Assembly: GCA_963667035.1 (NCBI GenBank)
Contig: OY762964.1
Coordinates: 1,600,001 to 1,664,000, forward strand
Direction: 5' to 3'
Source: Candidatus Cloacimonadales bacterium
GTDB taxonomy: Bacteria > Cloacimonadota > Cloacimonadia > Cloacimonadales > JAFGVF01
DNA length: 64,000 nt
Below, one piece after another: positions 1 through 64,000 of the stretch. Made by a program: the position numbers and the translations under genes. Below the pieces are notes generated by a model. The model had not been told where the DNA came from. It saw nothing but the letters and a program-made list of their open reading frames with translations, and did no database searches. Positions within the stretch are counted from its first letter, which is position 1, and each line of letters begins with the position of its first letter.

Positions 1-746
1 TGGGGCGTTATTATAAGCGTGAGAACTCCATAAAAATGCTAAAAAACTATTCCATGGAACAAGATGTGTTTGGAATCACCTCCAGGAATATGGAACAGGT
101 AATGGCTCTTGACCTCTTACTAGATGATGATGTAAAAATGGTTTCTTTATCAGGTATTGCCGGAACCGGTAAAACATTGATAGCTATGGCAGCGGGATTA
201 CAGAAAGTTGTGGAAGATGATTTCTACAAGAGGCTTGTAATATCAAGACCAATCTCACCATTAGGTAAGGACTTGGGGTATTTACCGGGTTCAAAAACCG
301 AGAAGTTTAATCCTTGGATGCAACCGATATACGATAACATGGAAATTTTAATCACAAATCATCAGGATTCTTATCATAAAGATAATGTCAGAGTTTTCGG
401 TAAGAAAAACATAGGCCTGGATGATTTTCTTGATTTCGGTTTCATTGAACTGGAACCTCTTACCTATATCAGAGGTAGAAACCTTCCTAATCAGTTTATG
501 ATTATTGATGAAGCTCAAAATCTTACTCCTCATGAAATGAAAACAATTATTACCAGAGCCGGAGAGGGAACCAAAATTGTGCTTACCGGTGATCCCTATC
601 AAATAGATATGCCTTATCTTGATTCTCAGAGCAACGGATTAAGTAGAGTGGTAGAATTACTAAAGAACGAGGAACTCGTAGGCCATGTTACTCTCCAGAA
701 AGGTGAACGCTCTAAACTTGCAGAGATGGCTGCTAAATACTTCTAA
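1..746 (+). CDS. PhoH-family ATPase (YlaK-like), 5' part outside the window
   Basis: Walker A GIAGTGKT, LGYLPG, YIRGR, IIDEAQN, LTGDPYQID; frame is open back to position 3. Confidence 0.9.
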   Translation, partial: GRYYKRENSIKMLKNYSMEQDVFGITSRNMEQVMALDLLLDDDVKMVSLSGIAGTGKTLIAMAAGLQKVVEDDFYKRLVISRPISPLGKDLGYLPGSKTEKFNPWMQPIYDNMEILITNHQDSYHKDNVRVFGKKNIGLDDFLDFGFIELEPLTYIRGRNLPNQFMIIDEAQNLTPHEMKTIITRAGEGTKIVLTGDPYQIDMPYLDSQSNGLSRVVELLKNEELVGHVTLQKGERSKLAEMAAKYF

Positions 747-2644
747 TGAGTAAACATATAACAGATAGAACCTGGGTTGAGATTGACCTTGATCATTATC
801 ATCATAATCTTAATGAATTGAAACGCTACATTCCGGATGGAACAGATTTCCTACAGATTGTCAAAGCCGATGCTTACGGTCATTCTGCATGGAATATTGC
901 TATAGAAGCCGAGAAAGGCGGTACAGTGATGTTGGGAGTTGCAAACACCGATGAAGCTTCAATTCTTAGATATCAAGGTTGTGATCTCCCGATATTGGTT
1001 CTATCTCCTATAAATCCCAATGAAATTAATCTGGTAATCAAAGATAATCTTATTCCTGCTATAAGCGATTTGGAAACAGCTGTGTTGCTTTCCGAGCATG
1101 CATGTTCCGAGAATGTTAACTGTAAAATACATATTAATATTGATACAGGGATGAACAGAAGTGGTTATAGATGGGATAAAGCAATTGATTTTATAACTAA
1201 AGTTAATGAATTGCCTAATATTGAAATAGAAGGATTATTCTCCCATTTCGCAGGTAGTGAAAACGACGAATCATTTACCGAGTTGCAAGCGGAGAGATTT
1301 ACCTCTATTATTAATAAACTCAACTTTAAGCCAAAATACATCCATCAAGCAAACAGCTCCGCTATTGTCAATACTACTCTCACAAACTGCAACTTAGTGA
1401 GACTTGGTATTCTTACTTTTGGTGTTTACACTGATGAATCCCAAAAAGAGCATCTTGACTTGAAACCGGTACTTAGCTTTAAAACTAGAATTACCCAAGT
1501 ACATTCCGCTTTGAAAGGTGAAAGTATTGGCTATAATAGAACCTACACAACATGTAGAGATACTCGGTATGCCATTCTTCCTCTAGGCTATGCAGATGGA
1601 TATGATTTCCTTCTGTCAAATTCAGGTCAGGTAGAAATAGATAACCTCCTCTACCCTATCATAGGTAAAATCAGTATGGATATGATAGCTATTGATGTTA
1701 CCGATTACAAGGGTACTCTTATAGGTAAGGAAGTAACTCTGATTGGAGGTAAATTAGAAGAACTAAGAGCTGAAAACCTAGTGCGTAAATACAATGGGCT
1801 TAGCTATGAGTTACTCTGCCAAGTCGGTCGAAGAGCCAGGAGATATTTCAAAAAAGACGGTATGATTATAGATTCCGCCCCACTTATGAGAAGAGGATTC
1901 TATAGCCATGACTTTAACAACAAATCCCTGAATACGATTATCGAATCAGCTCTTCGGGAAAGACTTGAAGGAAGTGAGATTTCCGAGATGCTGTATAAAA
2001 GTATCTTAAAAGACCTCTTTTTTAGACATGATCACGACTTCTCTTACAAAAAGAACTTTGAGCATATAGTTGAGTTCTTTGACGATGATGAGAAAGATGG
2101 ATACTATAGAATCGAAACCGGTCTTACTTTTAAAAAGACTCTACTTCATCACGAATTAGTAGTTGTATGTACTGAGAAAGAAACCGATTTGCAGAAATAC
2201 TTTCTTAGTCCGGAAGTTGTTTACAGATGGTTCCTTGATGAAGGATTAGCAATTGATGAAGAATCATTTAAGTTACTGGAGGTTTCGGTTAATGGAGTTA
2301 GGCTTAATCCGGAATTAGTTTCCGGATTAGGAGAGAATAAGTATATTTGCAAACATGATAATCTGAATGATATGATTGGTCAGGAAGTTGAATTCTTAGT
2401 TAAAACTTCAACTTATTATCCTAAATCACATAAGCAGTTCTCTGTTTATATAGCTGAGTTAACCCAGGGGGTTAAGACCATATTAAGGTTTAAAGGTAAA
2501 TGTGAGGAGATGGAAGTTGTTACTGTATTCTCAGGACAGAACAGATATCCAGAGATAAAGAAAACTATGGATGAGATTGAAGTTAGTACTGAAACAGATG
2601 ATTGGATATTTCCAACCAGCGGATTAATCTTCGTTTATAACTAA
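746..2644 (+). CDS. alr: Alanine racemase with ~260-aa C-terminal extension
   Basis: PLP lysine motif VKADAYGH, IDTGMNR, SHFA, IGYNRTY, GYADG, ISMDM. Confidence 0.9.
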   Translation: MSKHITDRTWVEIDLDHYHHNLNELKRYIPDGTDFLQIVKADAYGHSAWNIAIEAEKGGTVMLGVANTDEASILRYQGCDLPILVLSPINPNEINLVIKDNLIPAISDLETAVLLSEHACSENVNCKIHINIDTGMNRSGYRWDKAIDFITKVNELPNIEIEGLFSHFAGSENDESFTELQAERFTSIINKLNFKPKYIHQANSSAIVNTTLTNCNLVRLGILTFGVYTDESQKEHLDLKPVLSFKTRITQVHSALKGESIGYNRTYTTCRDTRYAILPLGYADGYDFLLSNSGQVEIDNLLYPIIGKISMDMIAIDVTDYKGTLIGKEVTLIGGKLEELRAENLVRKYNGLSYELLCQVGRRARRYFKKDGMIIDSAPLMRRGFYSHDFNNKSLNTIIESALRERLEGSEISEMLYKSILKDLFFRHDHDFSYKKNFEHIVEFFDDDEKDGYYRIETGLTFKKTLLHHELVVVCTEKETDLQKYFLSPEVVYRWFLDEGLAIDEESFKLLEVSVNGVRLNPELVSGLGENKYICKHDNLNDMIGQEVEFLVKTSTYYPKSHKQFSVYIAELTQGVKTILRFKGKCEEMEVVTVFSGQNRYPEIKKTMDEIEVSTETDDWIFPTSGLIFVYN

Positions 2645-3831
2645 TACTGTCCTAACAGCCAAGCACCAATAGTATCGGGGAAGAAAACAAGTAATAGAAC
2701 CATTAAAACAAAAGCTAACCCTGCAAGAGTAATAACTCTCTTATATCCTGCCGACAATTCCATATATTTGTTCTTATAAAAAGCTATCTCCAGTTTATTT
2801 TTAACACTATCATCCTTAAGTATGTTAGGCTCAGACTTATCGTTCTTAACTTCTACCAGCTCAACTACAGCTTTCTGATCCTGTTCTTTAGTATTAAGAA
2901 CAGGCTTATCCGTAGCCTTATCTTCTACTTGTTTCTCAACAGATTGCTTAGTTTCCATGTGCCACTTCTTTGTCGGTATCTCAATATTCTCAGCTTTATG
3001 AGTATCAAAAAGCTCTTCTCTCATGAAGAGAAAGTTGTTAAGTATAGTAATCAGATTAAATGGCTGATTGTAGCGTTCAGCAGGATCATAAGCCAATAAC
3101 TTTTGAAGCATTGTAGCTATCTCGTGAGTATGATTCTCAGCCTTTGAGAATTGTGGCTTCTTAACATTCTCATATAACTCTACCAGATTGTTTCCCTTGT
3201 CATAAGGTAGTTTTCCAAAAAGTATCTGATGCATTATCAAACCGAGACTATATAAGTCGCTCTTTATAACCGGTTGATTCTTCTGCTTGAAAAGCTCAGG
3301 AGCTCTGTAGAGATAGAAATCATTAAGGATCTCGTTCTTCATGTATGGTACAAGTAACTCACGCCAATGGAAATTCATAATCTTAACTTTCTTATTGGTA
3401 TCTATGATTATGTCATCAGGAGTCAGGTTACCGTTAATTAATCCGTGCATGTGGGCATCGTGCAAAGCCTGACAGATATCTTTGATAATGCCAAGAGCCT
3501 TCTTTTGACTAAACTTATTGTAGTCCTTTAATACATCTGAAAGAAACTCACCGTCCGAGTAACTGAATATGAGGCAAATACGTTCATCATATATAATCAT
3601 GCTGTTTAGTGTTAAAACACTCTCATGATGCAACTTTACTTGCTTTTTAGCTTCTTCCATAAGTGAAAGACTAAGCTCTTCAGTAAGAGATTTATCCGAA
3701 AACACTCTAATGAATACTTTGGAATCAAGAATCTGATCCTTTGCTATATATAATTCACCCAAGTAATCGCTTTTAACAAATCTGATTATCTTAAAATCTT
3801 TAATTTCGTAGTTTGCCCGATATAGACTCAT
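2641..3831 (-). CDS. Ser/Thr protein kinase-like protein with degenerate catalytic motifs and C-terminal TM helix
   Basis: YRAPE, SDLYSLG, DPAERY retained; HRD and DFG replaced by NGN and NFH. Confidence 0.8.
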   Translation of the reverse strand: MSLYRANYEIKDFKIIRFVKSDYLGELYIAKDQILDSKVFIRVFSDKSLTEELSLSLMEEAKKQVKLHHESVLTLNSMIIYDERICLIFSYSDGEFLSDVLKDYNKFSQKKALGIIKDICQALHDAHMHGLINGNLTPDDIIIDTNKKVKIMNFHWRELLVPYMKNEILNDFYLYRAPELFKQKNQPVIKSDLYSLGLIMHQILFGKLPYDKGNNLVELYENVKKPQFSKAENHTHEIATMLQKLLAYDPAERYNQPFNLITILNNFLFMREELFDTHKAENIEIPTKKWHMETKQSVEKQVEDKATDKPVLNTKEQDQKAVVELVEVKNDKSEPNILKDDSVKNKLEIAFYKNKYMELSAGYKRVITLAGLAFVLMVLLLVFFPDTIGAWLLGQY

Positions 3832-3837
3832 GTTACC

Positions 3838-5124
3838 TTAAACCTTTTCTCCGATTAAAGTTCCGCTTGTTGCATCAGTAATTCTGACATTTACAAATTT
3901 GCCTATTAGAGACTTATCCCCTTTAAACACAGCTATTTTGAAATCCTCAGTTTTCCCTGAGACATCTTCATCAGATTTTCTGCTGATATTTTCTACATAA
4001 ACTTCTTTGATAGAACCAATCTGTTCTCTGTATTTTTGTAAAGTAATTTCCCTTTGCATTTCAATAATCTCTTTCAAACGGTCCAGTCTAGTTTCTTCAG
4101 GAATTTGATTAGTGTATTGAGCAGCTTTTGTTCCTGTTCTTGGAGAATACTTGTACATGAAGGCATAATCATACCCGACTTTCTCCATTAATCTATATGT
4201 TTTCATGTACTGTTCGTGAGTTTCTCCGGGAAAACCAACAATGATGTCCGTGGTAAGTCCAATATTAGGCATCGCTTCTTTGAGCTTCTTTATAATTGTG
4301 TAGTAATGCTCTGAAGTATAACCTCTATTCATCATTCTTAGAATATCATCATCTCCGCTTTGCATAGGTAAATGTAAGTGTTTGCAAATCTTACTTTCTT
4401 CTGCCATGACCTTTATCAGATCGTCGGAAAGATCTTTTGGATGAGATGTAACAAATCTAAGCCTTTTGATAGTGTCTATTTGACTTACCCGTTTCATTAG
4501 CTCGGGAAATTTGATTCCTTCAAAAGAATAGGAATTAACATTCTGTCCTAAGAGTGTAACATCTTTAAAGCCTTTACGTCCTGCTTCTTCAACTTCAAAC
4601 AGAATCTCGTCAAAGGGTCTTGAACGTTCTCTACCCCTAACATAAGGGACAATGCAATAGGTGCAAAAGTTGTTACAACCCCTCATGATTGTTACAAAAG
4701 CATTGAACTGTCCTCTTCTGGTCGGATAAACATTATGGTATACTTCATTGAAATTAAAGTCGGTTGTAACCTCTAGCTTCTCATTAATAATACGAGGAAT
4801 TTCATGATATTGATCAACACCGACAACAAAATCAACCCCAATATTAAGATTAATCAATTCATCTTGAAGTCGTTGAGCCATGCAACCAATTACACCTATA
4901 AGTAAATCTTGCTTTGTTCTCTTTCTGGATTGTTCATTTGAAATGCGTCCCTTCACTCTATCTTCTGCATGTTGACGAACAGAGCAAGTGTTGAAAAGAA
5001 TAATGTCAGCTTCATCAATTGTCTCGGCTTCGGCAAATCCGGCATCAGTTAGGATAGTTGCTACCAGCTCACTGTCAGATATATTCATCTGACAACCATA
5101 GGTTTCTATAAAAAAATTCTTCAT
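3838..5124 (-). CDS. miaB: tRNA methylthiotransferase MiaB
   Basis: ETYGCQMN, NTCSVR, GCMAQ, radical SAM CNNFCTYC, C-terminal TRAM domain. Confidence 0.95.
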   Translation of the reverse strand: MKNFFIETYGCQMNISDSELVATILTDAGFAEAETIDEADIILFNTCSVRQHAEDRVKGRISNEQSRKRTKQDLLIGVIGCMAQRLQDELINLNIGVDFVVGVDQYHEIPRIINEKLEVTTDFNFNEVYHNVYPTRRGQFNAFVTIMRGCNNFCTYCIVPYVRGRERSRPFDEILFEVEEAGRKGFKDVTLLGQNVNSYSFEGIKFPELMKRVSQIDTIKRLRFVTSHPKDLSDDLIKVMAEESKICKHLHLPMQSGDDDILRMMNRGYTSEHYYTIIKKLKEAMPNIGLTTDIIVGFPGETHEQYMKTYRLMEKVGYDYAFMYKYSPRTGTKAAQYTNQIPEETRLDRLKEIIEMQREITLQKYREQIGSIKEVYVENISRKSDEDVSGKTEDFKIAVFKGDKSLIGKFVNVRITDATSGTLIGEKV

Positions 5125-5126
5125 AT

Positions 5127-6365
5127 CTAATTATCTCCTTCCCAAGCCTTTGCCACAGCAATACCCTCGTCAACATTCACTGTTTGTAAGACAAGAATTC
5201 CTGCAACAAAAAAAACTAACACGGATAAAATTGAGTATCTGATATCTCCGGTTATTCTCTTCATTTCACCAAATAATAAAGGTCCTACTATTGATGATAT
5301 TCTTCCGGCAATTGAATAGAAACCAAAAAATTCAGCTTGTTTGTCTTTTGGAGTTAATCTCGATAACATAGTTCTACTATTGGCTTGAGAAGATCCTATT
5401 GCTATCCCTGCTAAAAGCACAACATACAGAAACTCTGAAGCACTCTTACAGAAGAATGACCATATAACTACAACAATCCAAATTAATAATGAAATATTTA
5501 TTGATGACTTAAGCTTGAATCTATCGGCAAGAACTCCGAATAACCAAGCTCCGGCAACAGAAGTAAACTGAGCAAACATGAATAATTTTATGATATCTTT
5601 AGTGCTCATTCCAAAACGTTCCATACCATATATGGACGTAAAAGCTATCACTGTTGTAATCCCGTCATTATAAATAAAGTAACTAATCAAGTATCTGGTT
5701 AATTGCTTTAAGTTTCTGATACTTCCGAATGATTTTCTGATTCTATTGAAGGCTATTTTAAAGTAGTTAGACCTTTTACTGGGTCTATTTAGTTCTTTTA
5801 CCCAAAAGAAAGCAAAAGCAGAGAAAATGAGAAAGTATAAGGCAACTGACGGGAATACCCAATTTATCAACTTATTGTTTACAAGTATCAAAGAGAAGAC
5901 TAAAGAGATAAGACCGCCAATATAGCCAAGTCCCCATCCCATACCGGATATACGTCCTATTTCTTTATCGCTGGCAATCTCTGGCAAAAAAGAATTGTAA
6001 AAGACATTTGCACTGTGGTACCCAATATTTGCTAATATAAAGAATAGCATTCCTGTAAAAACATCCCCTGCTCTGACAAAATATAGTAGGGATGTGAAGA
6101 TTATGCAAAGATAAGTATTGATAAATAGAAACTTCTTCTTACTTCTTGAATAATCTGCGATTGCACCAAAAATTGGAGCGGAGATAGCAACAAAGAACAT
6201 TGATATCGCTATTGCTCTTCCCCATAAAGCACTACCTACATCACTATTACCTACAACAGCATCAACAAAGTATCTGCTATAAACTACTGTTACAATTATC
6301 GTTGTAAATGCTGAATTGGCAAAATCATATAACATCCAACCCAGAACATTCTTACTCAGTTTCAA
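5127..6365 (-). CDS. MFS transporter (UMF1-like)
   Basis: WMLYDFANSAF N-terminal motif, about 12 hydrophobic segments, EFFGFY. Confidence 0.85.
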   Translation of the reverse strand: MKLSKNVLGWMLYDFANSAFTTIIVTVVYSRYFVDAVVGNSDVGSALWGRAIAISMFFVAISAPIFGAIADYSRSKKKFLFINTYLCIIFTSLLYFVRAGDVFTGMLFFILANIGYHSANVFYNSFLPEIASDKEIGRISGMGWGLGYIGGLISLVFSLILVNNKLINWVFPSVALYFLIFSAFAFFWVKELNRPSKRSNYFKIAFNRIRKSFGSIRNLKQLTRYLISYFIYNDGITTVIAFTSIYGMERFGMSTKDIIKLFMFAQFTSVAGAWLFGVLADRFKLKSSINISLLIWIVVVIWSFFCKSASEFLYVVLLAGIAIGSSQANSRTMLSRLTPKDKQAEFFGFYSIAGRISSIVGPLLFGEMKRITGDIRYSILSVLVFFVAGILVLQTVNVDEGIAVAKAWEGDN

Positions 6366-7428
6366 TTATATATCCGTCCTTAAGTACTATTTTAGGGAGA
6401 TTGAATGCTTCATATTCCTGAGCATTCGGTGTGGCAATGAAAACCTGATGCTCAGAGCCTACCAGTTCAATAATCTTTGTAGTTCGCTTCTCATCAAGTT
6501 CAGAAAGTATATCGTCAAATATAAGAATAGGAAATGACTTGGACTGCTCTCTGATTAGCTTAGCTTGTGCTAACTTCATAGAGATTGCTATGGACCTCTT
6601 CTGACCTTGAGAGGCAAATTCTTTAGCAAATCTGTCATCTAGACGTATAATAACATCATCAAGATGTGGTCCAAATATCGTGTGACCTTGTTCAACTTCC
6701 CGTTTTTCCTTCTCATAAAGAAACTCAGCTAGCTCATTCTGATTCATGTCTATAGGCAAAGTACTCTTGTAGCATAAAGTTAACTGCTCTTTGCTATCGG
6801 TTAAGGCTTCGCAAATCTGCTTACTTACAAACTCCAATCTGCGACAATACTCCATTCTTCTTTTAATAATTTCATTAGCATTTGTGTATAGTTTAGTATC
6901 CCAGATTCTTTTAAGCTTATCATCAAACTCAGATTTCAACAAGGCATTACGTTGTTGCAATATCTTTTGATACTCCCTTAGTAGATGTAAGTACTCCCAG
7001 TCATTCTGTGAACAACTGGTATCAATAAAATTACGCCTGATTCGAGGTGTATTGTTAACAAGTCCGATATCATCGGGAGAGAAGTAAACAATTTTCACAT
7101 GCTTGTATAATTCACTTAGTTTACTAATCGGACGATTGTTTAGCTTAACAGACTTAGAGTTTTGCTGAAAACTAATCTCAAAAGAAAGGGCTTCACCGTC
7201 ATCGGAGAAGCCTGTTTTATTATAAAAAAATTGAGATTCGAAACTAACTAAGTCCTGATCAGAGAAGTTTCTCACCGACCTTCCGAAAGCAGAGTAAGCA
7301 ATAGCTTCTAATAAGTTAGACTTACCACTTCCGTTATCACCTGAAATCAAGCAACCTTTAGGGTTGAATTCAATATTTAATCTAGAGAAATTCCTGAAGT
7401 TTACAAGGTTTAGACTTGTAACTTTCAA
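6352..7428 (-). CDS. recF: DNA replication/repair protein RecF
   Basis: NFRN, GDNGSGKSNLLEAI, GPHLDD, SQGQKR, DDILSELD. Confidence 0.95.
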   Translation of the reverse strand: MKVTSLNLVNFRNFSRLNIEFNPKGCLISGDNGSGKSNLLEAIAYSAFGRSVRNFSDQDLVSFESQFFYNKTGFSDDGEALSFEISFQQNSKSVKLNNRPISKLSELYKHVKIVYFSPDDIGLVNNTPRIRRNFIDTSCSQNDWEYLHLLREYQKILQQRNALLKSEFDDKLKRIWDTKLYTNANEIIKRRMEYCRRLEFVSKQICEALTDSKEQLTLCYKSTLPIDMNQNELAEFLYEKEKREVEQGHTIFGPHLDDVIIRLDDRFAKEFASQGQKRSIAISMKLAQAKLIREQSKSFPILIFDDILSELDEKRTTKIIELVGSEHQVFIATPNAQEYEAFNLPKIVLKDGYIIETE

Positions 7429-7429
7429 T

Positions 7430-8557
7430 TTATCTAGTCCGTAATGGCATCAACAGATATCTAGATTCCTGATTTTCAGGTTCCTCAGTGTTTGTTATAA
7501 TGAAAGGTTTTGTATTACCGGAAAATTCCAGTTTTACGCTTTCAGTGTCAATAACATCCAGAATTGATCTAAGAAATCTGGCATTACAAGATATCTTCAT
7601 AGGTTCGCCACTATAAGTGAAATCTTCAACTAATATTTCAGCTTCACCAATATCCGGTCTCATTGTGCTGAGCTTAAGGTTCTCTGATGTAATGTTCATT
7701 TTAACTTTATGATTATCGTCTGGAGCCAAGAAAGCAAGTCTCTTAAGAGAACGTTTGAAGTTCTCGTTGTTTATTTCTAAAGTTGAAGTAATTTCTGAAG
7801 GGAATACTTTACCATAATCAGGATATTCACCCTCTATGATATTTGAATAAACTGTGTAGTTAGAATATGCAAACATAACACGAGCAGCTTGGAAAACAAC
7901 CTGCAAATCAATATCATCCTCTTTAATAATCTTTTGCATGAAAGTTAAGCACTTTGTAGGAAGAATATGAGCTGTTTCTGTTTCTATCTCAGTATTAGAG
8001 CTTATCTGAATCTCTGAGATTCTCTTACCATCTGAAGATGCCATGATTTGCTTGTCTGTGATTATCTTCCAGAATACACCTGTAAATAGTATACGTGATT
8101 TCTCCTGAGAAACGGAGAATATGGTTTTATTAACCATTTTATTGAATACCATAGCATCAACTGAAAAAGCATTGTTCAATGAGCGATTAGGTACTAAAGG
8201 ATATTCACTCGGATCTGCAGAAAGGAACTGATAGTTGTTTCCTGCACAAAGAATGTTAACAGTTTCGTCATCCTTGGATATACTAAGTTGTGGATTATCT
8301 AAATCACCCAAATTGTTAATCATATCTACAAAAACTCTAGCCGGGATAGCTATTCTACCGCTCTCAAGTACTTTTGCTTCAAATTGACATATTACAGTCA
8401 TATATAGATTAGAAACGGTGAAAACAACATTATTAGTTTCTTCATCTGCTTCAATAAGAAAGTTTTCGAGGATAGGCATCGTATTCTTACCCGGTATAAG
8501 GCTTGCCAGGTGAGGAATATGCTGAGCAAGCTGATTAAGTTCTATTGAAAAACGCAT
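7430..8557 (-). CDS. dnaN: DNA polymerase III beta clamp
   Basis: MPIL, SDGKR, EGEYPDY, C-terminal LLMPLR; adjacent to recF. Confidence 0.95.
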   Translation of the reverse strand: MRFSIELNQLAQHIPHLASLIPGKNTMPILENFLIEADEETNNVVFTVSNLYMTVICQFEAKVLESGRIAIPARVFVDMINNLGDLDNPQLSISKDDETVNILCAGNNYQFLSADPSEYPLVPNRSLNNAFSVDAMVFNKMVNKTIFSVSQEKSRILFTGVFWKIITDKQIMASSDGKRISEIQISSNTEIETETAHILPTKCLTFMQKIIKEDDIDLQVVFQAARVMFAYSNYTVYSNIIEGEYPDYGKVFPSEITSTLEINNENFKRSLKRLAFLAPDDNHKVKMNITSENLKLSTMRPDIGEAEILVEDFTYSGEPMKISCNARFLRSILDVIDTESVKLEFSGNTKPFIITNTEEPENQESRYLLMPLRTR

Positions 8558-9227
8558 ATTGAACCCCTATTCTTTTTTTCCCAATTTCATCCGTTTAGCG
8601 GAGACAGTCAACCTTTTTTTATATCTATGTCTATACCATTGATTTATTAATCTGTAATTGTTTTCTCTGTTTGCTAATAGCAGAACCTAAAAGATTATTA
8701 ATAAATCTTTAACGTATGAGTTAGCTTACTTACGGTTCACGATACTTCCGTATTTCTATAGATTTCTTTTATTGATTAAAGGTATACTGAAAATGTAACC
8801 TAGCATACTCACTTCTTTATGATTTATATAAAGTGATTTCAAGGTATAAATGAACCCTCTGTGTTCAATAAAACCGTTCACGAGAAACTCCTTTACACAA
8901 AATCTTAAGGTTATATCATCAAGCTTCGAATCTTAACCACAATTAAAACAATACTTATCGGTTATAGGTATCCCACAGTTCTTACATTCTTCATGTATGT
9001 TTGTATCCTTAGAATTCTTTTCCTAATCCATTTACACTTAAACACATTTTAAGCAATGATTATCTTTAAGGGATACTTCTTAGGAGATTACAATAAAAAG
9101 ACTTGCTACACTAATTCTGAATCAAATATAAGTTGCTATAATGCTCCACTATCAATTACTCAGAACTTAGAATTACTATTTGTTATTGACACTCTAATAA
9201 TAGTATAAATTCTTGCAACACATAGGT

Positions 9228-9304
9228 GCCCCTGTAGCTCAGCTGGATAGAGCAGTTCCCTCCTAAGGAAAAGGTCGTGCGTTCGAATCGCGCCAGGGGT
9301 GCCA
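9228..9304 (+). tRNA. tRNA-Arg (CCT)
   Basis: Acceptor GCCCCTG/CAGGGGT, D arm AGCTCAGCTGGATAGAGC, anticodon loop CTCCTAA, T loop GTTCGAATC, encoded CCA. Confidence 0.95.
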
Positions 9305-9415
9305 AAAGCAGTCATAACTCATTTTACATGTATAATCATCCGCAATTAGAAGAACTACTTCACAATCGAATGTATAAAATCAAGTATTCATTTATAGATT
9401 TTTTGTATAAAAACA

Positions 9416-9441
9416 AAAGGGACAAGCATGCTTGTCCCCTT
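9416..9441. terminator. Hairpin between convergent tRNA-Arg and LamG gene
   Basis: GGGACAAGC-AT-GCTTGTCCC with an A-run on the left. Confidence 0.6.
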
Positions 9442-9463
9442 GATAAAATATGTACTTTCTACT

Positions 9464-10849
9464 TTATTTAAGCAGAAGCATCTTCTTTGTTGATTCATAA
9501 TTTTCAGACTTGAGTTTATAGAAATATAATCCTGTACCTACAGTTTCTCCATTATCGTTACACCCATTCCAAGTATAGGTATTGACTTGGTCTTTTGATA
9601 TACTTCTGTTACTTAACAGAGTTCTTACTTTCTCGCCTTTAACATCAAAAATCACTAGTTCTACCGTACAATCTTCAGGCATGGAAAAGCTAATTGTTGT
9701 ACTTGGATTGAAAGGATTAGGATAGTTTTGATATAAGCCAAAGCTGTTTGTTATTTCAGGAGTATCATCTTCCCCATCTTCATTTGCTTGAACTTTCACA
9801 TAGATAGGTCCATACATTACAGTAGCATTAGAAATATCTATATGTTCTAACCAATACTCATAAGTTATATCATCTGTCAGTTCCCAACTATCTATGTAAG
9901 AGTATTCAGTAGGTTCAGAAGAAGTTCCTGCTCCAATAATGATTTCACCGTTTAATTGTAACAATTCTTCATCTCCACTTGAACGGTAAATATTCCAGCC
10001 AATATTATTAATTTCTGACTGAGTCATCCAAGCAATAGAAACCATTTCACTATCTTGAATGTAAGTTGCAGTGAAAGACGAGAGAATTATCGGGAGAGGG
10101 GAATCAGACAAAATCCATGTTGGGTCTGCTGTGTCCGAACCTGAATTAGTTCCTAAAATTGCATCATTATTTCCTGTAGTATCATAGGCTACCTGTCCTG
10201 AAGTCTCATTAAACTTATAGTAAGCAACCAAACCCTGTTCAGAACCCGGAAGTTCATGATCCATGTTATCAGAGATCTCAGATTGGGTTCTTGCATCTCC
10301 CCATATCCTAAGCTCATCCAATTTACCAACAAGCATTCTACCTGTAGGGTCACCCGTAGAGCGTCCTATATTTACAGGTTGTGTAGAACTATATATATTA
10401 TAGTTGAAATTACTACTTGCTTTTTCTTCACTATTCACATAAAGCTTGGCTGTTGAACCATTATATACTACAGCAACATGTTGCCAAGCGTTTAAGGTCA
10501 ACGCATTATAGGCTGTTACAGATGCCCAGTTCTGTCCTCCGGCATAAGAGAATGTAAAATTAAGGTCTCCACCGGCACCACCATATCTAAAAACATAGCC
10601 TTCAGTGTTGGTGTTTTCCCAAAAGTCATTACTAGCAATGGTATTCCTCCAAAAAGCATCTTTGAAGTTTGTCGGATAAAGCCATGCTTCTATCGACATT
10701 GTATTGTCTGTAATATTCAGTGAAGCTCCGGAACCACAATTTACATAGTCATTATTTCCGTCAAAATCCAAACAATTATTTTGCGCAAACAGACTTAGCG
10801 AGAATGTCGCTAATATAACTATAAAAAAAACTAACAATGTCTTTTTCAT
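9464..10849 (-). CDS. Secreted LamG-domain protein with FlgD-Ig/T9SS-like C-terminal domain
   Basis: Signal peptide, LDFDGNNDYV, WQHVAVVY, LDELRIW, QNYPNPFNPSTTISF...KMLLLK. Confidence 0.85.
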   Translation of the reverse strand: MKKTLLVFFIVILATFSLSLFAQNNCLDFDGNNDYVNCGSGASLNITDNTMSIEAWLYPTNFKDAFWRNTIASNDFWENTNTEGYVFRYGGAGGDLNFTFSYAGGQNWASVTAYNALTLNAWQHVAVVYNGSTAKLYVNSEEKASSNFNYNIYSSTQPVNIGRSTGDPTGRMLVGKLDELRIWGDARTQSEISDNMDHELPGSEQGLVAYYKFNETSGQVAYDTTGNNDAILGTNSGSDTADPTWILSDSPLPIILSSFTATYIQDSEMVSIAWMTQSEINNIGWNIYRSSGDEELLQLNGEIIIGAGTSSEPTEYSYIDSWELTDDITYEYWLEHIDISNATVMYGPIYVKVQANEDGEDDTPEITNSFGLYQNYPNPFNPSTTISFSMPEDCTVELVIFDVKGEKVRTLLSNRSISKDQVNTYTWNGCNDNGETVGTGLYFYKLKSENYESTKKMLLLK

Positions 10850-11016
10850 TGTTTACTCCTTTTTGTTTATGTCCCCATTCAATTTTTGATATAACCAATA
10901 TATGCTTCTTGTGTCAATAAAAAAATAAAGTAAGCATACCTGTTTCTTAACTCTTCTTACTATAGCAAATTCGCATAGGTTAATGAACACAATAAAAGTT
11001 CTTACTTATCAATTAT

Positions 11017-13344
11017 CTATTGATTTACATTATCTTTTGAGCTTTTCTCTTCCCTAATGCGTTTTAACTTCCTACTAAGAGAGTACGGAGTAATGCCTAA
11101 CAATTGTGCGGCATTCTTCTGAATATGATTTGATTGCTCCATAGCTCTGTTAATAATCCATTCTTCACACTCCGCCAAATTCAAGGAAGGAAGTATTGGA
11201 TGGTTATCTGAAATGGAGCTTGTCTGTTGAGGTATTGATATTGATTCTGTATCAAGCACAGATTCCCGACACAACAATAAACTTCTTTGTAATATATTCT
11301 TAAGTTCTCTGATGTTACCCGGATACTGATAATTAACCAACAGATCAATTGCTTCTTTCGTTATAACCGGAGTTGCTCTGCCTTGAGCAGAACACAATGT
11401 CTGAACATAATATTCTACTAAAAGCGGAATATCTTCCTGACGTTGTCTGAGAGGTGGTATATGTATTTCCATTACATTAATTCTATTCAACAAATCAAAC
11501 CGAAAAGTATTGGATATTGCCATACTTGAAAGGTCTTTGTTAGTTGCGGATATTAACCTGAAATCCACTTTTGTATCTTTGGTACTACCAATTCTATTTA
11601 TCACTTTCTCTTCAATAACTCTCAGAAACTTCGACTGCATTCTCAAGGGCATCTCCCCTATTTCATCCAGAAATAGAGTTCCCTTGTTTGCTGCTTCAAA
11701 ATAACCTATGGACTTTCTTGCTGAACCCGTGTAAGATCCCTTCTCACTTCCAAAGAATGCACTTTCTACAAGAGAAGTAGCAAAAGCCGCACTATTAACT
11801 GAAACGAACGGATTACATTTTCTAGTGCCGGCATAATGAATTACTCTAGCTATAGCTTCTTTCCCACTACCTGTCTCTCCAATTATCAATACAGGCAAAT
11901 TCTCATTCTCAGCAACCATTAATGCTTGTCTTACTACATTTTGCATTGTTGCATTGCAACCTATCAATGGCATCTTAACTAACTTCTGCAATTCTTGAGA
12001 AATGAGAGAAGAGCCCTGATAAAACTTGAATTCTTCCGGTGAATCTAATGGTTGCTCCTGAGTATGTTTAAAGGCCTCAATTTCCTTTTTGTATTCCTCA
12101 TTTTTAATACTCATACTTAAGTTTGCATACTTCTTATAATGCTCATAAGACTCTTCGATATTTCCTAGGGATTCATAAACAGAACTGAATAATTCATGAT
12201 TTATTGCTAATTCTTTTCTTAAATCCATTTTAGAAGCTAATTTTTCTGCAGCTTTTAACATATCAATTGCTTCTGAAAATCTCTCTAGTTCAATATCTGC
12301 AGTTGCAATCCCGTGTAATATAACTAATAGTTGCCTATCGTTCTTTGATTCTAAATTCATATCTTTAGCTTTTTTAAACCAAATCCAAGCAGACTCATAA
12401 TCTTTTTGTCTTATTTTAAGACTACCTAAATTCACCATTATTGCCGGAATATCATTATAAAAATTAAGTCCTTCAGCACAATCAAGTGCTCCATATAATA
12501 ATGCTTCAGCTTTATCTAGTTTATTAAGAATCTTATAATTATTTGCAGAATTAATTGAGAATGTAATGTAAGTATCCGGAGCAGTAATTCTCGTGTTTTC
12601 ATTGATAAAAGGTTCAAGGTTATCTAAGGCTTCCTGATACATTCCGACAGTACCATATGCAATTCCGAGATTATTACTAACAGTGAGATAGTTATCACTA
12701 TCATGATCAGGAATACGCTTCTTTGCTTCTAAGAAATAGTGAATAGCAAGTTTCATCTTTCCTCGCATTGCCGATATCCTCCCTAGTCCAGTATATGCAA
12801 GAGAAAGAACTTCTTCATTCTGAATGTATAGTCCATATTGTAAACCTAACTGATAATACCTAAGAGCTTCATCCAGATTACCACTATATTCATAAATGTA
12901 TCCAATGTTTGAATAGCGTCCGGTTAATATAGTCGAATTACCACATTTTTCTAGTAATTCAACACTTCTTTTACCCTGTTCCAAAGCTTTGTTCATGTCA
13001 TTCGTCATCCAGAAAATAAAGCTCAAATCTGCAGAAATTTCAGCACATATCTCTTCATCAATCAGATACTCTTTATACTTCTCATAATCCTGATAAGCTT
13101 CATCAAAGTAACGACCTTGGGTATTGTATCTTATAGCCTTAAAAACCAATTGAAAGCTTTTAGTAAGAATTGTAGATATTATTTCTGGTAATATTGGATC
13201 AAAATATATGTACTCATCAACAATTCCTATGATTAGTTTAAAAACATCATAGAATGTACCGTCTTTTTTCTCAACAGATAATTGTAACTCTTTGAAATGT
13301 GATTCTAACTTCTCAATCCTACTCTTATTTCGACTACTAATCAT
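11017..13344 (-). CDS. TPR-repeat sigma54-dependent transcriptional activator
   Basis: TPR-like helices, GETGSGKE, GTLFLDEIGE, YPGNIREL, Fis-type HTH; ATG at 13344 has an AAGGAG RBS. Confidence 0.9.
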   Translation of the reverse strand: MISSRNKSRIEKLESHFKELQLSVEKKDGTFYDVFKLIIGIVDEYIYFDPILPEIISTILTKSFQLVFKAIRYNTQGRYFDEAYQDYEKYKEYLIDEEICAEISADLSFIFWMTNDMNKALEQGKRSVELLEKCGNSTILTGRYSNIGYIYEYSGNLDEALRYYQLGLQYGLYIQNEEVLSLAYTGLGRISAMRGKMKLAIHYFLEAKKRIPDHDSDNYLTVSNNLGIAYGTVGMYQEALDNLEPFINENTRITAPDTYITFSINSANNYKILNKLDKAEALLYGALDCAEGLNFYNDIPAIMVNLGSLKIRQKDYESAWIWFKKAKDMNLESKNDRQLLVILHGIATADIELERFSEAIDMLKAAEKLASKMDLRKELAINHELFSSVYESLGNIEESYEHYKKYANLSMSIKNEEYKKEIEAFKHTQEQPLDSPEEFKFYQGSSLISQELQKLVKMPLIGCNATMQNVVRQALMVAENENLPVLIIGETGSGKEAIARVIHYAGTRKCNPFVSVNSAAFATSLVESAFFGSEKGSYTGSARKSIGYFEAANKGTLFLDEIGEMPLRMQSKFLRVIEEKVINRIGSTKDTKVDFRLISATNKDLSSMAISNTFRFDLLNRINVMEIHIPPLRQRQEDIPLLVEYYVQTLCSAQGRATPVITKEAIDLLVNYQYPGNIRELKNILQRSLLLCRESVLDTESISIPQQTSSISDNHPILPSLNLAECEEWIINRAMEQSNHIQKNAAQLLGITPYSLSRKLKRIREEKSSKDNVNQ

Positions 13345-13361
13345 ACACGCTCCTTGCAAAT

Positions 13362-13397
13362 ATGCAATCTATTGCATCAGTAATTGCATAAATGCAT
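13362..13397. promoter_or_regulatory. Candidate enhancer (UAS) dyads for the sigma54 activator
   Basis: Dyad ATGCAAT-CT-ATTGCAT followed by TTGCATAAATGCAT, ~110-145 bp upstream of the -24/-12 site. Confidence 0.55.
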
Positions 13398-13506
13398 TAT
13401 CATTGTCCAGTTTTTTATCATAATTCTCATCACAGCATATTCTAAAAACATGTTATCTATTTGTTATTAAAACAGTTACAGCATATATGCTTATTCGATT
13501 ACTAAA

Positions 13507-13521
13507 TGGAACCATAATTGC
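13507..13521 (+). promoter_or_regulatory. sigma54 -24/-12 promoter
   Basis: TGGAAC-CATAA-TTGC has exact GG-N10-GC spacing and is divergent from a sigma54 activator. Confidence 0.7.
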
Positions 13522-13546
13522 GATTAAACAGATTATGGAGTTCAAT

Positions 13547-13768
13547 ATGATAGAACAAGAAGAATACGAAGTTAGCGATTTCCATGAGAAGTGGCTGAAT
13601 GAAACCAATTGTATACTTGGTTTCACAGTTACATACTCCAATGGAGTTATAAAGAACATCCTTCGCTCTTGTACATTGGAAACTTATAAGCAAGTTCTCA
13701 AAGAGATAACAAAGAGTTGGGAAACATATTTAAACAATTCAAAAAGGGTAATTAAGAAAGGAGAATAG
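13547..13768 (+). CDS. Small hypothetical protein (73 aa), first gene of the sigma54 operon
   Basis: GGAG RBS before ATG 13547, downstream of the promoter; stop abuts the next gene. Confidence 0.6.
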   Translation: MIEQEEYEVSDFHEKWLNETNCILGFTVTYSNGVIKNILRSCTLETYKQVLKEITKSWETYLNNSKRVIKKGE

Positions 13769-13769
13769 T

Positions 13770-16439
13770 ATGAAAAAAAGTCTATTGTTTATTTTTATTG
13801 TAGTTATCAGTGTTACACTAAGCGGTTTTAACAACGCTGTAATATTAGATGGAACTGATGATTACATAGAAATTAATGATGTTTCTAGCCTACTTGCCCC
13901 GGCAAGCAGCTACTCAATCGAATGCTGGTTTAGTGGTGATGACATTACAACTGAAACAGGTAATCAGATTTTGTGGGGTGTTAACGGTCCTGTTTCCAAT
14001 CCTAATACAAACATTATGATGGTTGCCGTACATGGGAATGTACTGAAAGTATATGATGGAAACAATGTGGGAGCATTTACGGGAACTACTATTATTGAAC
14101 AGGAAGTATGGTATCATGTAGCCTTATCCAAACAAACAGATAATACTTTCACTCTTTATCTTAACGGAATTGAGGAGCTAACAGGTACTATTGTCACTGA
14201 AATACAATCAACGAGTACTTTCTCAATTGGTCAGGAATGGGATCAAACTCCAAGTGATTTCTTTGACGGAAAGATAGACGAGTTTCGAGTATGGAACTAC
14301 AATAGAACTAATGTAGAAATTCTAAGAAACATGCATCAAGAGTTAATTGGTAACGAAAGCGGTCTTTTAGCATACTATGATTTTAATGAAGCATCCGGTA
14401 CAATTGTCTATGATGTTACTTCAAACAATAACAATGGTACGCTTACTAATACTGACGGTAATGAATGGCAAACGTCTTCTGCTATTTACGGTCCTAAGTA
14501 TTGCTTGGAAATGGATGGTATTGATGATTATGTTGACTGTGGCATAATTACCAATCCTAGCTTTTTAACATCACTTACATTAGAGTGTTGGGTAAACATT
14601 GATGTTGTAAATCATTACAATAGGATTATTACTCAAGACTATGTCGATACTTCAGAAACTGGTTTAGGTTGGTTAGCAACCAATTTAGATGGTACTGTTT
14701 ACACTTATCTTGGTGGGGCTTTGCAATCTACTTCTCAAGCTTTAAATGCAGATGAATGGAATCACATAGCTCTGGTATGGGATGGTACTACAATAGTCTT
14801 CTATATTAATGGTCATCTGGATGCGAATAGCTACTCTGTCGAATCCTTACAGAGCTGCAATAGCAATATTTATCTCGGTTGGGGTGGAAGATACAATAAC
14901 ACTCATTTCGATGGAGAAATGGACGAAGTACGTATATGGAGTTCAGCACGAACATCTAATCAAATCAGAGAGGATATGTGTCAGACTTTAACAGGAAATG
15001 AGAGTGGGCTTGTCGCATATTACGATTTTGATAACACTTCAGGACAATTCTTACAAGATTTCTCTGGCAACGGGTTTAGCGGAACACTACACAGCAGTAT
15101 AACAGATGATGGTTGGGTACCCTCAAATGCTTTCAATACTTGGCTTGATACAAGCAATTCCAATTGGTCCAATGAATCAAATTGGTCTAATGGTGCTCCT
15201 GACCCAACAGACAATATTGCTATCTACAATCTTGATACTGTGCCTAGCATCTCCGGAGCTCCAACATTTAATGACCTTTACCTTGGGAATGGAGTAAATG
15301 TTAACTTAAATTCAGATATGACCATCAATGGAAACTTGATACTAAATAGTAATTTAGACTTAAACGGTCAAACCATTGTTTTAGGAGAACAAGCAACATT
15401 AATAGAGAATAATGGACATTTATATGGTGAGTTAGGTCAAATCCAAACTACTCGTTCTCTTTCCAATATTAATGATAATGTTGCAGGACTAGGTGCTGTC
15501 ATTACTGAAGATGGTAATTTAGGAACCACAACCATTATCAGAGGACACAAAGCTCAAGGACATCAAGGAATAGACAGATACTATCAAATCAATCCACAAA
15601 ACAATCCTACTGCCGCTACATTAGTGTTTAACTATCTCGATTCCGAGTTAAACGGTCAAAATGAGTCAATAATCAAGTTATTCAAATCAACCGATGGAGT
15701 TGAGTGGATAGAGCAGGATAGTGAATTAAATGCAGCGAACAACACAATTACCCTTACAGATATCGATAGCTTCTCATACTGGTCAGCAGGACAAGCAGGA
15801 GCCGGTGAAGCTCTTCCTATTACGCTCTCATCATTTACCGTTAGTCTTTACAACCATCTTCCTACCCTTAGCTGGACTACTGAGTCAGAAAGTAACAATC
15901 TTGGTTGGAATGTATACAGAGCTAACTCAAATGATTTAGCTCAAACAATAAGAATCAATGAAGAATTCATTCATGGTTCAGGAAATACATCAGAGCAAAC
16001 ACAGTATACTTACTATGATAATGAGCCGATTGTTACAGGTGAAGAGTATTACTATTGGATAGAGTCGGTTGGTTTCGGTAATGAAATCAAATACCACGGT
16101 CCTATTAGTATATTGGTAGGTTCAGAGCAACCTGATGAAGATAATCCTGAAGTAAGTAAAGAATTCGGTCTATTCCCTAACTACCCTAATCCTTTTAATC
16201 CAAGTACAACAATCAGTTTTGCTTCCGAGAAGAGTGGAAATTGTGAGTTAACTGTATATGACCTAAGAGGAAGAAGAGTTAAGACTTTATTCTCAGGTCA
16301 TGTAAACGCTGAAGTAACTAATTCAATCGTTTGGAATGGCGATGATGATAACAATAAGAAAGTAGCATCAGGTATCTATTTCTATAGACTTACAGGAAAT
16401 GGTAAAACCGTTAACCGTAAGATGACATTGATGAAATAG
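13770..16439 (+). CDS. Secreted double-LamG protein with FlgD-Ig/T9SS-like C-terminal domain
   Basis: Signal peptide, two LamG modules (LDGTDDY/WYHVAL/IDEFRVW; MDGIDDY/WNHIAL/MDEVRIW), NYPNPFNPSTTISF. Confidence 0.85.
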   Translation: MKKSLLFIFIVVISVTLSGFNNAVILDGTDDYIEINDVSSLLAPASSYSIECWFSGDDITTETGNQILWGVNGPVSNPNTNIMMVAVHGNVLKVYDGNNVGAFTGTTIIEQEVWYHVALSKQTDNTFTLYLNGIEELTGTIVTEIQSTSTFSIGQEWDQTPSDFFDGKIDEFRVWNYNRTNVEILRNMHQELIGNESGLLAYYDFNEASGTIVYDVTSNNNNGTLTNTDGNEWQTSSAIYGPKYCLEMDGIDDYVDCGIITNPSFLTSLTLECWVNIDVVNHYNRIITQDYVDTSETGLGWLATNLDGTVYTYLGGALQSTSQALNADEWNHIALVWDGTTIVFYINGHLDANSYSVESLQSCNSNIYLGWGGRYNNTHFDGEMDEVRIWSSARTSNQIREDMCQTLTGNESGLVAYYDFDNTSGQFLQDFSGNGFSGTLHSSITDDGWVPSNAFNTWLDTSNSNWSNESNWSNGAPDPTDNIAIYNLDTVPSISGAPTFNDLYLGNGVNVNLNSDMTINGNLILNSNLDLNGQTIVLGEQATLIENNGHLYGELGQIQTTRSLSNINDNVAGLGAVITEDGNLGTTTIIRGHKAQGHQGIDRYYQINPQNNPTAATLVFNYLDSELNGQNESIIKLFKSTDGVEWIEQDSELNAANNTITLTDIDSFSYWSAGQAGAGEALPITLSSFTVSLYNHLPTLSWTTESESNNLGWNVYRANSNDLAQTIRINEEFIHGSGNTSEQTQYTYYDNEPIVTGEEYYYWIESVGFGNEIKYHGPISILVGSEQPDEDNPEVSKEFGLFPNYPNPFNPSTTISFASEKSGNCELTVYDLRGRRVKTLFSGHVNAEVTNSIVWNGDDDNNKKVASGIYFYRLTGNGKTVNRKMTLMK
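15363..16439 (+). repeat. 1077-bp direct repeat, copy 1
   Basis: Matches 18358-19434 with about 8 substitutions seen by eye. Confidence 0.95.
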
Positions 16440-16466
16440 TTCAATTCATCTTTAACTCACTCCCAT

Positions 16467-16496
16467 ATCAAAGCCCGTCTTATGCCGGGCTTTGAT
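16467..16496 (+). terminator. Probable intrinsic terminator
   Basis: ATCAAAGCCCG...CGGGCTTTGAT just after the stop codon. Confidence 0.75.
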
Positions 16497-16803
16497 GAAT
16501 ATTTAGAATGATTTAACACTAATGTTTTATGAGCTACTATTCATATAAATGCATAGAAATTAATTAGCTAATACACCCTTACGTATTTTAAGTTAGAAAT
16601 ACAGTGTTTAGTAGAGCTATTAATCCTTGACATTTGAATATTTGTAATATAAATTGTGGCATCGTTATTTGAATAGACTAAAAGAGCGTATGTTAGTCGA
16701 ATTCATTAAAAGTCAGGATCCCGTATTTTTCATTAAAAATCTTTACAACCACTATAATAGATATGTATTTTGCTTAAATATAAAAAACTCAAGGAGATTT
16801 GTT

Positions 16804-19434
16804 ATGAAAAAAGTGCTATCTTTTATGACATTTATGGTAATTGTGTTATCCATGTTTGGAGTTAACAATTATCTACAATTTAACGGACTAGATGATTATA
16901 TCAATTTTACCAATTCACCTTCATATTCTGAAACAATGACTATTGAAGCTTGGATTAAAACAACCAGTAATCAAGAAATAAATGATATAGTGTGTTGGGG
17001 AGACGCAGGCGGATATGATAATGTCCAATTTAGAACATGTGCCGGTAAGTTAGATTTTGGCACGCATCCTTATGGTGGTAATTGGATAAGTTGTCAAAGT
17101 TCTGCTACTGTGAACACCAATGAGTGGACACATGTCGCCGTAGTTAAAAATGACACATCGGTTCAACTATACATAAACGGTATTGCCGACGGCTCAGGAG
17201 TTAACGCCAACTCAATGAACGTTAACTATATGCTGATTGGGAAGTACGTAAATGGCGAAAACTATTATGACGGAAATATAGACGAATTAAGAATATGGAA
17301 TGATGTACGTACTCAAACAGAAATTCGCCAAAATATGTATAAAGAGATTTCTAATCCATCTTCAGAAGGTAATTTGGTTGCTTACTACAAGTTTAATGAA
17401 GCATTCGGAACTACATTAACTGATTCCAAATCTACTAACAATGGTACATTAATCAATTTGGCCGGTAATGAATGGGTAACTTCTCCTGCTATGTTTGGTC
17501 CAAGAAACAGTTTATATTTTAACGGAATAAACAATTACGTTAGTTTTGCTAATAATCCTCCTTATTCAGAAGTCATGACTATTGAGGCTTGGATTAAAAC
17601 AACCAACTCTCATGATGTAAATGATATTGTTTGTTGGGGAAACACAGGTAGAACAGACAATGTTCAAGTTAGAACAAGTAGTGGTAAATTTGAGTTTGGC
17701 TCTGATCCTGAAAGTGGAAGTTGGGTAAGCTGTAGAGGTTCAATTGATGTAAATACAAACGAATGGACACATGTGGCTGCTGTAAAGAATAACAGCTCAA
17801 TTCAATTGTATGTAAACGGACTTGAAGATGGAACAGGTATAAACACAAACTCAATGATTATTAACTATATGTTGATTGGTAAGTATGTTAATGATGAATT
17901 CTACTTTAACGGTGAGATGGATGAAGTTAGAATATGGAATACTGCTCGTACTGCTAACCAAATACGTGAGAATATGTGTAAGTCGATAACCGGAAGCGAA
18001 GCAAATCTTTTAGCATATTATAATTTTAATAACCTTTCAGGTTCTATTCTTCAGGATTTATCAAGTAATGCTTATGATGGATCACTTGTTGATATGGGGG
18101 ATGGAAACTGGACAACATCTATTGCTTTCAATCAATGGTTAAACACAGATTCATCAGCTTGGGCAACAAACTCTAATTGGTCAAACGGAGTACCGTCAGT
18201 GTTTGATAATATCGGAATCTTTAATTATGATGTAGAACCCGTTATTACAGGAACTCCATCTTGTGATAATATCTATATTGGAAGTGGTGCTTCAGTTAAC
18301 TTGAATTCAAACATGACTGTTTATGGGAACATGATTTTAGATAACAACATGGATTTGAACGGTCAAACCATTGTTTTAGGAGAACAAGCAACATTAATAG
18401 AGAATAATGGACATTTATATGGTGAGTTAGGTCAAATCCAAACTACTCGTTCTCTTTCCAATATTAATGATAATGTTGCAGGACTAGGTGCTGTCATTAC
18501 TGAAGATGGTAATTTAGGAACCACAACCATTATCAGAGGACACAAAGCTCAAGGACATCAAGGAATAGACAGATACTATCAAATCAATACACAAAACAAT
18601 CCTACTGCCGCTACATTAGTGTTTAACTATCTCGATTCCGAGTTAAACGGTCAAAATGAGTCAATAATCAAGTTATTCAAATCAACCGATGGAGTTGAGT
18701 GGATAGAGCAGGATAGTGAATTAAATGCAGCGAACAACACAATTACCCTTACAGGTATCGATAGCTTCTCATACTGGTCAGCAGGACAAGCAGGTGCCGG
18801 TGAAGCTCTTCCTATTACACTCTCATCATTTACCGTTAGTCTTTACAACCATCTTCCTACCCTTAGCTGGACTACTGAGTCAGAAAGTAACAATCTTGGT
18901 TGGAATGTATACAGAGCTAACTCAAATGATTTAGCTCAAACAATAAGAATCAATGAAGAATTCATTCATGGTTCAGGAAATACATCAGAGCAAACACAGT
19001 ATACTTACTATGATAATGAGCCGATTGTTACAGGTGAAGAGTATTACTATTGGATAGAGTCGGTTGGTTTCGGTAATGAAATCAAATACCACGGTCCCAT
19101 TAGTATATTGGTAGGTTCAGAGCAACCTGGTGAAGATAATCCTGAAGTAAGTAAAGAATTCGGTCTATTCCCTAACTACCCTAATCCTTTTAATCCAAGT
19201 ACAACAATCAGTTTTGCTTCCGAGAAGAGTGGAAATTGTGAGTTAACTGTATATGACCTAAGAGGAAGAAGAGTTAAGACTTTATTCTCAGGTCATGTAA
19301 ACGCTGAAGTAACTAATTCAATCGTTTGGAATGGCGATGATGATAACAATAAGAAAGTAGCATCAGGTATCTATTTCTATAGACTTACAGGAAATGGTAA
19401 AACCGTTAACCGTAAGATGATATTAATGAAATAG
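16804..19434 (+). CDS. Second secreted double-LamG protein (paralog)
   Basis: ATG 16804 with AAGGAG RBS begins a signal peptide; two mutually similar LamG modules; same C-terminus as 13770. Confidence 0.85.
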   Translation: MKKVLSFMTFMVIVLSMFGVNNYLQFNGLDDYINFTNSPSYSETMTIEAWIKTTSNQEINDIVCWGDAGGYDNVQFRTCAGKLDFGTHPYGGNWISCQSSATVNTNEWTHVAVVKNDTSVQLYINGIADGSGVNANSMNVNYMLIGKYVNGENYYDGNIDELRIWNDVRTQTEIRQNMYKEISNPSSEGNLVAYYKFNEAFGTTLTDSKSTNNGTLINLAGNEWVTSPAMFGPRNSLYFNGINNYVSFANNPPYSEVMTIEAWIKTTNSHDVNDIVCWGNTGRTDNVQVRTSSGKFEFGSDPESGSWVSCRGSIDVNTNEWTHVAAVKNNSSIQLYVNGLEDGTGINTNSMIINYMLIGKYVNDEFYFNGEMDEVRIWNTARTANQIRENMCKSITGSEANLLAYYNFNNLSGSILQDLSSNAYDGSLVDMGDGNWTTSIAFNQWLNTDSSAWATNSNWSNGVPSVFDNIGIFNYDVEPVITGTPSCDNIYIGSGASVNLNSNMTVYGNMILDNNMDLNGQTIVLGEQATLIENNGHLYGELGQIQTTRSLSNINDNVAGLGAVITEDGNLGTTTIIRGHKAQGHQGIDRYYQINTQNNPTAATLVFNYLDSELNGQNESIIKLFKSTDGVEWIEQDSELNAANNTITLTGIDSFSYWSAGQAGAGEALPITLSSFTVSLYNHLPTLSWTTESESNNLGWNVYRANSNDLAQTIRINEEFIHGSGNTSEQTQYTYYDNEPIVTGEEYYYWIESVGFGNEIKYHGPISILVGSEQPGEDNPEVSKEFGLFPNYPNPFNPSTTISFASEKSGNCELTVYDLRGRRVKTLFSGHVNAEVTNSIVWNGDDDNNKKVASGIYFYRLTGNGKTVNRKMILMK
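18358..19434 (+). repeat. 1077-bp direct repeat, copy 2
   Basis: Matches 15363-16439. Confidence 0.95.
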
Positions 19435-19465
19435 GGTTAGTATAGCTTTTTAGCAAACCTTTATC

Positions 19466-19491
19466 AAAAGCCCGGCATTTGTCGGGCTTTT
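19466..19491 (+). terminator. Intrinsic terminator
   Basis: AAAAGCCCGGC-ATTT-GTCGGGCTTTT. Confidence 0.8.
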
Positions 19492-19591
19492 ATGTTTTAC
19501 AGTTTCTTTACTATTTTATCCAATTAAATCTAATCTGCTCACATTATGCCTAAATTCAACTCTCGGGAACCTGACGTGATTTACTGAGGAA

Positions 19592-19670
19592 TTTGCCGGG
19601 AATTTCTCGGGTAAAGTCCCGAGTGATTCCCGTGTGAGTCCCGTGAGATTCCCGAGTAAGTCCCGGGTAT
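19592..19670. repeat. Degenerate 11-bp-period tandem array
   Basis: GTCCCGAGTGA TTCCCGTGTGA GTCCCGTGAGA TTCCCGAGTAA GTCCCGGGTAT, with weaker units upstream. Confidence 0.8.
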
Positions 19671-19850
19671 TGAATTGGGACATAAGAATAGAAGTGAACT
19701 CTTAGAATTTATTGAAATAATGTCACTAAACTCTTCATAATCATGTAAGTTACGTAGTATTTTCCTTGGTAAAACTTTGACCTTCCTTGGGTGGATACCT
19801 TTAAGAGTGACGTGCCAATATGTGAAATTATATGAAATGCATATATAAAA

Positions 19851-19926
<76 letters not shown>

Positions 19927-20076
19927 TCTATGAAGTTAAGGTTCTATTAAGTGTTTCCGATGTCAATCAAATATTTTGTTTCTTGTAAAATCTCCGAATA
20001 ACTGCATAAATAAAACACGAATCAGCAGTAGCTAATCCGTGTTTCTATATTTTATATAATGTGATTTAGTATGGGT

Positions 20077-20526
20077 TTAATCCATATGCTGAGGCAATTT
20101 AACAATTTGAAGCCAATATTCTTCAAGTCTGGCAATAACATCAAAGAATCTGTCGAATTCAACAGGTTTTGTGATGAATGAGCTGACTCCAAGGTCGTAA
20201 CTTCTTAAGATATCTTCTTCCTGACTGGATGTAGTGAAAACAATTATAGTCATATATTTGAATTTAGAGTCTTTACGCAACATTTCAAGTACTTGACGAC
20301 CATCAATTTTTGGCATATTCAAATCAAGAAGCATTATATCCGGAAAAGGTGATGAAGCAGGATCTTCAAACTGATTTCTTCTATACAGATAGTCTAACGC
20401 TTCTTCTCCATTGTTAACAATGTGTAATTCATTAAGCAGCTTGCCTGATTCTAGAGCACGCTTTGTTAGATTTTGGTCGGCAATATCATCTTCAGCAAGT
20501 AAAATTACTGCAGGTCTTTTACTCAT
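20077..20526 (-). CDS. Single-domain response regulator (Rcp1-like)
   Basis: LLAEDD, LLDLNMPKIDG, FTTS, FITKP. Confidence 0.9.
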   Translation of the reverse strand: MSKRPAVILLAEDDIADQNLTKRALESGKLLNELHIVNNGEEALDYLYRRNQFEDPASSPFPDIMLLDLNMPKIDGRQVLEMLRKDSKFKYMTIIVFTTSSQEEDILRSYDLGVSSFITKPVEFDRFFDVIARLEEYWLQIVKLPQHMD

Positions 20527-21941
20527 TTAATCTCCTTCATCTCGTTGATTGTGAATTTAAAATGGGTGTACAAATTTTCTTCCGATTCGACCCATATCTT
20601 TCCATTGTGCTTTTCTACTATCTTTTGACATATAGCTAAACCTATTCCGGTTCCCGGATATTCATATCTGCTATGCAGTCTTTTAAAAGGTTGGAATATC
20701 TGTTGTCTATATTCCTCTTTGATTCCGATACCGTTATCTTTAACTCCAAGAATATACTTATCATCGATGTGTTCACAAGTAATCTCAATGACAGGTTGTT
20801 CCTTATTGGAGAATTTCAAAGCATTCTGTATCAGGTTTTGGAATACTAAAGATATCAGAATAGGGTCACCTATTATATTAGGTAGTTCTGTTTTTATGAT
20901 TTTAGCATTTGTTTGATTAATTCTATCGTTCATTAGAACAAGTACCTTATCGACAGTATCTTGTAGATTTACGGTATTAATATCAAGTTCACTTCTCCCT
21001 GTGCGTGAAAAAGATAATAAATCTTGAATGAGTCTTTGCATTCTTGAGGCAGCATCAACTATGTATTCAATGTCCATCTTGGCATTATCATTTAAGTCAT
21101 TACCGATATCCTTCTCAAGCAGAGAAGAGAAGGATATAAGCTTTCTGAGCGGTTCTTGTAAATCATGACTTGCTATATAGGTAAACTCATCCAGTTCCTT
21201 ATTCTTTTTTAACAGAGAGGAGTTTAAGTCTATAAGCTCTCTCTCCCTAAAGTCAACTCTTTTTGCCATTTCAGAGAATGACTCTATCAAATGGCCAATC
21301 TCATCTTCTTTAAGATCAGGTATATCTAGAATGAAATTCCCCTGAGTTACACTGTTAACGTATTCTTCCATATCACTGAGAGGTAGCATCATTTTCCTAT
21401 GTAGCATTAGCACCCAGAACATAATTATCAAGCTTAAGAGAGCTACTACGGATATAAAAGCTGCATGAACAAGTTTGCTATAAAATACATGTTTATGATC
21501 AATTAAATGTCTAAGTCTTTTAGCAGTAGCTCTTACTTCCACATTGATTAGGAAGAAGTTGGAAACAAAGTAATCATAAGAAGTTTCTGTTACGGAGGAA
21601 TGACTTAACTCGGTAAAAGATGATCTTAAAGCATAGTATTGCTTTTCCAATTGTTCATACTCTTCATGTCCTATATCTGTATCCTTCAGATTTAAAATTG
21701 TTTGCTCCATCTGGTGATGCTTAACGACCCATTGAAAACTAGCCCTTGGATTCTTAAATAGAACATATTCCATAGATAGATCCGATAACAATGCTAAATC
21801 TAATTGAGCTTGCTCAATATGTTTTAATGAATGGTATAATTTACTAAGCCTAATCTTTATAGTGATTATACCTGTAATGGAGATAAGCAGGACTGCTAAT
21901 GTAACAAAGACATTTAGCTTAAGGATTGTTCTAATCTTCAT
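20523..21941 (-). CDS. Membrane sensor histidine kinase (HAMP-HisKA-HATPase)
   Basis: Two TM helices, DEIG, ASHDLQEPLR, NALKF, DNGIG, GTGIGL. Confidence 0.92.
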   Translation of the reverse strand: MKIRTILKLNVFVTLAVLLISITGIITIKIRLSKLYHSLKHIEQAQLDLALLSDLSMEYVLFKNPRASFQWVVKHHQMEQTILNLKDTDIGHEEYEQLEKQYYALRSSFTELSHSSVTETSYDYFVSNFFLINVEVRATAKRLRHLIDHKHVFYSKLVHAAFISVVALLSLIIMFWVLMLHRKMMLPLSDMEEYVNSVTQGNFILDIPDLKEDEIGHLIESFSEMAKRVDFRERELIDLNSSLLKKNKELDEFTYIASHDLQEPLRKLISFSSLLEKDIGNDLNDNAKMDIEYIVDAASRMQRLIQDLLSFSRTGRSELDINTVNLQDTVDKVLVLMNDRINQTNAKIIKTELPNIIGDPILISLVFQNLIQNALKFSNKEQPVIEITCEHIDDKYILGVKDNGIGIKEEYRQQIFQPFKRLHSRYEYPGTGIGLAICQKIVEKHNGKIWVESEENLYTHFKFTINEMKEIK

Positions 21942-22954
21942 TTTTTTATAATTGTTACCCTTTCTTGAATTATGGTTTTCATTATTTCCGGTCTCATTAC
22001 TTCTAGTAACTCCGGTACTTGATCATTCGCAATGCCTTGTTTCTCGGAAAGCCATCGCTTCTCCGAGTCCATAATTACTATTAAGTTCTGAGGAAATGTG
22101 AGGAACAATCTTTCATTGTTCAGATTCTCTTTAACTTGCTCAATAGAAGTCTTGGTGTAATCGCTGAGAAGTTGGATTGATGAATCGGTATTTTTTTGAA
22201 AGTACATCTCTGCTGAATACAGAGATTTAAGAAACTTCTTTGTGTTATCAAGATTCTCATCAAGCCATTGATTACTACTTACAAGTATGAAATAGAAATC
22301 TTGATTCTGCTGTGCATCAAACTTGATTGTTTTATCCGGCATAGCACTTTCTATCATAGAAATATTTGGTTCCCATAATGTTGTAGCATCTATGGAGCCG
22401 TTAGCCATTGAAGTTATAATCTGACTAGGTTCCATATCAGTTAATAATACATCATTTAGGGATAAGTCATGGTTATTGAGTAGTCTACCTAGATAATATT
22501 CGGCTATGCTTCCCACTTTAACAGCAACTCTTTTATTCTTTAAATTAGCAATACTTTCGATACCTGCATCTGTTCTTGCTATAAGCCAGTTGAGCTTTGC
22601 TTTCGCAAATGAACCTATAACACAATTATCCGAAGTAGTACAGTGAGTCATGCTGTCTTTTACAAAAACAAACTCAGAACAGGAAGCAATATCTGCATCA
22701 CCTTTATCCACGGCGTCCAATGCTGCTTTTCCCGAGCTATAGTTAGTAATCTCTACATGCAATCCATTGTCGGTGAAAATCCCCATTTGATCTGCAATAA
22801 AGATTAGACCGGAGACATCTCCTTTATAAGCGGCAACCCTGATTGTATGCGTTAAGTTATCTTTAGATTTTGTCTTTGAAATGATGAGAATTAGCAGTAG
22901 GACTAAGATGATTATGATTACTAGAAGAGATATGTATTTGATATTTCTTTTCAT
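21938..22954 (-). CDS. SsuA/NMT1-like substrate-binding protein
   Basis: N-terminal anchor, IADQMGIF..GL, LKNKRVAV, GSIDA..LWEP. Confidence 0.8.
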   Translation of the reverse strand: MKRNIKYISLLVIIIILVLLLILIISKTKSKDNLTHTIRVAAYKGDVSGLIFIADQMGIFTDNGLHVEITNYSSGKAALDAVDKGDADIASCSEFVFVKDSMTHCTTSDNCVIGSFAKAKLNWLIARTDAGIESIANLKNKRVAVKVGSIAEYYLGRLLNNHDLSLNDVLLTDMEPSQIITSMANGSIDATTLWEPNISMIESAMPDKTIKFDAQQNQDFYFILVSSNQWLDENLDNTKKFLKSLYSAEMYFQKNTDSSIQLLSDYTKTSIEQVKENLNNERLFLTFPQNLIVIMDSEKRWLSEKQGIANDQVPELLEVMRPEIMKTIIQERVTIIKK

Positions 22955-22961
22955 AGAATGC

Positions 22962-23393
22962 CTATTCCTTCTCTTGTATCCAGTTTTCCCGTAAAGAGAT
23001 AAATGTCTTTAGGAAATCTTCAAAACAGATTGGTTTTGTTGCAAAGAAATTAACCCCTAAATCGTATGTTTTAAACTTATCTCGACTATACTCTGAAGTG
23101 GTAAAAACTATAATGACTAAATCATTGAAATATGAATCTTTTCTAACAGCTTCAAGGACTTGGAAGCCATCTACTTTAGGCATATTTAAATCTAAAAACA
23201 TTAAATCCGGTCGAGGATGTTTAGAGGAATTAGAATATTTTTCTCTATGGTATAAGTAATCCAGAGCTTCTTCTCCATTATCAACAAAAAATAACTCATC
23301 ATCAAAGTCACTTTTCTCTAGTGCTCTCTTTATAAGTTCTTGATCAGCCGGATCATCTTCAACAATTAACAGCTTGGCTTTTCTTTTTGGCAT
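22962..23393 (-). CDS. Single-domain response regulator
   Basis: LIVEDD, FLDLNMPKVDG, TKP; paralog of 20077. Confidence 0.9.
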   Translation of the reverse strand: MPKRKAKLLIVEDDPADQELIKRALEKSDFDDELFFVDNGEEALDYLYHREKYSNSSKHPRPDLMFLDLNMPKVDGFQVLEAVRKDSYFNDLVIIVFTTSEYSRDKFKTYDLGVNFFATKPICFEDFLKTFISLRENWIQEKE

Positions 23394-23595
23394 TGAGACT
23401 CCTTAGGAAGCTGAGAAACAATGGTTATGGGGGAAATTTATATCAAACCCGAAATTACCTCCAACGAATAACATGTATATAATATGCATGAAATCAATTA
23501 TGTCAATATATTCCTTTGTTGAAAAAGACGATTTTATTCTGAAAATAAAAAAGCAGAGTATTTCTACTCTGCTTTCGGATGAAATCATATCTTAT

Positions 23596-24087
23596 TTAGA
23601 AAGGTTCAAATCTATTGAATCTCCAATATATCTCTTCAGCATCTTTTTGGATTTTTATTAGTTCATCATAGTGCTTCATCTCCCAATCAGCTAAGATATG
23701 GAAGAAATCACTAAGAGCTTTAACATCTTTAGTATCTTTTGCACATTGCTGATAATAATCAATACCATTCTTCTCTAACAATACGGCAGTTGAAATAGCA
23801 GAAAACAGGAATTGGTCTTCACTTATTCTTTTTACAAAGTTTTCGGAAATAGCAGGGCTAATAGCCGGATCTTTTAATTCAATGTCTGCAATATCGCCCA
23901 TACCATCCATGGCATCATAGTAGCTTAAAAGGAAATTGTAATGTTTCTTCTCCTCTTCTGCTCTATCTAAAAAGAATTTCTTCACTTCTTGGTCTTCTGT
24001 TTTAGAAGCGGCATTCTCATACAATGTAACAGAATCCATTTCTGCTTTCATTCCACCTCTAATTGCTTTTAGCATCATTTCTTTCAT
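23596..24087 (-). CDS. Ferritin-like/rubrerythrin-family protein
   Basis: Two E...ExxH pairs (EKKH, EMKH). Confidence 0.85.
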   Translation of the reverse strand: MKEMMLKAIRGGMKAEMDSVTLYENAASKTEDQEVKKFFLDRAEEEKKHYNFLLSYYDAMDGMGDIADIELKDPAISPAISENFVKRISEDQFLFSAISTAVLLEKNGIDYYQQCAKDTKDVKALSDFFHILADWEMKHYDELIKIQKDAEEIYWRFNRFEPF

Positions 24088-24161
24088 ATAATACCTCCAA
24101 ACTTAACTCTACTATAGTTTATAGCAATTAGTCATAAAACCAATAATTAATCACAAAATGA

Positions 24162-24800
24162 TTAATGATTTATTATAAATAGCTCTCTCTTAGGTCTGGA
24201 TTTGATTTCCTGAATAATATCGACAAACTTAGCAAGCTCTTGAGTAAGCTTATCACTGCTTTCGTTATTCATAATAACATAGTCAGATAGAGCTTTCTTC
24301 TTCTCTATGCTGATTTGAGAATTAAGAATATTGATGGCACTACTCTCATCGATATTACGATTCACTACGAGTCTGACTAACTGAGTAGCTTTGGAAGCAT
24401 ATACAAGTACGTTGTAATCAAAACATTCCTGCAACTCAGCTTCAAAAAGTAGAGGAACTTCAAAGAAACAATATTTCTGTTCACAAGAATCGTATAACAC
24501 CTGCATTTCTTTTAGAATCAGAGGGTGTAGAAGATTGTTTAGTTGTAAACGTAGAGATTTGTTTTTAAAGACTAAATTACCCAATATTGTTCTGTCAATG
24601 GAGTTGTTTACTAAAATTGAATTACCAAACAAATCCGCAATATCTTTCTGAACTGAAGTCTTATTATAAAGTGCGTGAGTAATAGAATCAGCAGAATATA
24701 CTTGAAAGTTCATGTCTCTGAGCATGCTACAGAATGTGGATTTACCTGTAGCCACTCCTCCGGTGATTGAGATTAATATTGCTTTGTCAGATGATTGCAT
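24162..24800 (-). CDS. coaE: Dephospho-CoA kinase
   Basis: ITGGVATGKS, IDRTILG, HPLI, EVPLLFE; ATG 24800 is more likely than 24932. Confidence 0.92.
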   Translation of the reverse strand: MQSSDKAILISITGGVATGKSTFCSMLRDMNFQVYSADSITHALYNKTSVQKDIADLFGNSILVNNSIDRTILGNLVFKNKSLRLQLNNLLHPLILKEMQVLYDSCEQKYCFFEVPLLFEAELQECFDYNVLVYASKATQLVRLVVNRNIDESSAINILNSQISIEKKKALSDYVIMNNESSDKLTQELAKFVDIIQEIKSRPKRELFIINH

Positions 24801-25530
24801 CTTTGAGTTTATGATGAAGTTCTTCGGAAGAAATGTTTCTATTGAGTTTACCATTGAAAGCATACGAAATGTTACCTGTTTCTTCAGAGATAATGATAAC
24901 AAAAGCATCAGTGACATCAGAAATCCCGACACCTGCTAAATGACGAGTTCCATGCTTTTCTTTAGTGAAATCATCATTCCCGAGAGGTAGGATAACTTTT
25001 GCAGCAACAATTCTATCTTTTCTAACAATTATAGCTCCGTCATGCAGTTTGGACTGTGGAGAAAATATGTTGTTAACAATTGGTAATGACAGTTTAGCAT
25101 CAAGTTCCACACCACTGGTAATATAATCATTCAGACGTCTCTTATTCTCAATCACAAAGATTGCACCAATACGTTGACTGGCAAGAGCAGTAACAGATTC
25201 AAGTAGCTCGAAGTAAAAATCCTTATCTTTCTTGGTTCCTGTATTCTCCCATATTCTGGAAATACCACTTTTAGTAAAAAACTTCCTTATCTCAGGCTGG
25301 AATATAATAAGGATAATCACTAGCCAATAATCTTTAATGTTTCTTAGTAGTGAGGAGAACATTCTTAAGTGAAGTAAGTTTGCTAGGAAGAATAGAACTA
25401 CTACAGCAATCACTCCGAAAACAAAGTACCAATAACTTGTTTGCTTCGTTAGATTCAAGAACAGGAATATAACTCCACCTATCAAGAGTATATCGACTAA
25501 ATCAATCAAAGATGGTAGAAGCAGACCCAT
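24787..25530 (-). CDS. cdaA: Membrane-bound diadenylate cyclase (CdaA type)
   Basis: Three TM helices, FQPEIR, LHDGA, GTRH, SEETG. Confidence 0.9.
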   Translation of the reverse strand: MGLLLPSLIDLVDILLIGGVIFLFLNLTKQTSYWYFVFGVIAVVVLFFLANLLHLRMFSSLLRNIKDYWLVIILIIFQPEIRKFFTKSGISRIWENTGTKKDKDFYFELLESVTALASQRIGAIFVIENKRRLNDYITSGVELDAKLSLPIVNNIFSPQSKLHDGAIIVRKDRIVAAKVILPLGNDDFTKEKHGTRHLAGVGISDVTDAFVIIISEETGNISYAFNGKLNRNISSEELHHKLKDAII

Positions 25531-25535
25531 ATTAA

Positions 25536-26591
25536 TTATCCTTTGTTTATAGATGCATACACTTTAAGGTATTGCATGTTATCGGAAACATCATGAACTC
25601 TTATGTATTGAATAGAATTATCGTAGGCAAGTGAAGTAGTTACTAATGTTCCGGGAACTCTCGCAGTAGGAGTTGAAGGATATATCTTATTAATGAAGCT
25701 CTTCCTGCTTGCTCCCAATAACACTTCACATCCGAAGGAATGGAGTATTGATAAATACCTCAACAGATTTGTGTTGTCTTCTTGTTTTTTTCCAAACCCG
25801 ATCCCGGGATCAACTATTATTCTGTCTTTAACTATTCCATGTAAAAGGCAAAACTCAATTCGCTCTTCAAAGAAACTTATAATATCCTCAACTATATTAT
25901 CATATTCAGGACTATTCTGCATTGTCTCCGGGTTTCCTAACATGTGCATTAATACGATCTTTGTTTGAGGATTGCTCTTAAGCACTTCAATCATATCATT
26001 ATCAAAGCGTAGAGCACTTATATCGTTGATTATTAATGCTCCTGAATTTGTCGCTTCTTCCGCAACTTTAGCTTTGTATGTATCTACTGATACGACTATT
26101 TCATTCTGCTCAAGAATATCTTTAACAACAGGAACCACACGTTTAAGTTCCTCGCCTAAGCCAACTTTCTCAGCTCCCGGTCTTGTGGATTCACCACCAA
26201 TATCTATAATACCGGCACCATGTTTAACAAGCTTTTCAGCATGTTGCAAAGCAGTTGTTCTTGATAGATATTTGTTCCCGTCACTGAATGAGTCGGGAGT
26301 AATGTTTAGAATTCCCATGATAACTGGGATTGATTTATCCCTTATCCCTAACAATTCTTTAATTATATTGACTTTTATATCAGTATATTTAATTAAATCT
26401 CTATAGTTGGTTATGGTAACCAATGAAAAGTATCTCTCGGAATGGAATACAGATTCCGTACAAAGTTTATACCTACTGACAATATTCAAACCGATTAATC
26501 TTGAAGCTACCGCAAATTCAATCCTGGAATTGAATAACTCAAAGTAATTCTTCACATCACTAATAGTATTAAACTTGATTATGTAGTTCAT
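25536..26591 (-). CDS. folP: Dihydropteroate synthase
   Basis: IMGILNITPDSFSDG, GGESTRPG, DPGIGFGK, SRKSF, RVHDV. Confidence 0.95.
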   Translation of the reverse strand: MNYIIKFNTISDVKNYFELFNSRIEFAVASRLIGLNIVSRYKLCTESVFHSERYFSLVTITNYRDLIKYTDIKVNIIKELLGIRDKSIPVIMGILNITPDSFSDGNKYLSRTTALQHAEKLVKHGAGIIDIGGESTRPGAEKVGLGEELKRVVPVVKDILEQNEIVVSVDTYKAKVAEEATNSGALIINDISALRFDNDMIEVLKSNPQTKIVLMHMLGNPETMQNSPEYDNIVEDIISFFEERIEFCLLHGIVKDRIIVDPGIGFGKKQEDNTNLLRYLSILHSFGCEVLLGASRKSFINKIYPSTPTARVPGTLVTTSLAYDNSIQYIRVHDVSDNMQYLKVYASINKG

Positions 26592-27325
26592 TAATTTACC
26601 TGATAGATAAAGGTTATCTTACCTTTTATCGGTTTTTCCTGTCCTACAGCATTGAATTTCCATTCTTTAAGAGCATTAACACTTAATGTCTCCATTTCAG
26701 GGAAAGCTTTCTTTAAAACTATGATATTCGATACTGAGCCATCGGGGTTGACTTGGAATTCCAGTGTAACTTTAGCATTCTTTCTAATGTTCTTCGGATA
26801 TTCAGGAATCTTTTTTGTCAGTACCTGTCTCATAAGAACGTCACCTTCAAGTAAGAAGGGAGAATTATCTCTATGATTTCCTTTAACAGATTCTACAAAC
26901 TTTTCAAGATACTTACTCTTAACTTCCATTTGAGGGTTGTAGTCTCTCATTTCCTGTCTTTTTATCTCAGGCGTTTCTTCCGCCGATCTTTTAAACAAGT
27001 CACTTTTATCGAATCTGTTTCTGCTTCTTATTAAATCATCAATTGAAAGGTCATCAGCCATATTCGTTAGTGTTTTAGCAGAATAATCTTCTTCGACTTG
27101 AGCATTACTGAATTTCTGCTCTTCTTGACTCACACGTTCTTGGTCCTGGTGATAACCTTTGGGTAAATTGACTTCATCTGACAAGTCAAATTCCCATATC
27201 TGCATATCACTGCTTGCTGAGGCCGGGAAAGCTCCGAATTTAATGAGTGAACCAACCAAGAACAGTAGCAGGTGTAAAGCTACTGAATATATCAATCCCT
27301 TCTTAATATAAGCATCACTGAGCAT
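26591..27325 (-). CDS. tonB: TonB-family energy transducer
   Basis: SxxLH TM anchor, PEYP, C-terminal TonB fold; follows exbBD. Confidence 0.8.
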   Translation of the reverse strand: MLSDAYIKKGLIYSVALHLLLFLVGSLIKFGAFPASASSDMQIWEFDLSDEVNLPKGYHQDQERVSQEEQKFSNAQVEEDYSAKTLTNMADDLSIDDLIRSRNRFDKSDLFKRSAEETPEIKRQEMRDYNPQMEVKSKYLEKFVESVKGNHRDNSPFLLEGDVLMRQVLTKKIPEYPKNIRKNAKVTLEFQVNPDGSVSNIIVLKKAFPEMETLSVNALKEWKFNAVGQEKPIKGKITFIYQVN

Positions 27326-27716
27326 TTTTAGTAGCTATATAAAGTTTTTGGAATCCTGCTAATTTAATTGCGTCCATGAGTTTCACAATATTCTCAAGAG
27401 CAATGTTTTTATCAGCACGGATAAAGACTGTGAAGTCCGGTTTCTTTTCATGCAAGGATGAGAGTTTAACAGGAAGCTCATTCCAGTTAACTTGCTTATC
27501 TTCCAAATACAGATTGTAGTTTTCGTCATACATTACATGGATGATATTAGCGTTTGCCTGAGTTTGTGATTTAGCAGAAGGCAATTTAACCTGCATTCCC
27601 TTATTGTTGTTGAAGTTAGAGGATATCAGCAGAAATATGATTAAAAGAAACATCACATCAGTCATCGAAATTAAAACCGTTTCTTTAATTCGCTTCTTCT
27701 GAGTATTTATTTTCAT
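27315..27716 (-). CDS. exbD: ExbD/TolR
   Basis: MTDVMFLLIIF, LPSA, IRADK. Confidence 0.9.
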   Translation of the reverse strand: MKINTQKKRIKETVLISMTDVMFLLIIFLLISSNFNNNKGMQVKLPSAKSQTQANANIIHVMYDENYNLYLEDKQVNWNELPVKLSSLHEKKPDFTVFIRADKNIALENIVKLMDAIKLAGFQKLYIATKNAQ

Positions 27717-27719
27717 AGA

Positions 27720-28337
27720 TTAATCCAATTCGTTGCTTTCAATTTTAATCATTAGTCCTGTTAATGCTTCTTCAAGCATCTTTGCATAGGTCTCAACAAA
27801 ACTAACAAAGTAATTATAAAATAGAATAGATATAATACCAATAACGAGACCGCCAACAGTTGTTAATAAAGCTTCCCAGATACCACCGGCAAAAGCACTC
27901 ACATCAACTCCGACAGGTGATCTCTCAATGTTCATGAATACTTTAACCATACCTGTAACGGTTCCAAGGAATCCTATTAGGGGTGATATTGCTGCAAATG
28001 TTGCTAGTACTCCCAGATATTTATCAAGCTTATGAACTTCTCTTTCTGCAATACCGACAGCATTTTCTTTAAAGGCTTTCGGATTTAATTCTTTTAATTC
28101 TATTAACCTAGCAATAATTCTTGCTAGAGGAGTCTCTCCTAACTGAGTTTCCAAGAAACCTTTTAAGTGGGACATGCTTGTTATGGTGTTTAGCTGATCA
28201 ACCATAACTTTATCCACATCATTAATCTTCTTGAATTCCATTAACTTGGCAATTGCGATTGCCACTACTATTACGCCACATATTAGAAGGGCAAACATTA
28301 AAAGTCCACCCTTCATGAAAATACTAAACAAATTCAT
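27720..28337 (-). CDS. exbB: ExbB/TolQ/MotA proton channel
   Basis: PLIGFLGTVTGM, GIWEALLTTVGGL. Confidence 0.9.
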   Translation of the reverse strand: MNLFSIFMKGGLLMFALLICGVIVVAIAIAKLMEFKKINDVDKVMVDQLNTITSMSHLKGFLETQLGETPLARIIARLIELKELNPKAFKENAVGIAEREVHKLDKYLGVLATFAAISPLIGFLGTVTGMVKVFMNIERSPVGVDVSAFAGGIWEALLTTVGGLVIGIISILFYNYFVSFVETYAKMLEEALTGLMIKIESNELD

Positions 28338-28358
28338 TAATTACCTCATCTTATAAGG

Positions 28359-30614
28359 TTAGCATTTTGACCAACCGCAAGAGTTGCATTTCAGGCAACC
28401 TTCAGCATGTTCGATACTACTACCGCACTCAGGACAAGTTTTCATCATACCCATTGGGGTTTCTACTACTTCTTCGTTCTCTGTTTCTTGAACTTCAAAG
28501 TTTGTTATTGTCTTGTTCCCGTAAATATTTCTGTAATTCTCTAAAGCTTGAGCTACTGCATCAGAGCAAGAAGTTATAAGCTTTCCTTTGTTCCACATCG
28601 GGGAGGGGCATCTGATTCCTTTAAGATGCTTGATTATTGAGTCTATATCAATATTAGCCCTTAAAGAAATTGAGACTAAGCGTGCAATTCCTTCTAACTG
28701 AGCTGAAGCACAACCACCGACCTTACCCATTTGAGTGAACAACTCACAAGCTCCATGCTCATCTGAGTTAATAGTAACATATAAATGTCCGCAACCGGTA
28801 TGCATACGCTGAGTTATACCTGCAGTCACTTCCGGACGTTTTCTAGGCTCAAGTACTGATTGAGCTTTCGTACCGTCATTAACTTTTGTACCAACATTCA
28901 ATACCTGGTTCTCACGGCTTCCGTCACGATAAACTGTAATACCTTTGCAACCAAGATCATACGCTAATTCATATGCGATTCTTATATCATCCTTAGTAGC
29001 TTCTCTAGCAAAATTGATGGTCTTAGATACGGCATTATCAGTATATTTCTGGAAAGCTGCTTGCATTCTTATATGCCATTCGGGAGAAATATCATGCGAA
29101 ACGACATACACTTTCTTAATATCTTCGGGTATCTCGTCTATATCATGTAATGTCCCGTTATCGGAAATCTTTTCCATAAGCTCTTTAGTGTATATGCCTC
29201 GTTCTTTAAGCATGTTTTCAAGGTGTTTGTTAACATATAGAAGCTTTTCTCCATCCATTACGTTCTTAACATAGACTAATGAGAATTGAGGCTCAACACC
29301 ACCCGAAGTATCCATGATCATGCTCAAAGTTCCGGTTGGAGCAATTGTCGTTAAAGTTGCATTTCTTATACCATACTCAGCTATATCTTTATTCAAACTA
29401 TCCCAATCAAGTTTGTTTGACACTCTCTTTAATAAACCTTTTGAGTAAATACTGCCTTCATAGCTTGGGAAGGCACCTTTAATTTTAGCCATCTCAATTG
29501 ACTTCATCTTAGAATGATAATCTATGAATTCCATGATTTCTTCAGCTAAACTGACAGCCTCATCACTATTGTATGGAATATTAAGTTGGAATAGTAAATC
29601 AGCCCATCCCATGATGCCTAAACCGATCTTTCTGTTTTTCTTAACAGTCTCGTCAATCTCAGGTAGTGGGAAGTTAGATCTTTCAATGACGTCATCAAGA
29701 AACTCTGTTGCTAACATAGTTGTCTCTTTAAGAGCATCCCAGTCAATTTTACCGTTCATGAAGAATGCTGATAAATTTATGGAACCTAGATTACAAGCTT
29801 CATTAGGAAGAAGGGGTTGTTCTCCACAAGGGTTTGTTGCTTCAATCTCTCCCAAGTGCGGAGTTGGATTGCAAGCATTGATTCTATCGAGGAAAATGAG
29901 TCCCGGTTCTCCATTTTTATGTGCCATTTCCACTATTAGCTCAAAGACATCTCTGGCTTTAAGAGTATTTGTAACTTCCTTTGTATGAGGGGATATAAGA
30001 TTGTATTCTTCATCTCTTCTCACTGCTTGCATGAATTCTGCAGTTAAACCAACACTTATGTTGAAATTGGTTAACTCGCTAGTGTCTTCTTTACAGCTTA
30101 CAAATTCTATGATTTGGGGGTGGTCAATACTAAGTATTGCCATATTGGCACCTCTTCGTGTACCTCCTTGTTTTACTGCATCAGTAGCAGCATTGAAAAC
30201 TTTAAGGAAAGAGATAGGTCCGCTTGAAACTCCGTTTGTTGATCTGACTCTAGCATTTGATTCCCTCAATCTACTGAAACTAAAACCGGTCCCACCACCG
30301 CTTTTATGAATCAAAGCAGCATTCTTAATAGTAGTGAAAATACTATCCATACTATCATCAATAGGTAAAACAAAACAGGCAGATAACTGCTGTAAATCAT
30401 TTCCCGCATTCATTAATGTCGGTGAGTTAGGTAGGAATCTCCCTGAATTCAATAAATCAAAATAGTTCTTACTTTTATCTTTGTCCCCATGAGCAATGTC
30501 ATTGGCAACTCTAGTTGTCAATGCTTTCCAGTCCTCAATAAGGCTTCCATCTTTGTCTTTTTTAAAATATCTTTTCTTCAAAACTGTAATAGCATTATCC
30601 GTTAGCTGCATCAA
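28359..30614 (-). CDS. nrdJ: Class II (B12-dependent) ribonucleotide reductase
   Basis: PNSPTLMN, LSACF, QGGTRRGANM, TNPCGEQ, APTGT, C-terminal TSCPD-like region and Zn ribbon. Confidence 0.95.
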   Translation of the reverse strand: MMQLTDNAITVLKKRYFKKDKDGSLIEDWKALTTRVANDIAHGDKDKSKNYFDLLNSGRFLPNSPTLMNAGNDLQQLSACFVLPIDDSMDSIFTTIKNAALIHKSGGGTGFSFSRLRESNARVRSTNGVSSGPISFLKVFNAATDAVKQGGTRRGANMAILSIDHPQIIEFVSCKEDTSELTNFNISVGLTAEFMQAVRRDEEYNLISPHTKEVTNTLKARDVFELIVEMAHKNGEPGLIFLDRINACNPTPHLGEIEATNPCGEQPLLPNEACNLGSINLSAFFMNGKIDWDALKETTMLATEFLDDVIERSNFPLPEIDETVKKNRKIGLGIMGWADLLFQLNIPYNSDEAVSLAEEIMEFIDYHSKMKSIEMAKIKGAFPSYEGSIYSKGLLKRVSNKLDWDSLNKDIAEYGIRNATLTTIAPTGTLSMIMDTSGGVEPQFSLVYVKNVMDGEKLLYVNKHLENMLKERGIYTKELMEKISDNGTLHDIDEIPEDIKKVYVVSHDISPEWHIRMQAAFQKYTDNAVSKTINFAREATKDDIRIAYELAYDLGCKGITVYRDGSRENQVLNVGTKVNDGTKAQSVLEPRKRPEVTAGITQRMHTGCGHLYVTINSDEHGACELFTQMGKVGGCASAQLEGIARLVSISLRANIDIDSIIKHLKGIRCPSPMWNKGKLITSCSDAVAQALENYRNIYGNKTITNFEVQETENEEVVETPMGMMKTCPECGSSIEHAEGCLKCNSCGWSKC

Positions 30615-30632
30615 TTCTCCTTCCTTTTTTCT

Positions 30633-32111
30633 TTATAATCTTTCGTTCCAGTTTTTATATAAGTCTGATAACGATAATAGCATACCGTTCCTTTTTCTAA
30701 TGTATCTGATAACTATCCAGTAAAGGTCACCCCAGAAAGGATAGTCTATCTGTTCAAATGTTGTGTTATGCCACAATATATTAACATGTGAGTTATATTT
30801 GATAGCATTGTCGATTAGTCGTTTTATCTTTTTGTAGGCTTGCCAAGGTTTAAGATGCATACAATTAACTGACATCAAGGTCGTATCCATGACAGTTAAC
30901 GGTATTTCAAGAATACGATATGGTCTGTTTTCCTTGAAATTAAACGGGAAAAAGGGATATGCTGTTCCGCACCTATATCCGATATGCTCCCAGAAACCTA
31001 CAGTCGAATCATATAATATATGAGATTTCTCTAAAACATTGAAGCTCTTATGATAATCAAATGACAAAGTATGTGATCTGTATCCTGTAACATTCTCAGC
31101 TACTTCTCCTAAATTCTGAATCTCCTTATGGAGAATCTCTTCATCAAATGAGCTTTTAGGAGTGCCGTGTAATTGAACATCATGTTCATGCAACAATCCT
31201 TCTATCTGTGTTCTGTATTTAGGATAGTTTAGATAGGCATGACGGTTATTCTCATATCTAACCAATGTTTTATCAGCTAGCCTAAACTCATCTGGTAAAT
31301 CACCTGCAAGTAGAAAATATGTTGAGTTTATCAATCTGTATTCCTCAGTTCTAACTATCTTTCTCATCCTTTGATATGAATGAGATAATATTCTCCTAAA
31401 ACTATGAGCTATAATCTTATACAAAGCGTTAACAGGTTGCTTAAAAATACGTTTACTGTTGTATTTGATAGTGAAGTTATGATGTTCTCGTGTCCAATAG
31501 TTCCAATAATCTATGTCATGACTTAGAGTAACATAAAACTTCTTTCTTACCCCCCAAGTATTATCACGAGAGAATTCAGGTAATACCACTTCAATCACAT
31601 TTCTAAATATATCGGCATATATGTCAAAAACAGGTAGCTCAATGAAACCACCTTGGTATTGTAATGATCTGTAATAATCAAATCTATTTTCAATACTGGC
31701 TTTTTTGCTAAGCACTTTTTCGTGCCAACAAGACAGGAAGTAAAAACCTGAAGCAATGATATCTTTATTTATGATCGCATGTTCTTTGGAGATATTCTGT
31801 ATCTGCCCGGGAGGTGAAAACAGGAATGGGATATATTCACCTTTATATTTACTGTAGCGTATCTTGTTTAATTGATATACTTCATCGCTGTTATAAAAAG
31901 GGGGAACTTCAGGATTGTGGTATATCTTAATCGGGTATGAATTAGTGGTCTTGGTCCCGTAATAGATATGGACATGATCGTATGTCGAACCATAAAAGAA
32001 TTTCGGGTTCAGACGAAGTATACTACACAGTGTACGCAGGACGTACTCTGCTTTATTTGTAAAACTATCATCTGTTTTGATGAGAATATTAATATTGGGG
32101 AAACTGTCCAT
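30633..32111 (-). CDS. Polysaccharide deacetylase-like protein
   Basis: LSHDID, QLHG, YDST, EIPLTVMDT, ILWHN. Confidence 0.7.
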   Translation of the reverse strand: MDSFPNINILIKTDDSFTNKAEYVLRTLCSILRLNPKFFYGSTYDHVHIYYGTKTTNSYPIKIYHNPEVPPFYNSDEVYQLNKIRYSKYKGEYIPFLFSPPGQIQNISKEHAIINKDIIASGFYFLSCWHEKVLSKKASIENRFDYYRSLQYQGGFIELPVFDIYADIFRNVIEVVLPEFSRDNTWGVRKKFYVTLSHDIDYWNYWTREHHNFTIKYNSKRIFKQPVNALYKIIAHSFRRILSHSYQRMRKIVRTEEYRLINSTYFLLAGDLPDEFRLADKTLVRYENNRHAYLNYPKYRTQIEGLLHEHDVQLHGTPKSSFDEEILHKEIQNLGEVAENVTGYRSHTLSFDYHKSFNVLEKSHILYDSTVGFWEHIGYRCGTAYPFFPFNFKENRPYRILEIPLTVMDTTLMSVNCMHLKPWQAYKKIKRLIDNAIKYNSHVNILWHNTTFEQIDYPFWGDLYWIVIRYIRKRNGMLLSLSDLYKNWNERL

Positions 32112-32232
32112 CGCTTACCAAGCCTCTATATTTTTAGACAATTTATACTTATTCTCTAATAAATCAAGAAATTTATGAAACTTTTTCTAACTGATTGATA
32201 TACCTAATTTTACTAATTTGCTCCTTTCATAG

Positions 32233-33045
32233 TTATCTTATATTCTTAGCTGTAGAGCACATTGTCGTTACTGTCATGAGATAACGGTAAAATTCTTTAT
32301 AGTCATGAGCCTCATATTCTGTCTTTCGAGGGGATACGGTTGTTACTCCCGGAATTATTCCCGCCAGATAAGCTCTGACTGAATCGGTAAATGTGATTTC
32401 TACTTTCACAGGATACTTTAAAGCAAGACACTTAACTTCTGTTTTCACAGTATCTTTCCCTGCTCTTATGAGTTTGTTTTTGATAACAATCGGTGGCTCC
32501 ATAACTCCTGAAAAACGGGATATTGCCGTTTTGCTCTCAACGAATACAGCATTGTGAAAATGTTCTTTGGCAAAATCAACACCTTTATTGTCACCGTAAT
32601 AGCAAGCTGTAGGTACTCCCAATTCCGAGCTGTAATAGCTATTTATAAGAGCTTCATCGACAATCTGTCCATTAACCTTTACTTCATAGAACGAAGAAGA
32701 GGAGTAGCTGTGATCCATCATTCCGCCACCACCTATCGGACTATGATATCCGAATAGGATTAGTTTATCGAAACTTGAATCCAATCCTTCAACCATATAG
32801 AATGTTCTAGGATATCCTCTCACCAATTTCACGTATTCAGGCATCATATCCCAATGGATGTTATTTCCGTCATTATGTGAGTCACAAAGCACAATTTCCG
32901 CATCGGGATCAGCTTCTTTAATCCCTTTCATGTATGATAATATCTGTTCGGTAGCATGCTTTTCATGGCGAAAGCTATTCTCGGTTTCTCTCCAGAAAGC
33001 AATTCCTGCTATTCCTTCAAAATCAAACGATATAAAGTATTTCAT
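32233..33045 (-). CDS. dppA: M55-family D-aminopeptidase
   Basis: SFDFEG, DSH, GYHS, MDHSY. Confidence 0.85.
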   Translation of the reverse strand: MKYFISFDFEGIAGIAFWRETENSFRHEKHATEQILSYMKGIKEADPDAEIVLCDSHNDGNNIHWDMMPEYVKLVRGYPRTFYMVEGLDSSFDKLILFGYHSPIGGGGMMDHSYSSSSFYEVKVNGQIVDEALINSYYSSELGVPTACYYGDNKGVDFAKEHFHNAVFVESKTAISRFSGVMEPPIVIKNKLIRAGKDTVKTEVKCLALKYPVKVEITFTDSVRAYLAGIIPGVTTVSPRKTEYEAHDYKEFYRYLMTVTTMCSTAKNIR

Positions 33046-33053
33046 ATTATCTC

Positions 33054-34364
33054 CTATCCTGCATGATTCTTAATCCAGTCCGATATATCCTTAATCACAT
33101 TTTTGGAAACAAATTTCTTCTCTTTATAGCTATCGGGTGTTGATTTCCCTTTGCATTCCATGAAAAGATGATCAAGTAGGGGATAACTTATAAACGAGAA
33201 GTTATCACTATTCACTCCTGCAGATTTCCACTCTTTAAAATCTACCATTGTCACTTGATAATCCTTTTCCCCTTGCATCACGAGTATGGGATAAGCCATT
33301 TTCATAAATTCTGCTACTTGGTCATAACTGTTCAGATAGAGCCAATATGGCTTTGGTAAATCCAATAATAACGGATTTGTTTCGACGCTATCATTCGTTA
33401 AATTCTTGATTACCTTCACTTGCTCTTCAGTCTGTTTTAGAATTTCGTTTTCATCAGCATCCGTTCCATTCATAGCAAATATTTTACGGTACTGTTCCAG
33501 TATCACATCTTCAAGCTTAAAGGCCGTGCCTGCCATCATTATATATCCTGAAAAGCTATTATTGTCGTTAGCTATACCGGGGATAATCGTTGCTCCCAGA
33601 CTATGTCCTAAGAGGTAAATCTGTCTATTCGGGAATGTTTGTTTTGTCCATTCGATTGCAGAGTTAACCTCTGTTATGTATTCGTCTTCCAGAGTGAAAT
33701 CAGGTATATCATTCATAATCTGCGGATAATCTTTAGTTCGTTTATTCCATCTTACAGTTGCTATACCTTTATTTCCCAATCCATAAGCAATGTCTCTGAA
33801 AGGTTTTCTACTATATATACTTTCATCCATATCATTAGGACCGGAGCCTGTTATCATTAATACTACAGGATAAACTTTTGTATCTTTGGGGATTACTGAT
33901 TTACCTTTAATTTTATAATTTCCGCAATTGAATGCTATATCTTCCTCTGTGATGTTTTCCTTGTTGAGATAATCGGGGAGTACAACCTTCTCTTCCGGTT
34001 TCGGTGTTGAGGACATTGTAAAGAATAATCCGGCTATCTTGTCTTCGGTATCTACCGTAATCTTCATATCCATTACCGCATTTTCAAAGTTTAGACTAAG
34101 AATAACTATGCTCATATCGTTCGTCTTAGTTAAGTCCTCTTTAATAATTCCGTTGAGTTTTCCCATTTGAAGAGGTAGAGTTTCCCAAATCTCTTTTAGT
34201 TTATCTTCCGATAAAGCGTTTTGCATAATAGTTGAACTCATTTCAAAGGCTTTGTTGTACATACCTTCATTGAGATAATTGTAATACATTTTAGCTGTGG
34301 AAACCTCGTCAGCACATAACATCGCTACACCGAAGATAATTAAGGATAAGATTATATATCTCAT
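33054..34364 (-). CDS. Secreted alpha/beta hydrolase with DUF3887-like N-terminal domain
   Basis: GSGPND, GHSLG nucleophile, QGEKDYQV, LDHLF. Confidence 0.85.
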   Translation of the reverse strand: MRYIILSLIIFGVAMLCADEVSTAKMYYNYLNEGMYNKAFEMSSTIMQNALSEDKLKEIWETLPLQMGKLNGIIKEDLTKTNDMSIVILSLNFENAVMDMKITVDTEDKIAGLFFTMSSTPKPEEKVVLPDYLNKENITEEDIAFNCGNYKIKGKSVIPKDTKVYPVVLMITGSGPNDMDESIYSRKPFRDIAYGLGNKGIATVRWNKRTKDYPQIMNDIPDFTLEDEYITEVNSAIEWTKQTFPNRQIYLLGHSLGATIIPGIANDNNSFSGYIMMAGTAFKLEDVILEQYRKIFAMNGTDADENEILKQTEEQVKVIKNLTNDSVETNPLLLDLPKPYWLYLNSYDQVAEFMKMAYPILVMQGEKDYQVTMVDFKEWKSAGVNSDNFSFISYPLLDHLFMECKGKSTPDSYKEKKFVSKNVIKDISDWIKNHAG

Positions 34365-35020
34365 ATCTCAGTCCTTTTAAAGAGTATGAATGAATAAACA
34401 ACCGGTATCAGTACACATAGCATAAAAACGGCAAATGCTACTATTGAAGCTATAGGTTGTCTGGGAAACATTGAAGCAACAGCTGTGACGACACCTCCCA
34501 TTACAAAGCTTTTTCCTCCTAGTCTGTGTGTCTTATGCCAATTTTCTTCGGAGTTTAATGCCCAAGGTGTTCTAATTCCGGCAAAGAAATTCTGGGGTAT
34601 CTTAGGTAACAGATTGCCAATTGCCACAAACATAATACCGATTATTGCCAATACGTAGTTACCTCTTTCGCCTATCTGAGGATATTTAGACAGATACATG
34701 CTGTAAATATGGATAAGTCCGAAAAAGAAGTTCATTAATCCGGTGAACTGAGGTATTATCTTTTTGAATCTCTCTTTACCTTCTCTGTATTTCGGTGAGA
34801 TAAAGGGAAGAAGTACCATCAATAATAAAATGAAGACGTTCGTCCCTATGAACAATGCCGAGGCTTTTAATATCGGCATCCATCCGTCTACTTCTCCTCT
34901 TATGTTCCAATGAGTAGGGATTACGGCTCTGCTTCCCATTGTTATAAAGAATCTCATAGAAACTATGATTTGTAATAGAATAACAGTTAAACTCAATATG
35001 TATTTCTTAATGCTTTTCAT
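34361..35020 (-). CDS. sdpI: SdpI-family immunity membrane protein
   Basis: IPTHWN..G..DG, GN.LPK..N...GIRTPW, WHKTHR. Confidence 0.85.
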   Translation of the reverse strand: MKSIKKYILSLTVILLQIIVSMRFFITMGSRAVIPTHWNIRGEVDGWMPILKASALFIGTNVFILLLMVLLPFISPKYREGKERFKKIIPQFTGLMNFFFGLIHIYSMYLSKYPQIGERGNYVLAIIGIMFVAIGNLLPKIPQNFFAGIRTPWALNSEENWHKTHRLGGKSFVMGGVVTAVASMFPRQPIASIVAFAVFMLCVLIPVVYSFILFKRTEI

Positions 35021-35300
35021 TCTTTTCTTCCTTTTTAATAGTGATTATATCCATGAAATATGCTACTACATCCTCAAACACTGATGTGTTAAGAAAGTAA
35101 TGAACATATTGTCCCTTCTTCTCTGAATATACTAGATTGGCATGTTTTAGAAGTTTTAAATGCTCGCTAACTGAGGGCTGAGCAATCGAGAACTCCTTGG
35201 CAATATCCCCGACGGTCAGATTATCGTGATTCTTAAGTAGCTGAAGAATCTTTCTTCGATTGGGATCTGACAGTGCTTTGAATACATTATCTTTTAACAC
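35007..35300 (-). CDS. sdpR: ArsR-family repressor SdpR
   Basis: FKALSDPNRRKIL, HLKLLK, LNTSVFED; directly upstream of sdpI. Confidence 0.85.
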   Translation of the reverse strand: MLKDNVFKALSDPNRRKILQLLKNHDNLTVGDIAKEFSIAQPSVSEHLKLLKHANLVYSEKKGQYVHYFLNTSVFEDVVAYFMDIITIKKEEKNEKH

Positions 35301-35321
35301 ATAAACTCCTTTCTTAGATAT

Positions 35322-35357
35322 ATAGGTAATAAACTATACGCCTATGTGACTGTCAAT
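35322..35357 (-). promoter_or_regulatory. sdpRI promoter with overlapping dyad (candidate operator)
   Basis: Minus-strand TTGACA at 35352-35357; ATAGG...CCTAT inverted repeat. Confidence 0.5.
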
Positions 35358-35455
35358 GTTTTTCTCTTATGAATGTGATTCCTTAACGGTTTTGCTTCAT
35401 AAACAGTGCAGTTTGCAATAGCTTACGCTATTTATACCTTCTATAAATAACCGCC

Positions 35456-35671
35456 GACACCCAAAATGGCGAATCTTGACAAGCAAAATGGCGAAAGTTT
35501 GCCTTTGTTTTGTGTAACTCTAAATATTTGTTGATTTAGCCTTTCCTTAGTTGGTCACACTATTTACCTTAGTCTTTCCTTAGTCACTTTCCTTAGTCAC
35601 TTACATTTGCCTTAGTCATTGCCTTTATTGACACCCAAAATGGCGAAAGTTTGCCTTTGTTTTGCCTTAGT
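35456..35671. repeat. Prophage end repeats: three 22-bp sites and six CCTTAGT
   Basis: GACAnnCAAAATGGCGAA at 35456, 35478, 35630; CCTTAGT at 35545, 35567, 35578, 35591, 35610, 35665. Confidence 0.85.
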
Positions 35672-35848
35672 CGATAAAGTAATCCCTTGCAAAAAATGTC
35701 ATAAAAAAAAAGCCCTCCTTAAAGAAAAAAGAAGGCTTGTACCATATTATGAAGGCTATTAATCCTTCAGTATACTAATTGAACACAATACAAATTGTGT
35801 CAACTATGCTCTTACCGGCACGTCATACATGTCTTTATTGCATAGAAT

Positions 35849-36751
35849 TTATGTCTGAGAACCTCCGGAAGCAGTAAATGATGCCTTTTTAAATACTACA
35901 GAAAGAATATAGGTTTTACCCACAACCAAACTGTGTAAATCAATAGCATCTAGGTGATAAATAATGCCCCCTACTACTGGATATGACCCCGGTTTCTTTG
36001 AGTAAGTAAAAATAGGATCGAAACTAGTGCCGTTATCAATATCCAAGTTAAGGCAAACACCCCTAGATATATGGGTCAAAGAAGAGTCTAGATCAGGCTC
36101 TAATGCTAAAAGCTCTTCTTCGGTAACTGATTTAGTTGTTCCCGTTGCAGTGAAGTAGTAAGATACTTGATATACCCTAGAGTATTGCGATTGCGAACGC
36201 TCATCTAGATCGTCAATAACTTCGTCCAAAGGTTCACCAGCGTGCGTCAGGTTAGCACTATCCTTTGCATCTGCATTAAGTTTTTCAGGAGCAATCGTGC
36301 CATCAGAAATACTGGCACCGGTTATAGTCTCCTGCATAATATTGCTGTCATTGACAGATTCTTGAGCCAGCTTAGAGTTACTAACTGCATTAGCTCCGAT
36401 TTTCGTACCTATAACAGCTCCATCAATAAGCTGAGTGGAGCCAATAGCACTACCGGCAATCTTGCTCCCTGTAACAGCTTCATCAGCTATTTTATCTCCA
36501 TTTACAGCCCCGTTTTTAATAGCTTCAGCTGTCACTTGACCGACTGTACATCTGAATCCTGAATCATGATAAGATGCATCTCTATTATCCCAAAGTTCAT
36601 AATACCCGTCAGGAACATTATCATTTGAATAGTATCCTGAATTATTCCCATCAAGAAGCTGAATCTCAGTAGCTCCCTGTATCAATTTTACGGTCAAGCC
36701 GGTTACTGCATTACCGGAGCTGTTCTCAAATTTTAAGCCAAATTTTGCCAT
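35849..36751 (-). CDS. Tail fibre/spike-like protein
   Basis: 10-aa repeats (AVTGSKIAGS/AIGSTQLIDG/AVSNSKLAQE); last gene of the tail operon. Confidence 0.65.
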   Translation of the reverse strand: MAKFGLKFENSSGNAVTGLTVKLIQGATEIQLLDGNNSGYYSNDNVPDGYYELWDNRDASYHDSGFRCTVGQVTAEAIKNGAVNGDKIADEAVTGSKIAGSAIGSTQLIDGAVIGTKIGANAVSNSKLAQESVNDSNIMQETITGASISDGTIAPEKLNADAKDSANLTHAGEPLDEVIDDLDERSQSQYSRVYQVSYYFTATGTTKSVTEEELLALEPDLDSSLTHISRGVCLNLDIDNGTSFDPIFTYSKKPGSYPVVGGIIYHLDAIDLHSLVVGKTYILSVVFKKASFTASGGSQT

Positions 36752-36754
36752 TAT

Positions 36755-37195
36755 TTAGACCTCCTGTACATGTTCAGAACTGAAGGAGAAAATACCTTCA
36801 GTCACGTCAATATTGCTTAAAGTTTCGTAGTTCGAAGAGAAAGTAAGCTTCCATGTATCTTCCATAGTTCGCAGTTTATCAGAAGACTTTGGAAGCTTCT
36901 CAATCTCTATAGGATATGTATATTTAACATCCTGCATATAGTACTGCACATATAGATCATCGGCAGTCTTAATAAAGTCAGTTACTTCATGATATAGCGT
37001 AGCATTACCTATCACTGTCAGGTCGATACTATCCTCATAATAAGGATATCTTCTAATTCTGACATAAGGATTAATCTTTGAGCGTTTATCTATCTTATAT
37101 TTAAGTCCGGGAGTGCGTTCTATTATTCCAAACGGAATAATTTTTAGCTGAACCTGTCCGTAAGGAGTTATATTTATCAATGTAATTTCAATCAT
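36755..37195 (-). CDS. Phage tail protein, hypothetical
   Basis: Position and translational coupling in the tail operon. Confidence 0.55.
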   Translation of the reverse strand: MIEITLINITPYGQVQLKIIPFGIIERTPGLKYKIDKRSKINPYVRIRRYPYYEDSIDLTVIGNATLYHEVTDFIKTADDLYVQYYMQDVKYTYPIEIEKLPKSSDKLRTMEDTWKLTFSSNYETLSNIDVTEGIFSFSSEHVQEV

Positions 37196-38559
37196 ACAGC
37201 TGCCTTAATAATGGTCTCTTGAGTTATTGGATTTATAGTTACTTCAAAGATTGTCAGCACGTCCGGAATATAATCGGGAATATGAGCAACCTGACTGATA
37301 TTGATGCTTCTATTAGGTGTCACTGAAGGAAAGATCCAGCCATCGAGTTTTATTCTTACTTCCCACGTATAAATCGTGCTATATGATTCTAAAACATAGT
37401 TTCTTAGAGTTGTTGTATCTCCTCTTAAAACATCCAATACCGATGTATCTATTGCATCAAAATCAGCTCTATAATAGTCAACATCAACAACCAAATCATT
37501 CGGAATCTGAAATACCGGTAAAGGTGTTCTGGTCCCGGCATTCAAATTCCAAGGATACGACTTCTCAACTGTCAAGACAGCTCCATAGCATAACAGAAAT
37601 GCTTTCAGACAATCTTTAACATTAACGAAGTCGTCTTCGCTTTTACCATAATGCATAATATTGAATCTCGGACCTGTATATACAAGCTTATCATCCCCGC
37701 TTGCATCTTCAACAACCATAGTATAATTAGAATGACTAAACTGTTGCGAACCCAAGTTTAGTTCTTCTAACATTGCATATTTACGATTAATTCTATCAGT
37801 TCTAAAAAAAGATTCATTTATCTCTACACGACCTTCCTTGGTTTCTGACGCAGAACTTTCATCTATGAGCTCAAGACAATAGCCATTAAAATATTTGTAT
37901 TGCTGTATTATCTGCGTTATCTGCCATTTGCTGTATCCCAAAACAGTAAATAACAATCGATAGGAAAGAGTAACAACATATAACTCTCTATCAGGACTGT
38001 TAAGTAATATAAATCCGGTATAGTATGTAGTATTAGTCCCTGCGGTATAATTACTGTTGATAGCCTTGACTTCAAGCCTTAAATCTTCATTAACGTAATT
38101 TATATGATCTTCAATATAGCAGTTAAATCCACAGATACTTTCAAATGCATCTTCAGCTACATCAAGCACATTTCCGGATAATGGAGCTACTTCTATATCA
38201 CTTGCTTCAGCTAAAATGCCTAGCTTATCATAAGCTGTAATAGTGATGTTTTCCGTTTTCCCGTCAGGTTTGCATTTCTTCGGATCAATATATCCGATAA
38301 AGAGATTACCTTCTGGAGGATCATCTATTAAATTACGGTCAATATGCAAAAGAAACTGGCTAATTTCGGACATATCTTGAACAATATTGTTCACAACCCA
38401 TTCATCAGTATCAATCGTTAAAACAACCCTCTGTGGCTCGTAGTATTGAGCCTTAGTTCCTTGAAGTTTGGAAGTACCAAAATCAAGATTCATTAGCTTG
38501 CTTCCGGGTAGCATGTATGAATAAGTATTTGTGATAGTGTTAAAGAATCTGATTCTCAT
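37192..38559 (-). CDS. Phage tail tip/hub-like protein
   Basis: Follows tape measure; LFIGYI...ITITAYDKLGIL motif. Confidence 0.55.
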   Translation of the reverse strand: MRIRFFNTITNTYSYMLPGSKLMNLDFGTSKLQGTKAQYYEPQRVVLTIDTDEWVVNNIVQDMSEISQFLLHIDRNLIDDPPEGNLFIGYIDPKKCKPDGKTENITITAYDKLGILAEASDIEVAPLSGNVLDVAEDAFESICGFNCYIEDHINYVNEDLRLEVKAINSNYTAGTNTTYYTGFILLNSPDRELYVVTLSYRLLFTVLGYSKWQITQIIQQYKYFNGYCLELIDESSASETKEGRVEINESFFRTDRINRKYAMLEELNLGSQQFSHSNYTMVVEDASGDDKLVYTGPRFNIMHYGKSEDDFVNVKDCLKAFLLCYGAVLTVEKSYPWNLNAGTRTPLPVFQIPNDLVVDVDYYRADFDAIDTSVLDVLRGDTTTLRNYVLESYSTIYTWEVRIKLDGWIFPSVTPNRSINISQVAHIPDYIPDVLTIFEVTINPITQETIIKAAV

Positions 38560-40844
38560 CCTAACTTCCTACTTCTAGCTCCCTGTTCACTGGCATAGTG
38601 CACTTTGCTCGGGTCAGCCTCTTCGACAATCTTGTTTGGATCAATATATACTTCAGCACTAAACTGCTTATCATTCATCACCTGTTTCAGTGATCTAATT
38701 TCATTGATTAAATCAGTGTTATCCTGAACTGGATAACTCGCAGTTGTAGAGATTGCTTTCCGGCTTACCGGTGCTCCATAATTCAAGGCATCAAAATAAT
38801 CTTTTCCATATATATCTACAACGCTTTTACGCATGATATATTCTCCACCTTCAGCTTCCAGATTTATTCCACCGGCGGAGTGTGGTGGACCGACTAAATA
38901 GCCACCCATAGCAGCTTTAAACTTTTGCTCAGAGATAGTAGCAATCTCAGCAACACCGATTGCAGACTGTATTGCCGCCATACCAATAGATATAGGTGGA
39001 GGATATGCAGCAATAGCCTTAGTCACACCTTCTGCCGTGTTCATCGTAGCATTAGCATATGCAAGAGCTTTGCCAATATTGAACATAGTTTTTGACTGTT
39101 CTTGGTAAGCACTCATCAACCTACTTCCGGCATTCAAAATAGCTTTAGACCCAGACAAATATAACTTCTTCCTATCAGCATTAACTTGCTTCTGTTTGGT
39201 AGCAATCTCATCTTCCAATGCAAGCCTTCTGTCTGTACTCATTATCTCCTGAGCAAGAACTTCATTTAGATAACTGATATAGGCTTCCTTCTTCTTGAAT
39301 TGACTCATAGCTGAGTTATTGTAATCTTCTTCATAAAGCCTATTAAACTCATCACGCCACTCTTGCCGAACGCTTTTACCCCAGGACATATTTGCTACCT
39401 TCATATCACTCAATGCAAGAGCATATTCTTTGGACTGGTCTCCATAGGTTTGTTTTACGAATCTCAAGTACTCAAACTGTGCTTGCTTGAGTTCTTCAGC
39501 AGTTGCAAGCCCTACATCTTTCTGAGTTCTCAAAAGCTCAAGTTTCTCAATATATCGCTGCTTCTCAGTCTCTATTTCTTCATTCTTAAGCTTCTCTTTC
39601 TCAGCTTGTGCTGCTTCTTCTCTTTCTATCTCCTCTTTAGCATACTCCTTATCAATTGCTGCAGATAATTCCTTCTCAAGTTCAGTCAAAGCAACATCAG
39701 CTTCAATCTTAGCCTGCTTAAGCTGTTGCCTTTTCGCATTCTCAGCCTGTTCCACAGATAAGTTTTGCTGTTTTGTTGCTTTGAGTTTATTAAGTACCTC
39801 AATCTCTTTTTCAAGTGCTTCTCTTCGTAGAGCATTATCATTAACAATGGCAACCGCTGCATCATTGGAGATGGACATGTCCGCCATAGTAGCTCTGCTT
39901 TTTTCCTGAAGTTTATCAACATTTCTCTGAGTAACTGCTATCTGTTGTTCAATGGAATCAATGCTTGAAGAGCCCCATAATTCAGAAATTGCAAATGCAT
40001 CTTTCATGTAAACATTGCTCTCTTGAGACCAATCATGAATCATGCTAAACATCTGAGTCATCTTTGGAACTATGTTGTTAAGAATAGGCACAAAACTTTC
40101 ACCCAGAATCTCTACAAGGTCACTCCAGTTGCTTGATAACATCTTAACAGGGTCAGCCATTGCTTCAGCCGCACCCTGAGTCTGACCTTCAAGTGCAGCA
40201 AGAATCATTCTTTGGGCATCTGCCTTCTTGTTAGCTTCCACTAAAGACTTAATCATCTCCTTCTCGGTTTCAGTGAAAGTAACACCAACTCGTGCCAGTG
40301 CTGACACACCCTTAACCGGGTCTTCTAATGCTTTACCAAGTTGTATTGTGGAGGACTTAAGATCTTGCCCGAATTGAGCAGATAAATCCATTGCGGCTTT
40401 TGTAGCTCTATCGAATACATCCGGGAGATTAATACTTTTAAAAGTCAGGAAATTACTGATCACTTCATTACTAATTACTTCATCGCCCAATCCGGTTGTT
40501 GCTTGAATTCTTGCAGCGAGACTTTTAAAGTCTTCAGACACAAGACCCAATTGGTTACCGGTAGCTTTTAAGGTGTTTTGCAGTTTCCTGTCAGCTTCCT
40601 CCTGTGCTCTATATGATTGATAAACAGTGCTAACAACACGGTTAACAGCCATATATGCCATTCTTACACCTTGAGCAGCAACTGTAAGGTCTCGGAGCCT
40701 TGCAACTGCGTCTTTTCCATCAACTTTTACCTTGGTGGGAGTACCGGCATCTTTCTTCAGCTTCTTAAGATCGTCGGCAACATTCTGAAGAGTAACCTCT
40801 GCCTTCTTCCCATCAATAATCAGTTCGAGTTTATACTTTTCCAT
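38556..40844 (-). CDS. Tail tape measure protein
   Basis: QLGKALEDPVKG...LARVGV, long coiled coil, C-terminal GG...GP.H..GGI..EAEGGE. Confidence 0.9.
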   Translation of the reverse strand: MEKYKLELIIDGKKAEVTLQNVADDLKKLKKDAGTPTKVKVDGKDAVARLRDLTVAAQGVRMAYMAVNRVVSTVYQSYRAQEEADRKLQNTLKATGNQLGLVSEDFKSLAARIQATTGLGDEVISNEVISNFLTFKSINLPDVFDRATKAAMDLSAQFGQDLKSSTIQLGKALEDPVKGVSALARVGVTFTETEKEMIKSLVEANKKADAQRMILAALEGQTQGAAEAMADPVKMLSSNWSDLVEILGESFVPILNNIVPKMTQMFSMIHDWSQESNVYMKDAFAISELWGSSSIDSIEQQIAVTQRNVDKLQEKSRATMADMSISNDAAVAIVNDNALRREALEKEIEVLNKLKATKQQNLSVEQAENAKRQQLKQAKIEADVALTELEKELSAAIDKEYAKEEIEREEAAQAEKEKLKNEEIETEKQRYIEKLELLRTQKDVGLATAEELKQAQFEYLRFVKQTYGDQSKEYALALSDMKVANMSWGKSVRQEWRDEFNRLYEEDYNNSAMSQFKKKEAYISYLNEVLAQEIMSTDRRLALEDEIATKQKQVNADRKKLYLSGSKAILNAGSRLMSAYQEQSKTMFNIGKALAYANATMNTAEGVTKAIAAYPPPISIGMAAIQSAIGVAEIATISEQKFKAAMGGYLVGPPHSAGGINLEAEGGEYIMRKSVVDIYGKDYFDALNYGAPVSRKAISTTASYPVQDNTDLINEIRSLKQVMNDKQFSAEVYIDPNKIVEEADPSKVHYASEQGARSRKLG

Positions 40845-40846
40845 AA

Positions 40847-41271
40847 CTACTCCGCAATACTCGCTTGCTGTCTCACTTTATGAATAACCATTAAACGGTC
40901 GAAAGCCTCAAAGAGGCTTAAACGATCCAGATCTGTATAGCTGTAACCTAAACTCACAAGCATAATCTCAACTTCAACCCAGCTTAATCCTTTTCCTTCG
41001 GTATCGGTTCCGGCTTCGGAATATTTTCGCTTGATTCGTCCGGTCTCGATGTTAAGTAGGTAAAAAAATCATTAATGAGTTCTACCCCCCTCATCCCGTC
41101 AATTCTCTCAGCTTCAGGTTCATCATCATCCTTCAAAGCATTAACTAGGTCACGACCTGCGAGGCTGTTATATAGATCCCATTTGCTTTTTGCCTCGGTT
41201 TGATCATATCCATTTTCTTCAAGCACTGCTAGTGCCTTAACAAATTTAGGGAACGGTATTGTCTTTTTCAT
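40847..41271 (-). CDS. Tail assembly chaperone gpGT, produced by -1 frameshift
   Basis: -1 frame open from the slippery site to TAG at 40847, 2 nt before the tape measure ATG. Confidence 0.8.
40984..41271 (-). CDS. Tail assembly chaperone (gpG-like)
   Basis: Upstream of tape measure; contains slippery T TTT TTT at 41062-41068. Confidence 0.75.
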   Translation of the reverse strand: MKKTIPFPKFVKALAVLEENGYDQTEAKSKWDLYNSLAGRDLVNALKDDDEPEAERIDGMRGVELINDFFTYLTSRPDESSENIPKPEPIPKEKD

Positions 41272-41280
41272 TGCATAACC

Positions 41281-41490
41281 TCATAAAAAGTATAGTAGTT
41301 TTATTAGTCCGGCAATCAAGGCTCCGGCAATTATACCAGTTAGCCATGTATTGAATTTTAAAGTTGTTTTGATTTTAACCATTTCGTATTTTAGCCCTGG
41401 CTTTCCATTACCGTAAACCGTGTGTCTAAGTTCTTTAACATCCCTTTCAAGCGATTCTTTGTCCATTAATCCTCCTGTGATTCTTCCCAC
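41281..41490 (-). CDS. Small membrane protein (holin-like candidate)
   Basis: Coiled coil, GNGKPGL, one C-terminal TM helix. Confidence 0.5.
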   Translation of the reverse strand: MGRITGGLMDKESLERDVKELRHTVYGNGKPGLKYEMVKIKTTLKFNTWLTGIIAGALIAGLIKLLYFL

Positions 41491-41732
41491 TTAGAATTAC
41501 CAACTACATCATCTATTCTTATTTGTGGATATTCATCTAATAATGTTGGACATCCTGATTCTTCATGATATGAAATTATTGCTTGATTAGATCCATCAAT
41601 ACTAACCCTAACTGAAGATAAAGAATACCTAGCACCAATATCTGGACATTCTCTAATAAGATCTTCCCAAATATGGCATAAAAAATCATAAGGAACCTCT
41701 TTATACAGCCTTCTCAATTGTTGCTCCTCCAT
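41466..41732 (-). CDS. Hypothetical phage protein
   Basis: ORF overlapping both neighbours. Confidence 0.45.
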   Translation of the reverse strand: MEEQQLRRLYKEVPYDFLCHIWEDLIRECPDIGARYSLSSVRVSIDGSNQAIISYHEESGCPTLLDEYPQIRIDDVVGNSKWEESQED

Positions 41733-42429
41733 GTAATATAATTCTTTTATTTTTATAACCTAAGTTCGGGGTTAAAACCTGACCTGATTCGGTAAAACTC
41801 TTTTCAAATGGGAAATAATAGGCTAATTTAGACTTGTCCAAATATGTTCTTGGATCTAATTTATCTTCATTGTAAGCTGATCTTTGATTGGGGGTTATAT
41901 TGCCAAAATAGATAATTAAGCTTGAAAAGTCTGCCTCAACAAATCTATATGTTGAATAAAGGCTATCACCAATACTGAAATAAGATAAGCCGTTATATGT
42001 TGATTCACCTTCGCTGAGCTGGTTTACACCATTTAGCAATAAAGATAAGTCTCCGGAACTAACAACTGGATATACACTGTTAATTTCTAGAGTATAAAAT
42101 TGATTTAGGTCTATATCTTCAGTAGTTCTTGATATTAAGTTACTTTGAGAATCAAGCCAACGACTATCTCCAACCATTAAATTGTTATACCGTTTTAAAA
42201 CATAATCAAATGGTGTAGAATCTGGAAGCAATCCCGTGAATATCTGTTTGTGCGTACTTGAGCGTATTTTCACTTTTGTCATTATAGTCACATGGCTTAC
42301 ACCACTAAAATCAAGATTTTCTCCTTCCATAGTAGCATAACCGTCAATACCACCCAATCGTAGTACATGCTTATTCACATACCTTTTAGCTTTATTCTTC
42401 CAAACATTTAAACCTAATACCAAGCTCAT
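41701..42429 (-). CDS. Possible LamG-like virion protein
   Basis: VLRLGGIDGY start, LLLNGV, SIG, YYFPF pattern; AT-rich. Confidence 0.45.
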   Translation of the reverse strand: MSLVLGLNVWKNKAKRYVNKHVLRLGGIDGYATMEGENLDFSGVSHVTIMTKVKIRSSTHKQIFTGLLPDSTPFDYVLKRYNNLMVGDSRWLDSQSNLISRTTEDIDLNQFYTLEINSVYPVVSSGDLSLLLNGVNQLSEGESTYNGLSYFSIGDSLYSTYRFVEADFSSLIIYFGNITPNQRSAYNEDKLDPRTYLDKSKLAYYFPFEKSFTESGQVLTPNLGYKNKRIILHGGATIEKAV

Positions 42430-42436
42430 ATAACAC

Positions 42437-43177
42437 CTACACTATATCAAACTCAAACTCAACGGTCTGAGCTTCAGCTCCGGAGTTTTTAAGCTTAAAT
42501 GAAGCTATTCCACCACATCCTTTTATAAGACCATCAGGAAGACTGGCAGGAATTAAATCAGCATCAAGAAGTTTAATATCTGCTCCCGAATTCGAAAAAC
42601 AAATCTGTGCAGCTCTTACGGGTACGGCTATCTCCAAAACCTCACCTGCAGGGATTGATACCGGGCTGAAACAAATAGCTTCAAGTTGAATATTACTGAT
42701 AGTGATAATCCCCTGTGTTGATGTGGTTTGTGAAGCAACCAACTTGAAGTCATTCTCCACATTATCAACATAAAAAAATACTCCATGATTACCTTCAGTA
42801 AACGGAAGGTTTACATCTGCAGACGCAATACCTCCACCGGCTTCATCATCATCAACCAAGGTAAGTGCAAAGTCACCATCAGGTATAGCTTCTATAGCTA
42901 CAGTATACTTCAGAATACATCTGGTTCTTGTAACATCGGTCAAACTCTTCTGAAGACCACGGATATAGTTCTCAACTGATTGAACAATGCTACCGGTAAG
43001 ACCATTAGCAAATGTCAACTGGAATCCGGTACTCTCGGAAGTAAAACCTGTAAGAGTAAAATCTCCGGGAGTGTTTGATAAAAATGTATGAGTGCCACCA
43101 TCATGGTGCTGCCAACCATTAGCTACTGGAAGGATACCGTGATTCAGATCTCTTGGCATTAAATTGTATTTCTTCAT
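42437..43177 (-). CDS. Beta-rich phage structural protein, hypothetical
   Basis: ATG 43177 (MKKYNL) with AGGAG RBS. Confidence 0.6.
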   Translation of the reverse strand: MKKYNLMPRDLNHGILPVANGWQHHDGGTHTFLSNTPGDFTLTGFTSESTGFQLTFANGLTGSIVQSVENYIRGLQKSLTDVTRTRCILKYTVAIEAIPDGDFALTLVDDDEAGGGIASADVNLPFTEGNHGVFFYVDNVENDFKLVASQTTSTQGIITISNIQLEAICFSPVSIPAGEVLEIAVPVRAAQICFSNSGADIKLLDADLIPASLPDGLIKGCGGIASFKLKNSGAEAQTVEFEFDIV

Positions 43178-43230
43178 ATCAGCTCCTATAAAAACTGGGA
43201 ACGCAGGCTTCTTGCTTGCATCTTTTAGAA

Positions 43231-43251
43231 AGGGCGTCAAGAAGACGCCCT
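43231..43251 (-). terminator. Hairpin/terminator within the late operon
   Basis: AGGGCGTC-TTCTT-GACGCCCT followed by TT on the minus strand. Confidence 0.5.
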
Positions 43252-43269
43252 ACAGTAGAGTGTTTCAGG

Positions 43270-43428
43270 TTAAGCAAATGCATCTTCAACGATTGATTCC
43301 AATATTTCAACCGCTTCATCGTCAATTGTGTTGTCAGTTCTCTTTGCAAGCTCTTTGAGAAGAGTTATAGCGAAAGATGCTAATTTCTCAGCTGGTAGTT
43401 TCATAAGATACTTAAGTATCCATTTCAT
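43270..43428 (-). CDS. 52-aa phage protein missing from the ORF track
   Basis: GGAGG RBS; MKWILKYLMKLPAEKLASFAITSLKELAKRTDNTIDDEAVEILESIVEDAFA. Confidence 0.75.
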   Translation of the reverse strand: MKWILKYLMKLPAEKLASFAITLLKELAKRTDNTIDDEAVEILESIVEDAFA

Positions 43429-43442
43429 AATAACCTCCGTGG

Positions 43443-44129
43443 TTATGATTCAGTAATTGAGATGTCTTTGATTAATTCAAGGGCATCAACATCAAGTGTT
43501 ACTATTTCTATTTCGAAGCCGACAGATTCTGCAGTTAGCATTACCTGACTTGCTTCAGTGATAAAATTGATTGAATAAGAACCCATTATATCAGTCTCAT
43601 CATTAACTTTTACTTCATTGAATTGAGTTAATGTAACTTTCACACCATTCTCAGGCTCTGAAGTACTAGCATTAGTAACAACTCCGGAAACTACAGCTTC
43701 CGAAAGAACTAGGACTTTTGAGTCTACTGTCTTTTCAGCATTGAAAGTAATAAGAGATAAGTCTCCTGATTGGGTGATTGTTTTAGTACTGGCTCTACCA
43801 TCATAAATCCAGAATAAAGTATCTTTTTCGTTTGGATCCAGAAGGATGATATCAATCTGTCCACCGGTCAAGTCTCTCAATACATTAAGCTGTAATGAGT
43901 TTAGCCAGATTCGGTCAATACTTGCAGCTACTTTTTCGCTGACCAAGTAATCTGTTCCATCTGCAAGACGTGCATTCTCGGGGCTTATCTTAAGCTTATT
44001 GCTCTTCACAACATCAACATAAGTAAAACCAAGTACTTCAAGTCCCGCTTGATTTATGTTATCAGGCACAATTTCACTTATATCAATGCTTCCGGCTCTT
44101 TGTCTGATGTAGATATCAAAGTACTTCAT
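43443..44129 (-). CDS. Tail-tube-like paralog with C-terminal Ig-like domain
   Basis: N-terminal half aligns to the 44138 protein; C-terminus VSGVVTNA..EP..GVKVTL...TD..GSY. Confidence 0.6.
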   Translation of the reverse strand: MKYFDIYIRQRAGSIDISEIVPDNINQAGLEVLGFTYVDVVKSNKLKISPENARLADGTDYLVSEKVAASIDRIWLNSLQLNVLRDLTGGQIDIILLDPNEKDTLFWIYDGRASTKTITQSGDLSLITFNAEKTVDSKVLVLSEAVVSGVVTNASTSEPENGVKVTLTQFNEVKVNDETDIMGSYSINFITEASQVMLTAESVGFEIEIVTLDVDALELIKDISITES

Positions 44130-44137
44130 ACATCCTC

Positions 44138-44572
44138 CTAACTAAGCGAAACAAAGCTCTGTGCAGGAGCATTAACTGAAGCTTCTTTAGCACCGGAAAC
44201 TGCTACTTTAAGTGTAGCACCTGACTCAGCAGTAATCTTAGGATAAAGTCTCACATTCTCAAGGTAAGGACAAAGGGTTAGCTGATCGGGATCCACAAAA
44301 AGCACATCGACTTTCTGATTAATCATCAAGCTTCTCATATTATTGTAATCAACTCCACTCACCTTGTCAGCAGTAAAGTCTGTTACAGTCTCCTCGCTAT
44401 CAGTGCTGGAAGTACCATCAGCTAAAGCGTTCTGTGCTTTTGGCGACAGTTCCATTTTGTTCTTCTCAAGAAGATTGTCATACTTAGTCCAACCGGACGC
44501 TAAACCTGCATAAGTTGATGGAGGAGTTGCATCGTGGGCTCTAACATATACTTCTTTATAAAATCTTGCCAT
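44138..44572 (-). CDS. Probable major tail tube protein
   Basis: Size, beta-rich pattern, position between capsid and chaperone/tape measure. Confidence 0.55.
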   Translation of the reverse strand: MARFYKEVYVRAHDATPPSTYAGLASGWTKYDNLLEKNKMELSPKAQNALADGTSSTDSEETVTDFTADKVSGVDYNNMRSLMINQKVDVLFVDPDQLTLCPYLENVRLYPKITAESGATLKVAVSGAKEASVNAPAQSFVSLS

Positions 44573-44589
44573 TTTACACCTCTAATAGG

Positions 44590-44613
44590 TGGGGTATGCA
44601 TATGCATACCCCA
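44590..44613. repeat. Perfect 24-bp palindrome after the capsid gene
   Basis: TGGGGTATGCATATGCATACCCCA. Confidence 0.9.
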
Positions 44614-44619
44614 ATATGT

Positions 44620-45522
44620 TTATGCATCATTATCAGTTGAATCGTACTTAACGTAGATGTACTTGTCTGCGAGCTTTAACTCACCCCAAGCACTCCAGAC
44701 ATTGATGATATCATTGACTTTAGTAGCACTTGGTTGAGTCTTTTGACTGAACTTCTTCTGGAAAGCAGCACAAGCAGCTAACTTTTGATAGAAAATAGCA
44801 CACTTGTTAGTGTTGTTTTCTGCTGTCTCGCTGATAGTACCGTCGTCATCAACCAGAGGGCAATCAGCTTGCATTATAAAGTCAAAGCCATGAGCATGAC
44901 CAACGTAACCGTCATAGATTACACCCTTAGCGTTTGGATTTTTGCTAACATCTGAGAAATTGGAAATGCTAGTTAAATCATTAGCATACTCCGGACTTAC
45001 GATGCAGAATCTATCCTTTTGGGGTGCTTTTTGTTTATCAAGTGCAACCTTAGCTGCTTGAATATCTTCTTCAGTTAATTTTTTGTTAGTTGTATCTGCT
45101 ATAGGCACTAAATGCACAGGTGCTGAGACAGGAACACTATTAACTAAGAGATTCATAATACGTAGATTACTTTCGTCTCTAATAGCATCTTTGGCGTTTA
45201 AGCCCTGCTCATTGGTCTCGGCAATATCAGACTGAGCCTTATCAATGTCATAAACATTGAAAAGATAACCTATCTGAAGATTCAGATTAAGAGTAGATAC
45301 TGATTTACCGGAATCATCTGGTATATCGAACTCTGCCTTCAAAGCTTTCGTTTGAGCCGAATTAGGTATCAGCTGAGGAATGTTGATAGATTCTACTTTA
45401 TTCCCCTGAGCTCTTTTGGTTAAGTCAACAATAGTGTCAATGAGCCACTTCTGGTTTCCAAGACGCTCTCGAATCATTTGCTGGAGTGTTTTATTGCTCC
45501 AAATCTGAGGATTATATCCCAT
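44620..45522 (-). CDS. Major capsid protein
   Basis: PQIWS start, LDKQKAP..DR...VSP, G.VG...GFD; follows the prohead protease. Confidence 0.8.
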   Translation of the reverse strand: MGYNPQIWSNKTLQQMIRERLGNQKWLIDTIVDLTKRAQGNKVESINIPQLIPNSAQTKALKAEFDIPDDSGKSVSTLNLNLQIGYLFNVYDIDKAQSDIAETNEQGLNAKDAIRDESNLRIMNLLVNSVPVSAPVHLVPIADTTNKKLTEEDIQAAKVALDKQKAPQKDRFCIVSPEYANDLTSISNFSDVSKNPNAKGVIYDGYVGHAHGFDFIMQADCPLVDDDGTISETAENNTNKCAIFYQKLAACAAFQKKFSQKTQPSATKVNDIINVWSAWGELKLADKYIYVKYDSTDNDA

Positions 45523-46574
45523 TACTCACCTTCCTTTTGGGTATAAGGATCCCATTCAGATTCAAGTTTCCCTGCAAGGGCCTCATTCTTCTCGCAAAGC
45601 TCAATCCATTCAGCTTGATGATTAAGGTAGTAGCCATAATCTTTTTTAGCTGTAGGAGTACCGCTTTCAACCGGTTCAGTCACATCAAGAGTTGTTACCT
45701 TCTTGCTTGCGAGATACTCGTTGAAAAGCTTCTCATCTTTTGCATAAAGGCTCATTGCAAAGTCCTTCTCACTTGGAAGAAGCTTTTTCTCTGCAATAGC
45801 ACTATTAACTGCGGCTTCAGCATTAAGTTTGTTCTGTCTGGCTTCAATCTCAGTGATTTTTTCCTTCAAAGAACTGTTATCTGCAGCTAACTGCTGCACT
45901 TTTAGGAGAGCTTCCTGTTCGTTGGAGCATCCTAACACTTTTAAGAGTTCGTCCATTTTCAGACCTCCATCTGTTGGTGTATTTTGTATCTCCTCAGGAA
46001 GCGTCCAACCATGACTCATTGCGTATGCAACGATATCGTAGTGTGCCTTTGAGGATTTATTTGCATTAAAAATTGAATCACAGAAACCATTAGTCACAGC
46101 TTCCTTAGCTGCATACCAGGTCTCCTTATCCATTGCTTTAATAAGTTGCTCTTTTGTAAGTTTTGAACGGGTTTGATATGCCATTATCATATCATCTCTA
46201 AACTTGTCTAACAACTCAGCCATTTCTCGAAGTTTCCTTGAATTTCCTCGAGCATCTATCCAAGGATTATGTATCATGAACCTGGCTGTCTCAGCTATTT
46301 CAACACGATCTCCAGCCATAGCTATGATTGTTGCTATTGATGCGACAGTACTATCAATCATTACTGTAATCTCTTTAGGACATGATTTCAGATAGTTGTA
46401 TATAGCCAGCCCCTCATTAATTGAGCCACCCGGAGAACTTAATCTCACCGTTAACTTCTTAGCTGTAATCCTATTCACAGCTTCAGTCACCTTCTGTGCC
46501 GAAACGCCCCAACGTGAAATCTGATCATAAATCCAAATCTCATGCTGACCTTGTTTATTCATGTATACTTTCAT
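45522..46574 (-). CDS. ClpP-type head maturation protease with scaffold-like C-terminus
   Basis: SPGGS, ASIAT, MIHNPW, ETWY, GFCD; coiled-coil tail. Confidence 0.9.
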   Translation of the reverse strand: MKVYMNKQGQHEIWIYDQISRWGVSAQKVTEAVNRITAKKLTVRLSSPGGSINEGLAIYNYLKSCPKEITVMIDSTVASIATIIAMAGDRVEIAETARFMIHNPWIDARGNSRKLREMAELLDKFRDDMIMAYQTRSKLTKEQLIKAMDKETWYAAKEAVTNGFCDSIFNANKSSKAHYDIVAYAMSHGWTLPEEIQNTPTDGGLKMDELLKVLGCSNEQEALLKVQQLAADNSSLKEKITEIEARQNKLNAEAAVNSAIAEKKLLPSEKDFAMSLYAKDEKLFNEYLASKKVTTLDVTEPVESGTPTAKKDYGYYLNHQAEWIELCEKNEALAGKLESEWDPYTQKEGE

Positions 46575-46592
46575 ATCAAAACCTCTGATGCC

Positions 46593-46674
46593 ATTATACT
46601 CAGAAATTTTATTTTATTGAAAAAAGTCCCAAAATGGGACTTTTTCGGACATTTCCGCCTTTTTGCTGTAAGAT
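46593..46674. promoter_or_regulatory. Divergent late promoters around a central dyad
   Basis: AAAAAGTCCCA-AAA-TGGGACTTTTT (46621-46645); TATAAT(-) at 46593-98; TAAGAT(+) at 46669-74. Confidence 0.7.
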
Positions 46675-46699
46675 GACTTCAGAACATGAAGGAGGTCTT

Positions 46700-47089
46700 A
46701 TGGACTTTGAGAAGTTGATAAAAAGCGTGATCGATACGCTTAAAGAATCAAAGAAATTTAAGCAAGTTGAAGAGTATGACGGTCAGTTCGAGATTCTTGA
46801 AAAAATCTCAGCATTTCCACCTGCAGCTTTCGTTGATATCGAAGGTGACACCAACGAAGGTCAAACCCAAATCTCAGAAGATGTAACCCTATCAATTCGC
46901 CTATTTTGCTCTAAACTAATGGGGCAAGTATCAGGCATTTATGCACTACGTGCATACTGCCTAACCCTTAACGGTCTAGCTGTCAAATACAAGGATGAAT
47001 ACATTGGTCGCATGCACTACCAATCTTCTGAGCAACATGTTAATCTTCCGGGAGCAAAGACCTGGAAAATCAATTTCTCAGTGAGGTAA
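46700..47089 (+). CDS. Mu gp37-like neck/tail completion protein
   Basis: VEEYDGQF...PAAFV; GGAGG RBS before ATG 46700. Confidence 0.7.
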   Translation: MDFEKLIKSVIDTLKESKKFKQVEEYDGQFEILEKISAFPPAAFVDIEGDTNEGQTQISEDVTLSIRLFCSKLMGQVSGIYALRAYCLTLNGLAVKYKDEYIGRMHYQSSEQHVNLPGAKTWKINFSVR

Positions 47090-47091
47090 CT

Positions 47092-47475
47092 ATGGATATT
47101 ATCACAGTAACTGAAGTTTTGGATTCTATAGCGAATCAAGCGTTAAGATCCGTTCTAGAAGCAGAAGAAAATGTCCAAGGCTATATTGATTCTCGAGAGA
47201 AATGGGTTGAGGAACAATTAACCGGCACTCTGACTTTCCCATTAACTGAAGTACCGGAAACTCTCAAAATTGCCCTAATTGATATTGTAGCATTTGATTG
47301 CTACAAAAAAAACGATGCAACTGATGTTCCCAACACTGTCAGAGACGCTTATAAAGAAGCCTTAAAAGCCATTAACAACATCAAATCAAACAACACAATC
47401 ATAGACCCAGAGCAACAACCTGATACTTCAATTCAGTTCACAGTTGCCACTAAGTTCTTCACGGAGCCACTATGA
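47092..47475 (+). CDS. Mu gp36-like head-tail adaptor (DUF1320-like)
   Basis: PL..VP..L....DI......Y..AL..I pattern. Confidence 0.75.
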   Translation: MDIITVTEVLDSIANQALRSVLEAEENVQGYIDSREKWVEEQLTGTLTFPLTEVPETLKIALIDIVAFDCYKKNDATDVPNTVRDAYKEALKAINNIKSNNTIIDPEQQPDTSIQFTVATKFFTEPL

Positions 47476-47972
47476 TTATCGACCAATCGACCATGAAGAT
47501 TATCGCTAACACTGCAGCTAAAAAAATTAAAGCAAGAATAAGGGCTGGTGGAATCAAACCACCTTCTAACAATGGTGGTAGAACTCTCATCAAATCAGGT
47601 AAACTAATCAACTCTATAAAATACCGAACCCAAGGACAGAAGGTTATAATATCTGCAGGTGGGGGTCTTAAGTATGCAGCAATCCAACATCAGGGTGGTG
47701 TTATCAGACCTAGAAAAGCAAAGTATCTTGCAATCCCACTGACAAAGGCTGCTCAAGTTAAAAGCCCGAGGGATTTCGAGAACACCTACATACACAAAGG
47801 TGTCATCTTCCTGAAGGTTGATGGCGGTAAAGACATAGCTCTGTATGCTCTAAAGAAATCTGTAACCTTACCGGCACGTCCTTACATGTATCTGACAGAT
47901 GCTGAGATGACAGATATACACAGAATCCTTGGAAAGGAGATGTTAAAAAATGGCACATTCAAAACCGACTAA
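47472..47972 (+). CDS. Mu gpG-like virion morphogenesis protein
   Basis: LIKSGKLINSI, YAAIQHQGG, LPARPY. Confidence 0.85.
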   Translation: MIIDQSTMKIIANTAAKKIKARIRAGGIKPPSNNGGRTLIKSGKLINSIKYRTQGQKVIISAGGGLKYAAIQHQGGVIRPRKAKYLAIPLTKAAQVKSPRDFENTYIHKGVIFLKVDGGKDIALYALKKSVTLPARPYMYLTDAEMTDIHRILGKEMLKNGTFKTD

Positions 47973-48393
47973 ACTCGAAGCTAAAAGATTATATCTCGAA
48001 GGTAACAACATCAACGATATATCTGCAGGAATGGGAATCCCACGCTCAACCATTGAAAAATGGAAACGTAATGAAGACTGGGACTCAGAATTCACGCAAT
48101 ACTCTGCTCATCAGTTGGCAGAAGACATGCAGAAAGAGTTCTATCTTGGTGTCAAGAAGGCAATTAAAGAGGGGAAACTAACTGACCCGGGTACGGCTGA
48201 TGCCCTACTTAAATCAAGTCAATTAATGGCGAAAGTAATCCCAGAGAAAGTGCTACTGTCTAATCTTATGAAAATGCTCAAGGACCAAACTGAATACTTC
48301 CAACGCTTCGCTGATGATGACTTTGTCCTCGAATGGGGAAAGCACCTTCAGGGATTAAGTGAGTTTTTAAGGAAACGCTATGGAACGGAATAA
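47950..48393 (+). CDS. Terminase small subunit
   Basis: AKRLYL HTH with TIEKW..W; overlaps the TerL start. Confidence 0.75.
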   Translation: MAHSKPTKLEAKRLYLEGNNINDISAGMGIPRSTIEKWKRNEDWDSEFTQYSAHQLAEDMQKEFYLGVKKAIKEGKLTDPGTADALLKSSQLMAKVIPEKVLLSNLMKMLKDQTEYFQRFADDDFVLEWGKHLQGLSEFLRKRYGTE

Positions 48394-49876
48394 AATGACC
48401 CCGAAGGAGTTCGATCAGCAGCTTCAAGAACTGATTGCAAATATCCAGCAAAACTGTACTCCATTCAAACACGATACTCCGGAAGAACAGAAAAAAAGAT
48501 TAGAACGTGCGTCCAAGGACTTCTTCTACTTTGCTAAGACCTATTTCCCACACTATATCAAAGCAAATCCATGTAAGAAACACAAAGATATTCACCATAT
48601 CACCGAACGTGAAGGTATTCATGCTGTAGCAGGATTTAGAGGATTTGGTAAAACTACACTGTTAGCTATTATCAAACCTATCTGGCGTGCTCTATTCGGT
48701 CAATCTAACTTTGTCATTGAAGCTGCTGAAAATGAACGACTAGCAACCAATAGGAACAAAGAGATTAAAGCTAATGTTCTCATGAACAATCGTATCATCT
48801 ATGACTTCAAACCACAGGTTGAAGGTGAAGTAAATGACTACATTCTGAGTGGCACAAGGTTTAACTGTAAATTCTTAGCACGTGGCTATCAACAGCCTGT
48901 TCGTGGTCTTTTTCACTATGGTAACAGACCTGATTTCATTGTTGTTGATGATCTTGAATCTCATCTGTCATTCAATCCTCGAATAGCTGATGAGAAGCTT
49001 AAGTTTGTACAGGAAGAGTGCTTTGGTGCTTTCCAAGCCGGACGTGGTACAGTTGTATGGCTTGGAAATCTGACTCATCAAACCTCTGCTTTCTTTCTCT
49101 TTAAAAAGAAGTGTGAGAAAGTAACTTCTAAAGATCTAACTTTCACAATCGTTCGTTCTTATGAAGTTGTGAAAGGTCGTAGAGTACCAACCTGGCGTGA
49201 GGAGTACCCTCTTCAAGTACTTGATAGAATTAAGCATATTATGGGTACTGCAGGTTTCGAGCGTCATTATCAAATGAATCCAATGATTGAAGGGCTTAAG
49301 TTTAAAGCTGAATGGATTAGATATGAGGACTTCCCGACTGAGTTTGAGAAGATAATAACCTACGTTGACCCATCGCTCAGCAGTAAGAAAACTGCTGACT
49401 ACAAAGCTATCATCACGCTTGGATATGCCAAAGGCAAATATTACCTGCTTGATGCCTGGATTAGAAAAGCATCCATCGACACTATGTTGCACTACCTTTA
49501 CAAACTGGATAAGGAGTACAACACACTGATATTCATGGAAGCTAACTTTTGGCAATCTATTCTGTGGGAGTTTATTCCTGATATTTCAACGTCCTATGGT
49601 TATTACCTTCCGGTGTTTGCTGTCATTAATTCAGAGAAGAAGGAAGTACGTATTGAGAAACTTGAACCACCTTTTGAGCGTGCTCGTATCATTTTCCCAA
49701 AAGACATGAATGACGATATCCAACTCCTGATTGAAATGCTACTGGGCTATCCTGACCATCCTCACGATGATGGTCCGGATGCTCTCTCTGGAGCCGTAAC
49801 TGAATGCAAGATAAATCGTGAAGTCTCCTATCAACCGGTAGGACAAAAACGGACAAGTTTTAAACAACTAATGTAA
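48380..49876 (+). CDS. Terminase large subunit
   Basis: RGFGKTT, RPDFIVVDDLE, YVDPS, HDDGPDAL. Confidence 0.93.
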   Translation: MERNKMTPKEFDQQLQELIANIQQNCTPFKHDTPEEQKKRLERASKDFFYFAKTYFPHYIKANPCKKHKDIHHITEREGIHAVAGFRGFGKTTLLAIIKPIWRALFGQSNFVIEAAENERLATNRNKEIKANVLMNNRIIYDFKPQVEGEVNDYILSGTRFNCKFLARGYQQPVRGLFHYGNRPDFIVVDDLESHLSFNPRIADEKLKFVQEECFGAFQAGRGTVVWLGNLTHQTSAFFLFKKKCEKVTSKDLTFTIVRSYEVVKGRRVPTWREEYPLQVLDRIKHIMGTAGFERHYQMNPMIEGLKFKAEWIRYEDFPTEFEKIITYVDPSLSSKKTADYKAIITLGYAKGKYYLLDAWIRKASIDTMLHYLYKLDKEYNTLIFMEANFWQSILWEFIPDISTSYGYYLPVFAVINSEKKEVRIEKLEPPFERARIIFPKDMNDDIQLLIEMLLGYPDHPHDDGPDALSGAVTECKINREVSYQPVGQKRTSFKQLM

Positions 49877-49888
49877 AGGACACAAGAT

Positions 49889-52618
49889 ATGATAAAAGAA
49901 TTTTTTGCACGTATTTTCCCGACTAAATCCCCGGAAATACCCGACACTAAAACGATAGGAGTCACTGCTCCAGATACTTCAGAATACTATTCTCTCGCTT
50001 TTGAACCAAATACAATCAAAGCAGCATTCAGTGCTAAAGAGTATGATGGCTCAATCTCAGACTTACATAATCTCTTCAGCACCTTCCTTGAGGCAGACGA
50101 TAATGCCGGTGGTTGTGTTGAAGTTAGAGAAGAAGCTCTTAAGGCTGCTATTCCGGTAATCACCAACACAGACCTGAGTGATAAACAGCTTGAGGTTCTG
50201 AAGCCAATCCTTGCTAGTATCTGGTCTCCCATGGCTGAAATGGTTGTTGAATACAAGCTCTATGGTCATCTATTCCGTCAGATCATATGGGACTTTGATG
50301 GTTCTATCTGGAAACCTAAAGAATATCGTAGTTACAAAAACGTTGATTTAAAGCTCAAAGATGGTGAACTATGTTTGTACCTTGAAGATGAGAAGAAAAC
50401 GCTCAATCCCCTCAAATTCTTCGCTTTAACAAGAAAGAAATCACCTCTACAAGGATTGTTGAAGTACTACTGCTTCGCTTTTTTTTCAATTAACAACTGG
50501 GCTGCTTTTACCGAAGTCTTCGGGAAGCCATACATTGTGGGTAAATACTCACCACAAGCAACAAAAGCAGATAAAGACAAACTATTTGAGTTTATTTCTT
50601 CTGCAGGTAACGACATGGCAGGTATAATCTCAGAGTCAACTGCTATTGAGTTTATGCACTATGCCGACAAACAAGCTTCTTCTGACCTATATTCTAATTT
50701 AGTAAAATTTACACAGGACCGTGTAACCCGTAGAATCCTTGGTCAAACTCTCACGACAACTGCTGAAAAAACAGGTTCTTATGCTCAAAGTAAGGTTCAC
50801 AATCTTGTCAGAGAAGACATCCTTGCCGGTGACATCAGAGATGCAACAAATCTGCTACAATTCCACATAAACCAAATAGCAGCTATCAACTTAGGAATAG
50901 AAGGCATAGAGATTAAAATTGAGCCAACCTCTCAAAAGGATCTCAAAGAACGTATCAATATCGATGAGAAACTGAACAATATCATTGTGATCACACCTGA
51001 TTACTTCTATGAAACATACGGTATCCCAATTCCCAAGGACGGAGCTAAGTTCAAAGAAAAGGAATCAACCTCCCCTTTTCACGGTAGGGAGCAAGGTAGT
51101 TTGTCAGAGCAAAGCGACAACGGACTTCATCTGCTCCCTACTGGACTGGGTACGCGAGCTTCTAGCTCGCAATCCTCTTTACCTACAGCCTCACAAAAAG
51201 CTTTAGTGTCCGTTAGAAAGCGTGTCGACAACCTAAAATCGTATCAGGAAGTCAAGGATTTGGCATATCCCACCGACTTATATCTTGCTCTGGGAAATGA
51301 CATGTGGAGCATGGTTCTGAATAGCTACATCAAAGTAAGAAAACAACAAGGTAAGAAGACCAAACTGGGTACGCAAGCATCCTTGCTTGCAACTGGGACC
51401 GCAGGCATCTTGCCTGCCACTGGGAACGCGGACATCCCTGTCCGCACTGGGTACGCAGGCATCTTGCCTGCACAATCCCTCGAATTCGAGTTCGAGTTCA
51501 CAGACCAAGATATTGAAGCACTGAACGCTTTCAGATCTGAAAGTTTTATCGTTGCCGGTGTTTCATCTCAAAGTGTCCTAGACCTTGTCAAAAACGAAGC
51601 CGAGAAGGCTTTCACTGAGGGTCTTGATTTCACTGAGTTCCGGAAGAATTTGAAGCTTCAGGGATTCGAACCCAAAAACCCATATTACTTGCGTACAAAC
51701 TTCAATACAGCCTTTGCAAACGCTCAAGCTGCTGCCAAATGGCAAAACATACAAGAGGACAAGAAGCTCTTCCCATACCTCCGTTATGTCGCTATAATGG
51801 ACGGTAAAACAAGAGATGAACATGCAATCCTTCATAATATTATCAGACCGGTTGAAGATCCTTTCTGGAATGACCACACTCCACCGAACGGCTTTAATTG
51901 CAGGTGTGATTTAGAACAGGAAACACCGACTGAAGCTGAAAATGATCCTGGACTAAAGAGACCTATCCCACCAAACACAAATGTCCCACCGGAATGGCGT
52001 CGCAATGCCGGCAAAGACAAAACCCTCTTCGGTTCCTGGTTATCCTGTGAAGATGCTAAGAGTCTTCAGGATGCAAATCCGGGCATCAACCCTATGGCTC
52101 TTAGGCTACATCTTTTCTATGCCTTAAAAAAGCATTGTCCTTTGCTCTACGCAAAGAAAGCTCCTGAGCTTGGGCTGAAGGAATGGGAGAAACTTAAAAC
52201 TCACAAACTACCGGAACTCATAGACACCAATGGAATGACTCGTGAAGACTTGTTTAAGTTATGGAAGAAGAAAATGAATGATAGTATTGTCATCGATGCA
52301 ACCAACGACCCTGTTAAACTAAAGAGCTCAGTTTACAAATGGAATCAAAAAAAGAATGGGAAACTTGAGTATAGCGATAAGAATCTTCAAGGTAGATTCA
52401 GGTACTTGAACTGCATAGAAGACACTCTTAAGAATCCAACGGAGATATGGGGACAAGAGGATAGAAAGCGTTTCAGATATATCAAGAAATACGAAACCGG
52501 TGTTATGGTTGTAACCGAAGTTGAAGCCGATGGCAAAGCTGGTATGTTTAATATCATAGCGTCAAATAAAGGCTATATAAATGCACGCCGTTCAGGCTTC
52601 TTAATCTATTCCGAATGA
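49889..52618 (+). CDS. Fusion of Mu gp29-type portal, MuF and a C-terminal PBECR-like nuclease
   Basis: WAAFTEVFGKP..GKY, ILGQTLTT, GSYAQSKVH; YLRY...DGKTR.EH, PPNGFNCRC; DTLKNPTEIW...RYIKKY. Confidence 0.85.
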   Translation: MIKEFFARIFPTKSPEIPDTKTIGVTAPDTSEYYSLAFEPNTIKAAFSAKEYDGSISDLHNLFSTFLEADDNAGGCVEVREEALKAAIPVITNTDLSDKQLEVLKPILASIWSPMAEMVVEYKLYGHLFRQIIWDFDGSIWKPKEYRSYKNVDLKLKDGELCLYLEDEKKTLNPLKFFALTRKKSPLQGLLKYYCFAFFSINNWAAFTEVFGKPYIVGKYSPQATKADKDKLFEFISSAGNDMAGIISESTAIEFMHYADKQASSDLYSNLVKFTQDRVTRRILGQTLTTTAEKTGSYAQSKVHNLVREDILAGDIRDATNLLQFHINQIAAINLGIEGIEIKIEPTSQKDLKERINIDEKLNNIIVITPDYFYETYGIPIPKDGAKFKEKESTSPFHGREQGSLSEQSDNGLHLLPTGLGTRASSSQSSLPTASQKALVSVRKRVDNLKSYQEVKDLAYPTDLYLALGNDMWSMVLNSYIKVRKQQGKKTKLGTQASLLATGTAGILPATGNADIPVRTGYAGILPAQSLEFEFEFTDQDIEALNAFRSESFIVAGVSSQSVLDLVKNEAEKAFTEGLDFTEFRKNLKLQGFEPKNPYYLRTNFNTAFANAQAAAKWQNIQEDKKLFPYLRYVAIMDGKTRDEHAILHNIIRPVEDPFWNDHTPPNGFNCRCDLEQETPTEAENDPGLKRPIPPNTNVPPEWRRNAGKDKTLFGSWLSCEDAKSLQDANPGINPMALRLHLFYALKKHCPLLYAKKAPELGLKEWEKLKTHKLPELIDTNGMTREDLFKLWKKKMNDSIVIDATNDPVKLKSSVYKWNQKKNGKLEYSDKNLQGRFRYLNCIEDTLKNPTEIWGQEDRKRFRYIKKYETGVMVVTEVEADGKAGMFNIIASNKGYINARRSGFLIYSE
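51364..51471 (+). repeat. Four tandem REP-like hairpin units, in frame (108 bp)
   Basis: ACTGGG-nnC plus hairpin units start at 51364, 51392, 51419, 51446. Confidence 0.9.
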
Positions 52619-52630
52619 TCCATATAAATC

Positions 52631-52659
52631 AAAAGAGGAGACCGATGTCTCCTCTTTTT
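52631..52659. terminator. Bidirectional terminator
   Basis: AAAAGAGGAGAC-CGAT-GTCTCCTCTTTTT. Confidence 0.85.
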
Positions 52660-52715
52660 CTTATAGTTGACCGTTTCCCTTCAACGAGCCATGCGGTTAA
52701 TCCGTTTAGGCAATG
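52631..52715 (-). ncRNA. Candidate small RNA convergent on the MuF-nuclease gene
   Basis: Minus-strand TTGACA at 52741-46, two small hairpins, then the terminator; -10 is weak. Confidence 0.3.
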
Positions 52716-52781
52716 TTAATCTTTATCACTCAATCATTCCTGTCAACATCTATATTCATTACAAGACGTTCCTTTTTTAGT

Positions 52782-53027
52782 TTATAATCCGAGTTCTTTT
52801 AGCTTGCTAAAGTCTATACGCAACACTACATAATTAATTCCTCTTACTTCAAGTTTATCATCATAGCAACTTACCTTGATATTGCGTGATAATGTTTTTC
52901 CGTCTTCCCACGTTTCGATAACATGCTCAACACCTGTCTCTCTAGTTAGATTTATGGCTATTCTTACCATTTCTTCTAAAGTTCTATGGTAACTGTCATT
53001 AATCATCTCGCCAAAACTTTTATACAT
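52782..53027 (-). CDS. Small AT-rich moron-like protein
   Basis: AAGGAG RBS and its own TTGACA at 53071-76 (minus strand). Confidence 0.65.
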   Translation of the reverse strand: MYKSFGEMINDSYHRTLEEMVRIAINLTRETGVEHVIETWEDGKTLSRNIKVSCYDDKLEVRGINYVVLRIDFSKLKELGL

Positions 53028-53162
53028 ACGCTTACTCCTTTATAGCTTAATAAATACATTTAAATTATAATGTCAAATACAAATCATAATATCAAGAGCT
53101 AAGGAGTTCGTCATACTGAAAGGAAAACGGACTTCTTCAGCTCCGGCAATATGTGATAAATC

Positions 53163-53528
53163 TCAACTCCCATAATAGATATTCCTAGCAGTCTTTACAC
53201 TCATGAAGTACTTAGGTGCAACGACAGAAAAGGCTTCCTTTGCCTTGTAACCGGCACCAATTAAGCTATCTATCTCCTTAACTATTTTAGTATTTCTAAC
53301 AAGCTTAGGGTTCTTAGTTTCACGTTTTTGTAACTCAGGAGGCTTCCGTCCGGGATAAACTCGTTTAAAAACATCGGCATAAGAAGCAGTTCCGGGAGTT
53401 AAAGATGCCAATCTCTTTCTATTAGCTATTTGTTCCTGAAGATAGTACTTTCTCAATGTGCAATTCTTTCGTATTACTGGAGTACACGTATCCTTATGTC
53501 TGCAAGCTTTTACTGAGCACTTTATCAT
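53163..53528 (-). CDS. Mor/C-like late transcription activator candidate
   Basis: C-terminal HTH VAPKYFMSVKTARNIYY; last gene of the early/middle operon. Confidence 0.55.
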   Translation of the reverse strand: MIKCSVKACRHKDTCTPVIRKNCTLRKYYLQEQIANRKRLASLTPGTASYADVFKRVYPGRKPPELQKRETKNPKLVRNTKIVKEIDSLIGAGYKAKEAFSVVAPKYFMSVKTARNIYYGS

Positions 53529-53544
53529 TTACTATTCTCCCCTT

Positions 53545-53597
53545 ACTGGGTACGCGAGCTTCCAGCTCGCACTGGGACCGCAGGCATCTTGCCTGCA
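53545..53597 (+). repeat. Two tandem REP-like units, intergenic
   Basis: ACTGGGTACGCGAGCTTCCAGCTCGC ACTGGGACCGCAGGCATCTTGCCTGCA. Confidence 0.9.
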
Positions 53598-53625
53598 TTT
53601 TTTCCACTATTTCCCACCAAGTCCA

Positions 53626-54234
53626 TCATTCTTCCTCCTGGTTACTAAGTGGCTTCCCGGTCTTCTTATCTATTTTCAAGGTTGAAGGATTAGGAACCTT
53701 ACCTTCAGTTTTCTCTCGTTGTACTCGTTCCAATCGCTCCATATTGCTCTCATATCGCCAAGTTTTGGTAGCTATCTCAGATTTTCGCTTTTCGGCTATT
53801 CTTTGCGAGTTCTCTGTTCGAGACTGGTCGGAATACCATTCATTCAAATAGTTCTCAAATTTCTTGGAAAATAGCGTTGCAGGACGCAAGAACTTACTCC
53901 AGTCTGTTTGATTATCATCGCAGTTCAACCAATCCTTGCACTTGATATCGATAACATGCTTGAAATCATCTAGCGTATACTTGTCGTTGATGAGTCCTTG
54001 AATCAACCTTCTCGTTTCACTATTACTAGCTCTGAAGTGTTTCCCGGTCTTTTCATTTAGATAGTTAACCACGCTTTCAATCATCTCAGTATTCTCTGTA
54101 ACCTTTGACTTCTTAGCCTTTAAACTCTTTTTAACCCGGTAGAGGAAGTTGCGGATCTTTCCATCCACAACATCCTTACCAAGCTCTTCAGCTAACGCAT
54201 CATACAACTCACGAGGGAATGACATTCTAACCAC
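53626..54234 (-). CDS. Protein with conserved phage C-terminal domain (replication-initiator-like)
   Basis: YLNEKTGK.F, DDFK.VID.K..W, FLRPATLF..KFENYLN. Confidence 0.8.
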   Translation of the reverse strand: MVRMSFPRELYDALAEELGKDVVDGKIRNFLYRVKKSLKAKKSKVTENTEMIESVVNYLNEKTGKHFRASNSETRRLIQGLINDKYTLDDFKHVIDIKCKDWLNCDDNQTDWSKFLRPATLFSKKFENYLNEWYSDQSRTENSQRIAEKRKSEIATKTWRYESNMERLERVQREKTEGKVPNPSTLKIDKKTGKPLSNQEEE

Positions 54235-54901
54235 CTATCATAGTGTGCATGTTCTCTGTTCTGGAAGCTATCCCATCCTTATAACCTTGAACGAATGCTT
54301 CATCATTTACCTTTGTTTTTCGAGGTTTACGATGTTGAACAGGACTGTACTTCTCCTTACAATACTCAACAACTGCTTCAGGAGTTGCTAACACTAAACC
54401 GTACTTCTCTACATTTTGTGCATATCTCCTTTGCAGACCGACTATGAATCCAGTGAAGTAGCTGTTCTTAGCTTGATTTATATGTTTCTGATATCTTTTA
54501 CCTCGCTTAAACCTCAACCCTGCCTTGTATTTCTTTAAGAATATACGCCACAGTTGCTTGAGTGAGTTCACAGCAAAGTGTGCAGACTTTTCAGCGATTT
54601 CGACATCTGACTCCATACCAATAAAAGCAAACTGCCCACCACTACACAAATCGACGAGTTTGCAGTTGAAATTGTACGCTATAACAGACATCAAATCTCT
54701 GTACCACTTCGGAAGAGTAGAGTAACCAGAATCTCTCTTCTTATCAGATACTTTTTCAGTATCAATCTGCTTCATCCCCAGTCCAAACTTCATAGCAATC
54801 TCCTGAGCCTTCGCTAAAGCAGCGAAGGCTTCATTCTGATTAGGAGATCCAGAAAGCTTCAGAAGTTTACTTATCTTCTCTTGAGCTTGTTCTTTAGTCA
54901 T
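54227..54901 (-). CDS. DUF2786-like phage protein
   Basis: KISKLLKLS.S.N.NEA..AL.KAQ. Confidence 0.75.
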   Translation of the reverse strand: MTKEQAQEKISKLLKLSGSPNQNEAFAALAKAQEIAMKFGLGMKQIDTEKVSDKKRDSGYSTLPKWYRDLMSVIAYNFNCKLVDLCSGGQFAFIGMESDVEIAEKSAHFAVNSLKQLWRIFLKKYKAGLRFKRGKRYQKHINQAKNSYFTGFIVGLQRRYAQNVEKYGLVLATPEAVVEYCKEKYSPVQHRKPRKTKVNDEAFVQGYKDGIASRTENMHTMIGG

Positions 54902-54905
54902 ATAT

Positions 54906-55520
54906 CTAACTCAACTTAGTTTGATATTTCGACAATTGCAACCCAAGGTCATCCCATGCAAAACTAGGGAAATCAGGCTTATATCCATTTACGTCTCTGT
55001 GAGATAGTATCGTTAACGGTTTGCCAAAGATTGTGTTATATTCAACCATCAACTCATGAAGTGACCTGATTTGCTCAGGAGTTGGGTGCTGATAAAAAAC
55101 ACCTTTCAACTTTTCCCAATGAGTACCTGTTTTAATCTCAGGTTGCACACCCCAGGATACCAAGGCAATTCCAATAGATTGTGAATCCATTGTGTTGCCT
55201 TTTCCGGTATGATTGGCATATCTAATTGTAGGATCAACACATCTATAAATTGTGCCATCTCGGTCAATAATGTCATTGTATACAACTGATCCATCACCCA
55301 CTCCATCACCATCAATATCGTGACGATTATTGAGCCAGTTAATAGCCGATTCAGCACTACCGGAAGCCGTCCAGTGAATCACAATTCGCTTTGGTTTGCT
55401 ATTGTTCCCTTTTGCAAATGAATTATCTAAGAACATTAATCGCTTATCTACAGTCTTCAGAGCCCAATCAAACACAGGGCTGTATTTAAACTCTGTCATT
55501 TTTCTCTTTGCATTTTGCAT
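54906..55520 (-). CDS. N-acetylmuramoyl-L-alanine amidase (Amidase_2-type endolysin)
   Basis: IVIHWTA, IDRDG.I, ANHTG, SIGI, SHRDV. Confidence 0.85.
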   Translation of the reverse strand: MQNAKRKMTEFKYSPVFDWALKTVDKRLMFLDNSFAKGNNSKPKRIVIHWTASGSAESAINWLNNRHDIDGDGVGDGSVVYNDIIDRDGTIYRCVDPTIRYANHTGKGNTMDSQSIGIALVSWGVQPEIKTGTHWEKLKGVFYQHPTPEQIRSLHELMVEYNTIFGKPLTILSHRDVNGYKPDFPSFAWDDLGLQLSKYQTKLS

Positions 55521-55532
55521 TAGTAACTCCTC

Positions 55533-56159
55533 CTACATGCTAGCGTAATTAGTGCCAATCTTAACCCAATCAACATACACTTTCACACCCTTACCTCTAT
55601 CCTCTTCAACTTCTTTTTTCACAGAGATATCGGTGTAAGACTTCTTCTCAATCACCTTCATGTTCTCAAGGATCAATTTCACTGCTTCCTGATATGGCTT
55701 ATCTTTGAACCCGTAAGAACACAGCTTATTAAGCTGGCTCTTGGAAATTTTACCGGATGATTTCACAGTCAGAACATCCTTCAGGATTATCCTGATCTTT
55801 TGGTTCAGATCTGGTTGAAGGTTTTCGACCCATTCGGAAATCATTTGGATACCGGCAGAAACATTGGTGTCGATAGCTACTATTTCAGAGAACTTAGTTT
55901 CAACCTTGATTGTGCCGTCTGCAGAATAATCTACGGCAAAGCCATCCCACTCGGTGAGCCCGGTATCTTTAGCTTTCTTATCAAGGTACTCTTCAGTAAG
56001 ATCTTTTTCAATACCTCGTGAGCGTATCATTGCTTTCACGATTGCCATCCTAGTTTTGTACATCTCACGTACATAGATGTCAGCATCCACAACCTCTGGG
56101 CGGAGTAACTCCGCCCTTACATTGCCATCTGCTGTTTTTATGAACTTAGGTCTGCTCAT
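55533..56159 (-). CDS. DUF3164-like Mu early protein
   Basis: SADG..KV, G.ISK..L..L, ..K.Y pattern; position in the early operon. Confidence 0.6.
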   Translation of the reverse strand: MSRPKFIKTADGNVRAELLRPEVVDADIYVREMYKTRMAIVKAMIRSRGIEKDLTEEYLDKKAKDTGLTEWDGFAVDYSADGTIKVETKFSEIVAIDTNVSAGIQMISEWVENLQPDLNQKIRIILKDVLTVKSSGKISKSQLNKLCSYGFKDKPYQEAVKLILENMKVIEKKSYTDISVKKEVEEDRGKGVKVYVDWVKIGTNYASM

Positions 56160-56779
56160 ACCGGTTGTCCTCCCTGTGTTGCTTCATCTTCAAAACGACG
56201 CTGACGCTCCTTAATGATCTCTTTCAAATCATCGAGATCAGCATCTTGGAAGTAGAGAGCTAGTTTGAAATCTAGCTCTTTCCGGGAACAGTTAAAGAAT
56301 GTGACCATATTCTCTAGATATTGTTCAATCAACAGGTCTTTAGAAGAGCGTTTATTCTCTTTTTCTTGCTGTCTAATCTCTTTGATCTTATCCTTCAGGT
56401 CTGCAGTGTTCATACCTTTGGCACATTCAATCCACTCTTCTTGTTCAGCATAACTCTCAGCTTTCTCTACAAATGGACGCACCATATCAAGACGCTCAAA
56501 ACCAATTTGCTTAAGTTCAGCTTCATCAATATCAAGCTCTTCTGAGTAAAGCTCAAATGCTTTGATAATCTTAGCTGCGAGGGATGATTTTAGGTTATAC
56601 TCAACCTCAACAAAGTTCTTAAAGCTCTTATAGCCTTTGATTTTAAAGCTACCTTTTCGCTTGATATCTGAGAGAACCTGTCCTAACATCAGATACTTCT
56701 CTTCAAGTGTTTTCATCAGGATGTTCACAGACTCGAACTTCTCCTGTGGTGTCATTTCCATGCTCAATTCTTTTTCCAT
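56156..56779 (-). CDS. Hypothetical phage early protein
   Basis: LG..L..IK....F...GYKSF..F motif; GGAG RBS. Confidence 0.6.
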   Translation of the reverse strand: MEKELSMEMTPQEKFESVNILMKTLEEKYLMLGQVLSDIKRKGSFKIKGYKSFKNFVEVEYNLKSSLAAKIIKAFELYSEELDIDEAELKQIGFERLDMVRPFVEKAESYAEQEEWIECAKGMNTADLKDKIKEIRQQEKENKRSSKDLLIEQYLENMVTFFNCSRKELDFKLALYFQDADLDDLKEIIKERQRRFEDEATQGGQPV

Positions 56780-56789
56780 TCATTACTCC

Positions 56790-56975
56790 TTACTTTCTTA
56801 AGTCTTCTATCTCTTCAACTTGCTCAATCTTGGATATTGTTGTGCACCATTGCCTATGATTGAGCCAATCTACCATCTGTCCAAAGTCATCAGCAGTGAC
56901 CTTGGTAACCTTCTTCACAGTATTAGAATCATCACTTGTGTGAGTGATTTCCCATAGTTTAACTCTCATTCTTTG
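56790..56975 (-). CDS. Small hypothetical protein
   Basis: Fills the operon gap between coupled genes; start uncertain. Confidence 0.5.
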   Translation of the reverse strand, partial: QRMRVKLWEITHTSDDSNTVKKVTKVTADDFGQMVDWLNHRQWCTTISKIEQVEEIEDLRK

Positions 56976-57342
56976 CTCCATATGTCTTAAGTACTGCTAT
57001 CAGTTGCTTGCGTTCTTTCTCGGTCAGACTCGTTAATCGAGACTTACCGAACTTCTTATCGATATACTTCTTAACTCGTCCGATGTTCCATCCTGCCAAA
57101 GTCATCAGCTTCAAAAGGTGTTCCTCTTTCGGACTATATTGCTCATCATATTGTTGCCCCCCGGAGATAAGGTTCTTTATCTCCACCAGGCATGGAATTG
57201 ATAATCCTTTGAGTGTCCTACCATAACCCCAGCCTTCCATCATATCTTTACGGTCATCTGCAGAGATCTTGCGTTTACTACATTCGATATTGATGGCAGC
57301 TTTAAGCTTGTTTGATGTTTGAATGTAGTTCTTAGACATCAA
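56959..57342 (-). CDS. GemA/gp16-like protein
   Basis: DDRK.M....G..TLK.LS; L..LT..E...LIA.LK. Confidence 0.65.
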   Translation of the reverse strand: MMSKNYIQTSNKLKAAINIECSKRKISADDRKDMMEGWGYGRTLKGLSIPCLVEIKNLISGGQQYDEQYSPKEEHLLKLMTLAGWNIGRVKKYIDKKFGKSRLTSLTEKERKQLIAVLKTYGAKNES

Positions 57343-57895
57343 GCTTCCCCAATCTTCTTCTAATTTCAGCTATTTCAGCCTTAACTTTTGCCCTTCTTGC
57401 AAGATATTCAGGATCTTTATATGCACTTGGTTTTCTTAATTTTGCTGCTTGTTTTCTATATGTTCGGTAAGTTAGTAAATTATCTGGGACATCATCTTTT
57501 ATCTTAATGATCATGCCGTTGTAATGTTCTATACACCCAATGACTTCTAGACAAAGGCAGTAGCGATAGATTGTTTCTACACTTCTGCTACAAGCTTCTG
57601 CAACTGTTTCAATATATTGCTTCTCAGATGAAGTAACTCTGAGAATTTGATTGATGATAGCAATCTTAGGAACCCAATCCCATCCCTGACTCGGTAGCTC
57701 CAATGGAGCCAATTTATAAATCGTGCGACCGTTAACAACTCCAGCCTTAACAATAATCCCTCTCTTCAAGAAATCGCTGAAATAGCTTCGTACATTCTCA
57801 ACCTTTACTCCGGTAATGCTGCTAGCCTTGTTTGCTGTAAAAGCTCCGGAAGAGTTAATACAGAACTTGCGAACCATCTCCTTATAATTCACCAT
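57332..57895 (-). CDS. Winged-helix-like hypothetical protein
   Basis: Two HTH-like segments; follows MuB. Confidence 0.5.
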   Translation of the reverse strand: MVNYKEMVRKFCINSSGAFTANKASSITGVKVENVRSYFSDFLKRGIIVKAGVVNGRTIYKLAPLELPSQGWDWVPKIAIINQILRVTSSEKQYIETVAEACSRSVETIYRYCLCLEVIGCIEHYNGMIIKIKDDVPDNLLTYRTYRKQAAKLRKPSAYKDPEYLARRAKVKAEIAEIRRRLGKLDV

Positions 57896-58604
57896 TAGCT
57901 ACCTTCCTATCTAATATTTCTAATACTTTTTCTGCTTGTCTAAGATCATAATGCCCTGTTGAGTTCCCTGCATCTTCACCTAATTTTGAAAGAACCCACT
58001 TGATCACACTATCATCAATTTTAAATGAACGCCTTTGATTTCTTAAGAACTCAACAAACTCGGTTTTTGTAAGTCTTTTGAATTCAGTGACCCTAAGCAC
58101 ACGGTTGAAATAATGAGTATTGAATCTGAGGATCTTTCGATCGAGGTTCTCTTCTCCAACGAATACTACTACGCAATAAGTTGTATCAAGTAAGTCTCTG
58201 ATACCCTCAAAGATATCCCTATTCTTTCTGTCCATTCTCACTATGTGGTCTACTTCATCAATATAGATGACTGTATTGGGGTGATTCTCTAAGATCTCAC
58301 GAATCCCTGCTTTCATCATCGAGGCACGGCGTCCAACATGTGGGTATTCATTATGTAGCTTTGAAAGCTGGTGAAACATCCGTTCAAAAAAGCTCAGTGG
58401 TGTGTCTTGGCAGTCTGTGCGTACTAAAACAGACGATTCTTGTATTAGTGACATTTGTGTAGCCCATCTGCTTTTACCTGTAGAGGTGATTCCTTGGACT
58501 ACCATAGCTCCTACAAGCTCATCAACATCTCGTGCAAGTACTTCATTTAAACATCTCTCTGCTTCTTTTGTGTACTTGGTATCAACATAATGCAGATTCT
58601 TCAT
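57882..58604 (-). CDS. MuB-like AAA+ ATPase
   Basis: Walker A GITSTGKS, Walker B IYIDEVD, IRDLLD; coupled to the transposase. Confidence 0.88.
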   Translation of the reverse strand: MKNLHYVDTKYTKEAERCLNEVLARDVDELVGAMVVQGITSTGKSRWATQMSLIQESSVLVRTDCQDTPLSFFERMFHQLSKLHNEYPHVGRRASMMKAGIREILENHPNTVIYIDEVDHIVRMDRKNRDIFEGIRDLLDTTYCVVVFVGEENLDRKILRFNTHYFNRVLRVTEFKRLTKTEFVEFLRNQRRSFKIDDSVIKWVLSKLGEDAGNSTGHYDLRQAEKVLEILDRKVANGEL

Positions 58605-60703
58605 AGTTTGACTCCTATTCCATTTAAGTCTATCTTCTTCAGTTGTTCTTCAGTTAAAATCGAACCTGCTGACTCAGGGGTTAGTTTTGGAGGGGGAACA
58701 TCAGCAGGTTCGAGCGTGAGGGTATTGACCTTGTTTTCTTTCTCAGGAATATGTTCAGGAGAAGGAATTGGTATTTGTTTTGGTTTAGCTTTCTCTTCGA
58801 TGTAATTCTGATCTGTAATCAAGTGTATATCTTCAGGAGTAGTAATCTCTAAAGGATTGCGTTTTACATATAAATCAGTTGCTTCAGACAGCTTTTGAGC
58901 AGCTTTCTTAGCTTCTTTCTCAAGCTTTCGGTGTAGTTTCAAGGTGTCAGCAAGTTGCCTTCTATCAAGTTCTGCAGTATCAGATAGCTTGTAGTGTGGA
59001 TGGTGCAATTTCTTAGCTTCAGCTTGGCAAACAAACTGATCATCTACATAAACAAGCACTGACTTAATTGACCAAGTGTCATATCTTACCAAGGCACGCT
59101 TTCCTACATGATCAACTAATACAGGAGACCAGTAATCTACTTTCTGAACCCTTACACCTTCATTGCTAATTTTAACACTCGCTTTTTCAAGCATAAGGTG
59201 GTTGAGCTGCTTAGAGGAGATTAACCTGGATACTGGAGCTTTAAAAGCTTCAAGTACTTCTAAAGGTTTGCGTCCATCAAGCCCTTTATGAGGTGTCATT
59301 CCGTAAATATTGATCATCCACGCATTAAGACACATCTTAAACTCTTCTATAGGAATCGGAGATCTATCATTCAGGCTTGCTGTGAACTTCTCATTACGTT
59401 TCATAGAAGCTGGTTTTGCCTGATTATTTTCTCCTCTCCAACTCTTATGGAAACGTTCAAAACCGTTCTGCATAGTAAGCCAGAAGCGTTCTATCACTTT
59501 TGACTTGGCGTTATATGGTTGAGAGAAACTGACAACTATTCCAAGTGCATGATAGATACCTTCAAGTTGTTCTTCAGGTAGCTTAGGTGCTTCAAGTCCT
59601 TTTCTGGTTGAGCCTATGAATATCTTGCTTCTATAAGCCTTACCATTGTCTATTTGCACAAGCTTTGGAATGTAACCAGTAAACAAGCAGCTATTTCTAA
59701 AGCTCAGTTTGATTACATCTGCATTCTCTGTACGATTTATACTTAAACCCACACACATCCTACTACCTGCATCAAACCACCCAATAAGTGTTGGACGGAA
59801 TACATTCCCGTTCTCATCCATCACATCAAGGTTCATCTCTTTGCCGTCAGAGACCCACATGTCACCCGGTTGTATCAAGCTCCAGTCTCTTTGAACCGTA
59901 GGAAGAACTTTCTCACGAAAATGCTTTGTACCTTTTCGAAGCAGATTCCATAAGGGACGATTTTTATCCTGCCAATCCTTAACAAAACGATAAAGAGTGT
60001 AACTGGTGACTGGTATCATCTTTCCTGCTAATCGATATTCATGCTCAACTTGAGAGATTGCAGACATGATAGGAATCTCACTATCTCTTTTCAGGTAAGC
60101 CAATAACCTAATCTGCACATCTGGGGGGACATTATGACCGTGAGACCGCTCATAGTTAGGCATCAAAGCCCTGTAATCACCGTTGGCATCATTTAAATCG
60201 TGTTCCCAACGCTCCAATGACCTAGGTGAGATCTTTTTCAATCTTGGTTCTGCCCAACTGTATAGTCCGGCTTTGTAATTCAGCACAAAGTCCTTTCTCT
60301 GTTTGGTTATGCTTCCGGGTGTAATCCCGGCAAGAAAGCGTCGAACAATCTCAGCCTTTACAATAGCCTCACGTTCATGCTTCAGGGTAATCTTGCTCTT
60401 TTTCTCCGGGAAAACAGACAACTCGTTAAGAATTGAATCATCTATACTACTGGGTACGTGAGCTTCAAGCTCACTGGGTCCGCAGGCATCCTTGCCTGCA
60501 TCATTTTGCATTTTGCATTCATCATTTAGCATTTCGACCGGGACGGTCGGTGCTTCAACCCAATACAAGAAAACCTGTCCACCCTTACCACGTCCGGGAA
60601 CAGACTTACTTTCAAGCTTGCCGTTACTACCCCAGTTACGGATAGTCCGAGGGCTTACTCCAAGAGCCTCTGCTGCTTCGTTACAAGTTAACCATTTCTT
60701 CAT
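58601..60703 (-). CDS. MuA-like DDE transposase
   Basis: N-terminal HTH, WVSDG / DNGKAY / KVIERF triad, PHKGL, RYD; ATG 60703 has an RBS. Confidence 0.93.
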   Translation of the reverse strand: MKKWLTCNEAAEALGVSPRTIRNWGSNGKLESKSVPGRGKGGQVFLYWVEAPTVPVEMLNDECKMQNDAGKDACGPSELEAHVPSSIDDSILNELSVFPEKKSKITLKHEREAIVKAEIVRRFLAGITPGSITKQRKDFVLNYKAGLYSWAEPRLKKISPRSLERWEHDLNDANGDYRALMPNYERSHGHNVPPDVQIRLLAYLKRDSEIPIMSAISQVEHEYRLAGKMIPVTSYTLYRFVKDWQDKNRPLWNLLRKGTKHFREKVLPTVQRDWSLIQPGDMWVSDGKEMNLDVMDENGNVFRPTLIGWFDAGSRMCVGLSINRTENADVIKLSFRNSCLFTGYIPKLVQIDNGKAYRSKIFIGSTRKGLEAPKLPEEQLEGIYHALGIVVSFSQPYNAKSKVIERFWLTMQNGFERFHKSWRGENNQAKPASMKRNEKFTASLNDRSPIPIEEFKMCLNAWMINIYGMTPHKGLDGRKPLEVLEAFKAPVSRLISSKQLNHLMLEKASVKISNEGVRVQKVDYWSPVLVDHVGKRALVRYDTWSIKSVLVYVDDQFVCQAEAKKLHHPHYKLSDTAELDRRQLADTLKLHRKLEKEAKKAAQKLSEATDLYVKRNPLEITTPEDIHLITDQNYIEEKAKPKQIPIPSPEHIPEKENKVNTLTLEPADVPPPKLTPESAGSILTEEQLKKIDLNGIGVKL
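60449..60536 (+). repeat. Two REP-like units plus five 7-bp units inside the transposase linker
   Basis: Hairpins at 60449 and 60473, then CATTTTG CATTTTG CATTCAT CATTTAG CATTTCG. Confidence 0.85.
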
Positions 60704-60791
60704 AACTTCTCCAATATAGTGTGTAATAGCCCTCACTGGGTACGCTGGCATCCTGCCGGCACATAACCACCCGGTGAGGGTTGGTTACACA

Positions 60792-61742
60792 CTATCGTTG
60801 GGACGATATTTCTTTATTTGGTTGCTTCTTGGTCGCTTCACCGGGAAGGAGTCCCAGCTCATTCCAACCCTCGCAGGTAGATACTGCATCACCATCCTCT
60901 AAAACAATACCTATTACCATATTCAATAAGTTTAAAGCTGCACCGCGTGCCGTAAGTGTGAGCCTATAAATGTCTACCTCGCTAGGTTCTGGGACGAATA
61001 TACCCCTGTTTTGAATTAGGTCCCTTGTGAGCTTTAAATTACCCAAGTCTGATTCTGCTCTCAACAAGGATATACGCTGATAGAACATATCTGAGACATC
61101 TTCACCATCAATGGTAAATATTGGGTTGCGGATAATAGAACTGGAACCGCAGGCATCCTGCCTGCACTCTTTCCCCTTCTCCACCGCCCTAATAACATAA
61201 AGCTCTCCTTCCTCACTAAGCTTCAGACCATGAGCCTCTAATGCATCATCAAGCTCACTCCAACACTCCATCGGGAGCAGGGATATAGCTTTCGAAAGAC
61301 CTGTTTCCGGAGGAATTGATATTGAATTAAAGATCGGAAGTGCTCTAAACCTATCAAGTACCTGCCGAACTATCTCATTAATACGTTTAGTGACTGAGTT
61401 ATCAGCTCCAAAATCTCCCGTGTAAGGACGCTTAGGTGCGTCAGATGGTGATAGGTCTGCTATTACTGCCTGTCCCTGAATGTCCCTGCCTGTCCCTTCA
61501 GGCTCCGGTATCTCGTAAGGATGCTGTCGAAGCAGCCCAATTATAGGTTCCACGCACCAATAATAGTAAGTTCTGATGCCGCCGTAATCGCAGATTACAG
61601 CTAAAAAACTCACATCGGTTATTTTAAACTCTACCTTACCAAGGTACCAAACTTGACCCTCTTCTAGCTCCACTCCGTGGAGATATACCTTCCCTTCAAT
61701 AATCTCCACTCCATTATCAATTATGCATTTGTCATTCTTCAT
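60792..61742 (-). CDS. Hypothetical early protein containing repeat-derived segments
   Basis: Long ORF with a REP-like unit at 61140, a 10-bp repeat at 61471-61500 and heptamers at its start. Confidence 0.6.
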   Translation of the reverse strand: MKNDKCIIDNGVEIIEGKVYLHGVELEEGQVWYLGKVEFKITDVSFLAVICDYGGIRTYYYWCVEPIIGLLRQHPYEIPEPEGTGRDIQGQAVIADLSPSDAPKRPYTGDFGADNSVTKRINEIVRQVLDRFRALPIFNSISIPPETGLSKAISLLPMECWSELDDALEAHGLKLSEEGELYVIRAVEKGKECRQDACGSSSIIRNPIFTIDGEDVSDMFYQRISLLRAESDLGNLKLTRDLIQNRGIFVPEPSEVDIYRLTLTARGAALNLLNMVIGIVLEDGDAVSTCEGWNELGLLPGEATKKQPNKEISSQR

Positions 61743-61746
61743 TCTT

Positions 61747-62034
61747 CTATCCCCTCCAACCGGAATAAATTGTTCTTATTTGGTTAGTAAAAATGGTGTT
61801 GTGATTCCACTCCACATAGTACTCATCAACAGACATAAACACTTTGAATAACCCTTCTATTGGGTTGTAATGTACTTGTAGGTAAACCTCCTCAGATAGC
61901 CCGGTAACAATACCACGCTGAGTAAACTTAACGTTGAGCTTTGTAGTTTCCCTAATTGCCTCCACAAACGCATTCAGACTCATCTTATCACGCTTCACGT
62001 TCAGTTCTTTCTTCTCGCATCTTACATCTTCCAT
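61747..62034 (-). CDS. Hypothetical early protein
   Basis: Coupled ORF in the early operon. Confidence 0.55.
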   Translation of the reverse strand: MEDVRCEKKELNVKRDKMSLNAFVEAIRETTKLNVKFTQRGIVTGLSEEVYLQVHYNPIEGLFKVFMSVDEYYVEWNHNTIFTNQIRTIYSGWRG

Positions 62035-62270
62035 TATTTCACCCCTCGTGAGAAATCAGTAGATTCATTATCGCTCATGAACTCATTATGAGCTTTCTCA
62101 AGTCTCTGCTGAATGTCCTTGAACTTTCGTTGATATGACTCAACTTCGAGAACTTTATCCTGAAAACGCCCCTTAAGCCTTGCTTCTTCAATGAAGCAGC
62201 GAATTGCAAAAACTATCAGGATGATGCAAATCACTGAAATAGTGATGACGGTTATATATATATCAACCAT
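62034..62270 (-). CDS. Small TM plus coiled-coil protein
   Basis: AGGAGGAG RBS; hydrophobic N-terminus. Confidence 0.6.
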   Translation of the reverse strand: MVDIYITVITISVICIILIVFAIRCFIEEARLKGRFQDKVLEVESYQRKFKDIQQRLEKAHNEFMSDNESTDFSRGVK

Positions 62271-62282
62271 TTGACTCCTCCT

Positions 62283-62546
62283 TTACTGCATACGCGAGCT
62301 TCCGGCTCGCATTTTCCCGGACACAACTGCCAACTCCTCGGAAAAGTTTGTTACTATCCATGAATATACCTTTGGATTGTTACGCCTCCCATTCACCACA
62401 GCTCCAACCATCTGGGGTCCCACTTCACAGACACCTTGATCATGTAGCATGAAGGAGATCCATGAAGGTGAGTATCCTCCATTTTTAAGCACTATTGCCG
62501 CCTTCAACTGCTCCGGTGTGTAATTGACTACTTTTGTCTTTCCCAT
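62283..62546 (-). CDS. Ner/Cro-like regulator candidate
   Basis: LKAAIVL..G.S...I...V..VVNGRR; divergent from CI. Confidence 0.55.
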   Translation of the reverse strand: MGKTKVVNYTPEQLKAAIVLKNGGYSPSWISFMLHDQGVCEVGPQMVGAVVNGRRNNPKVYSWIVTNFSEELAVVSGKMRAGSSRMQ

Positions 62547-62555
62547 AGCTAATTC

Positions 62556-62744
62556 CTATAACTCTTTCTTGATTTTATTGATTACTGACCCAATATCTGC
62601 ATAGCGGCTTGCACCCATGCTCATTATTAGGTCCTCGGTTGTCGTGAAACGCCCATCCTCGTCTTCTTCAAGATCGTAATATGTTTTCTTTAGAACATAT
62701 TCCACGATTTTAGCCTCTTCAGCACTTATCCTTAAAGTCACCAT
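62556..62744 (-). CDS. First early gene, hypothetical
   Basis: AGGAGG RBS. Confidence 0.55.
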   Translation of the reverse strand: MVTLRISAEEAKIVEYVLKKTYYDLEEDEDGRFTTTEDLIMSMGASRYADIGSVINKIKKEL

Positions 62745-62810
62745 ACCTAGTACCTCCTATTTTATGTTCTTGACTTTTATTCCTTCGGTGTTTTTGTAGA
62801 TACAGTGACA

Positions 62811-62863
62811 TAAATATGTAAATTCTACATATTAGTCAAGCTGTTTTATGCAATAACTACATA
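62811..62863. promoter_or_regulatory. Early promoter and two 17-bp operators
   Basis: TATGTA-N5-TACATA (62815-31) and TATGCA-N5-TACATA (62847-63); minus-strand TTGACT-17-TATTTA. Confidence 0.7.
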
Positions 62864-62874
62864 AAGGTGTTTTA

Positions 62875-63516
62875 ATGATTGGCAAAAGATTGAAGGAAAT
62901 TAGGATATCTCAAGGACTTACGCAAATGCAAATTTCTTCAGTATTGGAGATAAATCAGGGCAATTATAGTAGGTTAGAGAAGAATAACATAGAACCGAAT
63001 ATGCCATTATTACATAAAATCAGTAAACTATATAGTGTTAATCTGCATTGGCTCCTAACCGGAGAAGGTAATATGCTTCTTGATTCTCCTGATTTACCTA
63101 AAGTCTCATTCCCAGTAACTCACGAGATGAAAGAAATCCCTATATCTGCTGAAATCTCAGCCGGGGAACCAATCGAAGCAATCGACCACGAGCTTGGTGT
63201 TGTCCAGGTCTCCAGTGCATTACCTGTAGAGAGCCTTGTAGCATTCCGGGTAAATGGTGCAAGTATGAAGCCTGTAGTGCAGCATAATGATATTGTGATT
63301 ATCAACCGGGACTGTCTTGAAGATTGTTATGATAACCGGATAGTAGCTGTAAGAATAGATGATGGTATCACCCTAAAGAAGTTTGTCCTGGATCATGAAA
63401 GTAAAAATGCCTGGTTATTCCCTTTCAATCTTCAGTACAAACCAATAAAACTCAATGACAACATGGATATCAGAATCATAGGAGTATTGGACTATCTAAT
63501 AAGATCTTTTAAGTAG
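62875..63516 (+). CDS. CI-like repressor (XRE HTH plus S24 peptidase)
   Basis: RLKEIR..GLTQ, WLLTG, ISAG cleavage site, GASM, TLKK. Confidence 0.92.
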   Translation: MIGKRLKEIRISQGLTQMQISSVLEINQGNYSRLEKNNIEPNMPLLHKISKLYSVNLHWLLTGEGNMLLDSPDLPKVSFPVTHEMKEIPISAEISAGEPIEAIDHELGVVQVSSALPVESLVAFRVNGASMKPVVQHNDIVIINRDCLEDCYDNRIVAVRIDDGITLKKFVLDHESKNAWLFPFNLQYKPIKLNDNMDIRIIGVLDYLIRSFK

Positions 63517-63525
63517 GAGGAATTT

Positions 63526-64000
63526 ATGTGGTTTGTTTTATTGCTAATAATCGCTATTGTTGTTTATGCAATCTATAAGAAGTATTTCACGAAAGTTATC
63601 ATTAATGGTCAAACTAAAATTGTTCCATTGAGTAGCCTCAAATCGGATTATATCTCCACCCGTTATCCTAAAGGTATTGAGTTCGAAATGACAGGAAATC
63701 GCTTAAGAATCGTTTATGAATCTGCTAAGATAATTTCTGAAACTAAGAATATGGGTACTCTTATCAGTAGATTACATGTTCTCTTAGATAATTTAAGCAA
63801 GCTAGAAGAGTTGTCCATCGATGAGATATACAGTAACTACGAAAGTTTACTGCTTGAGTTTGTGACAAAAGGTAAATTAATAGATTCAAAGATAGCTAAT
63901 TTTAAGAGTTTTAGAGATAATATAACATGCCCTTATTGCAGTCATTTGTTCGATAAACCCGTAAGTCGAATGAGAAACTGTCCTCAGTGCAAAAATAAAA
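63526..64000 (+). CDS. Membrane-anchored protein with Zn ribbon, truncated by the window; missing from the ORF track
   Basis: GGAGG RBS; MWFVLLLIIAIVVYAIYKK...CPYC...CPQC, open to the end. Confidence 0.75.
   Translation, partial: MWFVLLLIIAIVVYAIYKKYFTKVIINGQTKIVPLSSLKSDYISTRYPKGIEFEMTGNRLRIVYESAKIISETKNMGTLISRLHVLLDNLSKLEELSIDEIYSNYESLLLEFVTKGKLIDSKIANFKSFRDNITCPYCSHLFDKPVSRMRNCPQCKNK

Follow-up and report, generated by a model that had tools for sequence, protein, structure and literature searches.

Repeats of several unrelated families lie almost without exception on one and the same strand of a group of Mu-like elements. In 20 related elements, 167 of 171 repeat clusters are on one phage strand, a count that tests uniformity within each family and not the sign, since motif signs were taken from the phage + strand. 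This polarity goes hand in hand with the GC skew of the phage itself. It is also wider than an initial annotation had reported, which described a single family of REP-like hairpins in one prophage. That hairpin is a REP of the host, a Ca. Cloacimonadota bacterium, and is presumably served by chromosomal RAYT-like HUH enzymes.

Host REP units in a Mu-like prophage

The window, the 64,000-nucleotide stretch of DNA analysed, ends in a prophage whose PHROGs and Pfam matches (MuA, MuB, portal, terminase, capsid, tape measure, repressor) include the MuA, MuB and Mu-type head genes expected of a Mu-like phage. Its repressor end lies about 420 bases past the window edge, at position 1664424 of the source genome, G000. 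The window copy has a 30-bp flanking repeat; 5-bp target duplications were recognised by eye in five relatives (G005, G007a, G007b, G008b and G009b). Late and early genes are on the - strand. The packaging module runs against them and allows DNA polarity to be told apart from local transcription. An Rfam scan of the window returned tRNAs only and no other family, and isolated phages gave only distant portal matches (25-28% among the matches listed). Same-sample contigs are identical to the window and not independent of it; alternative alleles of the window were not found among them. A conserved 207-aa protein with no recognised mobiliser function is present among the early genes.

All 13 hairpin units of the initial annotation were recovered on the + strand (Table 1), and none lies in the host DNA at window positions 1-35,400. 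The stems indeed covary: 78 of 78 cells in six pairs are paired, four pairs show two-sided changes and none of 500 shuffles scores as high. The G.T wobbles described at 43194, 60735 and 62285 are present on the + strand, and folding prefers this strand for the units at 43194 and 60735, not for that at 62285. Among 35 distinct phage stems, the foot strand prefers G.T to A.C by 22:5. Nine units are read in frame, as had been claimed, namely five in the portal-gpF gene, two in MuA, one in the 316-aa ORF and one at the end of the 87-aa ORF. The unit in the first portal-gpF linker sits between two Pfam domains (residues 62-379 and 567-675), and the leftmost unit falls within the 267-aa ORF only with a TTG start. 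The GTAG-footed hairpin beside it is an exception to the polarity and possibly a terminator. The type of heptamer tract found in MuA flanks four-helix-bundle genes, a host association seen in relatives.

Table 1. Coordinates of the prophage and its repeats (positions in the window unless marked G000)
Feature	Position	Strand	Remark
Mu-like prophage, about 29.0 kb	35448..64000 in window	.	PHROGs/Pfam matches; ends via relatives
30-bp direct repeat bounding the prophage, left copy	35419..35448	+	right copy at G000 1664425-1664454
REP unit	43194..43219	+	just 5' of likely ribosome-binding site of 267-aa ORF
GTAG-footed hairpin, foot on opposite strand	43232..43253	-	T residues after it on -
Packaging module	46634..52618	+	opposite in transcription to remaining phage
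REP unit, in frame	51145..51170	+	first portal-gpF linker (about aa 419-427)
Four tandem REP units, in frame	51364..51471	+	second portal-gpF linker (about aa 492-528)
Two tandem REP units	53545..53596	+	separate two minus-strand early genes
Two REP units, in frame	60449..60499	+	in MuA, past N-terminal HTH domain
Short heptamer tract, in frame	60500..60533	+	in MuA; polarity as REP units; family G2, count 2/0
REP unit	60735..60760	+	5' of probable MuA start; coding only with first ATG
REP unit, in frame	61140..61165	+	316-aa early ORF
Divergent REP unit	62285..62310	+	final nine codons of 87-aa early ORF

Contrary to the earlier supposition, the hairpins are not restricted to the prophage. 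A genome scan gave 110 matches; at equal foot score, two shuffled genomes gave 2 and 1. Of 11 further genomes in the family, 10 match the pattern. We regard the unit as a host REP because the genome has 100 further copies elsewhere, in 52 clusters, that use both strands and frequently form inverted pairs, and because two RAYT-like genes are flanked by it. Mixed orientation is seen in 25 of the 52 host clusters and in none of the eight in the prophage. The prophage is about 14-fold denser in units than the remaining genome (13 units in 29 kb versus 100 in 3,073 kb).

The suspected link to REPs and HUH enzymes was correct. Both RAYT-like genes (G000 1509010-1509564 and 2952203-2952742) have pairs of this REP on both sides, score above the PF01797 cut-off and show an HVH motif and a C-terminal Tyr; their NF047646 scores (70.5 and 68.2) are under the cut-off of 80, and many of their homologs are labelled RayT. 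The repeat itself is a short multi-copy hairpin (113 units, covarying stem) with a conserved 5' foot, which reads ACYGGGWMC and not the canonical tetranucleotide GT[AG]G; the literature describes atypical REPs for some subclasses. Stems in the window match host stems of G000, and the prophage of G005 carries the REP variant that flanks G005's own RAYT genes.

Polarity, GC skew and exchange of repeats in related elements

In the + packaging module, 44 of 44 clusters lie on the shared strand, and after a redundancy filter 124 of 128 clusters do so overall. Four copies of a second Mu-like type in G007, G004b and two partial copies in G008 were excluded from the 171 clusters. Host flanks of these elements are unpolarised in comparison (9 +, 13 -, 3 mixed), and the inverted doublets typical of REPINs occur in 1 of the 171 clusters in the relatives. 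Apart from the GTAG-type hairpin of the window, exceptions are the GTAG copies of G056 (3 +, 2 -), G004b and the second type in G007, with three contrary units in its late half and two in its early half. Five elements (G005b, G005c, G007c, G012 and G033) have zero or one cluster each, and repeats are sparse in 81 of 104 loci. Few repeats were present in possible non-Mu prophages of G004, G008 and G009.

A de novo count of direct and inverted repeats is weak alone: host windows of G000 gave 80 direct versus 17 inverted, with 8 of 10 rich windows all-direct, an excess that probably stems from paralogous coding repeats. Motif-defined and cross-module counts were therefore used, and the latter gave 97 direct and 15 inverted. 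A pyrimidine/purine rule for tandem arrays fitted poorly (21:12) and was rejected.

In all 9 Cloacimonadota elements, genes of the + module have a lower GC skew at four-fold sites than - genes; the same holds for 38 of 48 more distant loci and for 75 of 104 non-redundant loci. Of the 16 all-direct loci, 14 have a skew contrast of at least 0.25, as against none of the 7 mixed loci (Fisher p 1.5e-4, rank test p 0.0018); the threshold was picked after the data had been seen, and the loci are kin. At L176 and L259 skew and repeat sign are both reversed, and in the second Mu-like type of G007 the skew, and largely the repeat sign, switch midway. In the window the contrast is modest (-0.22 versus -0.05), and L195 has full polarity despite a contrast of 0.05.

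Among the repeats carried by the phages are types found in the host beside RAYT, DUF559, four-helix-bundle and GxxExxY genes. RAYT genes are flanked by families A and E. At 16 loci judged by eye, DUF559, PF05635 and PF13366 genes are flanked by B/C/D-like, heptamer and G3-like repeats. Unrelated families substitute for one another at fixed phage sites, and every phage has the variants of its own host, at sites particular to that phage. Both portal linkers are hypervariable and are short in phages of hosts without this REP. This bears out the earlier suggestion of an element that has spread into the phage and supplies new peptide in linkers, except that the element is a host repeat and not specific to the phage. 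Likewise, what had been taken for insertion is mostly replacement of one family by another (217 swaps), with few clean insertions (9 near-pure indels). Inside genes, 70 of 73 pairwise allele differences keep the frame; flanking overlaps in four clean cases are 2, 2, 6 and 12 nt. The units are single, unlike non-autonomous IS200/IS605 elements, which have two ends round a body and insert cleanly after a fixed motif.

Possible origins of the polarity

We propose that Mu-like phages of this group acquire the repeats of host gene-plus-repeat modules from their resident host. These would be accepted at tolerant spots, just 5' of ribosome-binding sites and in protein linkers, and selection would retain only in-frame versions inside genes. 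New units would mostly displace older ones as tracts of 30-150 bases joined via short shared ends. If replicative transposition proceeds mainly from one end, one strand would stay single-stranded for long and acquire a marked GC skew. The repeat's strand with the foot would then come to rest on the opposite phage strand, which is rich in C and is the newly made lagging strand. That such one-ended replication exposes one strand, with repeats captured or surviving in one orientation only, has in our estimate a probability of about 0.55. Capture, in which fragments of single-stranded repeat would anneal with the new lagging strand or be joined to it, is a tentative version of this; survival, in which copies with the active strand on the exposed template would be cut or removed by host enzymes, is slightly less probable. 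Replication of Mu probably starts preferentially from the left end; the literature on Mu replication that we found described only a fork at each end and no left-end preference. We know of no enzyme that acts on heptamer arrays.

A phage-specific condition must be assumed because host forks impose no such bias. One-orientation clusters of G000 are divided into 12 leading and 15 lagging, and in 60 sampled host pieces of G006 the counts were 14:20 for family A, 36:34 for C, 5:9 for B, 22:11 for heptamers and 7:2 for F; a generic host-fork bias was rejected, with no replichore bias seen in either genome. TnpA-REP works on single-stranded DNA, which it can join to an added 3'-OH (PMC8266576). Against the mechanism stands its sign, which appears opposite to that of IS200/IS605, where the active strand enters the lagging-strand template (PMC3333891).

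The repeats could instead be oriented DNA marks of the phage, for packaging, nuclease protection or binding of gyrase or nucleoid proteins, with their orientation under selection. The initial annotation had named such marks as an alternative, and the enrichment, sites that are refilled and not emptied and a polarity independent of gene strand agree with it. It gains little support from families with no evident shared sequence, which interchange at one site, from a sign that can reverse and from the many repeat-free or repeat-poor relatives listed above; we consider it improbable. The same low probability applies to one long leftward transcript or R-loop that crosses the phage, packaging module included, and sets both skew and orientation. 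The sense orientation of all 44 clusters in the + module speaks against transcription, as do the minus genes of L176, whose sense strand is C-rich, opposite to a transcription effect, and host family C in G006, mainly sense in hand-picked regions (24:10). It would, on the other hand, explain why the repeats are antisense to phage genes, which are mostly on the - strand, why the exceptions at L199 and L205 sit in the + module in antisense form and why single host clusters in G000 lean antisense (12:5).

Fixed hot spots beside ribosome-binding sites and in linkers, and swaps that greatly outnumber plain indels, call to mind a dedicated system in which phage or host proteins rewrite fixed sites with host cassettes and tune expression and linker length; conserved early genes without known function are present. 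Tolerated sites by themselves account for the hot spots, however, and HUH, reverse transcriptase and recombinase families were found in none of the ORFs scanned (42 of the window with PHROGs, 31 with Pfam, 18 of G007b). A diversifying system is a shade less probable than marks or transcription. A phage-encoded mobiliser was rejected on the same ORFs of the window and G007b, and the reverse transcriptase family of a diversity-generating retroelement or retron-like system was not seen among the phage ORFs scanned. Least probable is a founder effect, in which a few old insertions fixed the orientation and recombination between co-resident prophages, or within a phage, copied it. Several related prophages per host, identical cassettes common to both phage types of G007 and tandem expansions with a 12-nt overlap fit this, and it accounts for many swaps but not for new polarised acquisitions; it is already weakened by the own-host variants in each phage, and separate lineages with unrelated repeats obey the same polarity rule.

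Going beyond one-ended replication as such, it is tempting to speculate that in Cloacimonadota and Bacteroidota the replication of Mu-like phages entails a strand-specific rewriting of their DNA, with interchangeable cassettes of RAYT, DUF559, four-helix-bundle and GxxExxY modules entering the new lagging strand at fixed sites. This is unlikely as a whole. If true, single REP units would have a general way to move that needs no REPIN, these modules would form one mobile repeat class and phages would gain a source of linker and expression variation.

Relation to known systems

Our search of mainly open-access literature found no description of this pattern. The spread of REPs is called poorly understood in one study (PMC8266576). 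The many single REP units in the prophages are recent and intact; they have sister alleles that are almost identical, keep to one strand and correlate with skew, and REP mobility thereby becomes testable by strand, junctions and host gene. They are a natural record of repeat movement in which transposable phages gather several unrelated host repeats and swap them at fixed spots, tying several lone modules of a gene plus flanking repeat to one behaviour, and in which host repeats supply new peptide to essential phage proteins. They also make it possible to test whether REPs serve as bait that leads to the cutting of invading DNA, an idea mentioned in 10.1101/2024.07.17.603846.

As in REP/REPIN-RAYT systems (REPtrons), a short foot lies 5' of a hairpin, there are about 100 copies per genome, inverted pairs occur and a Y1 HUH gene is repeat-flanked (PMC3116915, PMC3333891, PMC8266576 and 10.1101/279083); in-frame REP insertions in linkers have been reported there before. 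The differences are the lack of a GT[AG]G foot, the one-strand polarity across a whole mobile element, the exchange with non-RAYT repeat families and phage units that are single or tandem, intact and apparently recent gains, whereas REP singlets are described as defunct remnants (PMC3116915). With IS200/IS605 (IS608, ISDra2) the repeats would share strand-specific hairpin recognition and an orientation tied to replication direction; they have no IS body or paired ends, replacement prevails, the sign appears opposite and host forks are unbiased.

Rickettsia palindromic elements and the small dispersed or short tandem repeats of cyanobacteria also enter coding sequences in frame and add peptide, but they are chromosomal, and to our knowledge neither element-wide polarity nor family swapping is known for them. 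Chi and KOPS are oriented by replication direction as well; each is one short motif for one host enzyme and polar on the chromosome, whereas here several families are polar in the phage only. With phage Mu and other transposable phages the elements share MuA/MuB, the Mu-type portal, gpF and gp36; the five relatives show apparent 5-bp target duplications as well. They differ from Mu in the inverted packaging module, the repeat cassettes, the apparent 30-bp flanking duplication of the window copy and ends that start with TA instead of TG in five relatives.

REP units of the prophage and their host counterparts

The 13 hairpin units described in the initial annotation were all found again by sequence inspection and a genome scan, on the + strand throughout, and the region that carries them is a Mu-like prophage of ~29 kb in a host whose homologs go under the name Ca. 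Cloacimonadota. Each unit has a foot of 9 bases, a stem of 7 bp and a pyrimidine loop of 3-4 bases. A covariation test of the stem pairs bore out the covariation among units, and nine units are indeed translated in frame: the portal-gpF fusion contains five of them and MuA two, a further one lies in a 316-aa ORF, and the last closes an 87-aa ORF. The claim that the family is restricted to the prophage was wrong, because the rest of the genome (G000) holds 100 more units in 52 clusters, 25 of them with both orientations (two shuffled genomes gave 2 and 1 matches), two PF01797 genes are each flanked on either side by inverted REP pairs, and the pattern was matched in 10 of 11 further genomes from the family as well as in 3 of 49 from the order's other families. 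Against the RAYT model NF047646 the two genes score 70.5 and 68.2 bits, below the cut-off of 80; many of their homologs carry the label RayT. The repeat unit in the prophage is thus a host REP. It is enriched ~14-fold in the prophage, none of whose 8 clusters is an inverted pair, and the foot reads ACT in all 12 phage units that match well, versus 26 of 65 host units.

Both REPs and RAYTs are already known, as are REPs inserted in frame into linkers (10.1101/279083), and for REP singlets it has been argued that they are dead remnants (PMC3116915). The unit itself is of an already known kind; its behaviour in these phages appears to be new. Our literature search, largely of listings but including 10.1101/2024.07.17.603846, did not find element-wide polarity, family swapping or a link to skew described.

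A third RAYT lies above the NF047646 cut-off; the repeat on its flanks is of another kind and longer, and was not seen in the prophage scan. Some host ORFs contain REP pairs too, at several places in G000; one pair is in frame inside a restriction-modification-like methylase, and the others probably just lengthen ORFs ahead of where translation really starts. A PBECR2 nuclease-like domain is joined with portal and gpF in one 909-aa protein, a fusion kept in most relatives. An early gene, for which no protein family was found, has a solitary copy among host genes (76% identical).

Coordinates of features in the window and elsewhere in G000
Feature	Sequence	Position	Strand
REP unit	window	43194	+
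REP unit	window	51145	+
REP units (x4)	window	51364	+
REP units (x2)	window	53545	+
REP units (x2)	window	60449	+
REP unit	window	60735	+
REP unit	window	61140	+
REP unit	window	62285	+
Packaging module	window	46634-52618	+
Portal-gpF-PBECR2 fusion	window	49889-52618	
Early gene	window	56156-56779	
Host copy of early gene	G000	2862753-2863379	
30-bp direct repeat, left	window	35419-35448	
30-bp direct repeat, right	G000	1664425-1664454	
Third RAYT (L012)	G000	853186-853800	
Host ORF with REP pair	G000	436612-439158	
Host ORF with REP pair	G000	2954098-2955777	

Repeat exchange among related prophages

Searches with portal and MuA recovered relatives of the prophage, both within the family and in the wider order, together with two viral contigs. 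These carry this REP as well, likewise on one and the same strand of the phage, but at sites of their own. In alignments of near-identical prophages, the REP at a given site is often exchanged for another repeat. Among 226 distinct pairwise differences with repeats (non-independent pairs, with a few noise cases), 9 are near-pure indels and 217 are swaps. One clean insertion, of 45 bases, is bounded by a 6-base repeat. The reading frame is kept in 70 of 73 differences within genes versus 64 of 153 outside. Host partner genes were assigned for the substituting repeats other than families F and H; read by eye, these repeats flank DUF559, four-helix-bundle (PF05635) and GxxExxY (PF13366) genes on both strands, and a second RAYT-linked family adjoins other RAYT genes.

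Portal linkers are short in the phages of three hosts without a match to the REP pattern (G012, G022, G033), and in G056 they contain a GTAG-type REP and heptamers. The G005 prophage holds the REP variant of G005 itself, so these prophages acquire repeats locally and repeatedly.

MuA of several G004 and G006 prophages (L108-L113, L124) has long tandem repeats, of five or six residues each, that follow the HTH domain and occupy the position of the window's REP insert. On the G006 chromosome (L206-L225), family C copies are often on the same strand and spaced 250-500 bases from one another within long gaps between genes, resembling array spacers.

Strand polarity, GC skew and possible origins

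Of the 171 clusters counted in 20 elements, 167 are antisense to the early operon, and the oppositely transcribed packaging module has 44 of 44 on that same strand; in the flanking host DNA the clusters number 9 on + and 13 on -, with 3 mixed. The 171 exclude two partial G008 copies, the second Mu-like type of G007 (four copies) and G004b, orientation being partly mixed in the latter two. In a wider sample, 240 terminase-related loci were fetched, of which 104 were non-redundant and at least 10 kb long. Twenty-three are repeat-rich, 16 of these with same-strand pairs only, and several loci are from Bacteroidota, with unrelated repeats. Of the repeat pairs that span + and - gene modules, 97 are direct and 15 inverted. 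The raw ratio of direct to inverted pairs is unspecific (host windows, 80:17).

In 9 of 9 Cloacimonadota elements the + module has, at four-fold degenerate sites, a C-richer sense strand than the genes on the minus strand. It looks as though a fork that enters at the repressor end had the minus strand as its leading strand. A skew contrast of at least 0.25, a post hoc threshold applied to loci that are kin, is seen in 14 of 16 polarised and 0 of 7 mixed loci. Both skew and repeat sign are reversed in two loci (L176, L259); in the second type of G007 the skew differs between halves and most repeats switch sign alongside, five units being contrary. The contrast of the G000 host chromosome is just 0.08, and repeats on host chromosomes (G000, G006) are without replichore bias. 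Some Mu-like genomes (L259, L322, L323, L325) have extreme four-fold-site GC skews, with a magnitude of 0.7-0.8.

Mu replication probably favours the left end. Of Mu's forks, PMC3325207 and PMC3334882 say only that one forms at each end. Replicative transposition mainly from one end would expose one strand, and the foot-bearing strand of every repeat would end up on the non-exposed strand. Polarity may then be set at capture: 3' ends of the lagging strand, or annealing through short stretches shared at the ends, as in oligonucleotide recombineering, would yield replacements of the observed sign. TnpA-REP holds cleaved single-stranded DNA in a complex that an added 3'-OH can resolve (PMC8266576). 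Alternatively, polarity may be set by survival: because related IS200/IS605 enzymes recognise the 'top' strand alone, at the lagging-strand template (PMC3333891), copies in the recognised orientation would be cut or lost. The lack of inverted pairs would follow from such loss as well. Capture and survival both fit, and sequence alone does not tell them apart. Both are at odds with host forks, which impose no bias, with the polarity exceptions (the second type of G007 and G004b among them) and with the heptamers, for which we know of no enzyme.

Prophage ends

A 30-bp direct repeat brackets the prophage, and its right copy adjoins a host repeat of ~120 bp present in some 35-40 copies; five relatives are flanked instead by 5-bp duplications. 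The ends of Mu are TG...CA, whereas the prophages of relatives (L037-L052) start with TAAT and finish with a C run and TTA.
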